32,000 bases of DNA, from the NCBI GenBank assembly GCA_015257795.3, contig CP072208.2, positions 150,001 to 182,000 on the forward strand. The letters are read 5' to 3'. A model generated the notes under the pieces. That model saw only the letters and a list, made by a program, of their open reading frames with translations. It was not told the DNA's origin and ran no database searches. The position numbers and the translations under genes are program-made. This DNA comes from Candidatus Nanogingivalaceae bacterium. Lineage in GTDB: Bacteria > Patescibacteriota > Saccharimonadia > Saccharimonadales > Saccharimonadaceae. Shown piece after piece: positions 1 through 32,000 of the stretch (the stretch's first letter is position 1; each line of letters starts with the position of its first letter).

Positions 1-312
1 CTATCTTCTCGCGTAAATAAAAATATTGAGATCTTAAGCTTATTTTGGGGAATGATTTTAGCTGAATTTGCATGGATTTTTAATTTTTTGGTAATCGGCT
101 ACAGGATTCTTCTTGCACCATATTTTAACTTTGTTATTCCACAGGCTGCGATAATTTTAACAGTTTTGAGCTTTGTTGCTTTTGATGTTTTGGATAGCGG
201 AGAAGAGAAGAAGAAAGATATAAAAGAGCTTTTACCGGAAATTATTTTTGCTACAATTTTGATTTTAACGCTGTTAATATTCTTTTCAACAATTCCAGTT
301 GCGAAAAGCTAA
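1..312 (+). CDS. C-terminal part of a polytopic membrane protein (5' end probably outside the window)
   Basis: Frame 1 is open from base 1 into the listed 52..312 ORF. It contains hydrophobic helices (FAWIFNFLVIGYRILL, AAIILTVLSFVAF, IIFATILILTLLIFF). No family recognised. Confidence 0.45.
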   Translation, partial: LSSRVNKNIEILSLFWGMILAEFAWIFNFLVIGYRILLAPYFNFVIPQAAIILTVLSFVAFDVLDSGEEKKKDIKELLPEIIFATILILTLLIFFSTIPVAKS

Positions 313-333
313 TTTAGAAAATGAGGAGGAAAA

Positions 334-1521
334 ATGGATAATAAACCAGATAACGAATTACAAACAAAAGAACTGCAAACGAAAAATAATTCAAAAAACC
401 AAATTATCATAGCGGTTGTTTTAACTACATTGGTTTTTGGTACAATTGGTATCTTTCAGTTATTTTCAATATTTGGATCGAAAATAAATCAAGGTGCGTC
501 AATTAATTTTTCAAATAGCAATGAGAATTCAAGTTTTTCAAAACAGTCTGATTCGAATTCGATCGAATCGGTTGCGAGTAGAGTTTCGCAAAGCGTAGTT
601 TCGATTGTTGGAAAAAGCCAAAGGTCTTTAAGATATTTTAGTTCATCGGTTGAAACGGCTAGTGCTGGAACGGGGATTATCGTTAGTGAAAACGGATATA
701 TTTTAACAAATAAGCATGTTGTTTCAAAAGCTTCTGAAATTTCAGTTGTTACGAGTGACGGGAACTCTTATGATAACGTAAAAGTTGTATCGACTGATCC
801 TTTGAATGATATTGCAATATTAAAAATTTCGAACGCAAAAGGTCTTAAAGCTGCTGAACTTGGTGATTCGAAAAAACTAAATATTGGCCAACAGGTAATT
901 GCGATTGGTAATGCTCTTGGTGAATACGACGGTACGGTTACGAGCGGAATTATTTCTGGTGTTGGTCGAACTGTTGTCGCTGCAGATGGTGCTGGTTCAA
1001 ATAAGGAGATGTTAACAGATATGATTCAAACAGATGCCGCAATTAATACGGGAAATTCTGGCGGACCATTAGTGAATGCACAGGGTCAAGTTATTGGAAT
1101 TAATACTGCCGTAGCTTCAAGCGGTCAGGGAATTGGTTTTGCAATTCCAATTTCTTCTGTTAAAGGGATGCTAAAATCAATTAGCAGGGGTGAAACTCCA
1201 AAACGTGCATATTTGGGCGCTAATTATGTAGCAGTGACTCCACAAATTCAAAAGGAATATAAACTTACTGTTTCGAAAGGTGCTTTGATCAAATCACGCG
1301 TTCGTAGTCGAAATGCTATAATTTCAGATAGCCCAGCGCAACAAGCAGGTCTTCAAGAGGGTGACGTCATTACTAAGATTGATGGGATAGAAGTTTCAAA
1401 AAATACCAGCTTAGGTTCTTTGATTGGCGAAAAGAATGTTGGCGATAAAGTTCAAATTACATACATTCGCAACGGTCAAGAAAAAACAACTTCAGTAATA
1501 CTTGAAGAATACCAAAAATAA
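334..1521 (+). CDS. htrA: HtrA/DegP-family (S1C) serine protease with PDZ domain, membrane anchored
   Basis: Catalytic triad contexts are TNKHV (His), NDIAILK (Asp) and GNSGGPL (Ser). A PDZ-like C-terminus (QQAGLQEGDVITKIDG) and an N-terminal TM helix are present. A GAGGAGG SD lies at 323..329. Confidence 0.9.
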   Translation: MDNKPDNELQTKELQTKNNSKNQIIIAVVLTTLVFGTIGIFQLFSIFGSKINQGASINFSNSNENSSFSKQSDSNSIESVASRVSQSVVSIVGKSQRSLRYFSSSVETASAGTGIIVSENGYILTNKHVVSKASEISVVTSDGNSYDNVKVVSTDPLNDIAILKISNAKGLKAAELGDSKKLNIGQQVIAIGNALGEYDGTVTSGIISGVGRTVVAADGAGSNKEMLTDMIQTDAAINTGNSGGPLVNAQGQVIGINTAVASSGQGIGFAIPISSVKGMLKSISRGETPKRAYLGANYVAVTPQIQKEYKLTVSKGALIKSRVRSRNAIISDSPAQQAGLQEGDVITKIDGIEVSKNTSLGSLIGEKNVGDKVQITYIRNGQEKTTSVILEEYQK

Positions 1522-1523
1522 AA

Positions 1524-1560
1524 AATAATACTAGGGTTATTACTCTAGTATTATTTTTTA
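1524..1560. terminator. Bidirectional intrinsic terminator between convergent htrA and prmC
   Basis: An 11-bp stem AATAATACTAG / CTAGTATTATT has a 10-nt loop. It is flanked by an A-run upstream and a T-run downstream, and it overlaps the prmC stop. Confidence 0.6.
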
Positions 1561-2384
1561 TCTAAAACGATTGTGTAGTTTTCAGATTTTGATTTAACTA
1601 AACCGCAACTGTTCGCATATTTTTCAATTTCTTCAAATTGGCACGGGTCGGCCTCAAGAATAATTTTTCTTAATTTTGGTAAATCTTGCGCCTGGAATAA
1701 TAGCTCAAAAATAAGTTCTAACCCGTTTTTTCGAGCATAAAGCGCAATTTGTGGCTCATGATGTAGCTCGTTATTCTTTTCAAAGTCAACCCAATCACGA
1801 TTAACGTAAGGCAAATTTGCGGTAATAATTGTGATTTTCGAAAGAATATCTGATGGGATTTTCTCTAATAAATTGCTTTCGAAAAGAGGGATTTCTTGGT
1901 TTAAAAGCTTTTTTGCGTTCAGATTTGCTACAGCGAGAGCTTGTAGAGAAATGTCACTCGCAAAAACTTCAACTTTTTCACCACATTCAGCTTTTAGGGT
2001 TACGGGAATAATTCCTGAACCTGTACCGACATCTAGAATAACATCATCTGGTTGAAGTGTTTTTTGTGTAATTTCGATTAGTGTTTCGGTCTCGGGGCGA
2101 GGAACTAGAACATTTTCATTCACAAAAAAAGTTCGGCCAAAAAAATCTTTTTTTCGAAAAATATAAGCAAGCGGAACGCGTTTAATTCGTTTATTCAAAA
2201 AGTTATTAGCGTGAAAAACCAGAGTTTTTGAAAGCTTTTTTTGTGGATTCGCGTGCAAAAAAGTCCGTTCAACACCTAAAACATGCGCCAAGATTAATTC
2301 GGTATCAAGTTGTGCGCTGGTGATTTCAGCGTCTTTAAGTTTTTTGACTGATTTTTTCAGCCAAGTTTCAACTGTTTCGTGCAT
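1551..2384 (-). CDS. prmC: Release-factor glutamine N5-methyltransferase PrmC/HemK
   Basis: It has the SAM-binding motif DVGTGSGII and the catalytic tetrapeptide NLPY (a variant of NPPY). It starts 4 nt downstream of prfA, the classic prfA-prmC arrangement. Confidence 0.85.
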   Translation of the reverse strand: MHETVETWLKKSVKKLKDAEITSAQLDTELILAHVLGVERTFLHANPQKKLSKTLVFHANNFLNKRIKRVPLAYIFRKKDFFGRTFFVNENVLVPRPETETLIEITQKTLQPDDVILDVGTGSGIIPVTLKAECGEKVEVFASDISLQALAVANLNAKKLLNQEIPLFESNLLEKIPSDILSKITIITANLPYVNRDWVDFEKNNELHHEPQIALYARKNGLELIFELLFQAQDLPKLRKIILEADPCQFEEIEKYANSCGLVKSKSENYTIVLDKK

Positions 2385-2388
2385 AGAA

Positions 2389-3468
2389 TTAATTGTTTTC
2401 CGAGGCGTTTGCAGCCAAAAATTCTAGTTCGGCAGCCTGCAAATGATCAACAATGTCAGAAATTTGGCCATTCATTGCGGCAGGAATATTGCTTCGTGAA
2501 TAACCAATTCGGTGGTCAGTGATGCGGTCTTGCGGGAAGTTGTAAGTTCGAATCTTTTCAGATCGATCGCCAGAACCGATCAAACTGCGCCGTTCAGCGG
2601 TAAGTTTAGCATTCTCTTCATCAATTTTAGCTTGAAGAAGTCGGGCGCGCAAAATACCGAGAGCTTTTTCTTTATTCTTGATTTGTGATTTTTCATCTTG
2701 ATTTGTAACCACCATTCCAGTTGGTAAGTGTGTGATTCGCACCGCAGAATCGGTTGTGTTCACACTTTGGCCGCCATGACCACCAGAACGGTAAACATCA
2801 ATACGTAAATCGTTCGGATTAATTTCAATATCAGCTTCTTCGGCTTCAGGCAGAACAGCTACAGTTACGGTTGAAGTGTGAATTCGTCCCTGAGATTCTG
2901 TTGCTGGGATTCGTTGAACGCGATGAACGCCACTTTCGAATTTTAATTTAGAATAAGGGGCATCGCCTTTAACGCCGAAAACAACTTCTTTATATCCACC
3001 AGCATCGTTAGCAGATTCACTCAAAAGCTCAGTTTTCAAGCCGTTTTGTTCGCAATAACGCAAATACATGCGATAGAGTTCGCTTGCAAAAAGGGAAGCT
3101 TCATCACCACCCGCTCCAGCACGAATTTCAACGATCACGTTTTTATCATCGTTCGGGTCTTTTGGTAGAAGCATTTCGAAAAGCTCTTGCTCAAGTGCGG
3201 CAAGTTTTTCTTCGTTTTCGGTAATTTCCATTTTGGCGAGTTCAGCAAGTTCACCTGTTTCGAGGTTAACAAGCTCACGTGCTTCCTCAAGGTTTTTTTC
3301 AAGATTTTCGCGCATTTCACCTTTTTCAATAATTTTTTCAAGTTCAGTGAAACGTTTATTTTTAGCTGAAAAATCTGGCGAAGAATAAGCATTCGGCTCG
3401 CTTAAAAAAGCCTGAATTTCTTCTCGTTCAGTTTTAAGTTTATCAAGATTTAAATCAATTTTTGGCAT
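2389..3468 (-). CDS. prfA: Peptide chain release factor 1
   Basis: It carries the RF1-specific PAT tripeptide ([10 protein letters not shown]) and the GGQ motif ([12 protein letters not shown]). Length is the full 359 aa. Confidence 0.97.
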
Positions 3469-3476
3469 ATAAAAGT

Positions 3477-3485
3477 ATTATACCA
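3477..3485 (-). promoter_or_regulatory. Extended -10 (TGgTATAAT on the - strand) for prfA-prmC; start codon 8 nt downstream
   Basis: Plus strand attatacca is the reverse complement of TGGTATAAT. The ATG (3468..3466) follows after 8 nt with no SD, so this is a leaderless candidate. Confidence 0.5.
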
Positions 3486-3508
3486 AAAAATCGCTTGAAT
3501 TTAAAGTG

Positions 3509-3537
3509 TTGAAAAAAGAATGTGGTTATGATAATAT
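3509..3537 (+). promoter_or_regulatory. Sigma70-type promoter of ung (TTGAAA-17-TAATAT), ATG 6 nt downstream
   Basis: The -35 TTGAAA is at 3509..3514 and the -10 TAATAT at 3532..3537. The ATG is at 3544 and there is no SD in between. Confidence 0.5.
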
Positions 3538-3543
3538 TTTGAT

Positions 3544-4206
3544 ATGAAAATAACCTCTTGGCGTGAATTTATTGAGAACGAAGCTGAAAAGCCATATTTT
3601 AAAAAGCTGTGGCAAAAAGTTGAACACGAGCGTGTTTCGAAAGAGATTTTTCCGGTAAGAGAAGAGATTTTTTCTTGTTTCGAAAAATGTCCGCTTGAAA
3701 AAACTAAGGTTGTGATTATTGGTCAAGATCCTTATCATGGTGTTGGGCAGGCGCACGGAATGAGTTTTTCGGTTAAAAAAGGTGTTAGAATTCCGCCAAG
3801 TTTGCAAAATATCTACAAAGAGCTTCAAAGCGATTTAGGTATTGAGCCAGCCGATAATGGTTTTTTGGAATCTTGGGCGGAGCAGGGTGTTTTGTTGTTA
3901 AACACTTCTTTTAGTGTTGAAAAAGGTAAACCTGCGAGCCATGCGAATTTTGGTTGGATGGAGTTTTCGGAACACGTTTTAGATTTTTTGAATGATTGTG
4001 AACACCCACTAGTGTTTATTTTATGGGGAGCGCATGCGCAAAAAGTTGGCGCTCGAATAACAAATCCAAAACAACTTAAAATCGAAAGCGCGCATCCTTC
4101 ACCATTTTCGGCGCACCGTGGATTTTTTGGCTCAAAACCGTTTTCGAAAGCGAACAAATTTTTAGAACAAAATGGCGAAACACCGATTGACTGGCGAGTG
4201 CGCTAA
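3544..4206 (+). CDS. ung: Uracil-DNA glycosylase (family 1)
   Basis: It has the GQDPYH water-activating motif and the HPSPFSA (HPSPLS-type) leucine-loop motif. At 220 aa it is typical UNG size. Confidence 0.95.
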   Translation: MKITSWREFIENEAEKPYFKKLWQKVEHERVSKEIFPVREEIFSCFEKCPLEKTKVVIIGQDPYHGVGQAHGMSFSVKKGVRIPPSLQNIYKELQSDLGIEPADNGFLESWAEQGVLLLNTSFSVEKGKPASHANFGWMEFSEHVLDFLNDCEHPLVFILWGAHAQKVGARITNPKQLKIESAHPSPFSAHRGFFGSKPFSKANKFLEQNGETPIDWRVR

Positions 4207-4235
4207 TAAGCATTTTTATTTTTAAAGGGATTATT

Positions 4236-4481
4236 ATGAATGATATTAGCAAAAAAATAAAAGAGACTTATAGAATTGTTAATTTTCTTTTATCAAAAAA
4301 TCTTGATGAAAAATTTTCAGATATTTTTGATTTAGCTGCAGAGCTTGAGCTTCCTGTCGGGGTTGGTCGGTTTGGAGATAATGAAAGCTGGCTAAAAAGT
4401 TACAATGAGTTAAATAAAATGATGATTGAAAATAGTTTGATTAAAGATTTCGAAAAATATCTGAAAGAAACTTCTAAATAA
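4236..4481 (+). CDS. Small hypothetical protein (81 aa)
   Basis: An AAAGGGA SD lies upstream of the ATG. The gene is followed directly by a strong hairpin terminator. No family recognised. Confidence 0.5.
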   Translation: MNDISKKIKETYRIVNFLLSKNLDEKFSDIFDLAAELELPVGVGRFGDNESWLKSYNELNKMMIENSLIKDFEKYLKETSK

Positions 4482-4482
4482 T

Positions 4483-4516
4483 AAAAAATCTCGCAACCAA
4501 ATGCGAGATTTTTATA
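4483..4516. terminator. Bidirectional intrinsic terminator (4236..4481 gene and rpmE converge)
   Basis: A 10-bp stem AAATCTCGCA / TGCGAGATTT has a 6-nt loop, with an A-run before and a T-run after. Confidence 0.7.
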
Positions 4517-4526
4517 TTTAAACGAA

Positions 4527-4847
4527 TTATCGTTCAGCTTTTTTAGCTTTTTCAGCAGCTTGTTTTTTAGCTTTGTTTGCCAAGGCTTCTTTACGAGCAG
4601 CAGCCATTTCTTGTGCTCGTTTGAATCGATCAACACGACCTTCGGTGTCGATGATTTTTTCTTCACCAGTGAAGAATGGGTGAGAAGCACTTGAGATGTG
4701 CATTTTTACAAGTGGGTATTCGTTGCCGTCTTCCCATTTGATAGTTTCTTTTGAATCTGCTGTTGAGCGAGTCAAGAAAGCAAATCCAGCCACCTCGTCG
4801 CTAAATACGACAGGGCGATAGTTGGTTGGATGTAAATTCTTTTTCAT
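4527..4847 (-). CDS. rpmE: 50S ribosomal protein L31, type B (no CxxC zinc motif), with Lys/Ala-rich C-terminal extension
   Basis: The N-terminus [15 protein letters not shown].. and the segment [11 protein letters not shown] are typical L31. The zinc-binding cysteines are absent, which indicates type B. Confidence 0.9.
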
Positions 4848-4992
4848 AACTTTCCTATTTTATCAGAAAAAAACAAAAAAGGCAAATATTTTTTAGCGTA
4901 AAGATTTAACTGAAGATTCGAATAGAAATGCTTGCAATTATTCTAAATATAATATATTATTGACTTGGAAATAGTAAAAAACAAGGAGTTTT

Positions 4993-5640
4993 ATGAAAAA
5001 TAAAGTAATTATTTCGGCTATAATTGCATTTTTTGCTGTCGCTGGAATAGCTATATTGCCCAACGGTATGAACGCTCATGCTTTATCCCCGGAAGAGGAA
5101 GAGCGCATATATCTGGTAACTATTGATAAGCAAATAGCGATAGTTACTGCGAATGCAAAAAAGGCTAGTTCTTATGAAGAAGCGAAGACGATGATGAGCG
5201 AATATAAGACCAATCTTGCTGAGTATTTGGCAGAACTTACTGATGCCAGTAAAAATGCGGTAATGGATCGCATTAAACTAGCGGAAAAAGAGATAGCTGA
5301 TCATTTTGGTGTTGTTACTCCTGAAGTTCCTGAAACTCCTGTTACACCTGAAAACGACAATGAAAATTCTGGTAAAGAAGAGGCTGCTGAAGAAAACAAG
5401 CCTAATACTAACGTTCCGCAAAATAGCCCTGAAAAACCGTCAAATGAAAAACCGGCCAACGCGCCAGCTAAACCAGAAAATAAACCTCAATTAGCGGCCC
5501 CAGAAATCGCTAAAGAAAATAAAGATTCTTTAAAAGCTCCAAATACTGGTGAAAAAAATAACAATTTTGAACTTATAACAATTAGCTTTGTCGCTATGTT
5601 GCTAACAGCTCTTTCAGTGGTTGTTCTAAAAAAGTTTTAG
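4993..5640 (+). CDS. Secreted cell-surface protein with Pro/Glu/Lys-rich spacer and C-terminal sorting signal (KAPNTG + TM + KKF)
   Basis: It has a signal peptide (..GMNAHA/LS), a low-complexity PEVPETPVTPEN..KPSNEKPANAPAKPENKP region, and a tripartite C-terminus. An AAGGAG SD is present. Confidence 0.8.
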   Translation: MKNKVIISAIIAFFAVAGIAILPNGMNAHALSPEEEERIYLVTIDKQIAIVTANAKKASSYEEAKTMMSEYKTNLAEYLAELTDASKNAVMDRIKLAEKEIADHFGVVTPEVPETPVTPENDNENSGKEEAAEENKPNTNVPQNSPEKPSNEKPANAPAKPENKPQLAAPEIAKENKDSLKAPNTGEKNNNFELITISFVAMLLTALSVVVLKKF

Positions 5641-5660
5641 TTAATTTCTAAAATATATCA

Positions 5661-5695
5661 AAAACTACTTTCGTTTTGGAGGTAGTTTTTTTGTT
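5661..5695 (+). terminator. Intrinsic terminator
   Basis: The stem AAAACTAC / GTAGTTTT is followed by TTTGTTGTTT. Confidence 0.6.
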
Positions 5696-5704
5696 GTTTA
5701 ATGC

Positions 5705-5733
5705 TTGATTGAAAACTAAAGAGGGTTTATAAT
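5705..5733 (+). promoter_or_regulatory. Consensus promoter TTGATT-17-TATAAT, ATG 6 nt downstream
   Basis: The -35 is at 5705..5710 and the -10 at 5728..5733. The first ATG is at 5740. The GTG at 5734 used by the ORF track directly abuts the -10. Confidence 0.55.
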
Positions 5734-5739
5734 GTGCTT

Positions 5740-7119
5740 ATGAATAAAGAATCCCTAAATAAAAATTTGAATCAAAATCAAAATGTAAAAACCGGCTGGG
5801 AAGATGTTGCTGATTATTTGCCAAAAAATTTAGAAAATTCTCAAGATAACGAAAAAAGGGAAAGATCTTTCGAAAAAATTGGCGAATACACCGTTAAAAA
5901 TGTCGAAAAAAACCCAGATGGCAGTTATAACTTTTTAGGAATAAACCCAGAAGAGGAAAAATCTAATGCACTTAAGAAAATAGCCGCACAACAACTTTTC
6001 GAGAATTATCTTTGGGCTTATCACGAAGGCAGAAGCTCTAGTAAGCTTGAAAAAAGAAGGGAATTTCTTAAAAATAATATCGATCAAGTTTTAAAAGGTG
6101 ATATTTTAGATAAGATAGATTTTTCTAAATCTGGAAACGAGGTTTTGGTTCAAGAATATAACATTGACGGCTTGAATTTTAAGTTTTTTAATGCTATGTA
6201 TGAGGGCATGGGTGCAATTGTTAAAGATGAAGATGGTGTCATGAAAACCCGAGCTTTTAGGGAATCTGGAAGTGATCACCAATTTAAAAGTGCTCCGGGT
6301 ATGGAAGAGTTTAGGTGGATAAAAGGTAATGAGTGGGATCCAAATAAGCACTATGTTCAATCTGGTAAGCTTGACCCAAGAGTTTATGAGATTCTTAGCG
6401 ATCTATCAGGAAAGAAGACTCCACGCGGTAGTCTTCAAATAGCCGCTTCGTCGTTAGTAACATTTGTTAGAAATTTAAAAGAACAGCCATCTGAAGACTC
6501 GGAAAAATTTGAATTTTCAGAAAAACAGCATGAGTTTAAAGATGAAGAATGGAATAGAATTCGGCAACATCTGACAAAAGATTTTAAAGATTTCATGGAA
6601 ATAAAACAATACGGCCGAACTCGTGATTCATCTAAAATGCTTTCAGAAGAAGAATATGCTAAAAAATTTGATTACTATTTTGTTAAATCTGAGAAAAAAT
6701 TTTCAGCTTTAGAGAGATCGGGAATGGTCCCAGATTTCAATCGAAAACCGGATGCTAGATATTTTAAAGATAATGGAAATATCCGAATCGAGGAATTCAT
6801 TGCAAGCAGTGAAAAGGGTGATAATATTTGTTGGTCAATGGCAACCGATCGCCAAAACCGTGTTTATATTGATGATATCTTTACGCCAGACGTTCCGGTG
6901 GATAGTTATGGAACGCCGAGCGAAAAAACTAATATGGGTATGTTAATATACAAACCAGAAGATTACGCATCGCAGAACCGTGGTCTACCTGATAAATATG
7001 TTAAGGAACGCAAAGCCGATGGAAATGCTTATGAAGATATTTCAGATATGCTCAAAGCAATGCCACCAGTTCAAAAATATATGCAAGCTCTTAGGGAAAG
7101 GCGAAAGCGTAATTCTTGA
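5740..7119 (+). CDS. Hypothetical soluble protein (~459 aa), no signal peptide or TM, charged (K/E/D-rich)
   Basis: This is a long uninterrupted ORF with a consensus promoter. No catalytic motif or family recognised. The start was moved to the ATG at 5740. Confidence 0.75.
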   Translation: MNKESLNKNLNQNQNVKTGWEDVADYLPKNLENSQDNEKRERSFEKIGEYTVKNVEKNPDGSYNFLGINPEEEKSNALKKIAAQQLFENYLWAYHEGRSSSKLEKRREFLKNNIDQVLKGDILDKIDFSKSGNEVLVQEYNIDGLNFKFFNAMYEGMGAIVKDEDGVMKTRAFRESGSDHQFKSAPGMEEFRWIKGNEWDPNKHYVQSGKLDPRVYEILSDLSGKKTPRGSLQIAASSLVTFVRNLKEQPSEDSEKFEFSEKQHEFKDEEWNRIRQHLTKDFKDFMEIKQYGRTRDSSKMLSEEEYAKKFDYYFVKSEKKFSALERSGMVPDFNRKPDARYFKDNGNIRIEEFIASSEKGDNICWSMATDRQNRVYIDDIFTPDVPVDSYGTPSEKTNMGMLIYKPEDYASQNRGLPDKYVKERKADGNAYEDISDMLKAMPPVQKYMQALRERRKRNS

Positions 7120-7144
7120 TTTTTTTAATGGCGTATGCTAAACT
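7116..7144 (+). promoter_or_regulatory. Promoter of rpsB-tsf (TTGATT-17-TGcTAAACT)
   Basis: The -35 at 7116..7121 overlaps the upstream stop codon. The extended -10 TAAACT is at 7139..7144. A leader of about 90 nt follows. Confidence 0.45.
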
Positions 7145-7239
7145 AAGAAGGTATATAAATTAATGAAACAATTTTTGGGAGAATTCCTTTCGAATGTAAT
7201 TTCGAAAATAACCCCAAAAATGAAGACAAAGGAGTTAAA

Positions 7240-7932
7240 ATGTCTGTAAAAGTTGATATCAAGCAATTGCTTGAAGCTGGCGTTCATTTTGGTCACAAAA
7301 CTTCACGCTGGCACCCAAAAATGGCGCCATACATTCACAGCAAGCGTCAAGATAGCCACATTATCGATCTAACTAAAACTGTTGAAGGTCTTGAAAAAGC
7401 TCTTCCAGCTATCACAAAAGCAGTTGAAGGTGGTCGAAAAGTTCTTTTTGTTGGAACTAAAAAACAAGTTAAAGAAGCCGTTCGTGAAGCTGCAGAAAGT
7501 GTAAATCAACCATACGTTGTTGAACGATGGGTTGGCGGAATGCTTACAAACTCAGCAACAATTAACCAACAAATCAAGAAACTAAAAACTCTTGAAAAAC
7601 GAATGGAAAGTGGTGAACTTGCAAAACGCTATTCAAAACTTGAAGTTCAACGATATGCTGAAGAAATCGAATCTTTGAACACAAAATACGGTGGAATCAA
7701 AGATCTAATGGGTCGCCCAGGAATTTTGTTTGTAACTGACGCTATTGCTGATGCAAACGCAATTCGAGAAGCTAAAACTTTGAATATTCCAGTTGTTGCG
7801 ATTGTTGACACAAACGTTAACCCAGAAGGAATCGATTATGTAATTCCAGCCAATGACGACGCTATTAAAGGTGTTAAATTGCTTTTGGATTACGCTATTG
7901 AAGCTATTAAAGAAGCTAAAGCTGATAAATAA
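7240..7932 (+). CDS. rpsB: 30S ribosomal protein S2
   Basis: LLEAGVHFGHKTSRWHPKM is a canonical S2 N-terminus. An AAGGAG SD is present, and the gene is followed by tsf. Confidence 0.97.
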   Translation: MSVKVDIKQLLEAGVHFGHKTSRWHPKMAPYIHSKRQDSHIIDLTKTVEGLEKALPAITKAVEGGRKVLFVGTKKQVKEAVREAAESVNQPYVVERWVGGMLTNSATINQQIKKLKTLEKRMESGELAKRYSKLEVQRYAEEIESLNTKYGGIKDLMGRPGILFVTDAIADANAIREAKTLNIPVVAIVDTNVNPEGIDYVIPANDDAIKGVKLLLDYAIEAIKEAKADK

Positions 7933-7955
7933 TTTCTAAATTCGAAAGGATAAAC

Positions 7956-8552
7956 ATGGCTGTTTCTATTGAAGAAATTAAGAAACTTAAAGAATTAACA
8001 GGTCTTGGTTTAACTGACGCTAAAAAAGCTCTTGTTGAAGCTGATGGCGATTTTGATAAAGCTCTTGAAGCTCTTCGCAAAAAAGGTCTAACAAAGGCTG
8101 AGAAAAAGGGTGATCGTGAAGCTCGTGAAGGTTTGGTTGAAGCTTATGTTCACGGTGGTCGAATTGGTGTTATTGTTGAAGTTAACTGTGAAACCGACTT
8201 TGTTGCGCGAACAGAAGATTTCAAGAATTTTGCACACCAAGTTGCAATGCAAATTGCTGCTATGGCTCCAATTTATGCTAGCGAAGCTGATATTCCTGAA
8301 GAAGAAATCGCTCGCGTAAAAGCTGAAGCTGAAGAGCGCGTTGCTAAAGAAAACAAGCCAGCCGATATCGCTGCTAAAATTGTTGAAGGTCAAGTAAAGA
8401 AATACTTTGCTGAAAAAGTTCTTCTTTCACAAGCTTACATCATGGATGACAGCAAAACAGTTGAACAATTCTTAAAAGAAACTGTTGCGAAACTCGGTGA
8501 AAATATTGTTGTTCGCCAATTCTCACGAATCGAACTTGGTGTTAACGAATAA
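7956..8552 (+). CDS. tsf: Elongation factor Ts (short form)
   Basis: It has the UBA-like N-terminus IKKLKELTGLGLTDAKKALVEADGDFDKALEALRKKG and the core motif EVNCETDFVA. Confidence 0.97.
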   Translation: MAVSIEEIKKLKELTGLGLTDAKKALVEADGDFDKALEALRKKGLTKAEKKGDREAREGLVEAYVHGGRIGVIVEVNCETDFVARTEDFKNFAHQVAMQIAAMAPIYASEADIPEEEIARVKAEAEERVAKENKPADIAAKIVEGQVKKYFAEKVLLSQAYIMDDSKTVEQFLKETVAKLGENIVVRQFSRIELGVNE

Positions 8553-8567
8553 ATTTTGCTAAAAATA

Positions 8568-8600
8568 AAATCCCGCTAATCTTGGCGGGTTTTTATTATT
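8568..8600 (+). terminator. Intrinsic terminator of rpsB-tsf
   Basis: The stem CCCGC / GCGGG has an 8-nt loop and is followed by TTTTTATTATTTT. Confidence 0.65.
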
Positions 8601-8612
8601 TTCGAAAGAGAA

Positions 8613-8939
8613 TTAAGCTAAACTTTTTTCGACAAAAGCAATAATTCGCACGTCGCGAGATTCTAAATCACTTTCTTCGTTAATTTCATCAATTCCAAAA
8701 AGCTCTTCAGCACCTTCACCAAATTTAGCGTGTAGATTTTTAATCCAATTGCCGTTTGCGAGTTTTTTCAAACTAACATTTTCGCTAAAACTAACACCGC
8801 GAAAGAAATTTTTTTCTTCGGGAAGGGTAATTTTAAGTTCTGCGTCTTTCGAGATTCCTTTTTCAATTTTCAATTTGAAATTTTTCTTAAAAATCGGGTC
8901 AAAATAATTAAGTATCTTTTTTGTAGTTTTTTGTTTCAT
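8613..8939 (-). CDS. Orphan hypothetical protein (108 aa)
   Basis: The ORF has an AAGGAA SD, its own promoter (8977..9005) and convergent termination with tsf. No family recognised. Confidence 0.6.
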   Translation of the reverse strand: MKQKTTKKILNYFDPIFKKNFKLKIEKGISKDAELKITLPEEKNFFRGVSFSENVSLKKLANGNWIKNLHAKFGEGAEELFGIDEINEESDLESRDVRIIAFVEKSLA

Positions 8940-8976
8940 TTGATTCCTTTTTTGATTTTTGCTTTAAAACATAACT

Positions 8977-9005
8977 ATAATAACATAAAAAATAAAAAAA
9001 GTCAA
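8977..9005 (-). promoter_or_regulatory. Promoter TTGACT-17-TATTAT (- strand) for the 8613..8939 gene
   Basis: Plus strand agtcaa at 9000..9005 and ataata at 8977..8982 are the reverse complements of the two hexamers. Confidence 0.45.
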
Positions 9006-9006
9006 T

Positions 9007-9035
9007 AGAAAACCCTGCCAAAAAATGACAGGGTG
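9007..9035 (-). terminator. Intrinsic terminator of the 9052..9420 gene
   Basis: On the - strand, the hairpin CCCTGTCA / TGGCAGGG (one mismatch) is followed by TTTTCT. Confidence 0.55.
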
Positions 9036-9051
9036 TGTTGACCGCGAGCTT

Positions 9052-9420
9052 CTAGGAACGATATAATGTATGATTTTTTGGTAAAAATTTTCGAATATTA
9101 CCATGAAGCCAAATCCGTGCAAATCCTTCATTTTCTTTTATTAGAAAATCAATTCTTTGAATAGATTTAAATAACGGACTCATACTTATGACATTATTGA
9201 TATCGTAGACATATTCTTTTTTGAAAGTCTCACTAAGTGGAACTTCAACAATACAACTTCTTCCAATAGAGCATAGGTTAACAAGTCTTCTAACTTCAGC
9301 ATCAGGAAGGCTTTTAAAAGCCTCGCGAACGACTTTTGATAGCTCATTGTGATAAGCTACAGATGAGATATCGCGGGCGTTTTGAATACGTTCACCGCTT
9401 GTTAAGGTTCTTTTAGACAT
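9052..9420 (-). CDS. Orphan hypothetical protein (~122 aa)
   Basis: An AAGGAGG SD lies 8 nt upstream of the ATG at 9420; the TTG at 9426 used by the ORF track is less likely. The gene has its own promoter and terminator. No family recognised. Confidence 0.6.
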   Translation of the reverse strand: MSKRTLTSGERIQNARDISSVAYHNELSKVVREAFKSLPDAEVRRLVNLCSIGRSCIVEVPLSETFKKEYVYDINNVISMSPLFKSIQRIDFLIKENEGFARIWLHGNIRKFLPKNHTLYRS

Positions 9421-9480
9421 AAGCAATGCCTCCTTTTCTAAAGTGCTTCCCAGGATAGGGATAGTGTAATTTATAATATA

Positions 9481-9509
9481 ATTTTACTTCCTTAACAGTA
9501 AAAAGTCAA
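9481..9509 (-). promoter_or_regulatory. Promoter TTGACT-17-TAAAAT (- strand) for the 9052..9420 gene
   Basis: Plus strand agtcaa at 9504..9509 and atttta at 9481..9486 are separated by a 17-nt spacer. Confidence 0.5.
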
Positions 9510-9510
9510 G

Positions 9511-9536
9511 TAAAAACCCCGAGCTTAATCGGGGCT
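9511..9536 (-). terminator. Intrinsic terminator of the 9543..10196 gene
   Basis: The stem CCCCGA / TCGGGG has a 6-nt loop, followed on the - strand by TTTTTA. Confidence 0.65.
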
Positions 9537-9542
9537 TTAAGG

Positions 9543-10196
9543 TTAAAAATCCAGCCTATTTATTTGAGCGTATAAATTATAACCTTGTTTACGAATTTCG
9601 CTATTAGCGTGCGGTCTTCGAAAACCAACGATATTTTTAAATATTTTAGGGTATCGTTTTAAATGTCTCTGTAAAGGGATTAATTTAGTGCGCTTAGGTA
9701 AAATGATTGGAATTTCAATTATTCCGTTAACATAAATTTGCTCACGGAGCTTTTTATATTCATCTTTCGAAAGCTTTTTAATATGTTTTTTAACCTCCTC
9801 TAAGGCTATCTTAGAATAGTGTAGAGCACTTTCGGTAGGTCTGTCTAGTTTTAGGACACTTTTTGGTGCTATTAGAAAGACGATCTGATCTACACCATCT
9901 TTTTCGGCTTCATATTCTTCATAAATGTGAAACTTACTATTAACATTCCTGCGAACTTCGGTGAATTTACCATTTCCGTAGCCTTTTTCAAGTGCTATGG
10001 CTTTTGGGATACTAATTTTTGTGGAATATTTCCTCCAAAAATCAGAATGTCCTTCTGGAACAGTTTGTCGTTCAATTGATTGACCTAGATTTTTACAGAT
10101 ATATTCGACAATTTCAGCTAAAATTAGCATATACTCTTCTTGTAGTTTTTCTAGTTCGGCTGTTCGAGCTAAGGGTTTGCTAACAGAATTTGTCAT
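9543..10196 (-). CDS. Orphan hypothetical protein (217 aa), basic C-terminal half
   Basis: It has a strong AGGAGGA SD 7 nt upstream of the ATG, a perfect consensus promoter and its own terminator. No family recognised. Confidence 0.7.
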   Translation of the reverse strand: MTNSVSKPLARTAELEKLQEEYMLILAEIVEYICKNLGQSIERQTVPEGHSDFWRKYSTKISIPKAIALEKGYGNGKFTEVRRNVNSKFHIYEEYEAEKDGVDQIVFLIAPKSVLKLDRPTESALHYSKIALEEVKKHIKKLSKDEYKKLREQIYVNGIIEIPIILPKRTKLIPLQRHLKRYPKIFKNIVGFRRPHANSEIRKQGYNLYAQINRLDF

Positions 10197-10297
10197 AGAA
10201 AATTCCTCCTGGATTTTTACTGGAATTTTACTTTCGAAAAGTAGTTAAGATTCTATTCATGAAAGTAAAAAAGTTTTAAAGAACGAAATACTTTTAT

Positions 10298-10326
10298 ATT
10301 ATACAATTTTATGTTAATAAAGTCAA
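10298..10326 (-). promoter_or_regulatory. Consensus promoter TTGACT-17-(TG)TATAAT (- strand) for the 9543..10196 gene, ~100-nt leader
   Basis: Plus strand agtcaa is at 10321..10326 and attata at 10298..10303. The leader contains the near-palindrome TACTTTTCGAAAGTA (10229..10243). Confidence 0.55.
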
Positions 10327-10358
10327 ATTAAAAAGGGGTTAAAATTTCAGAAGAACTG

Positions 10359-10367
10359 TGGTAAAAT
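10359..10367 (+). promoter_or_regulatory. Extended -10 TGgTAAAAT of serS, ATG 6 nt downstream
   Basis: TAAAAT is at 10362..10367 and the ATG at 10374, with no SD between them. This is a leaderless candidate. Confidence 0.5.
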
Positions 10368-10373
10368 TAGTTT

Positions 10374-11636
10374 ATGTTAGATATTAGATTTATCCGTGAA
10401 AATGCCGAGCGTGTGCAGAAGGACGCACTGAATAAAGGTTATAAAAATGCCGATATTCAAGCTGTAATTGCGCTTGATGACGAAAGAAAAACTCTTACAG
10501 CTCAGATTGATGAACTTCGCACACGACGCAACCAAATCGCTTCTTCAATGAAAAATTCTGGCGGAAGACCAAGCGATGAACAAATTGCTGAAGGTAAAAA
10601 AATTAAAGAAGAGCTTGCTGAAATCGAAAAGAAATACCGTGAACTTAATGAAAAACTTTCAACAGCTTTGAACGGAATTCCAAATATTCTTCAAGACGAT
10701 GTGCCAATCGGTAAAGAAGGTGAAGATGATCTAGTTAAAACTTGGGGCGAAGAACTTTTCGAAAGCCGTAAGGGTGCGCAAGATCATCTTGATTTCGCAA
10801 ATAAAAAGAACTGGGTTGATTTCGAACGTGGATCAAAAGTTGCTGGAACAAAATTCTATTTCTTAAAGGGTGATTTAGCGCTTCTTGAGAATGCGATTTA
10901 TCAGTTTGCACTCAATAAATTAATTTCAAAGGGCTTTAATTTCATGACCGTTCCACACATGGTGAACGGTGAAGTTGCTACCGGAACTGGTTTTGCTCCA
11001 CGATCGAGCGATCAAAGTGATGAATATTTTATTGAAGGTGAAGATTTAAGCCTAATTGCTACAGCTGAAATGTCACTAACTGGTTATCACGCTGGTGAAA
11101 TCTTAAACGAAAAAGATTTACCAATTTTCTATGCTGGATATTCACCGTGTTATCGAAAAGAAGCGGGAACTTACGGTAAACATACGCGTGGGCTTTTCCG
11201 TGTTCATCAGTTTAACAAGCTTGAAATGTATGCATATACTCTACCTGAACAAAGTGTTGAAACGCACCAGAAGATTTTAGCGGTTGAGGAAGAAATCTAT
11301 CAAGACCTTGGCATTCCTTATCGTGTGATTAATATTGCGAGTGGCGACCTGGGCGCACCAGCTTCAAAGAAATACGATATTGAATATTGGAGTCCAGTTG
11401 ATGGAGCTTATCGCGAAATTACAAGCTGTTCAAACTGTACAGATTATCAGGCGCGAAACTTGAATATTCGTGTGCGTCGTGAAAATGGTGATTTGCAGGT
11501 TGTTCACACTTTGAATGGTACTGCGGTATCGCTTGCTCGCTGTCTTGTTGCAGCTATCGAAAACTTCCAAGATGGTGACGATCTTGTTATTCCAGAAGTA
11601 CTTCGACCATATATGAATAATCGCGAACGAATCTAA
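10374..11636 (+). CDS. serS: Seryl-tRNA synthetase
   Basis: It has the N-terminal coiled-coil arm (MLDIRFIRENAERV..) and class II motifs (FRVHQFNKLEMY, GTAVSLARCLVAAIENFQ). Confidence 0.97.
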   Translation: MLDIRFIRENAERVQKDALNKGYKNADIQAVIALDDERKTLTAQIDELRTRRNQIASSMKNSGGRPSDEQIAEGKKIKEELAEIEKKYRELNEKLSTALNGIPNILQDDVPIGKEGEDDLVKTWGEELFESRKGAQDHLDFANKKNWVDFERGSKVAGTKFYFLKGDLALLENAIYQFALNKLISKGFNFMTVPHMVNGEVATGTGFAPRSSDQSDEYFIEGEDLSLIATAEMSLTGYHAGEILNEKDLPIFYAGYSPCYRKEAGTYGKHTRGLFRVHQFNKLEMYAYTLPEQSVETHQKILAVEEEIYQDLGIPYRVINIASGDLGAPASKKYDIEYWSPVDGAYREITSCSNCTDYQARNLNIRVRRENGDLQVVHTLNGTAVSLARCLVAAIENFQDGDDLVIPEVLRPYMNNRERI

Positions 11637-11649
11637 AAAGATAAAATAA

Positions 11650-11665
11650 GCACTAAATATAGCGT
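11650..11665. promoter_or_regulatory. NrdR-box-like operator 1 (GCACTAAATATAGCGT)
   Basis: It is a close match to the published 16-bp NrdR-box consensus acaCwAtATaTwGtgt. Confidence 0.55.
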
Positions 11666-11680
11666 TTTGTAAATTTTACA

Positions 11681-11696
11681 ACACTAAATATAGTGC
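11681..11696. promoter_or_regulatory. NrdR-box-like operator 2 (ACACTAAATATAGTGC)
   Basis: About 14 of 16 positions match the NrdR-box consensus. It lies exactly 31 bp from box 1 and overlaps the -35 region of the nrdH promoter. With the following T-run it may also act as the serS terminator hairpin. Confidence 0.6.
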
Positions 11697-11712
11697 TTTT
11701 TTATTTTGCTTA

Positions 11713-11721
11713 TGCTATAAT
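11713..11721 (+). promoter_or_regulatory. Extended -10 TGcTATAAT of nrdH
   Basis: TATAAT is at 11716..11721. The leader carries an AGAGGTG SD 7 nt before the ATG at 11757. Confidence 0.5.
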
Positions 11722-11756
11722 ATTAAATATAGCCAGAGTAGAAAGAGGTGATTTAT

Positions 11757-12032
11757 ATGGCTAAAGTAGTTTACGTATACACTAAGCCTAATTGTGTTCA
11801 GTGTAGAATGGTTAAGAGATATCTAGATAATAAAAAGATTCCTTTTATAGAAATCAATATTGAAAACGATGAAGATGTAATTAACTTCTTAAAAGGGCAA
11901 GGTATTTCATCTGCGCCTGCAATTTTTTATGGTGAAACAGATAAGAACAACGGTCTTCTCTTAGAAAACGCCACAAATTTTACAGGCAATAACCAAAATG
12001 AGTTGAAAAAACTCGTTGAATTTTTTGAATAA
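11757..12032 (+). CDS. nrdH: NrdH-like glutaredoxin-like redoxin
   Basis: It has the CVQC active site at the N-terminus of a thioredoxin-fold-sized protein (VYVYTKPNCVQCRMVKRYL). NrdR-type boxes lie upstream. Confidence 0.75.
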   Translation: MAKVVYVYTKPNCVQCRMVKRYLDNKKIPFIEINIENDEDVINFLKGQGISSAPAIFYGETDKNNGLLLENATNFTGNNQNELKKLVEFFE

Positions 12033-12056
12033 CTCGTGTAGGACGGGTTATTTTTC
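12031..12056 (+). terminator. Intrinsic terminator of nrdH
   Basis: The stem AACTCGT / ACGGGTT (one G-U pair) has a 5-nt loop and is followed by ATTTTTCTT. Confidence 0.5.
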
Positions 12057-12085
12057 TTGACAAAATGAAATGTTTATGCTAATAT
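12057..12085 (+). promoter_or_regulatory. Promoter of hpf (TTGACA-17-TGcTAATAT)
   Basis: A perfect -35 TTGACA is at 12057..12062 and the -10 TAATAT at 12080..12085. This places the ORF-track start (12070) inside the promoter. Confidence 0.55.
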
Positions 12086-12117
12086 GGAGCTGTAAACTAA
12101 CAAAAAAGGATTATACA

Positions 12118-12486
12118 ATGATTTCACGAATTGAAATTACAGGAAACAAATACGAAGTTGATGAAACTACACAAAAATATGCAGAAAAACACATCGGTAA
12201 GTTAGATAAATATCTACCACGCCATGCTAAAAAATCAGCATCAGCGCGTGTTGTAATCTCGCAAATTAACGGTGCTCACGACAATAAATATGAAGTTGAA
12301 GCAATTGTTGATGTGCCAGATAAGACTCTAGTTGCAAAAGATCAAAGTTCAAACGTTTTAGCTGCAATTGACATTGTTGAAGCTAAACTAGATGGTCAAA
12401 TTCGTCGCTATAAAACAGAAAAAAATCCACGTCTTGGTAAATCTGGCATTATGGCAAGATTTAAACGCTCACTAAAACGCGGCTAA
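12118..12486 (+). CDS. hpf: Ribosome hibernation promoting factor / RaiA family (short form)
   Basis: MISRIEITGNKYEVDETTQKYAEKHIGKLDKYL and AAIDIVEAKLDGQIRRYK are typical of the sigma54-modulation/S30AE family. An AAAAGGA SD precedes the ATG at 12118. Confidence 0.85.
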   Translation: MISRIEITGNKYEVDETTQKYAEKHIGKLDKYLPRHAKKSASARVVISQINGAHDNKYEVEAIVDVPDKTLVAKDQSSNVLAAIDIVEAKLDGQIRRYKTEKNPRLGKSGIMARFKRSLKRG

Positions 12487-12495
12487 ACTTTTGGT

Positions 12496-12530
12496 AAAAA
12501 CAAGGTTATGAAAGCCTTGTTTTTTATTTG
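12496..12530 (+). terminator. Intrinsic terminator of hpf
   Basis: The stem AACAAGG / CCTTGTT is followed by TTTTTATTT. Confidence 0.65.
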
Positions 12531-12545
12531 ATTTTAAAAAAGTGC

Positions 12546-12574
12546 TTGAAAAGTATGAATATACATGATAGAAT
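12546..12574 (+). promoter_or_regulatory. Promoter TTGAAA-17-(TGa)TAGAAT for the 12621 gene
   Basis: The -35 is at 12546..12551 and the -10 at 12569..12574. Confidence 0.5.
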
Positions 12575-12620
12575 GTAAGCATAAGTGTTTTAAAATAAAT
12601 TTCAAAAGGGAGAAAATAAA

Positions 12621-13907
12621 GTGAAAATAAAAAATATACTTAGTTATTTTTTTATGGTTTTTGGCGCATATTCAATTATAGCGCTCGGTTTTAGTAGTAG
12701 TGCTTTTGCTGCCGAAGTATCGAATTTTACGAAAGTGCTTGAAGATAAAGGCCTTTTAACTATCACTTCAACAGAAACTATAGATAAAGAGATTTCTGTT
12801 GTAAGAGGAAAGATAGATAACTTAAATTTTACTACAATCTCCTGGAATAAAAACGGTTCTTATAAGCTGCAAAAAGGTATAACACAAGCGCAGATTAATC
12901 AAAATTACACTGCACCTTGGAATAAAGACAATATCTTAAATGAGGCTAAAATCCACAATACGCCAGTAATTTTTACAGGTGGTTTTTGGCAACTTGAAAA
13001 TGCTGATAATGGTTGGTCACAACGAGAGCTTGGGCTAGGAAAAAATGGAATTATATACTCGGATGGTAAAGGTGATGTCGAAGTTACTAACTTGAGTAAC
13101 TCGGAAGTTTCGAAAATCTTTCAAAAGATGGGTGATAAAGGTTGGAATATTGGCGCATTTTCACCAATCGTAAAAAATGGAGTTCTCGATTCAACTTTTG
13201 GTCAAAGTAGTGTGTGGCACGGTGATCCAAATGAAAAAAATGCTAGAACAATTTTTATGGAATTCAACAATGGTTTGCAAGCAGTTTTTGTGGTTGATGG
13301 CCACACCTCAACAAAGACAGGTTTAAACCATAACGAAATAATGAACTTGATTAATCAAACGGGTGTTTCAAATATTAAAAATGCCTTCATGCTTGATGGT
13401 GGTGGAACAACTCGTGCATACACTAAATCTGATAACGGAACTGAAACTGTAATGGGCTCATTTGTAGATAATCGTTTCGCCAGTCAATTCTTATATCTTT
13501 CAAAAAATGATGTTAAGCCAGAATTCTCAATTAGCAGGGATAATAACAAGGTTGCTAAAAATGAATCACGAACAGCTACATATGCCGACTGGAAAGCAGC
13601 GTATGATAAGGGTTTGAAATTCATACCTGGAACTCAATACCCAACGGGTGCACCAGAAAAAGCAGAATTGGTCAGTGATCCAAATAGCTCACAAGGAGCT
13701 TCCATAAATCGACAAGATGTGGCCAAAAACGAGGCGGGCGAATCCGCTAAAGGACAGGCGATTAAAGCGCCGAATACAGGAAACAAAACAACTGCCGTGA
13801 ACTATCAAGTGATATTTTTAACAATAGCTAGTGTTGTAGTTGTTAGCTTGGCGGGTTTTGTAACCCTAAAAAGGTTTAAAAACTGCAAAGTTAGAATTCA
13901 AAAATAA
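12621..13907 (+). CDS. Secreted surface protein, phosphodiester glycosidase (DUF2233/NAGPA-like) domain candidate, C-terminal KAPNTG sorting signal
   Basis: The GTG start has an AAGGGAG SD, and a signal peptide is present (..SSSAFA/AE). ARTIFMEF..AVFVVDG....NAFMLDGGGTT resembles the DUF2233 core. The C-terminus is KAPNTG plus a TM helix plus a basic tail. Confidence 0.65.
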   Translation: MKIKNILSYFFMVFGAYSIIALGFSSSAFAAEVSNFTKVLEDKGLLTITSTETIDKEISVVRGKIDNLNFTTISWNKNGSYKLQKGITQAQINQNYTAPWNKDNILNEAKIHNTPVIFTGGFWQLENADNGWSQRELGLGKNGIIYSDGKGDVEVTNLSNSEVSKIFQKMGDKGWNIGAFSPIVKNGVLDSTFGQSSVWHGDPNEKNARTIFMEFNNGLQAVFVVDGHTSTKTGLNHNEIMNLINQTGVSNIKNAFMLDGGGTTRAYTKSDNGTETVMGSFVDNRFASQFLYLSKNDVKPEFSISRDNNKVAKNESRTATYADWKAAYDKGLKFIPGTQYPTGAPEKAELVSDPNSSQGASINRQDVAKNEAGESAKGQAIKAPNTGNKTTAVNYQVIFLTIASVVVVSLAGFVTLKRFKNCKVRIQK

Positions 13908-13930
13908 TTACCAGATAGGTAATATAAAAT

Positions 13931-13965
13931 AAAACGAGACTTATAACAGGGTCTCGTTTTTAAAT
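13931..13965 (+). terminator. Intrinsic terminator
   Basis: A 10-bp stem AAAACGAGAC / GTCTCGTTTT has a 10-nt loop and a T-run. Confidence 0.7.
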
Positions 13966-14004
13966 GTGCGAAAGTTTAAAATATTTTGCTTTTTTATAAA
14001 AATA

Positions 14005-14013
14005 TGATATAAT
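14005..14013 (+). promoter_or_regulatory. Extended -10 TGaTATAAT for the 14057-14975 two-gene unit
   Basis: TATAAT is at 14008..14013, followed by a leader of about 35 nt with a GAGAGGGG SD. Confidence 0.5.
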
Positions 14014-14056
14014 CGGTTTAATGTTGTTATAAAGATTCGAGAGAGGGGTGATCATA

Positions 14057-14533
14057 ATGAATCAACAGCAAGAAACTTTAAATAAGGAGATTGAAATTCC
14101 AGGGATATTGATCGCGTCAATTTCTCGTTCGATTGGTAAATATTTAACAAACTATAAAATCTATTTTTATATGCAAGAGGAAGGTTTTCTTGTACCAGAA
14201 ATTGGTGTTACAGTTATTTTTGATCGCAGGATGCCTTATCCTATAGTAGGTGCTATTATAGATACTATTAGGAAGGAAAATATGAGGGGTATATCGGTTG
14301 AAGATTGCCTTGAGGACTATCAACGATTTATAACTCAAGACTCCACTGAATGGGCGGATAAGCTTGTTGATATAGAGTTTTTAGCCACGTTAGTGGATGA
14401 TGATGACTCATGGATGATGGATGAGGAGATGTCCCTAGTTGCGCTTCAAGACTTAGCTCAATATATAATGGATGTTATTCCGCTATTTTGTTTCTATGTT
14501 AATAGAGGAGGTGATTTTAGCTATGAATGGTGA
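14057..14533 (+). CDS. Orphan acidic protein (~158 aa)
   Basis: A GAGAGGGGTG SD precedes the ATG at 14057. The protein has a very acidic C-terminal half (DDDDSWMMDEEMS). No family recognised. Confidence 0.6.
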   Translation: MNQQQETLNKEIEIPGILIASISRSIGKYLTNYKIYFYMQEEGFLVPEIGVTVIFDRRMPYPIVGAIIDTIRKENMRGISVEDCLEDYQRFITQDSTEWADKLVDIEFLATLVDDDDSWMMDEEMSLVALQDLAQYIMDVIPLFCFYVNRGGDFSYEW

Positions 14534-14975
14534 AGTCACTATTGCTGAACTTTTCGCAAAGTTTGGGCGTAGGTTCGCAATGATTATCGAACCAGATCAC
14601 GATCAAGTTTATGTTGTTACATTTTATGAAATCGTCTTTAATGGTTATGAAAAATATATTAAAAGAAGAACTGTTGAATATTATCAACAAAACTATGATT
14701 TAATACTTCCGGGTTTTGCCGATGAATACGATATAATTGATGCGGTAGATTTAGATCCTCACGTTGAGAATATGCTATTTCATCCGCTTTCGATTTTGAA
14801 TAGAAGGGCTAGTAAAAAAGCTTTACGAACAGCCGAAAATCTTCGAAAATTATCCTCGGCGCTGTTTAAATATGAACAAGCTAGAGAAAATAACTTCGAA
14901 GAGTTTATTGAAAAAGGAGAAGAAATGCGAAAAGGAATTATCAATCTAATTGTGAAAACGTGCGAAAACGTTTAA
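14523..14975 (+). CDS. Orphan protein (~150 aa), translationally coupled to the upstream gene
   Basis: A GAGGAGGTGA SD inside the upstream gene lies 9 nt before the ATG at 14523. The two genes overlap by 11 nt. No family recognised. Confidence 0.6.
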   Translation: MNGEVTIAELFAKFGRRFAMIIEPDHDQVYVVTFYEIVFNGYEKYIKRRTVEYYQQNYDLILPGFADEYDIIDAVDLDPHVENMLFHPLSILNRRASKKALRTAENLRKLSSALFKYEQARENNFEEFIEKGEEMRKGIINLIVKTCENV

Positions 14976-14982
14976 ACTAATC

Positions 14983-15010
14983 AAAAAGTCTCGTAAAGGG
15001 GCTTTTTTTA
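14983..15010 (+). terminator. Possible intrinsic terminator
   Basis: The stem AGTCTC / GGGGCT needs three G-U pairs and is followed by TTTTTTTA. Confidence 0.4.
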
Positions 15011-15022
15011 ATATTAAAATTA

Positions 15023-15031
15023 TGGTAAAAT
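15023..15031 (+). promoter_or_regulatory. Extended -10 TGgTAAAAT upstream of secA
   Basis: TAAAAT is at 15026..15031. The SD GGAGAGGG follows and the ATG is at 15070. Confidence 0.45.
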
Positions 15032-15069
15032 TATAGATAGATTTTATACTGTTTTTAATGGAGAGGGAA

Positions 15070-17730
15070 ATGTCTAGAAAAACTGCGAAGAAGAAAAATG
15101 TAATGGTGGAAGACAATAAAGTTGATAAAATTTTAACAACCGTTTTTGGTGATCCACAAAAGAAAATTTTGCGTCGATTGCAACGCAAAGTTGATGAAAT
15201 TAATAAATTAAGCGAAAAATACGAAAAAATGAGCGATGAAAAGCTCAAAAAGACTTTCGAAAAACTCAAGAAGAGCCTTTCGAAAAAGAGCTTGGATGAT
15301 ATTTTACCAGATGTATTTGCGCTTGTCCGTGAAGCTTCAAACCGTGTTCTTGGAATGCGCCACTTTGACGTTCAGTTAATTGGTGGAATGGTTCTTCATG
15401 AAGGAAAAGTTGCCGAAATGAAAACAGGTGAAGGTAAAACTTTGGTGGCAACTTTGCCGGTTTCTTTGAATGCGATGGAAGGAAAAGGTGTGCACGTTGT
15501 GACCGTGAACGATTATCTTGCACAGCGTGACGCTTCTTGGATGGGAAAGTTGTATGACTTTCTTGGTCTTTCGGTTGGTGTGATTATTAATGACGCCAGT
15601 TTTATCTTTGATCCAGAATATGATAACGAAGAGCATGAAGATGAGAACATGCGAAAACTTCGTCCAGCAACTCGAAAAGAGGCTTACGCTGCGGATATTA
15701 CTTATGGAACAAATAACGAATTTGGTTTCGATTATTTGCGCGACAACATGGTGAATGAAGTTGAGCTTTTGCGTCAGCGCGAGCTTAATTTTGCAATTGT
15801 CGACGAGGTTGACTCAATTTTGATCGATGAAGCTCGAACACCTTTGATTATTTCTGCTCCAGCTGCTGAAAATCCAGAAAGTTATATTCAATTTGCCAAG
15901 GTTGTTTCACAGCTTTCAAAAGAAGATTACGAAGTTGATGAAAAGCGCCGAAGCGTAGCTTTAACTGAATCTGGAATCGATAAGATTGAAAAACTTCTTA
16001 ATATGAAAAATCTTTATACGCCAGAACATTCGCGTGCGGTTTATCACGTTGAGCAAGCTTTGCGCGCCGAAACTCTTTTCAAACGTGATAAAGATTACGT
16101 TGTGACAAATGATGGTGAGGTGATTATTGTTGACGAACACACTGGTCGCTTGATGAACGGACGTCGCTATAACGAAGGTCTACACCAGGCAATTGAGGCA
16201 AAAGAAAAAGTTCCAGTTTTGCAAGAATCAATGACTTTGGCAACAATTTCGTTCCAGAATTTCTTCCGTCTTTATAATAAACTTTCAGGAATGACCGGAA
16301 CCGCTTTCACTGAGGCTGAAGAGTTTCAACAAATTTATTCTTTGGAGGTTGTGCAAATTCCTTCAAACAAACCAGTCATTCGCGACGACAAAGAAGATTT
16401 GATTTTTAAAACTGAAAAAGCAAAACTTAAAGCTGTTGCTGAAGCAATTAAAAAATATCACGCAGAAGGACGTCCAGTTTTGGTTGGTTCAGGCTCAATT
16501 GAAAAGAATGAGCAAATTGCAAAATATCTCGACCAAGAAGGAATTAAATACAATCTTCTGAACGCTAAAAACAACGAACATGAGGCTGCAATCGTGGCAC
16601 GTGCCGGAGAAAAAGGTGCAATTACTCTTGCAACAAATATTGCTGGTCGTGGAACCGACATTAAGCTTGGTAAAGGTGTTAAGGAACTTGGTGGATTGGT
16701 TGTGATTGGTTCAGAGCGTCATGAATCTCGCCGAATTGACAACCAGTTCCGCGGTCGTGGTGGTCGTCAGGGAGATCCAGGCGAAACCCAATTCTACGTT
16801 TCAACTGAAGACGATTTGATGCGAATTTTCCAGGGTGAAAGAATTGCAGCATTGATGGATCGGCTTGGTGTGCCAGAAGATACGCCAATTCAACATAAAG
16901 CTGTTTCGAAAACACTTGAAAATGCGCAAAAACGCGTTGAAGGATTCAACTTTGATACGCGTAAAAATGTTGTTCAATATGATAATGTGATCAACCGTCA
17001 CCGAAAAGTTGTTTACGCGATGCGCCGAAAAATTCTTGAAGGTGAAGATATTACAGCCGAAATTAAAGAGCTATTTATTTCGAAAGCAGCAGAACTCGCT
17101 GAACTACCTTCAAAAAATAACGAAAAATTCGTTTCAGACTTTGTTGAAATCTTCCCAGTTGATGAAGAGAAAATTGAGGCTCTTGGCCGAATTTCTAACG
17201 ACAAAAAGCGAATTAAATTAGCTAAACAAATTGCTGAAGAGCTTTACCAAGATAAAGAAAATGAACTAGGTAAAGAGGTGTTCCAAAAAGTTGAACGCGA
17301 AGTTTATATGCAAATTCTTGATACTCTTTGGATGAATCACCTTGAAAATATGAATTTCTTGCGTGAAGGAATTCACTGGCGAAGTGTTGGGCAACGCGAT
17401 CCATTGGTTGAATACCGTGCAGAATCACAAAAATTGTTCGATGGTCTTCAGAACACTTTGCGCGATGAAACGATTCGAATTCTAACTCGAGTTACACCAA
17501 ATGATGCAGTAGCGCACCAAGATGAAGGTCACGATACTGAACTTACGCGACTTGCTGAGAATTCAGTTGAAAAAGGTGTTAACGAGATTCAATCTGGCGA
17601 TAAAAACCGCGATGAAGATTTTTCGAAAGCTAAAAAAGCCGCTTCAAAAAATAACGAAAACGCAAAAAAGAATAATGCGCGAAAAGCTAAAAAAGCTCAA
17701 CGCCAGAACAAAAAGAAGGGTCGCAAATAG
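15070..17730 (+). CDS. secA: Preprotein translocase ATPase SecA
   Basis: It has Walker A MKTGEGKT, the DEAD-like motif DEVDSILIDEARTPLIIS, and TNIAGRGTDIKLG. The start was chosen at the ATG at 15070, behind the GGAGAGGG SD; the ATG at 15103 is also possible. The C-terminus is Lys-rich and lacks the Cys zinc-finger. Confidence 0.97.
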   Translation: MSRKTAKKKNVMVEDNKVDKILTTVFGDPQKKILRRLQRKVDEINKLSEKYEKMSDEKLKKTFEKLKKSLSKKSLDDILPDVFALVREASNRVLGMRHFDVQLIGGMVLHEGKVAEMKTGEGKTLVATLPVSLNAMEGKGVHVVTVNDYLAQRDASWMGKLYDFLGLSVGVIINDASFIFDPEYDNEEHEDENMRKLRPATRKEAYAADITYGTNNEFGFDYLRDNMVNEVELLRQRELNFAIVDEVDSILIDEARTPLIISAPAAENPESYIQFAKVVSQLSKEDYEVDEKRRSVALTESGIDKIEKLLNMKNLYTPEHSRAVYHVEQALRAETLFKRDKDYVVTNDGEVIIVDEHTGRLMNGRRYNEGLHQAIEAKEKVPVLQESMTLATISFQNFFRLYNKLSGMTGTAFTEAEEFQQIYSLEVVQIPSNKPVIRDDKEDLIFKTEKAKLKAVAEAIKKYHAEGRPVLVGSGSIEKNEQIAKYLDQEGIKYNLLNAKNNEHEAAIVARAGEKGAITLATNIAGRGTDIKLGKGVKELGGLVVIGSERHESRRIDNQFRGRGGRQGDPGETQFYVSTEDDLMRIFQGERIAALMDRLGVPEDTPIQHKAVSKTLENAQKRVEGFNFDTRKNVVQYDNVINRHRKVVYAMRRKILEGEDITAEIKELFISKAAELAELPSKNNEKFVSDFVEIFPVDEEKIEALGRISNDKKRIKLAKQIAEELYQDKENELGKEVFQKVEREVYMQILDTLWMNHLENMNFLREGIHWRSVGQRDPLVEYRAESQKLFDGLQNTLRDETIRILTRVTPNDAVAHQDEGHDTELTRLAENSVEKGVNEIQSGDKNRDEDFSKAKKAASKNNENAKKNNARKAKKAQRQNKKKGRK

Positions 17731-19020
17731 ATGCGCCACACCGTTGAAGAAGTACGCCTGAAAAATGGCGTACGCGGTCTTCTTGTGAATGTTCCAGATG
17801 CGACGGTGATGAGTTTTCAGTTTCAGTTTCGAGCAGGTTCTCGATTTACTAAAAGTCCAGAAATTTATGAAACTGCGCACATTATGGAGCATATGGCTTT
17901 TGGTGCAAATGCAAGGTTTGCCAGTGAACATGAATTTGAGGCCGAATTTACTAAAAATGGCGCTTATCACAACGCTTCAACATCTGATATGAGTATGAAT
18001 TATGTTGCGGATTGTGCCGATTTTGAGTGGGACCGAATTTTTGAATTACAACTTCTTTCAATTAGTCAACCAAGATTTAACGAGTTTGAATTTAAAGCAG
18101 AAAAGGGTAATGTTCGAAACGAATTGACCGGCTATTTGAACAATAACGCACGTCTTCTTTGGCCAAAAATTCAGCAAGAATTTGGTGAAAAAGTTCTAAC
18201 TTATGAAGAGCGTTTAAAAACTATCGATAACATCACACTTGATGATATTCGTGAACATCATAAACGAACGCACACTACTGATAATTTACGGTTTGTTATT
18301 GCTGGAAAAATCACACCAACTCGTAGAAGTAAAATTCTCGAAGGTTTCGAAAATCTTCAACTTGAAAGAGGCGAGCGTTTCGAAATTATCACCGACCCAA
18401 CTAAAAAACCACAAGCGCCGATTTTTATTCATCGACCAGATTTGAAGAACATTAGTTTTGGGATTTCACTATTGTTGCCACGCAAGCTAACTACGTCTGA
18501 GATGGATGCAATGCATGCGTTAAACCACATTTTAACTGGAACAATGCACGCGCGTATTCTTGGGCAAGCTCGTAAGCGAGGATTAACTTATGGCGTTTAT
18601 TCTGGCGCTTCTCGTGGACCAAAAGATTCTTCTTGGGATTTTGAGGGCCAAACAAACTATAGCACAGCAAAAGAGCTTTTTGAGCTAATTGTATTGGAGC
18701 TTAAAAAGGTTTTGAATGAAGAAATCACCGAAAAAGAGCTTGAAGCTATGAAGAGCTATTCACTTGGTTCGTTCCAGATGGGTGGCCAAACCGTTGCTTC
18801 AACGGCAGGATTTTATGCCTCAAGATATTTTTGGGATGGATATGTTCGTGATTATAAAGCTCAGCCAAAGTTTATTAAGCAAATTTCGCGTGAACAAATT
18901 TTTAAAGTAGCGAAAGAATTTATAGATGCGAACACTTGGATTTTAGGTGCAGTTTCTGGTGGTGAAGAGTCGCAAATTCAAGAATTGAATCAAGAATTTT
19001 CTAAATTATTCGAAAAATAA
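17731..19020 (+). CDS. M16-family (pitrilysin/insulinase-like) zinc peptidase
   Basis: It carries the inverted zinc motif HxxEH (HIMEH) near the N-terminus. The ATG directly abuts the secA stop (TAGATG). Confidence 0.85.
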   Translation: MRHTVEEVRLKNGVRGLLVNVPDATVMSFQFQFRAGSRFTKSPEIYETAHIMEHMAFGANARFASEHEFEAEFTKNGAYHNASTSDMSMNYVADCADFEWDRIFELQLLSISQPRFNEFEFKAEKGNVRNELTGYLNNNARLLWPKIQQEFGEKVLTYEERLKTIDNITLDDIREHHKRTHTTDNLRFVIAGKITPTRRSKILEGFENLQLERGERFEIITDPTKKPQAPIFIHRPDLKNISFGISLLLPRKLTTSEMDAMHALNHILTGTMHARILGQARKRGLTYGVYSGASRGPKDSSWDFEGQTNYSTAKELFELIVLELKKVLNEEITEKELEAMKSYSLGSFQMGGQTVASTAGFYASRYFWDGYVRDYKAQPKFIKQISREQIFKVAKEFIDANTWILGAVSGGEESQIQELNQEFSKLFEK

Positions 19021-19047
19021 TCGCTTCACGGCGGTTATTTTATTTTA
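19016..19047 (+). terminator. Intrinsic terminator of secA-M16 unit
   Basis: A 9-bp stem AATAATCGC / GCGGTTATT (one G-U pair) has a 6-nt loop and is followed by TTATTTT. Confidence 0.55.
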
Positions 19048-19055
19048 AAAGGTTA

Positions 19056-19064
19056 TGTTATAAT
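19056..19064 (+). promoter_or_regulatory. Extended -10 TGtTATAAT of xseA, ATG 7 nt downstream
   Basis: TATAAT is at 19059..19064 and the ATG at 19072, with no SD between them. Confidence 0.5.
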
Positions 19065-19071
19065 AAAGAAT

Positions 19072-20217
19072 ATGGATTTTGACGAATTTGAAGAGTTGTT
19101 AAATTCTGAGATAAAAAAACCTCAACCGCATGAGGTAATTTATAGTGTTTCAGATTTTATTGCAACTAGTAATGATATTTTCGAAAAGAGTTTTCCGAGT
19201 GTTTTAATTGAAGGTGAAATTTCAAGTTTTAAGGTGAATCAAAATAAGTTCGTTTTCTTCGATTTAAAAGATGAAGAATCGGTTCTTGGTTGCTTTATGA
19301 CGGTTTGGCAATTACGTTTTCCACTCGAAGACGGCATGAAGGTTATTGCTCAGGTTAAGCCCAAATTAACAAACTGGGGAAAATTTAGTTTAACAGTTGA
19401 AAAAATTACGCCAAAAGGTGAGGGAAGTCTTAAAAAGTCTCTCGAAATCTTAAAAGAAAAATTAACGCGAGAAGGTTTGTTTGATGAAAATCGAAAGCGT
19501 AGAATTCCGCAAGATTTACAGAAAGTTGCGGTAATTTCGAGTACGCAAGCGGCCGGCTATGCGGATTTTATTAAAATTATCAATGAGCGTTGGGGTGGGT
19601 TAAAGATTATTGTGGCACACACTCAGGTTCAAGGTATGGCGGCTAGCGATCAAATTATTCGTGCGATAGATTTTTTAAATAGTCAAAGTGAGCTGCCTGA
19701 TGTGATTGCGATTATTCGTGGTGGCGGTAGTGCAGATGATTTAGCGGTTTTTAATGATGAAAAACTGGTTCGTGCGGTTGCAAATTCTCGCGTACCGATT
19801 ATTACTGGAATTGGCCACGAAATCGATCAAAGCCTTTGTGATTTAGCTGCAGATTTTGCTGCCTCAACACCAAGCAATGTGGCACAAATTTTAACACCAA
19901 ACAAATTTGACGAAATGCGTTTTTTGCGTTCAAAAATTTTACGCACAAATGATTTGTTGCTTTCGAAAATAGCTGAACTTAAAAAGGTTAATAGAGAGAA
20001 AAATCAGGAAATTCGCAATAGAATTTTACAGAATATTCTTGACCAGAAAAGAGAGATTCAGGCTAAAAAACGAATTTTAGAAAGCTATAATCCGCAAAAT
20101 ATTTTGGCGAAAGGCTACGCACTGATTAGTGGGGAAATTGCAACTGGTAAAGAGATTACGATTAAAACAATAGATAAAACAATAACGGCGGAGGTGAAAA
20201 ATGTCAATCAAAATTAG
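19072..20217 (+). CDS. xseA: Exodeoxyribonuclease VII large subunit
   Basis: It has an N-terminal OB fold and the core IIRGGGSADDLAVFNDE..ITGIGHEIDQSLCDLAAD, with a C-terminal coiled coil. Confidence 0.92.
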   Translation: MDFDEFEELLNSEIKKPQPHEVIYSVSDFIATSNDIFEKSFPSVLIEGEISSFKVNQNKFVFFDLKDEESVLGCFMTVWQLRFPLEDGMKVIAQVKPKLTNWGKFSLTVEKITPKGEGSLKKSLEILKEKLTREGLFDENRKRRIPQDLQKVAVISSTQAAGYADFIKIINERWGGLKIIVAHTQVQGMAASDQIIRAIDFLNSQSELPDVIAIIRGGGSADDLAVFNDEKLVRAVANSRVPIITGIGHEIDQSLCDLAADFAASTPSNVAQILTPNKFDEMRFLRSKILRTNDLLLSKIAELKKVNREKNQEIRNRILQNILDQKREIQAKKRILESYNPQNILAKGYALISGEIATGKEITIKTIDKTITAEVKNVNQN

Positions 20218-20395
20218 TCAAAAAATAAAAGAAATCGACGAGATTCTAGCTGATATTGAAAGTGGAGCGATTCCTCTTGAAGAAACTGTCGAAAAATATA
20301 AAGAGGCGATTTCGAAAGCTGAGGCGCTTGAGAGTGAGTTGAATTCGCTCGAAAATGAAATTGAAGTTTTGAGTAAAAATTTTGCACAAGAATAG
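20201..20395 (+). CDS. xseB: Exodeoxyribonuclease VII small subunit
   Basis: This is a 64-aa helical protein (PLEETVEKYKEAISKAEALESEL). It overlaps xseA by 17 nt, and a GGAGGTG SD is present. Confidence 0.85.
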   Translation: MSIKISQKIKEIDEILADIESGAIPLEETVEKYKEAISKAEALESELNSLENEIEVLSKNFAQE

Positions 20396-20400
20396 TTTAT

Positions 20401-20434
20401 AAAAAGAGAAAACCCCGCACAAATTGCGGGGTTG
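20401..20434 (-). terminator. Intrinsic terminator (best on the - strand, for the 20441..20791 gene)
   Basis: A 9-bp stem AACCCCGCA / TGCGGGGTT is present. A U-tract (TTTTCTCTTTTT) follows only on the - strand. Confidence 0.65.
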
Positions 20435-20440
20435 GTGAAC

Positions 20441-20791
20441 TTACCAAATAATCATTTCGTTCAACTCCTCGTCTAAAGATACATCCACTTCGCGGAAGTA
20501 CCATTCTTTATAGTCGTCGCTCTGAGGGTTTTTATCTTCACAATAAAGTGAAATCGATAATTTGACCCCAGCCTTTTCGCATTCTTGTTTGAACACGATT
20601 AGATGGGATAACTTGTCTTTATCTTTATGTGCAAAAAGAAGAATTCCATCCTTCTTATGCTTTTTGATAAATTTTTTGAAAATCTTCCTAATAGTATTCT
20701 CTTTTTGAGGATTGAACTTCAGGACGCATTCTTTCGGCTCTGGAAGAACAACATTTAATGCGTTGGTAAGTTTTACTGGTTTTGGTGCCAT
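20441..20791 (-). CDS. Orphan hypothetical protein (116 aa), Lys-rich N-terminal half and acidic C-terminus
   Basis: It has a strong AAGGAGGTG SD, a perfect TTGACT-17-TATAAT promoter and its own terminator. No family recognised. Confidence 0.65.
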   Translation of the reverse strand: MAPKPVKLTNALNVVLPEPKECVLKFNPQKENTIRKIFKKFIKKHKKDGILLFAHKDKDKLSHLIVFKQECEKAGVKLSISLYCEDKNPQSDDYKEWYFREVDVSLDEELNEMIIW

Positions 20792-20817
20792 TTGAGCACC
20801 TCCTTTATAAATTTTCT

Positions 20818-20835
20818 TAGCTTTTCGAAAAGCTA
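20818..20835. repeat. Perfect 18-bp palindrome TAGCTTTTCGAAAAGCTA in the 5' leader of the 20441..20791 gene
   Basis: Read directly from the sequence. It is centred on TTCGAA and lies 7 nt downstream of the - strand -10, so it is a candidate operator or leader hairpin. Confidence 0.6.
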
Positions 20836-20842
20836 CTTTGGT

Positions 20843-20871
20843 ATTATATCATAAAAAGGCTAAAAAGTCAA
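20843..20871 (-). promoter_or_regulatory. Consensus promoter TTGACT-17-TATAAT (- strand)
   Basis: Plus strand agtcaa is at 20866..20871 and attata at 20843..20848. It sits back to back with the frr -35. Confidence 0.55.
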
Positions 20872-20872
20872 T

Positions 20873-20902
20873 TTGAATAAAAAGCATAAGGTGTGTTATA
20901 AT
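20873..20902 (+). promoter_or_regulatory. Promoter of frr (TTGAAT-18-TATAAT), ATG 6 nt downstream
   Basis: The -35 is at 20873..20878, the -10 at 20897..20902, and the ATG at 20909. The TTG start used by the ORF track is actually the -35 element. Confidence 0.55.
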
Positions 20903-20908
20903 GTAGGC

Positions 20909-21463
20909 ATGTTTGATACAGATGAATTTAAATTAAAAATGACCGAGGCCGTCGAGCATTTCAAAGGTGAAATGAAAAAAGTTCGAACTGGCCGTGCGCA
21001 TCCTTCAATGCTTGACGGGGTGTCGGTTGAAGTTTATGGCGCAAAAATGCCATTGAACCAAGTTTCGAATATGACTGCACCAGAGGCGGGAATGATTTTG
21101 ATCACACCTTTTGATGCAAATAATATTTCAGCAATTTCGGCAGCAATCCGCAACGATCAAAGCCTTGGTTTTAACCCAAGTGATGATGGTCGCGTTGTTC
21201 GTGTGCCAGTTCCACCATTAACAGAGGAGCGCCGCAAACAAATCGTAAAACAAACTTCTGAAAAAGTTGAAGGTGCAAAAATTACGCTTCGAAACATTCG
21301 TCAAGATGCTTTAAAACACGCCAAAAAACTTAAAGATGAAAAATCTTTAACAGAAGACGATTTAAAGCGAATTGAAAAAGAAATTGACGCTGAAATTAAA
21401 GAGTTTAGCACACAAATCGACGCAATTTTTAAAGAAAAAGAGAAAGAAATTCTCACAATTTAA
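20909..21463 (+). CDS. frr: Ribosome recycling factor
   Basis: KVRTGRAHPSMLDGVSVEVYG and LTEERRKQIVKQ are canonical RRF. Starting at the ATG at 20909 gives 184 aa. Confidence 0.95.
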   Translation: MFDTDEFKLKMTEAVEHFKGEMKKVRTGRAHPSMLDGVSVEVYGAKMPLNQVSNMTAPEAGMILITPFDANNISAISAAIRNDQSLGFNPSDDGRVVRVPVPPLTEERRKQIVKQTSEKVEGAKITLRNIRQDALKHAKKLKDEKSLTEDDLKRIEKEIDAEIKEFSTQIDAIFKEKEKEILTI

Positions 21464-21528
21464 GTTATTTTTTGCTGGCGTTTTGAAAGCGTCGGCAAAA
21501 GCTAATTTAAGATTTTCGAAAGGGTAAA

Positions 21529-22707
21529 ATGGAGGTTTTTAATTTAATTTTTGGAATAATTATCGGTTTAATTTCGCTAACTTTTTTGGTGGCGCTTCAT
21601 GAGCTTGGCCATGCGCTTGCGGCTAAGAAAAACGGTGTAAAACTTAAAGAATACGCAATTGGTTTTCCGCCAAGAATTAAAAGCTTTAAAGCTAAAACAG
21701 ATAAAATTCTACCAAAAGGTACAAAAATTTCGATTGGTGCAATTCCGCTCGGTGGTTTTGTGCGACTTCAGGGTGAACACGACTCTGACTCAAAAAAGGG
21801 CGATTATGGTGCAGCAAGTTTTTGGGGTAAAACGCAGATTTTGTTTGCTGGTGTTGCTATGAACTGGCTAGTTGCATTTGTAATTTTTACAGTTTTAGCG
21901 ATTTCTGGAATGCCAAAGCTACTTCCAAATCAATTTTATCTTTCTTCTGATGCAAAAATATCTGGCGGTGGTGTGCAAGTTTCTGCAATTTCAAAAAATT
22001 CTCCAGCAGAAAAAGCCGGGTTGAATAAAAATGACACACTTTTAGAGTTTAACGGTCAAAAGGTTGAAAACTCCACTAAAATTCGCCAAGATTTAAAAAA
22101 TAACGCCGGTAAAACAGTTTCTTTAAAGATTAGTCGAAACGGTAAAGAAATTTCGAAAAGTGTAAAACTCAACGAAAAAGGCAATAATGGCTTTTTGGGT
22201 GCGGTTTTATCTGACGGAATGCAAAAGATTCACTCAACTTGGAGCGCTCCAATTGTTGGTTTAGGTACAACGGTTCAATTTACGGGTGAAACATTCAAAG
22301 GTGTTGGTGAGCTTTTTGTGAACTTTTTTGGTGGAATTTTCGAAAAGGTTATTCCAAATTCTGATTCTCAAAAGAACGCAAACACTCAGCTTTCGAAAGC
22401 AGGTGAGAGTGTTTCCGGACCAGTGATGGTTATTGGAGGAATTTTCCCAAACATTGTTTCGATGGGGATGGATATGATTTTAATGCTTACCGCTATTATT
22501 TCGATTAGCTTGGCCTGTATGAATGTTTTACCGATTCCAGCGTTAGATGGCGGTCGTTGGTTTATGACGTTTATTTTTCGAGTTTTGCTTAAAAAACCGC
22601 TACCAAAAGAAACTGAAGAAAATATTAACGGCTGGAGTTTTTTGGCTCTAATGGGGCTTTCGGTTTTAATTATCGTTCTTGACTTCACGAAAATCTTTAG
22701 AGGTTAA
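21529..22707 (+). CDS. rseP: RseP/RasP-type site-2 protease (M50 zinc metalloprotease) with PDZ domain
   Basis: It has an HELGH motif in TM1, a PDZ-like segment (SPAEKAGLNKNDTLLEFNG) and the NVLPIPALDGG motif. Confidence 0.9.
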   Translation: MEVFNLIFGIIIGLISLTFLVALHELGHALAAKKNGVKLKEYAIGFPPRIKSFKAKTDKILPKGTKISIGAIPLGGFVRLQGEHDSDSKKGDYGAASFWGKTQILFAGVAMNWLVAFVIFTVLAISGMPKLLPNQFYLSSDAKISGGGVQVSAISKNSPAEKAGLNKNDTLLEFNGQKVENSTKIRQDLKNNAGKTVSLKISRNGKEISKSVKLNEKGNNGFLGAVLSDGMQKIHSTWSAPIVGLGTTVQFTGETFKGVGELFVNFFGGIFEKVIPNSDSQKNANTQLSKAGESVSGPVMVIGGIFPNIVSMGMDMILMLTAIISISLACMNVLPIPALDGGRWFMTFIFRVLLKKPLPKETEENINGWSFLALMGLSVLIIVLDFTKIFRG

Positions 22708-22708
22708 A

Positions 22709-23518
22709 ATGAAAGAAAAAGTTATTCTTATTTGCAGCAAAATTCGAAAACGAAACGAGAAAATTCTTTCGAAAAAACCTTTAAAAATCATTTTTTGGGC
22801 AGTTTTGCCGATTTTAGCTTATTTTGTAGCGAGTTATACTTCAGCGGTTGTGATTCGCCTATATTTAGCGATAGCCTTTTGGGGCAATGATTCGGGCTAC
22901 CAAAACGCAACTTCTAGCGTGATTACAACATCTGTTTACTCGATTTTATTCTTTGGCTTAATGTTTGCGATAATTTATCTTGTGCCAGTTAAACTTTTCG
23001 GCCAAAAAATTTCTAGAAAAGAGATTGCTTTAAACGGGCTTATAACCTGGCAAGATTTAGCTTTAGCGTTGGTTGGATTTATTTTAGCTATGATATTGTC
23101 TGGAATTTTTCTCGACATAGCATCGCATATTCTACCAAATTTTAATAAAGCTCAATCTCAAAATTTATTGTTTCAGCGAGGAACGATGATTCACCCTTGG
23201 CAATTTTTGATGGCTTTTATTTCTATTGTTGTGATTACACCATTTGTTGAGGAAGTTATTTTTCGTGGTATGATTTACGGTCAACTTCGTAAAATAAATA
23301 TTCCGCTAGCAATTTTTTTGACCAGTCTGTTGTTTGGAATTGTTCATTTTCAGTTAAATGTAGGAATAACTGTATTCGTAATGAGCGTAATTATGTGTTT
23401 GATTCGTGAAAAAATCACCAAAACGATTTGGTCGGGAATTGTGATTCATATGATTAAAAACGGAATTGCTTTTGCGATACTTTATATCTATACAGCAACT
23501 CAATTTCTCAACCTCTAA
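22709..23518 (+). CDS. CPBP-family intramembrane glutamic endopeptidase (CAAX protease/Abi-like)
   Basis: It carries the EEVIFRG and FGIVH signature motifs in a polytopic protein. The start was taken at the ATG at 22709, behind an AGAGG SD. Confidence 0.8.
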   Translation: MKEKVILICSKIRKRNEKILSKKPLKIIFWAVLPILAYFVASYTSAVVIRLYLAIAFWGNDSGYQNATSSVITTSVYSILFFGLMFAIIYLVPVKLFGQKISRKEIALNGLITWQDLALALVGFILAMILSGIFLDIASHILPNFNKAQSQNLLFQRGTMIHPWQFLMAFISIVVITPFVEEVIFRGMIYGQLRKINIPLAIFLTSLLFGIVHFQLNVGITVFVMSVIMCLIREKITKTIWSGIVIHMIKNGIAFAILYIYTATQFLNL

Positions 23519-23520
23519 CA

Positions 23521-23549
23521 TTGACGCAAGATCAAAAATTTGATATAAT
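23521..23549 (+). promoter_or_regulatory. Promoter of greA (TTGACG-17-TGaTATAAT)
   Basis: The -35 is at 23521..23526 and the -10 at 23544..23549. Confidence 0.55.
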
Positions 23550-23579
23550 TGTATAACTTATAAAAAGGATTTTTATTTT

Positions 23580-24041
23580 ATGAAACAAGAATTTAATATT
23601 ACAAAATTAGGAAAAGAAGAACTTGAAGCTGAATTGGAGCTTCTAATTTCGCAACGAAAAGAAATTTCAGAAGAAGTTGCGACTGCGCGCGATTTTGGTG
23701 ATTTGCGCGAAAACTCAGAATACGATGCTGCTCGAAAAAAACAAGCTTTGGCAGAATCTCGAATCATGGAGATTGAAAACATTTTGCAAAACGCTGTAAT
23801 TATTGGTGGCGGCAAAAAAGATGTTGTAGCACTTGGTAATCAAGTTAGCCTTAAGAATCTCGAAAATGGCAAGGAAGTAAAATACACAATGGTTGGTGCT
23901 GTTGAAGCTAACCCCCTTGAGGGTAAAATTTCGAACGAATCACCAATTGGCCAACAAATTATGGGTAAAAAACTTGGAGAAGAAGTTGATATTACGACAC
24001 CAAAAGGCGTAATTAAATACGAAATTACAGAGATTAACTAA
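23580..24041 (+). CDS. greA: Transcription elongation factor GreA
   Basis: It has the coiled-coil N-terminus with ARDFGDLRENSEYDAARKKQ, plus a C-terminal FKBP-like domain. Confidence 0.93.
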   Translation: MKQEFNITKLGKEELEAELELLISQRKEISEEVATARDFGDLRENSEYDAARKKQALAESRIMEIENILQNAVIIGGGKKDVVALGNQVSLKNLENGKEVKYTMVGAVEANPLEGKISNESPIGQQIMGKKLGEEVDITTPKGVIKYEITEIN

Positions 24042-24048
24042 ATTTTTA

Positions 24049-24084
24049 ATACTCGGTTGACCAAATCAGCCGAGTTTTGTTTTA
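24049..24084 (+). terminator. Intrinsic terminator after greA
   Basis: The stem ACTCGG / CCGAGT is followed by TTTGTTTT. Confidence 0.6.
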
Positions 24085-24096
24085 AAGAGGAGAATT

Positions 24097-25347
24097 ATGC
24101 GATTATCAAAACTATATACCAAAACTAGTAAAACCGTTCCATCTGGCGAAGAAGCTAAAAACGCACAACTTTTGATTAAAGCTGGATTTGTGCATAAAGA
24201 AATGGCGGGTGCTTATGATTATTTGCCGCTCGGTTTCAAAGTGTTAGAAAATATTAAAAAAATTGTACGTGAAGAGCTTGAAAAAATCGACGCTAATGAA
24301 ATTTTAATGACAACCCTTCAACGCCGTGAAGTTTGGGAGCGCACAACTCGCTGGAACGATGATGTTGTGGATGTTTGGTTTAAGACTGCGCTTAAAGATA
24401 AAACAGAAGTTGGTTTAGGTTGGAGTCATGAAGAGCCAATCGTTGAAATGCTTAAAAGTCATATTCAATCATATAAAGATTTGCCAGTTTCGGTTTTTCA
24501 ATTCCAAAATAAAATGCGAAACGAACTCCGTGCAAAAAGCGGAATTATGCGTGGTCGTGAATTTTTGATGAAAGATTTGTATTCAGTTCACGCCACAAAA
24601 GAGGATTTAGAAAACTATTATTCTAAAGTTTCGAAAGCGTATGAGCGAATTTTCGAACGTCTCGGTTTGGGTGAAGATACTTTCATAACTTTCGCTAGTG
24701 GTGGTGCGTTCACAAAATTTAGTCATGAATTCCAAACAATTTGTGATGCTGGTGAAGATTACGTTTATTTGAAGCGCGATGGTGAAAAAACTCTTGCTTT
24801 CAATGAAGAAATTTTAGACCAAGCGATTGAAGAAGGTGAAATTGATTCGAAAGATGGATTAGAGAAGGTTAAAACCGCTGAAGTTGGCAATATCTTTAAT
24901 TTCGGTACGCAAAAAACTGATGAAATGGGACTTTATTTTACTGATAAAAACGGTGAGCGAAAATCTGCTTGGATGGGTTCATACGGAATCGGAATTACTC
25001 GTGTAATGGGTGTGATTGCTGAAAAATTCAGTGATGAAAAAGGTTTGATTTGGCCAGAAAACGTTGCTCCAGCTAAAATTTACCTTGTGCAAATTGGTGA
25101 GAAATCACAAGAATTAGCAGAAGAAATTTATAATGAATTTTCGAAAAAGGGAATCGAAGTTTTGTTTGATGATCGCAATCTTCGCCCAGGTCAAAAATTT
25201 GCCGACGCCGAATTGATGGGAATTCCTTATCGACTTACAGTTTCTGATCGGCTGCTTGAAAGTGGTGAATTTGAAGTTGTAGAACGCTCAACTGGCGAAG
25301 TTCAAATGCTTTCAAAAGAAGAGCTTTTCGAAAAATTCTCAAAATAA
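24097..25347 (+). CDS. proS: Prolyl-tRNA synthetase, bacterial-like N-terminus but without the INS editing domain (416 aa)
   Basis: It has MRLSKLY..AKNAQLLIKAGFV..GAYDYLPLGFKVL, motif 2 RNELRAKSGIMRGREFLMKD, motif 3 GSYGIGITRVMG, and a C-terminal anticodon-binding domain. Only about 134 aa separate motifs 2 and 3. Confidence 0.92.
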   Translation: MRLSKLYTKTSKTVPSGEEAKNAQLLIKAGFVHKEMAGAYDYLPLGFKVLENIKKIVREELEKIDANEILMTTLQRREVWERTTRWNDDVVDVWFKTALKDKTEVGLGWSHEEPIVEMLKSHIQSYKDLPVSVFQFQNKMRNELRAKSGIMRGREFLMKDLYSVHATKEDLENYYSKVSKAYERIFERLGLGEDTFITFASGGAFTKFSHEFQTICDAGEDYVYLKRDGEKTLAFNEEILDQAIEEGEIDSKDGLEKVKTAEVGNIFNFGTQKTDEMGLYFTDKNGERKSAWMGSYGIGITRVMGVIAEKFSDEKGLIWPENVAPAKIYLVQIGEKSQELAEEIYNEFSKKGIEVLFDDRNLRPGQKFADAELMGIPYRLTVSDRLLESGEFEVVERSTGEVQMLSKEELFEKFSK

Positions 25348-25356
25348 TCAAAAATC

Positions 25357-25385
25357 TTGAAAAAACAAGGCTTAAGCATTATAAT
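25357..25385 (+). promoter_or_regulatory. Consensus promoter TTGAAA-17-TATAAT of ldhA, ATG 8 nt downstream
   Basis: The -35 is at 25357..25362, the -10 at 25380..25385, and the ATG at 25394. Confidence 0.55.
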
Positions 25386-25393
25386 TGGTATAT

Positions 25394-26383
25394 ATGAAAA
25401 TCATTGCTTATAGTGTACGAAAAGATGAGCTCCAGTATTTTGAAAAATTTGCGGAGCAATTTGGTATTGAATATGCCACAACTTCAAAAGATTTAAATGC
25501 TGAAACAGTAAAACTGGCCGAAGGTTTCGATGCGGTTTCTTCATATACTTCAAGTGAAGAACTGAACGATGTTTGGGAACCGCTTTCGAAAATGGGAATT
25601 TCTTATTTTACGGTTCGAACAGCTGGTTATGATGGTATAGATATCGAAAAGGCTAAAAGTTTTGGTATTAAAATTTCGAATGTTCCGCAATATTCGCCAA
25701 GTGCGATTGCTGAATTCGCGGTTGCGCTTGCACTTGCGACAATTCGAAATATTCCGCTTTGTCTTTCACGTGCAAAAAACCAGAATTTTTCGGTTGATAA
25801 TTTGATGGGTCGTGAGCTTAACACAATGACGATTGGAATTATCGGCACAGGCCACATCGGCTTAACAACAGCCAAGGTTTTTAAAGCTTTTGGTGCTAAA
25901 ATTATTGCATATGATACTTTCGAAAATCCGCAAGCGCAAAATATTTTAGAATACAAATCTCTTGATGAAGTTTTTGCGGAAAGTGATTTAATTTCGCTTC
26001 ACATTCCATTAACACCGCAAAACCACCATATCATTAACGCTGAGAGTATTGCTAAAATGAAAGACGGTGTGGTTATTGTGAACACTGCGCGTGGCGGTCA
26101 CATTAACACTGCGGATTTGCGCGATGCACTAGTTAGCGGAAAAGTTGCTGCAGCCGGCCTTGATGTTTTCGAAAATGAAAAACACCTTATTCGAAAAGAC
26201 TTAAGTGGAAGGATCATCAAAGATTCAGTTTATCGCGATTTGTCGAATTTTCCGAATGTTATCATCACGCCACACGTTGCGTTTAATACAGATGTTGCCG
26301 TTCAAAATATGGTCAAAATGTCGACAGAAAATCTAATTAGCTTTAAAAATGCAGGAACAACCGATAATGAAATCACAAAATAA
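25394..26383 (+). CDS. ldhA: D-lactate dehydrogenase (D-isomer-specific 2-hydroxyacid dehydrogenase)
   Basis: It has GIIGTGHIGL NAD-binding, NTARGG and TPHVAF motifs. Overall collinearity with fermentative LdhA is recalled from memory. Starting at the ATG at 25394 gives 329 aa. Confidence 0.85.
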   Translation: MKIIAYSVRKDELQYFEKFAEQFGIEYATTSKDLNAETVKLAEGFDAVSSYTSSEELNDVWEPLSKMGISYFTVRTAGYDGIDIEKAKSFGIKISNVPQYSPSAIAEFAVALALATIRNIPLCLSRAKNQNFSVDNLMGRELNTMTIGIIGTGHIGLTTAKVFKAFGAKIIAYDTFENPQAQNILEYKSLDEVFAESDLISLHIPLTPQNHHIINAESIAKMKDGVVIVNTARGGHINTADLRDALVSGKVAAAGLDVFENEKHLIRKDLSGRIIKDSVYRDLSNFPNVIITPHVAFNTDVAVQNMVKMSTENLISFKNAGTTDNEITK

Positions 26384-28262
26384 TCGTTTACAAAAAATTA
26401 CCAAAATTACGTCACTATTTTTAGTGGCGGTTTTGGCATTTAGTTTTGTCTCGGCGAGTTTTTCTCACCCAGCTTTTGCGCGTCGCCGCAGAAGAAATAG
26501 CGCAGCTGAGCGAAGAGAACTCGAAAGAAAGAATCAAAACATTAAATTTCCGAAGTTCGAGGGGACTTATAAATTTAGCGCCAACCAAAATGGTGATACC
26601 GACCTTGAAGTAACCGAACAGATTTCTGCAAGTTTCATTCTTGGTAATGTTAATCACGGAATTGAACGTGCTATTCCAAAATACTATAACGGTAAAACTG
26701 TTTTTGACGGTAAGGCTGATATCACAATGGACGGTATAAATGTGCCGTATAGTACAAGACCAAGCAATGGTAATGTTGTTTTTCGAATTGGCGATTCTAA
26801 CCAATATGTTTCCGGCCGACATAATTATCAAATAAAATACCATTTGAAAAATATTTTAAGAGCCGGGGAAGGCGAATTAAAGGATCGACAACTTCTAATC
26901 GTTAATGCAAATGGTTCGCAGTGGCAGCAGCAGTTTGGCGAAGTTTCTGGAAAAGTCATTCTTGATCAATCTGTTAAAAATGATTTTAAAGGGGTTGCGA
27001 AATGTTTTTCTGGTGCGTATGGGTCAGATACTCAATGTGAAAAATCGTCCCTAAACCAAGAAAATGGTGAATACACATTCTCTGAAAAGAATGTTTTAAG
27101 CAATCAAAGCGTAACATTCTTGATGGCTTTCAATAATAAATTTGCTCAGCCAACGCCTAATCCTTTAGATGTAACTACAATGATTGTAGCAATTGTTTCT
27201 ATGATCGCCGCACTAGTGATTGTGGCCTTAGCTATGATTGTTTTCTATAAGAAAAATGCAATTCGAAAGCGAAACTCACTTTCGAAAGAGGCTAAAACAG
27301 TTGTTCCGCAATATTTACCACCAAAAATCGGAGTATTAGATATCCTTGATGCGGGCAACTTAGTTAAATCTAATAAGAAAGTCACCGCTGCGATGCTATT
27401 TTTTGCAGTCAATGGTAACATTTTGATTGAGGAAGAAGAGAAGAAAAATCTTTTCGGTAAACACAAGATTTACAAGATAAAGCTATTAAATTACAGAGGT
27501 TTAAACTCAGATATGCGCGAGCTTTTGGAATGTTTCTTTATCGATGGAGAAGAAGTTAACCTTTCGAAAACTATGAGCTCTTCTATAGCATCGAGTATTT
27601 CTTCAAGAATCATAAATGACAGGTTTAAAGATACAGATTATTACGACCAAAGCGAGCCAGCTTTCAATAAAAGAATGCGCATCGTTGCTTATGTTATTGA
27701 CGCTTTGATTTTTGCATCGTTTTTCTTTAGCGATTCTACATTCTCGGCGCTTTCGACTGTTTCGAAGTGGCATCCGTATATCTTCCTTTCAACTTTGATT
27801 GCGGGCGTATTTTCGACATTAATTATAGTTGTTGTAAGTATTAAGATTCCATCTAGAAAAGGTTATGAAATGAAGAATTACCTTATGGGATTAAAGCTTT
27901 ATATTTCAGTTGCTGAAAGCGAACGGCTTAAATATCTCCAAAGCCTTGAAAAATCTGAACGCTTCAAAGATGAATTTGGTGGTTCACGAGTTAAACTTTA
28001 CGAAAAACTTTTACCTTGGGCTGCTTTGTTTGGTCTTGAAAAATCTTGGGCAAAGGTTCTTGAAGTTGAATTTGCGAACAATGACTATCAACCAAGCTGG
28101 TATTCTGGCGTGAATGCATTCAACGCAGCCGTTTTTGCAGATACGCTCAATAGCTTCAGCAGTGCCGTTAACAGCTATTCTGCGCCAAGCTCTGGTGGTG
28201 CCGGTGGCGGTGGCGGATTTTCTGGCGGCGGTGCCGGTGGCGGCGGTGGCGGTGGTTGGTAA
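26367..28262 (+). CDS. DUF2207-family membrane protein with C-terminal poly-Gly tail
   Basis: It has an N-terminal signal/anchor, an extracellular domain with NHGIERAIP, central TM helices, and the terminal SSGGAGGGGGFSGGGAGGGGGGGW typical of DUF2207. The start (26367, or 26349) overlaps the ldhA 3' end. Confidence 0.75.
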   Translation: MKSQNNRLQKITKITSLFLVAVLAFSFVSASFSHPAFARRRRRNSAAERRELERKNQNIKFPKFEGTYKFSANQNGDTDLEVTEQISASFILGNVNHGIERAIPKYYNGKTVFDGKADITMDGINVPYSTRPSNGNVVFRIGDSNQYVSGRHNYQIKYHLKNILRAGEGELKDRQLLIVNANGSQWQQQFGEVSGKVILDQSVKNDFKGVAKCFSGAYGSDTQCEKSSLNQENGEYTFSEKNVLSNQSVTFLMAFNNKFAQPTPNPLDVTTMIVAIVSMIAALVIVALAMIVFYKKNAIRKRNSLSKEAKTVVPQYLPPKIGVLDILDAGNLVKSNKKVTAAMLFFAVNGNILIEEEEKKNLFGKHKIYKIKLLNYRGLNSDMRELLECFFIDGEEVNLSKTMSSSIASSISSRIINDRFKDTDYYDQSEPAFNKRMRIVAYVIDALIFASFFFSDSTFSALSTVSKWHPYIFLSTLIAGVFSTLIIVVVSIKIPSRKGYEMKNYLMGLKLYISVAESERLKYLQSLEKSERFKDEFGGSRVKLYEKLLPWAALFGLEKSWAKVLEVEFANNDYQPSWYSGVNAFNAAVFADTLNSFSSAVNSYSAPSSGGAGGGGGFSGGGAGGGGGGGW

Positions 28263-28280
28263 ACCCCGCTAAATCCTATA

Positions 28281-28316
28281 AAAATAACCCAAACTTAACG
28301 GGTTATTTTTTATTTT
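28281..28316 (+). terminator. Intrinsic terminator
   Basis: A 10-bp stem AAAATAACCC / GGGTTATTTT is followed by TTATTTT. Confidence 0.7.
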
Positions 28317-28371
28317 AAAAAAGCATAATTGTATTGATTTTTTAACTTTTTTATGATTAAATATAAGCATT

Positions 28372-31188
28372 ATGAATAATTTTTGGGTTGGGTTTAAAAA
28401 CAAAAAAGGGATCTTTTTAGCTATTTTAGCTTTGTTTACGGTGGCGACATCTGTAGTAGATAATCGCCACCAGGCTTATGCTGATGATTATCAATATAGC
28501 CAAGAAGAGTGTGCAAAGGGAGGATTTAAATACGACGGCGTAGAACTATGGTCACATGCTGGTGCTGGATGTCTTGTTTATACCGCTGAAATTAAAAATG
28601 GTAAAGTATTGCGAACTGACCAGGTTCAGACTATTGGTGGTCCTAAAGATTTAGTTAGGCTTAAGCCTACTTATGTCCTTAAAGATGGAGGTACCTGTTT
28701 TAAAGGATATAAGAAAAAAAACTATGAGGGTATAAATGTTTGTGAAATAAGTGATAAGGATAGTAAATCTAAGGATGCAGGCTATCCTCCAGGATCTAGC
28801 TCTAAAAATACTCTAGATGCCAAGAGCTGTGAGAAAGCAGGGGGGTTTTATAATGCGGTTGGTGATAAAAAAAGGTGTTTTTTAAATAATTTAAAAGGTG
28901 AACTAGAATCGTTTAATAATATCTCGTCTTTTCCTAGTAAATATCTAACAAAAGAAGATTGCGCACCTGGATTTGTAAAAAGTAAAGATAAACAATCTAA
29001 AGATTTCACGGTGCCTCTTACTACGGATGGACCGGGTACTGTAAAGGATAAGAAGCCAACCCCCGTCTATACTTGTGCTAAAAAAGGCACCAAAGCTGGT
29101 GACAGTGTAGAAGAATGTAATAAAGAAGAAAACAAAGATAGTGAAAAATGTAAAAATAATCCAGCTGGTGAAGACGATGGTGATGGCTCTGATGACAAAA
29201 ACTCTTGTGCAATTGAATGGGTTGGTTGGATTATGTGTCCGATTATCAATGGTGCAAATGGTATGGTTGTTACTACTTATAGCATCATGCAGAAGCATTT
29301 TCTAAATATTAAGGCTGATGAAATCTTCCAACAAGACAAGCCGGCGTTCAAAACTTGGTCTAGTTTCCGTGATATTGCTAACGTATTTTTTGTAATAATA
29401 TTGTCTATTATTATCTTCTCGCAAGTTTCGGGTGTGGGTATTTCAAATTATGGCATCAAGAAGATGTTGCCAAAAATTATTGTCTTTGCGATTTTAGTTA
29501 ATATTTCATGGTATGTTTCTGTTTTGATGATTGATATCTCTAATATTGTAGGACATTCATTGTTTGAATGGCTTTCGAATGATGGTCAATGGGATTACTC
29601 GAGTGACTCTCAGACAGAGAATAACCCTATTAAGCAAATCTTGGGTGGTACTGCTGTTCTTGGTGTTGGTACTGCCGCAGGTGTTACAGGTGCTTTTGCT
29701 GCAGGGTCTTCAGCGTTGCTGTTTCTTATCTCGGCTGCACTTGCGTTGATTATGATGGTATTTATCTTGCTAATTCGACAGGCTGCTGTGATTGTGCTTG
29801 TAGTTATTTCACCAGTAGCTTTTGTTGCAGGTATTCTACCAAACACAGAAGGGTTCTTCAAAAAATGGATGAAGTTCCTTAAAAATATGTTAATGATTTA
29901 CCCAATTTGTTCGCTAATTGTGGGTGGTGCAATATTTGTTTCAAACTTGCTTTATAGTAATGAAAGTAATCCGCTATTGAAGGTTGCCTATGGTTTACTG
30001 CCAATCCTTTCATTGTTTACAATTGTTGCTATAATCAAGAGTGTGCTTTCAATCATTGACGGCTTAACGGGCGGTAATCTACGTGGAACTCTTGACCGAA
30101 TGTCTGGTAGAATAAATAATGGTATTAAAGAAAGTAGCCCTATACAGCATTGGAAAGATGCAGAAAATAGGCGTACTGTAGGTGATATTAGTTTTAGAGG
30201 GCATAAACTTGGTAATGTTATTAGTGACGATAATAAATTCGGCCGCTATGTTAAGGGGATGGGTCTAACTAGAGCTAGAAGGCAATATAATTATGAACAG
30301 AAAAGAGCTGCTCAGGAGTATGATAGGGATGGTGCGGCTATAGATAAGATTCTATCTAAAGAAAATCTAACACCAGAAGATTATCGAGAATTGGCGGCTA
30401 GATCAAATAGCAGGGCTGCATTCGAGAAGAGCCAGACTGAAGGTATGACAGCTGTAATAGCTAGAGCAATATCTGGTAATGTCAATAACCTCGGAGGGCA
30501 GTTAGATAAAATTGATAATGTATCTGATCCGAATCAGAAGGCGTTATTGTATGGTTCGGCTGCTCAAGCGGCTACAAAAGCTGGCTTAAGTGCTGCTGAT
30601 CAGGAAGTAGCCATGAATAATATTGTCAATAGAGCTTTGAGTATCAAAGACGATACTCAAAGACAAGCGGCAATGACACAGATTGCTTCAAGAGCTGGTT
30701 CTGATATGAAGAGCGCTAACCCAGCTGCAGCTAAGGCTGCTATGCAAGATGTTTCAAATTCTAATAACATCAAGAGTGTTTCCGATTTCGCAAAAGAGGC
30801 TTCGACCTATGCTGGTGCTAGCGCCCAACAAATGTCTAGTTGGTCAACAATGTCAAGTAATAATACAGCAGATAATAAGGTTGTTGGTGCTATTAAGGAA
30901 GCCTTTAAAAATGGTGATCAAGCACAAATTGCTCATGCACAGAATATAGGTAAGATTGCCGATCAAGCGCTTAAAGCGCATAACGAAGGTAAGATGTTCT
31001 TAACACCTGCGCAGGAAAGAAACTTTAAGGATGTATCGAATACTGTTAAAGTAAATACTCCTGCACCTGTAAGCTCACAAAATGTGCAGACAAGTGTAAA
31101 TTATAACACTCAGAGCCAATATACATATGGTGCTCCAGCGCCAACACCAAAATCGGTTGTAGGCCAGTATAAATCAAATAAACCATAG
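28372..31188 (+). CDS. Large secreted/polytopic membrane protein (938 aa): Cys-rich N-terminal ectodomain, ~7-8 TM core (VirB6/TrbL-like topology, tentative), A/Q/S/N-rich C-terminal domain
   Basis: It has a signal peptide (..HQAYA/DD) and 12 Cys within residues ~45-295. Dense TM helices span residues ~285-565 (e.g. RQAAVIVLVVISPVAFVAGIL), followed by a ~370-aa low-complexity hydrophilic tail. The confidence refers to the CDS being real; the VirB6-like call alone is about 0.3. Confidence 0.85.
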   Translation: MNNFWVGFKNKKGIFLAILALFTVATSVVDNRHQAYADDYQYSQEECAKGGFKYDGVELWSHAGAGCLVYTAEIKNGKVLRTDQVQTIGGPKDLVRLKPTYVLKDGGTCFKGYKKKNYEGINVCEISDKDSKSKDAGYPPGSSSKNTLDAKSCEKAGGFYNAVGDKKRCFLNNLKGELESFNNISSFPSKYLTKEDCAPGFVKSKDKQSKDFTVPLTTDGPGTVKDKKPTPVYTCAKKGTKAGDSVEECNKEENKDSEKCKNNPAGEDDGDGSDDKNSCAIEWVGWIMCPIINGANGMVVTTYSIMQKHFLNIKADEIFQQDKPAFKTWSSFRDIANVFFVIILSIIIFSQVSGVGISNYGIKKMLPKIIVFAILVNISWYVSVLMIDISNIVGHSLFEWLSNDGQWDYSSDSQTENNPIKQILGGTAVLGVGTAAGVTGAFAAGSSALLFLISAALALIMMVFILLIRQAAVIVLVVISPVAFVAGILPNTEGFFKKWMKFLKNMLMIYPICSLIVGGAIFVSNLLYSNESNPLLKVAYGLLPILSLFTIVAIIKSVLSIIDGLTGGNLRGTLDRMSGRINNGIKESSPIQHWKDAENRRTVGDISFRGHKLGNVISDDNKFGRYVKGMGLTRARRQYNYEQKRAAQEYDRDGAAIDKILSKENLTPEDYRELAARSNSRAAFEKSQTEGMTAVIARAISGNVNNLGGQLDKIDNVSDPNQKALLYGSAAQAATKAGLSAADQEVAMNNIVNRALSIKDDTQRQAAMTQIASRAGSDMKSANPAAAKAAMQDVSNSNNIKSVSDFAKEASTYAGASAQQMSSWSTMSSNNTADNKVVGAIKEAFKNGDQAQIAHAQNIGKIADQALKAHNEGKMFLTPAQERNFKDVSNTVKVNTPAPVSSQNVQTSVNYNTQSQYTYGAPAPTPKSVVGQYKSNKP

Positions 31189-31204
31189 CGTTCTAAATAA
31201 ATAA

Positions 31205-31232
31205 AAACGCCCCGCTTAAGGGGTGTTTTTTC
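31205..31232 (+). terminator. Intrinsic terminator
   Basis: The stem ACGCCCC / GGGGTGT has a 6-nt loop and is followed by TTTTTC. Confidence 0.7.
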
Positions 31233-31242
31233 TATGTAAGTG

Positions 31243-31251
31243 TGCTAAAAT
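31243..31251 (+). promoter_or_regulatory. Extended -10 TGcTAAAAT upstream of murD
   Basis: TAAAAT is at 31246..31251. An AAGGAGAG SD follows and the ATG is at 31284. Confidence 0.45.
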
Positions 31252-31283
31252 AAAGATAGAATTCAACCTAAAAAAGGAGAGAT

Positions 31284-32000
31284 ATGAAAATTGCATTAAT
31301 TGGTTTTGGCCTTGAAACAAAAAGTGCTTACGAATATTTTAAAAAGTTAGATAAAAATACCGTTTTTGAGGTTTACGATGAACATGAAAACGGAAAGCTC
31401 AAATTACCAGAAGGCGTGGAATTTTTTGGTAATTTTCACGATTTTTCAAAAATTCAGGCAGATTTAATCGTACGAACTCCTGCAGTTAACCCTTCACGAT
31501 TGCCAAAAAATGTTAAAGTCACATCTGTTACGAATTTATTTTTCGAAAACTGCCCAGCACCAATTATTGGTGTGACGGGTTCAAAAGGTAAGGGTACGGT
31601 CTCGAGTTTTATTGCCGAAATTCTGCGAGCCGCAGGATTGAGAACCCACTTACTCGGTAATATTGGTATCCCTGCGCTAGATAAAATAAATGAAATCAAC
31701 GATCAGGATGTGGTTGTTTATGAATTAAGTAGTTTTCAGCTTTGGGATGCGCAAAAATCGCCGCACATTTCGATTTTAAACAATATTGAACCAGATCATC
31801 TAGACGTTCATAATGATTTCGAAGATTATGTTCAGGCCAAATTGAATATTGCAAAAAACCAAAAAGAAGGTGATTTCTTTATATTTAACCAAGAAAATTC
31901 AACGGTTTTGAATATGGTAGAAAGAATAAAATCAAACTTAAAATCCGAACTTCAACCATTTCCGAATTATGATCTGGCGCATGTTCAGGATGGTTATTTC
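31284..32000 (+). CDS. murD: UDP-N-acetylmuramoylalanine--D-glutamate ligase, 5' part (runs off the window)
   Basis: This ORF is not in the ORF track because it has no stop; I translated it by hand. It reads MKIALIGFG.., with the P-loop GVTGSKGKGT, ELSSFQLW and NIEPDHLDVH, which are Mur-ligase/MurD signatures. Confidence 0.9.
   Translation, partial: MKIALIGFGLETKSAYEYFKKLDKNTVFEVYDEHENGKLKLPEGVEFFGNFHDFSKIQADLIVRTPAVNPSRLPKNVKVTSVTNLFFENCPAPIIGVTGSKGKGTVSSFIAEILRAAGLRTHLLGNIGIPALDKINEINDQDVVVYELSSFQLWDAQKSPHISILNNIEPDHLDVHNDFEDYVQAKLNIAKNQKEGDFFIFNQENSTVLNMVERIKSNLKSELQPFPNYDLAHVQDGYF

Follow-up and report, generated by a model that had tools for sequence, protein, structure and literature searches.

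One family-level clade of Candidatus Saccharibacteria fills its chromosome with the palindromic octamer TTTCGAAA while sister lineages purge the same site, a pattern that resembles HIP1, the unexplained cyanobacterial octamer, and suggests that the DNA bears a methylation-linked "self" mark. Saccharibacteria (TM7) are tiny epibiotic bacteria; the species analysed here is one of them and is related to Ca. Nanogingivalis. The window, meaning the whole stretch of DNA analysed, is a 32,000 bp segment of its chromosome with 36.4% GC (Table 1). Lineages were sampled at 20-50 kb each, and the window species at ~52 kb.

Table 1. Positions in the window; every row is a copy of TTTCGAAA unless stated otherwise.
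Position	Strand	Location	Remark
1271..1278	.	htrA	xTT-TCG-AAA
1836..1843	.	prmC	
1877..1884	.	prmC	
2152..2159	.	prmC	sole copy in frame TTT-CGA-AAx (Phe-Arg-Lys)
3174..3181	.	prfA	
3635..3642	.	ung (family-1 uracil-DNA glycosylase)	
3678..3685	.	ung	
4142..4149	.	ung	
4448..4455	.	small ORF 4236-4481	
5868..5875	.	ORF 5734-7119 (variable surface-type protein)	
7200..7207	.	intergenic, upstream of rpsB	second TTCGAA at 7189
8600..8607	.	intergenic, after tsf	strain polymorphism (GTTCGAAA)
9765..9772	.	ORF 9543-10196	
10232..10239	.	intergenic, upstream of serS	
10757..10764	.	serS	
13108..13115	.	ORF 12621-13907	
15255..15262	.	secA	xxT-TTC-GAA-A
15278..15285	.	secA	
16904..16911	.	secA	
17078..17085	.	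secA	
17621..17628	.	secA	
18345..18352	.	M16 peptidase gene	
18378..18385	.	M16 peptidase gene	
19179..19186	.	xseA	
19961..19968	.	xseA	
20310..20317	.	xseB	
20818..20835	.	intergenic, between divergent genes	palindrome TAGCTTTTCGAAAAGCTA around TTTCGAAA (20823-20830)
21514..21521	.	intergenic, upstream of rseP	
22151..22158	.	rseP	
22338..22345	.	rseP	
22391..22398	.	rseP	
22767..22774	.	Rce1-like protease gene	
24629..24636	.	class-II aminoacyl-tRNA synthetase gene 24097-25347	
25139..25146	.	class-II aminoacyl-tRNA synthetase gene 24097-25347	
25326..25333	.	class-II aminoacyl-tRNA synthetase gene 24097-25347	
25584..25591	.	2-hydroxyacid dehydrogenase gene	
25918..25925	.	2-hydroxyacid dehydrogenase gene	
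26167..26174	.	2-hydroxyacid dehydrogenase gene	
27280..27287	.	DUF2207 gene	
27562..27569	.	DUF2207 gene	
28372..31188	+	TrbL/VirB6-like type IV secretion gene	without TTTCGAAA; one TTCGAA in 2.8 kb
31541..31548	.	small ORF 31454-31699	

Exact counting gave 41 copies of TTTCGAAA and 73 of its core TTCGAA in the window, where an earlier note had estimated about 45 and 70. The octamer is the most frequent of all 8-mers there, and its density in the clade is one per ~750 bases. In 100 dinucleotide-preserving shuffles TTCGAA averaged 23.5 ± 4.7 (maximum 34) and TTTCGAAA 4.15 ± 2.0 (maximum 10), with none of the 100 matching either observed count. The window excess is 3-fold for the hexamer and 10-fold for the octamer, within a fold-enrichment of ~6-20x for the motif, and it extends beyond the window, as the flanks carry 10-11 copies per ~9.5 kb on each side.

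A synonymous-codon shuffle, which holds all amino-acid sequences (so all dipeptides) and per-gene codon usage fixed, gave 5.8 ± 2.1 genic copies in 1000 rounds (maximum 14) against 36 observed (z = 14). A shuffle of this kind was the refutation proposed in the earlier note, and the enrichment withstood it. The excess is stronger still between genes, where 4.1 kb holds 8 copies (0.38 expected). A compositional, codon-pair or dipeptide artefact could draw on the slight overrepresentation of the Ser-Lys dipeptide (1.25x), on the amino-acid sequence, which doubles the expectation over codon permutation (5.8 vs 2.75), and on the maximal-order Markov comparison proposed in the earlier note, which did not flag TTTCGAAA in the window. 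Sub-words of the octamer carry the same excess, which is why the Markov model misses it. Such an artefact was rejected and is hardly credible, given an excess that persists under the synonymous shuffle, is greatest in intergenic DNA and is missing from, or reversed in, sister lineages with equal GC content and the same proteins. There is good support for a force that acts on the DNA itself, and not on codons or proteins, as the earlier note had proposed; context-dependent codon choice adds to the shuffle and the intergenic excess.

The unit is exactly 8 bp around the 6-bp core. No flanking consensus was found around TTTCGAAA, and palindromy continues past 8 bp in 27% of sites, the chance rate; the perfect 18-bp palindrome singled out earlier is the only long one around a window copy. 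The outer T/A occurs on 62-64% of TTCGAA versus 8-26% of TTCAAA/TTTGAA in the same frames, and the core is equally conserved with or without it. The earlier note's non-coding sites are all present and its frame examples (htrA 1271, secA 15255 and prmC 2152, the last as TTT-CGA-AAA) are right; its statement that the motif occupies all three frames is correct, but their use is very uneven (21 : 14 : 1 among genic copies). Enriched lineages encode Ser as TCG in 33-70% of Ser-Lys versus 16-35% overall, and Phe as TTC in 46-70% of Phe-Glu versus 25-41% overall, while non-enriched sisters show the reverse bias in these contexts (4-13%).

The distribution had been described as patchy, but the spacing of TTTCGAAA in the window is compatible with a Poisson process (CV 1.03, largest gap P = 0.17). 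Homologues of the TrbL-like gene in lineages L089, L091 and L296 also lack the octamer, and those stretches of enriched-clade DNA that are prophage-like or mobile lie near the compositional expectation; enrichment is residence-dependent. Within the species, 67% of motif sites are invariant versus 34% of matched CpG octamers, and lineages with 84% nucleotide identity retain 43-67% of sites versus 14-17% of controls (p 3e-3 to 7e-6), a two- to four-fold better conservation. Only 5 of 30 sites are common to three lineages at this identity, a high positional turnover indicating that selection on any single site is weak.

Among Saccharibacteria, the enrichment is limited to a single family-level clade. 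Seven lineages are motif-high (the window species, L087/L098/L162, L088, L089 and L299), two are intermediate (L296 and L091; one or both of them decaying) and three neutral (L090/L099-101, L298 and L007/L102), so the comparison with relatives raised in the earlier note gave shared enrichment in some and neutrality or avoidance in others. Monophyly of the enriched lineages is moderately supported only, and their inner branching weakly. L089 has 93% of the sites of L296, and just 45% of L089 sites are kept in L296, which suggests a one-sided decay in the latter. L297, grouped as sister of the enriched L088 with 100% bootstrap, has one TTCGAA versus 11.1 expected and lacks 11 of 11 ancestral sites, namely those common to L088 and L089. 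The hexamer is likewise avoided in L308 (0 vs 8.7), in other Saccharibacteria (0-1 vs 10-14) and in related mobile elements (9 vs 49 in total). In principle, the avoidance in sister lineages could stem from an unrelated restriction system for TTCGAA that circulates in the same habitat.

The explanation favoured here, with a probability of about 0.42, is that TTTCGAAA is a HIP1-like palindrome whose core is a lineage-variable R-M target, serving as a methyl-marked self signal, probably in transformation or recombination. TTCGAA would be the recognition site of an R-M specificity of BstBI/AsuII type that these Saccharibacteria have acquired, lost and reshuffled. Within the enriched clade, a resident and probably solitary methyltransferase would methylate it with no restriction, and the methylated site would mark resident, conspecific DNA. 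Alleles bearing the site would be favoured, most likely when cells take up DNA by natural transformation or recombine, in line with what is now proposed for HIP1. Copies would then build up, as codons are chosen by context and some amino acids change, to an equilibrium of ~1.3-1.6 octamers (2.3-4 hexamers) per kb, coding constraints permitting. Sites would decay once the supporting function is lost (L296, L091) and be purged once restriction becomes effective (L297).

Neither the ~52 kb of the species nor any other Saccharibacteria locus fetched (20-50 kb per lineage) yielded a gene for a DNA methyltransferase, a restriction endonuclease, a Vsr-like nuclease or an uptake receptor; for this reason methylation, its enzymes and a role in transformation are what we infer, beyond the enrichment, its action at the level of DNA, the conservation of sites, the limits of the clade and the turn to avoidance, which the data show. 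Also weighing against the favoured explanation are the fold-enrichment, which is below that of HIP1, the deamination neighbours, which are not clearly depleted, the high positional turnover, the limited support for the branching of the enriched lineages and the possible unrelated restriction system. The earlier interpretation, which left three mechanisms unranked, is supported in part. Its methyltransferase or epigenetic option gains strong indirect support because TTCGAA is purged in restriction style in a sister, in other Saccharibacteria and in some mobile elements. The DNA-uptake option is compatible with it because HIP1 and the Campylobacter jejuni signal are methylation-dependent. The nucleoid or segregation option received no specific support.

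A doubtful alternative is a neutral repair ratchet, in which a TTCGAA methyltransferase and biased mismatch repair, either Vsr-like very-short-patch repair of T:G or the methyl-directed repair of Elhai's HIP1 model, would create and protect sites without any gain for the cell. Because this ratchet relies on the same link to a methyltransferase, it accounts equally well for lineage switching and purging. E. coli Dcm/Vsr would be a precedent, which Bhagwat and McClelland reportedly found in 1992 to raise CCWGG and lower its T:G neighbours. Site differences between lineages are mostly CG<->TG/CA, TTC-GAA takes the place of TTT-GAA (C in 65% of cases in enriched lineages vs 10% in sisters), and ~1 per kb is the equilibrium density predicted by Elhai's model (PMC4390886). 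However, CG<->TG/CA changes are typical of any third-position C or G here (66-78% changed, motif and non-motif CpGs alike), and the deamination neighbours TTTTGAAA/TTTCAAAA are without clear depletion in the window (15 vs 18 expected from the synonymous shuffle). A T:G repair bias would also leave the outer T/A preference and gains at non-CpG positions unexplained, mobile DNA inside enriched hosts is not enriched, and no Vsr or MutH-like gene was seen in the sampled loci.

A classical uptake sequence modelled on Neisseria DUS and Pasteurellaceae USS, read by a pilus or competence receptor independently of methylation and spread by uptake bias and recombination (molecular drive), is unlikely. 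The density of ~1.3 per kb is that of DUS/USS, the motif occurs in all tolerated frames and more densely between genes, and mobile and fast-evolving genes are motif-poor; an AT-rich octamer would also be expected to tell self from GC-rich Actinobacteria host DNA. Sites also favour protein segments that differ between lineages (amino acids identical in distant relatives at 18-33% of motif sites versus 51-61% of control 8-mers), as USS do (PMC2817400). Saccharibacteria are naturally competent via ComEC (PMC10633639), which speaks for the favoured explanation as well. Against this, known DUS/USS are non-palindromic 9-12-mers with flank preferences, receptor loss predicts neutral decay and not the purge of L297 to 1 versus 11, and the match to a type II restriction hexamer avoided by relatives and mobile elements is left unexplained. 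It is very improbable that TTTCGAAA binds an abundant nucleoid-associated, condensin-loading or segregation protein that organises the chromosome. The palindrome would suit a dimeric DNA-binding protein, conservation of the sites exceeds that of controls, and a chromosome-structure role was proposed for HIP1 (PMC5861425), but spacing within the window is random and without regularity, nothing extends past 8 bp, and loss followed by active purging in a sister and avoidance in other lineages' mobile elements have no place in it.

Among known systems, HIP1 combines a CGATCG methyltransferase core with ~1 copy per kb, conserved sites and methylation-dependent enhancement of transformation (PMC4390886, PMC5861425, bioRxiv 10.1101/2024.09.10.611283, 10.64898/2026.06.24.733823). 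Like HIP1 (GCGATCGC) and Elhai's alternative HIPs, TTTCGAAA is a perfect 8-bp palindrome in which a single outer base pair encloses a type II palindrome of 6 bp. Both are the most abundant octamer at about one per kb in genic and intergenic DNA, with conservation above matched controls, lineage exceptions and a link to methyltransferase specificity and now natural transformation, which for TTTCGAAA is a putative one. The present motif differs in its AT-rich TTCGAA core, its patescibacterial host, its 6-20x enrichment (15-300x reported for HIP1), its restriction to one family-level clade where HIP1 is phylum-wide, the active avoidance of its core in sister lineages, and its putative methyltransferase. 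DUS/USS share the density of ~1 per kb, coding-frame preferences, a position in variable segments of proteins, rarity in mobile DNA and natural competence in the host phylum. They differ in being asymmetric, 9-12 nt long and in some cases flanked by AT tracts; they do not coincide with restriction sites, relatives do not purge them, and Neisseria DUS is read by a known pilin, ComP.

E. coli Dcm/Vsr likewise shows a methyltransferase site (CCWGG) overrepresented via site-specific T:G repair, but its effect is less than two-fold, and here neither a Vsr gene in the sampled loci nor clear neighbour depletion in the window was seen. TTCGAA shows textbook-like restriction-site avoidance in L297, as it does in other Saccharibacteria and in a subset of their mobile elements, whereas the window has the opposite sign. 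In C. jejuni, Beauchamp et al. reportedly described in 2017 an uptake signal, RAATTY, which the orphan methyltransferase CtsM methylates. This short palindrome acts as a self mark for transformation only if methylated by a solitary methyltransferase. RAATTY owes its abundance to an AT-rich genome, with no large excess reported, whereas TTTCGAAA stands out chiefly by its excess, and its methylation is putative. A methylated self mark of the C. jejuni type is considered the most likely mechanism behind TTTCGAAA.

In the 32,000 bp of the window (36.4% GC), the hexamer TTCGAA occurs 73 times and the octamer built on it, TTTCGAAA, 41 times (1.28 per kb), in good agreement with the roughly 70 and 45 copies counted by hand in the earlier note. 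Dinucleotide-preserving shuffles of the window gave 23.5 ± 4.7 hexamers and 4.15 ± 2.0 octamers and never approached the observed counts. The octamer ranks first among all 8-mers of the window, with an excess of 10-fold over dinucleotide shuffles and 6-fold over synonymous shuffles, and it also ranks first in six loci from related lineages (L087, L088, L089, L091, L296 and L299). A maximal-order Markov model, the check that the earlier note had proposed, does not flag the octamer, because its sub-words TTTCG, TTCGA and TTTCGA already carry the excess; this is a property of the test and no evidence against the signal. The enrichment is not confined to the window, as had been considered possible, and extends through 10 kb on each side. 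GC-rich palindromic octamers head the 8-mer lists of unrelated high-GC genomes (L057 of Rokuibacteriota, L056, L067 and L069), for example GCTCGAGC with a raw count of 16 copies in 22.6 kb.

The 34 genes called cover 92% of the window and contain 36 of the 41 octamers, the other 5 being non-coding. Two frames account for nearly all coding copies, xTT-TCG-AAA (21) and xxT-TTC-GAA-A (14), and the frame TTT-CGA-AAx is used once. The earlier statement that the motif appears in all frames thus holds in that each frame occurs, but only nominally, since the Phe-Arg-Lys frame is nearly unused (1/36). Synonymous codons were shuffled within each gene, preserving protein sequences, dipeptides and per-gene codon usage. 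Over 1000 runs, 5.8 ± 2.1 octamers were obtained (maximum 14) against the 36 observed in genes (z = 14), and 23.8 hexamers against 64; codon permutation gave 2.75 octamers. Intergenic DNA of the species (4.1 kb, 28% GC) holds 8 octamers where 0.38 are expected. The excess therefore does not vanish under dipeptide-preserving shuffling, the outcome that would have spoken against the signal, and codon-pair or dipeptide bias is ruled out, as is a compositional artefact with no cause at the DNA level. Codon choice around the motif is context-dependent: in this species Ser is encoded by TCG in 33% of Ser-Lys pairs compared to 16% overall, and Phe by TTC in 58% of Phe-Glu pairs compared to 28% overall. 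Among the genes of the window, the PrmC/HemK release-factor methyltransferase carries NLPY in place of the catalytic NPPY expected of its family.

The repeated unit is the octamer itself, found as dispersed single copies in coding and non-coding DNA. Outside the 8 bp there is no consensus (relative entropy about 0), apart from a pyrimidine/purine preference at ±5 that is weak at best and a weak pyrimidine at −1 that mostly reflects the Leu codon CTT. A dispersed repeat element of the REP or MITE type is ruled out by this lack of shared extended sequence. The outer T and A genuinely belong to the unit; they flank TTCGAA in 62-64% of cases in the two main frames, where the figure for TTCAAA or TTTGAA is 8-26%. 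The core is equally conserved with or without them, in pairwise counts that use each pair in both directions. Of the 41 copies, 11 remain palindromic past 8 bp, as many as chance predicts, which argues against longer palindromes or operators as the underlying element. The single copy with palindromy well past chance, TAGCTTTTCGAAAAGCTA, varies among strains and may represent a motif-based operator or bidirectional terminator. The distribution had been described as patchy, but this is not significant, since spacing in the window is indistinguishable from random (Poisson; CV 1.03, largest gap P = 0.17) and the same is found in four other lineages, at the local scale of 32-52 kb of contiguous sequence.

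SecA and neighbouring proteins place the window in Candidatus Saccharibacteria, with Ca. Nanogingivalis as the closest named relatives. The species is common, its HtrA being indexed in 200 blocks of the sequence collection. The comparison with relatives suggested earlier was made on approximately 22-kb loci around secA from many lineages, giving tens of kb per lineage from strain and locus samples that are partly non-independent. Enrichment was found to be common to one clade, with some members neutral or purged (see the table); GCA_030530485.1 and GCA_049294455.1 are assemblies of enriched members. Octamer counts are 0-2 in the remaining Saccharibacteria (SecA 50-77%) and in some 60 unrelated bacteria. 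A tree of SecA and M16 peptidase groups the enriched lineages, together with L090/L099 and L297, in a single clade (100% support) whose inner branching is weakly resolved; L297 is sister to the enriched L088, again with 100% support. No prior report of the motif in Saccharibacteria, nor methylome reports of TTCGAA or iterated palindromes in candidate-phyla-radiation bacteria, was found in the literature, the library searched being incomplete. An origin-proximal position of the window is possible, since parA-parB sit some 3 kb to its left. Most proteins of strains L001-L005 are 100% identical to those of the window, while a few small or surface-type genes have 65-92% amino-acid identity, and one gene (5734-7119) is swapped for MucBP/Muc_B2 proteins in some strains, a mosaic that points to recombination, or to exchange of genes, among strains of the species.

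Octamer content of secA loci by lineage, and coordinates of individual features
Lineage or feature	Locus	Position (strand)	Content
Same species, 8 full-length loci	L001-L005, L093, L094, L134		TTTCGAAA 28-32
Strongly enriched, SecA 95% to window	L087/L098/L162		TTTCGAAA 23-32
Strongly enriched, SecA 86%	L088		TTTCGAAA 30
Strongly enriched, SecA 86%	L089		TTTCGAAA 34
Strongly enriched, SecA 80%	L299		TTTCGAAA 24
Intermediate, SecA 87%	L296		TTTCGAAA 17
Intermediate, SecA 81%	L091		TTTCGAAA 14
Neutral, SecA 84%	L090/L099-101		TTTCGAAA 1-3
Neutral, SecA 83%	L298		TTTCGAAA 0; TTCGAA 4 vs 9.3 expected
Neutral, SecA 80%	L007/L102		TTTCGAAA 0
Purged, SecA 85%	L297		TTTCGAAA 0; TTCGAA 1 vs 11.1 expected
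TrbL/VirB6-like type IV secretion gene	window	28372-31188 (+)	TTTCGAAA 0 vs ~3.5 expected
TrbL/VirB6-like gene	L089	4399-7188	TTTCGAAA 0 vs ~4.2 expected
TrbL/VirB6-like gene	L091	4455-7178	TTTCGAAA 0 vs ~1.7 expected
TrbL/VirB6-like gene	L296	4536-7109	TTTCGAAA 0
Perfect 18-bp palindrome TAGCTTTTCGAAAAGCTA	window	20818-20835	intergenic, between divergent genes 20441-20791 (-) and frr
Segments divergent from L001-L005	window	4993-7119, 9052-9426, 14048-14975, 20441-20791	
PrmC/HemK methyltransferase	window	1551-2384 (-)	
Ung	window	3544-4206	
Two large unannotated proteins left of window	L172	2480-6196	motif-free
parA-parB	L172/L173	6811-8468	
SAM-dependent methyltransferase	L091	14279-15508	
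GmrSD_C-domain protein	L299	8676-9293	adjoins secA
Predicted N6/N4 DNA methyltransferase	L308	4632-5867 (-)	

The sites are conserved above control motifs, the test applied to iterated palindromes by Xu et al. (2018). Within the species (nine strains, sites projected between strains by BLAST), 67% of motif sites are invariant, against 34% of control octamers that have CG in the middle and occupy matching codon positions. Lineages that are 84% identical in nucleotide sequence retain 43-67% of each other's motif sites, against 14-17% of matched controls. Turnover is nevertheless high, with 5 of 30 sites common to three lineages and 4 of 17 sites common to L088/L089, and sites lie preferentially where proteins differ between lineages. 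Since turnover is high, the similar densities in five lineages, one per 635-757 bp, reflect equilibrium and not simple inheritance. In L297, all 11 TTCGAA sites common to L088 and L089 at orthologous positions are lost, usually by one base change, and this lineage has thus purged an ancestrally enriched site. L296 has 30 hexamers, 93% of them a subset of the 66 in L089; 45% of the L089 hexamers survive in it, under the 57% of controls, and 5 of the 11 sites common to L088 and L089 are lost, a one-sided decay. The window and L087 differ in the motif at 13 places, always at the central CG. These differences are uninformative on methylation because C and G are third codon positions in both used frames, and non-motif third-position C/G change equally often (66-78%), so they are no 5mC signature; a 5mC parsimony test at 84% identity is saturated.

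While TTCGAA and the octamer are 3-10-fold over-represented in the window, the hexamer is avoided in the manner of a restriction site in L297, in other Saccharibacteria (L122-L138, L144/L146) and in the IMG/VR elements L306-L312. Seven loci of other Saccharibacteria (L122, L124, L125, L127, L138, L144 and L146) have 0-1 TTCGAA where 10-14 are expected. The seven IMG/VR loci (51-52% GC), related elements from higher-GC Saccharibacteria, have 9 where 49 are expected, among them the mobile element L308 with 0 compared to 8.7. Per locus, these avoiders show 0-3 compared to 5-14 expected, and TTTAAA, a DraI-type site, is avoided too (L122, 1 vs 19). It is also depleted in L089 (3 vs 32), L091 (5 vs 27) and L299 (3 vs 16.5); in the window species it is not among the most avoided palindromes. 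In L122-type genomes, Phe-Glu and Ser-Lys stand at 0.47 and 0.66 of expectation. The joint avoidance of TTCGAA and TTTAAA implies that matching restriction would be widespread in the phylum.

In L088, the prophage-like DNA lying upstream of secA is near compositional expectation, neither enriched nor avoiding, and so is the mobile part of a related element, L301. First counts had suggested that phages of this clade are enriched too; the claim was withdrawn because the L301 excess sits in its host-like first 4 kb and the whole-locus excess is marginal (11 of 200 shuffles reached or exceeded it). Viral contigs scanned for pairs of the motif were uninformative, yielding mainly isolated pairs attributable to chance, plus one tandem repeat. 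Identity of the motif-free TrbL/VirB6-like gene drops to about 30% between lineages with 85% identical SecA; this gene, like the two motif-free proteins left of the window, may be frequently replaced or imported.

No DNA methyltransferase was found by Pfam search of the unannotated genes of the window and flanks, no TTCGAA methyltransferase candidate by a catalytic-motif scan of all ORFs of all Saccharibacteria loci, and no methyltransferase, nuclease or receptor genes in approximately 52 kb of the window species and the other lineage loci. The SAM-dependent methyltransferase of L091 is no candidate because homologues occur in non-enriched lineages. Ung, considered as a T:G-specific glycosylase maintaining CG, is an ordinary family-1 enzyme (E 8e-71 to solved Ung structures). 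The strongly enriched L299 has a protein with a GmrSD_C domain, of a modification-dependent type IV restriction family. The TTCGAA-avoiding elements L306, L307, L308 and L311 encode a predicted N6/N4 DNA methyltransferase of 412-450 aa that carries DPPY and matches Pfam N6_N4_Mtase (E 2e-20).

Taken together, a force at the DNA level maintains the octamer at a density of about one per kb. Because the same hexamer is negatively selected in a sister species, in phylum members and in mobile elements, a TTCGAA methyltransferase/restriction specificity would be the most economical common cause of enrichment and avoidance. Where TTCGAA is modified and uncut, the site would be free to accumulate, and where cutting is effective it would be purged. 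Accumulation may reflect a methyl-marked signal of self that acts in transformation or recombination, a reading favoured at a probability of about 0.4 because of transformation work on HIP1, the mark of C. jejuni and natural competence in Saccharibacteria. In C. jejuni, a methylated palindrome is the uptake mark, and Saccharibacteria have been genetically manipulated via natural transformation. Current work on HIP1, the highly iterated palindrome of cyanobacteria, points to methylation-dependent enhancement of transformation, and Saccharibacteria in general are naturally competent (PMC10633639).

A function-free repair ratchet is an unlikely source of the accumulation. A methylation-independent uptake sequence is unlikelier still; like the DUS and USS, TTTCGAAA has a density in core DNA close to one per kb (five lineages, 1.3-1.6 per kb) and is scarce in recently acquired DNA, being near compositional expectation in the L088 and L301 mobile stretches, but it is a perfect 8-bp palindrome whereas DUS and USS are asymmetric motifs of 9-12 nt. 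A nucleoid protein site is improbable. The methyl-marked signal also has a fuller and more doubtful form, a tentative proposal that it would be the first self-recognition (uptake or recombination) signal in candidate-phyla-radiation bacteria, with methylated TTTCGAAA separating conspecific DNA from that of the GC-rich Actinobacteria host during natural transformation of the epibiont, and that it would evolve in an arms race with a matching restriction enzyme, cycling through enrichment, decay and purge.

Close relatives that are enriched, decaying, neutral or purged offer a natural experiment for phylogenetic profiling of the responsible gene(s). One restriction-type hexamer driven oppositely in sister species matters for how "restriction avoidance" statistics are read. 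As a k-mer, the motif also provides a sharp barcode by which this clade could be binned from metagenomes, oral ones included. Should efficient uptake or recombination depend on the motif or on its methylation, the design of genetic tools for uncultured relatives would be directly affected.

HIP1 has been a 30-year puzzle of cyanobacterial genomics, treated as peculiar to that phylum. The present motif is an independent case, with another sequence and from a very small, reduced genome. If the self-recognition proposal holds, HIP-type palindromes would be a general, convergently evolved class and not a cyanobacterial oddity. HIP1 is a discrete iterated palindrome on a type II hexamer, at about one copy per kb and with conserved sites (PMC4390886, PMC5861425), and the core hexamer of such palindromes is described as recognised by a DNA methyltransferase of the same genome, as a rule an orphan (Elhai 2015). 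TTTCGAAA is likewise a perfect 8-bp palindrome on a type II hexamer, the commonest octamer, far over expectation at about one copy per kb, maintained at the DNA level and conserved site by site. It is an analogue and not HIP1 itself, because HIP1 proper is GCGATCGC in cyanobacteria, and sequence and organism differ. A periodic distribution at 10-90 kb counts among the features of HIP-type palindromes; in the 32-52 kb of contiguous sequence covered here, local spacing is Poisson. Beyond the description of HIP1, the present case adds restriction-type negative selection against this hexamer in a sister species, in other members of the phylum and in their mobile elements.

Follow-up and report, generated by a model that had tools for sequence, protein, structure and literature searches.

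What is a protein with the membrane core of a type IV secretion system (T4SS) subunit doing at a locus of housekeeping genes? The question is raised by a reading frame in the 32-kb stretch of Candidatus Nanogingivalaceae DNA analyzed here (the window), which an earlier note had picked out as a gene for a secreted protein, standing between genes for a DUF2207 envelope protein and MurD. The reading frame was borne out, with an ATG start and a product of 938 aa, and its isolation was likewise confirmed: no T4SS genes were found in the 32-kb window or in the 10 kb upstream (which hold ParAB and surface proteins) or the 10 kb downstream. Folding revealed hairpins with T-runs on both sides of the gene, both of which a simple terminator scan had missed and neither of which was equaled by any of 200 shuffled sequences (Table 1); the gene thus has the terminator ascribed to it, and murD starts at ~31284. 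A CLIPPER-domain protein is encoded just upstream of the window, and strain-variable genes of the same genome region encode MucBP and Muc_B2 surface proteins.

Table 1. Features of the orphan gene and its immediate surroundings (window coordinates)
Feature	Position	Strand	Evidence
DUF2207 membrane protein, Gly-rich C-terminus	26349..28262	+	Pfam DUF2207 and DUF2207_C; conserved upstream neighbor
Terminator-like hairpin and T-run 3′ of the DUF2207 gene	28280..28310	+	-10.8 kcal/mol, z = -4.0
Orphan extended VirB6/TrbL_3 coding sequence	28372..31188	+	Reading frame; identical protein (P0002) recorded with Pfam TrbL_3
Signal peptide, residues 1-37	28372..28482	+	K-rich n-region, hydrophobic ~14-30, AYA/DD cleavage motif
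Ectodomain repeat unit 1, residues 40-135	28489..28776	+	Loops C47-C67 and C109-C124
Ectodomain repeat unit 2, residues 146-240	28807..29091	+	Loops C153-C169 and C197-C235
Acidic Cys linker (C249, C260) and juxtamembrane motif S-C279-AIEWVGWIM-C289-P	29092..29241	+	Alignment of 85 family members
VirB6/TrbL core, residues 269-575	29176..30096	+	Pfam TrbL, TrwI profile match, Foldseek, hydropathy
K/R-rich, mostly disordered linker, residues 576-622	30097..30237	+	pLDDT < 50 at 584-619
All-helical ARM/HEAT-like C-terminal domain, residues 623-900	30238..31071	+	pLDDT ~95; no Cys
Disordered Q/N/S/T/P-rich tail, residues 901-938, and stop codon	31072..31188	+	pLDDT 36-43
Terminator-like hairpin and T-run after the orphan gene, before murD	31203..31230	+	-16.5 kcal/mol, z = -5.0

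A gene so placed might be what remains of a prophage or of an integrated conjugative element, its product being a membrane protein of the CD3337/EF1877 mobilome family. A weak NCBIfam match to that family was obtained (E = 8e-4), and the hexamer TTCGAA, correctly described as scarce here, occurs once in the gene versus 72 times in the remaining window, where it is dense in the flanks. However, the match (NF046089) scores 18.3 bits where the cut-off is 120 and covers only residues 448-565, there were zero PHROG matches, and the GC content of the gene (38-40%, versus 36% for the window) is unremarkable. Furthermore, the neighbors are housekeeping genes, with no flanking relaxase, coupling protein, integrase, phage genes or repeats, and the locus keeps its synteny with such genes even in lineages of only 32% identity. 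We therefore regard this origin as close to refuted.

A duplicated Cys-loop ectodomain

The signal peptide was seen both as a hydropathy segment (residues 11-32) and as a predicted helix (residues 12-29), and its beginning, MNxFWxGxKNKK, is kept in orthologues; judged from the motif, cleavage would fall between AYA and DD. The protein is nevertheless membrane-anchored and not secreted as had been proposed. Its N-terminal part contains the 12 cysteines reported previously (residues 47, 67, 109, 124, 153, 169, 197, 235, 249, 260, 279 and 289); a thirteenth is at residue 513, residues 571-938 have none, and the 24 other proteins of the window are indeed Cys-poor, with 0-4 each. All 12 are retained in relatives of 65-97% identity, and 8 of the 12 in orthologues whose ectodomains are only 20-28% identical. 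The motif C-x(2,3)-G(G)-[FY] is present at four sites (C47, C109, C153 and C197), as described, and shuffled ectodomains contain a mean of 0.2 occurrences (P = 1e-4 for at least four). These sites do not, however, mark four equal modules. Instead, the ectodomain consists of a single unit of ~95 aa duplicated in tandem, each copy having two Cys-Cys loops, and alignment of unit 1 with unit 2 by hhalign gave a probability of 90% (E = 1.5e-6).

The Cys-Cys loops are presumed to be disulfides, which would make this ectodomain of about 230-250 aa disulfide-rich, and it is predicted to be beta-rich (pLDDT 85-94 for unit 1). The signal peptide and the location of all 12 conserved cysteines in the N-terminal part support the earlier suggestion of a surface-exposed, disulfide-rich domain, which we infer to lie on the surface of a monoderm cell. 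Searches of Pfam, PHROG and the PDB returned no match to it, and the duplication was absent from all T4SS-cluster-type proteins compared; with neither a matching Pfam family nor a PDB fold, it appears to be new. A 217-aa reading frame elsewhere in the window (9543-10196, minus strand) was considered as a thiol-disulfide oxidoreductase and rejected, its Thioredoxin_9 match being sub-threshold and a CxxC motif missing.

Between the ectodomain and the membrane lies the segment SCAIEWVGWIMCP, which had been singled out before and proved to be the most conserved N-terminal feature across the whole family. Among 85 aligned sequences G285, C289 and P290 never vary, conservation of C279 and W286 is 90% or higher, and paralogues encoded in T4SS clusters carry the same juxtamembrane motif.

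The membrane core belongs to the VirB6/TrbL family

When searched alone, the core (residues 268-585) scored 27.2 bits with Pfam TrbL (PF04610; gathering score 25.9, E = 4e-6), whereas the full-length protein remained below that threshold at 20.6 bits. TrbL was matched by 16 of 27 core relatives, and the full-length relatives P0127, P0149 and P0143 exceed the gathering score. A precomputed match to TrbL_3 (PF19590, E <= 1e-5) is recorded for the identical protein and also for relatives; local Pfam scans listed no PF19590 match. A profile of the full-length family compared with the PDB found only coiled-coil and low-complexity noise originating in the tail, and the search was repeated with the trimmed core, for which the only meaningful match was TrwI, the VirB6 of R388 (E = 0.052). 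This alignment spans a conserved tryptophan (...LPNTEGFFKKW with ...QPTHRFFDQW of TrwI). A Foldseek search with the AF2 model also gave TrwI (7o3v_F) the highest probability, 0.91, yet with E = 0.39 and rank 19 by E-value, and the superposition is weak (TM-score 0.43, rmsd 8.2 over 280 columns). The tryptophan that aligns with that of TrwI, W499, lies in the conserved loop that follows the central membrane helices and is invariant in the 85 family members; its counterpart in VirB6 of A. tumefaciens is essential (PMC2653234).

The TrbL score of the core and the TrbL_3 record place the protein in the VirB6/TrbL family (Pfam TrbL_3), with TrwI/VirB6 as the best, though weak, match among solved structures. 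This bears out the VirB6/TrbL-like core suggested earlier, and the assertion that no such family had been described does not hold. Large "extended VirB6" proteins are a recognized subclass, defined by a length well above ~300 aa and by the addition to the core of at least one large hydrophilic domain (PMC12857230); at 938 aa, with two confidently folded domains added to a VirB6 core, the present protein is one of these. VirB6 homologues of Patescibacteria have also been catalogued, 176 of 480 of them not near virB4 (PMC12102498).

Between residues 329 and 568 hydropathy distinguishes six hydrophobic segments, and AF2 models this stretch as long helices (pLDDT 85-96). They occupy residues ~335-357, 366-390, 441-489 (one or two spans), 503-528 and 538-565. 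Judged from hydropathy, the 7-8 transmembrane helices counted previously are thus reduced to five or six hydrophobic segments.

A folded helical domain in place of a low-complexity tail

The linker that follows the core is indel-rich among alleles, and residues 566-660 contain 19 K+R versus 12 D+E. The long A/Q/S/N-rich region beyond it had been taken for a low-complexity tail; instead, residues 623-895 are predicted to be all-helical, at a pLDDT of ~95, and disorder in the C-terminal part is confined to residues 584-619 and 901-938, the latter varying in length among relatives. The helical domain is presumed to be cytoplasmic, although it would lie outside the cell if residues 441-489 cross the membrane twice. 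It matched no Pfam family, and an HMM built for it from close relatives found only the nearest orphan subclades. Foldseek gave a probability of 0.75 to 4d10_D, the ECOD template also reported for the C-terminus of SEML1_0013, a VirB6 of Southlakia epibionticum, and this shared structural template suggests a possible kinship with the cluster paralogues.

The gene defines an orphan clade at a housekeeping locus

Sampling of loci was limited to the best 80 of 535 matches. In 29 loci the gene is preceded by GreA, ProRS, 2-Hacid_dh and DUF2207 and followed by MurD or by SerRS, HPF and SecA, and all 29 orthologous loci lack T4SS genes, in agreement with the orphan position claimed for it. About 48 other loci carry pilins together with PrgI, TraC-like and VirB4 proteins. 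The DUF2207 neighbor, found in the window and in L001, L003, L005, L008-L010, L017-L019, L021-L025, L027, L028 and L030-L035, is retained down to ~30% identity of DUF2207 itself. In a neighbor-joining tree, the orphan genes formed a clade in 100 of 100 bootstraps and fell outside both groups of cluster paralogues in 67 of 100. These data show a separate orphan clade at one housekeeping locus (DUF2207, the gene, then SerRS or MurD) in Saccharibacteria lineages down to ~32% identity, and two different TrbL_3 paralogues in the T4SS clusters of other Saccharibacteria; as a distinct clade at a fixed site, apart from these two cluster genes, it appears to be new. Its proteins are labelled "hypothetical" in public records. 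The nearest relatives outside the clade include T4SS-cluster genes (38% identity to P0138 over residues 264-577). A further TrbL_3 group is also not associated with T4SS genes: in L006, L007 and L016 the gene adjoins a CLIPPER/DUF11 surface protein, and the neighbors in L006 and L007 are membrane or CLIPPER/DUF11 surface proteins without T4SS domains.

Such a distribution could also arise if the orphan were the T4SS's own VirB6, relocated to the DUF2207 locus, the cluster having lost its TrbL_3 genes. The T4SS of Saccharibacteria is essential, and its cluster has been described in S. epibionticum (Wang et al. 2023, PMC10633639). So far the two locations are complementary, since S. epibionticum, the sole species studied genetically, has cluster VirB6 genes and no gene at the syntenic orphan site, and the sampled loci yielded no genome with both the orphan gene and a T4SS cluster. 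By GC, TTCGAA density or tetranucleotides, none of the sampled T4SS clusters (from the best 80 of 535 matches) comes from an orphan-bearing lineage, the best tetranucleotide r being 0.915 versus 0.977 (window and L097) and 0.965 (L040 and L081) for pairs assumed to share a lineage. All proteins obtained in two VirB4 searches shared at least 89% identity with the queries, VirB4 being 84-95% identical across all sampled Saccharibacteria; two of these matches, picked partly by an AT-rich amino-acid bias, lie in T4SS clusters beside dnaA that belong to lineages of 44-45% GC and not to the orphan-bearing one. Scattered T4SS genes are moreover known in reduced genomes, the rvh genes of Rickettsia occupying five islets (PMC2653234). 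However, absence from the sampled loci is weak evidence because the sample consists of the best 80 of 535 matches, and the tree puts the orphan clade outside both cluster groups and not within one. Most sufficiently long clusters have two TrbL_3 genes, and relocation would therefore need two losses. In addition, surveys place VirB6 inside a conserved T4SS operon in most of 55 oral TM7 genomes (PMC7739484) and in the T4SS operon across Saccharibacteria groups (PMC7427843). Relocation is thus, in our judgment, quite unlikely.

The ectodomain and C-terminal domain are hypervariable between strains

The DNA of conspecific strains is 94-100% identical in the flanks of the gene, but this figure falls to 40-75% over the ectodomain and C-terminal domain, and the boundaries of variability coincide with the ends of the gene. 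Identities to the window protein over ectodomain, core and C-terminal domain were 99, 85 and 49% for P0027, 23, 90 and 86% for P0029, and 48, 97 and 87% for P0020. The core is the most conserved part (85-98% identity within the lineage), and the C-terminal domain falls into discrete allele types of either 49% or 85-99% identity. These comparisons show that the ectodomain and C-terminal domain are exchanged as cassettes among strains with 94-100% identical flanking DNA, and a hypervariable island of this kind appears to be new. Because the gene is such an island, the host-interaction role that had been suggested for it stands as plausible for the host interface.

Hypervariable ectodomains are also typical of adhesins and phage-receptor proteins, and the orphan may have nothing to do with a T4SS, acting as a surface adhesin or receptor or as a stand-alone channel whose VirB6-like core is an oligomerizing membrane anchor. 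Its own terminators, the lack of T4SS neighbors in the 29 loci, the nearby MucBP/Muc_B2 and CLIPPER genes and the existence of the further TrbL_3 group beside CLIPPER/DUF11 proteins are all consistent with this. Yet it is the core that is most conserved, with the family-invariant motifs including W499 kept, which argues that VirB6 function itself is under selection; reviews of T4SSs know of no VirB6-family protein that acts without one; and a pure adhesin role would leave a large C-terminal domain of conserved fold unexplained. We consider independence from the T4SS unlikely, though a serious alternative.

A possible role as an additional VirB6

We favor, at slightly better than even odds (about 0.55), the reading that the gene encodes an extra, stand-alone extended VirB6/TrbL_3 of an oral Saccharibacterium that works with the T4SS of its lineage. 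A Sec signal peptide exports the N-terminus, and the duplicated Cys-loop ectodomain follows. The Cys-pair motif SCxIxxxGWIxCP then leads into the VirB6 core, which carries W499 and has five or six membrane helices, continued by the K/R-rich linker and a folded helical-repeat domain of ~270 aa that is probably cytoplasmic. VirB6 of a T4SS assembles as an oligomer, a pentamer in R388, and is required for substrate transfer; by analogy, the orphan protein may oligomerize to form part of a membrane platform or channel and act as an alternative or accessory VirB6 of the lineage's essential T4SS. The variable ectodomain might then touch the envelope or pilus base of the host bacterium and the variable cytoplasmic domain might engage variable partners, either substrates or machine subunits, so that cassette exchange between strains would tune specificity or evade recognition by host or phage. 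Hypervariability is unusual for a cytoplasmic domain, which counts against this mechanism, as do the absence of T4SS genes from the window and from 10 kb on either side, the lack of any sampled T4SS cluster that matches an orphan-bearing lineage in composition, the empty orphan site in S. epibionticum and the weak structural match to TrwI. A bolder version, which we hold to be improbable, makes the protein a swappable specificity module of the T4SS, in which the ectodomain would recognize the host envelope, the ARM-like domain would select cargo in place of a missing coupling protein, and alleles exchanged by natural transformation among strains of one species would set host range.

The closest known counterparts are SEML1_0013 and SEML1_0011 of S. 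epibionticum and their equivalents (e.g. L015), which come from hosts of the same phylum and lifestyle and share the TrbL_3 family, the SCxIxGxGWIxCP motif and the core (29-38% identity over ~320 residues). SEML1_0013 has the same plan, in which a variable exported N-terminus precedes the membrane core and a long C-terminus is helical and ARM-like, and is essential for epibiotic growth. Genes of this type, however, lie between a pilin array and prgI/virB4 beside dnaA, whereas the orphan stands alone after DUF2207 in a clade of its own, and none of the cluster-type proteins has the duplicated ectodomain. With TrwI/VirB6 of R388 (PDB 7o3v, 8rt9) and A. tumefaciens VirB6 the orphan has in common a polytopic helical core and the invariant-Trp loop, although the similarity is marginal (E = 0.052, TM 0.43). 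Canonical VirB6 is ~300 aa, whereas the orphan, from a monoderm host and with no adjacent VirB5, VirB8 or VirB4, is three times larger through its signal peptide, disulfide-rich ectodomain and 270-aa helical C-terminal domain.

Rickettsiales have several extended VirB6 paralogues (RvhB6a-e in Rickettsia, 674-1154 aa, and VirB6-1 to -4 in Anaplasma), which resemble the orphan in being highly divergent, with large, poorly conserved flanking domains, in systems whose genes are spread over several loci (PMC2653234, PMC7648143) and in organisms that, like the orphan's host, are obligately host-dependent with reduced genomes. Those organisms are diderm Proteobacteria with MPF-T systems and mostly tandem paralogues, in contrast to a lone gene in a monoderm cell, and their flanking domains are unrelated in sequence to the Cys-loop duplication and ARM-like domain. 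The large VirB6 homologues found in Gram-positive MPF-FA systems (700-900 aa; PMC12857230) are likewise from monoderms, similar in size and built of a core with added regions; they lie within conjugative elements, however, and the regions added to them are reported to lack structure, in contrast to the two of the orphan, which are predicted with confidence to be folded.

Few machines have been proved essential when Saccharibacteria live as epibionts, and the T4SS, with VirB6 as its central membrane platform, is one of them; the orphan, a single sharply variable gene within an otherwise near-identical conspecific stretch, may bear on the questions of what this T4SS carries and of how host specificity arises. 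Surveys that count VirB6 only near virB4 would miss the orphan clade, and a third VirB6 paralogue with a conserved place among housekeeping genes would offer a concrete candidate for a determinant of host range or immune evasion.

The orphan gene and its surroundings

Apart from the orphan gene, the window is occupied by housekeeping genes, encoding HtrA, PrmC, RF1, UDG, S2, Tsf, SerRS, HPF, SecA, an M16 peptidase, XseA, RRF, RseP, a CAAX protease, GreA, ProRS, a 2-hydroxyacid dehydrogenase and a DUF2207 protein, after which come the orphan gene and then MurD. Its GC content is ~36%, and the flanking proteins share 96–100% identity with their counterparts in the MAG 'Candidatus Nanogingivalaceae bacterium JCVI_32_bin.33' (locus L005) and in several human-associated metagenome contigs, which places the window in an oral Saccharibacterium (TM7, Patescibacteria). 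Terminator-like hairpins followed by T-runs were found at both ends of the gene, and none of 200 shuffled sequences folded as well as either; it therefore appears to be transcribed on its own, as the earlier note had proposed in calling it monocistronic with its own terminator. The same note had seen no other T4SS genes nearby, and we found none in the window or in the 10 kb upstream or downstream; the 10 kb upstream encode ParAB, a signal peptidase and surface proteins.

A DUF2207 gene consistently precedes the orphan gene, even where the DUF2207 protein shares only ~30% identity, and it is present without the orphan in Southlakia epibionticum (SEML1_0217). Elsewhere in the window, two overlapping ORFs that lie between the NAGPA-like gene and secA match nothing in Pfam; because loci L008 and L014 have one gene of ~141–143 aa at this place, either ORF call, or both, may be incorrect.

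Coordinates of features in the window, in the orphan protein and in compared loci
Feature	Position	Strand	Details
Orphan gene	28372–31188	+	ATG start, 938 aa, ORF call
Terminator-like hairpin and T-run, before orphan gene	28280–28310		−10.8 kcal/mol; 0/200 shuffles fold as well
Terminator-like hairpin and T-run, past orphan gene	31203–31230		−16.5 kcal/mol; 0/200 shuffles fold as well
DUF2207 protein	26349–28262		Ends in the run GGAGGGGGFSGGGAGGGGGGGW
Overlapping ORF, 161 aa	14048–14533	+	Between NAGPA-like gene and secA
Overlapping ORF, 167 aa	14472–14975	+	Between NAGPA-like gene and secA
Copies of TTTCGAAA, examples	1271–1278; 15255–15262; 27562–27569
Stretches between L31 and S2 and past Tsf	4993–7119; 8553–9542		Unannotated 215-aa and 461-aa ORFs; the two ORFs of 4993–7119 lack a Pfam match
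Same variable region, L097	14660–16026		215-aa ORF and 206-aa HI_0787_N protein
Same variable region, L098	14680–15987; 17605–19149		435-aa Muc_B2 protein and an extra 514-aa MucBP protein
Paired TrbL_3 genes, examples	L015 5952–13210; L099 2294–8127; L101 3214–8162		Also many JGI loci
Ectodomain unit 1	residues 40–135		Helix, hairpins, loops C47–C67 and C109–C124
Ectodomain unit 2	residues 146–240		Loops C153–C169 and C197–C235
Acidic linker after ectodomain			Contains C249 and C260
Motif S-C279-AIEWVGWIM-C289-P	after acidic linker		Kept family-wide, also in T4SS-cluster paralogues
K/R-rich disordered linker after core	residues 576–622
All-helical C-terminal domain	residues 623–895		pLDDT ~95 (AF2 model)
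Disordered tail	residues 901–938

The membrane core is a VirB6/TrbL domain

At full length the orphan protein scores 20.6 bits against Pfam TrbL, below the gathering score of 25.9. The core alone (residues 268–585) reaches 27.2 bits (E = 4e-6) and exceeds that score; TrbL is also matched by 16 of 27 core relatives, and the relatives P0127, P0149 and P0143 exceed the gathering score at full length. A precomputed match to Pfam TrbL_3 (PF19590) is recorded for the identical protein from public assemblies. Searched against solved structures, the core profile gave one meaningful match, to TrwI, the VirB6 of plasmid R388 (7o3v_F; E = 0.052), in an alignment that pairs SPVAFVAGILPNTEGFFKKW with GPLFILALIWQPTHRFFDQW. 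W499, invariant across 85 family members, corresponds to a Trp reported essential in A. tumefaciens VirB6 (PMC2653234). Foldseek of the AlphaFold2 model (mean pLDDT 79) also placed TrwI first by probability (0.91), but with a weak E-value (0.39) and a TM-score of 0.43. We therefore assign the core to VirB6/TrbL, and the resemblance suspected in the earlier note is borne out by the core-only TrbL score, the TrbL_3 record and the TrwI profile match. A full-length match to the NCBIfam CD3337/EF1877 mobilome membrane family was weak (18.3 bits, against a cut-off of 120), and we regard it as very unlikely that the gene is a mobile-element remnant.

An exhaustive search showed the family to be huge: it comprises 14,829 clusters at 50% identity when counted at E <= 1e-3, and 3,969 at E <= 1e-30, with homology centred on residues ~260–600 and N- and C-terminal parts of variable length; in public records these proteins are named only 'hypothetical protein'.

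Hydropathy analysis gave a signal-peptide-like segment at residues 11–32 and six more hydrophobic segments within residues 329–568, rather than the ~7–8 transmembrane helices previously counted. If residues 441–489 cross the membrane once, the protein would have a five-span, N-out/C-in arrangement, matching the topology model of A. tumefaciens VirB6. Consistent with this orientation, the N-terminal side carries the signal peptide and 12 Cys, and residues 571–938 lack Cys; likewise, positive charge is concentrated at 358–368, 489–504 and 566–660, and the loop 391–440 is acidic. The helical C-terminal domain would then be cytoplasmic. This part had been taken for a low-complexity tail, a description that fails for most of its length, which is modelled as a folded helical-repeat domain. 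Its Foldseek match, 4d10_D (probability 0.75), is also the ECOD template listed by Wang et al. for the C-terminus of SEML1_0013, a VirB6-like protein of S. epibionticum.

A duplicated, cysteine-rich ectodomain

Cys occurs in the orphan protein at positions 47, 67, 109, 124, 153, 169, 197, 235, 249, 260, 279 and 289, and additionally at 513; the 24 other window proteins have 0–4 each, so that the contrast drawn in the earlier note between 12 N-terminal Cys and Cys-poor neighbours is correct. Also as noted there, four copies of the motif C-x(2,3)-G(G)-[FY] are present (C47, C109, C153 and C197), compared with a mean of 0.2 in shuffled ectodomains (P(>=4) = 1e-4). These copies do not mark four equal modules, however; instead, the two halves of the ectodomain align with each other (hhalign probability 90%, E = 1.5e-6), indicating that one unit carrying two Cys-Cys loops has been duplicated in tandem. 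Residues 40–240 are beta-rich in AF2 models (pLDDT 85–94). In alignments eight Cys are retained in orthologues with only 20–28% ectodomain identity, spaced as four successive Cys-Cys pairs; consecutive Cys probably pair with each other.

No family in Pfam or PHROG matched the ectodomain, and Foldseek found no fold match in the PDB (probability at most 0.06). An ectodomain HMM matched orphan proteins with long N-termini and a lone single unit in an unplaced relative (L079), and matched no T4SS-cluster protein; the duplicated Cys-loop ectodomain is limited to part of the orphan clade.

Orphan proteins form a separate clade at a fixed locus

In close relatives (L001–L005, L017–L031 and L035) the gene order is GreA-ProRS-2-Hacid_dh-DUF2207-gene-MurD, and in more distant Saccharibacteria (for example L032–L034 and the wastewater locus L008, whose protein P0127 is 32% identical) it is DUF2207-gene-SerRS-Grx-HPF-SecA-M16. 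At L012 (P0124) and L014 (P0128) the gene is followed by SerRS, and DUF2207 was not seen upstream. The same neighbourhood in S. epibionticum (SEML1_0217 DUF2207 to SEML1_0224 SerRS, RaiA, SecA) holds just a 333-bp and a 744-bp gene, and S. epibionticum thus has no orphan.

We took the best 80 of 535 matches in a scan of metagenome contigs as loci and typed them by marker genes. Among these 80, 19 were of the orphan type (core identity to the window 41–96%) and ~48 of the T4SS-cluster type (34–42%), the remainder being too short or of a third kind of context. TrbL_3 genes outside both the T4SS cluster and the DUF2207 locus (L006, L007, L011, L016, L037, L068–L070, L074 and L076) encode N-terminal parts of ~290–580 aa; those of L006, L007 and L016 adjoin CLIPPER/DUF11 surface proteins, and L016 has a reverse-transcriptase gene near by.

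The cluster at L015 runs seven pilins, Hsp20, TrbL_3 (961 aa), a 313-aa gene, TrbL_3 (1069 aa, P0138), PrgI, TraC-like, VirB4, M23 peptidase and CHAP protein. Its gene order is identical to that of SEML1_0006–0021 in S. epibionticum, where the VirB6-like genes SEML1_0011 and SEML1_0013 are essential; L099–L102 have the same cluster type, adjoining dnaN-dnaA. The window protein shares 38% identity with P0138 across residues 264–577 and 29% with the pilin-proximal paralogue; outside the core, pairwise comparison found no sequence similarity to the cluster paralogues. A neighbour-joining tree of 110 cores grouped the orphan proteins as one clade in 100/100 bootstraps, and all cluster-type proteins fell in two paralogue groups, apart from the orphans and a small unplaced group (which includes the genes of L006, L007 and L016) in 67/100. 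The gene encodes a VirB6/TrbL protein of 'extended VirB6' architecture, and its orphan clade is distinct and tied to one fixed locus.

About half of the sufficiently long T4SS-cluster loci carry two different TrbL_3 genes, one with a short (~135–170 aa) and one with a long (~290–500 aa) N-terminal part, adjacent in some lineages and separated by a ~310-aa gene in others. VirB4 protein is 84–95% identical across all sampled Saccharibacteria (L015, L081, L099, L101 and ~45 other loci; DNA GC 38% to 55%), a level unusually high for a secretion ATPase; the VirB6-like, PrgI and pilin genes beside it are only 30–60% identical.

Cassette-like variability between strains

In this lineage, ectodomain, core and C-terminal domain evolve independently of one another. 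Compared with the window protein, their respective identities are 99%, 85% and 49% for P0027; 23%, 90% and 86% for P0029; 48%, 97% and 87% for P0020; and 65%, 89% and 49% for P0033. DNA identity of the same-species contigs L005, L017 and L021 to the window is 94–100% over the 3 kb that precede the gene and within murD, but only 41–74% across the ectodomain-coding part; over most of the core it is 84–95%, except for two 200-bp bins at 67–71% (L005 and L021), and over the C-terminal domain it is 40–76% in L005 and L021 and 86–100% in L017. The gene is thus a sharply bounded variable island with cassette-like variability, whose outer domains behave as discrete recombining alleles. This agrees with oral TM7, in which VirB4 is highly conserved and VirB6 is clade- or subclade-specific (PMC7739484).

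Conspecific contigs also differ in stretches between L31 and S2 and past Tsf, so that the VirB6 gene is not the sole strain-variable surface-protein island here.

TTCGAA is found 73 times in the window (23.5 expected), the actual repeated element being the 8-bp palindrome TTTCGAAA (41 copies, 4.15 expected), which occurs in every codon phase and in intergenic spacers, with no copy within 28372–31188. Across 16 loci the orphan gene has 0.52 TTCGAA per kb against 2.94 in its flanks; the near-absence remarked on earlier is accordingly a ~six-fold depletion, and fits orphan-gene DNA turning over differently from the surrounding core genome. TTCGAA density is a lineage signature: this lineage has 2–3.5 copies per kb and several other orphan-bearing lineages have >1, whereas the orphan loci L032–L034 and all sampled T4SS-cluster loci from other lineages have <=0.6. 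In a naturally competent phylum, the motif may be uptake-sequence-like or methylation-linked.

[quoted passage not shown]

The earlier suggestion of an undescribed family does not hold, since the protein is VirB6/TrbL (Pfam TrbL_3), Patescibacteria have 480 published VirB6 homologues, 304 of them near virB4 (PMC12102498), and extended VirB6 is a recognised subclass in which the roles of the extra domains are unknown (PMC12857230). What we did not find in the searchable literature is an orphan clade at the DUF2207 locus, a duplicated disulfide-rich ectodomain without detectable fold relative, or domain-wise allelic shuffling in conspecific strains. Rickettsiales are known to have multiplied, divergent VirB6 paralogues, with their T4SS loci scattered (PMC2653234).

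None of the sampled T4SS clusters matched an orphan-bearing lineage in composition, and the orphan could in principle be the relocated sole VirB6 of its lineage's T4SS. However, published surveys describe the T4SS region encoding VirB4, VirB6 and VirB2 as conserved among the groups of Saccharibacteria (PMC7427843; PMC7739484), and for this reason we rank a third paralogue above relocation. The T4SS is essential in S. epibionticum (PMC10633639). A serious rival is that the protein, encoded away from T4SS genes, is a T4SS-independent adhesin or channel. As a third paralogue, the orphan protein would oligomerise as a VirB6-type membrane platform and may function with the T4SS of its lineage, either as an accessory subunit or as an alternative one, its ectodomain facing the host cell and its helical C-terminal domain the cytoplasm.
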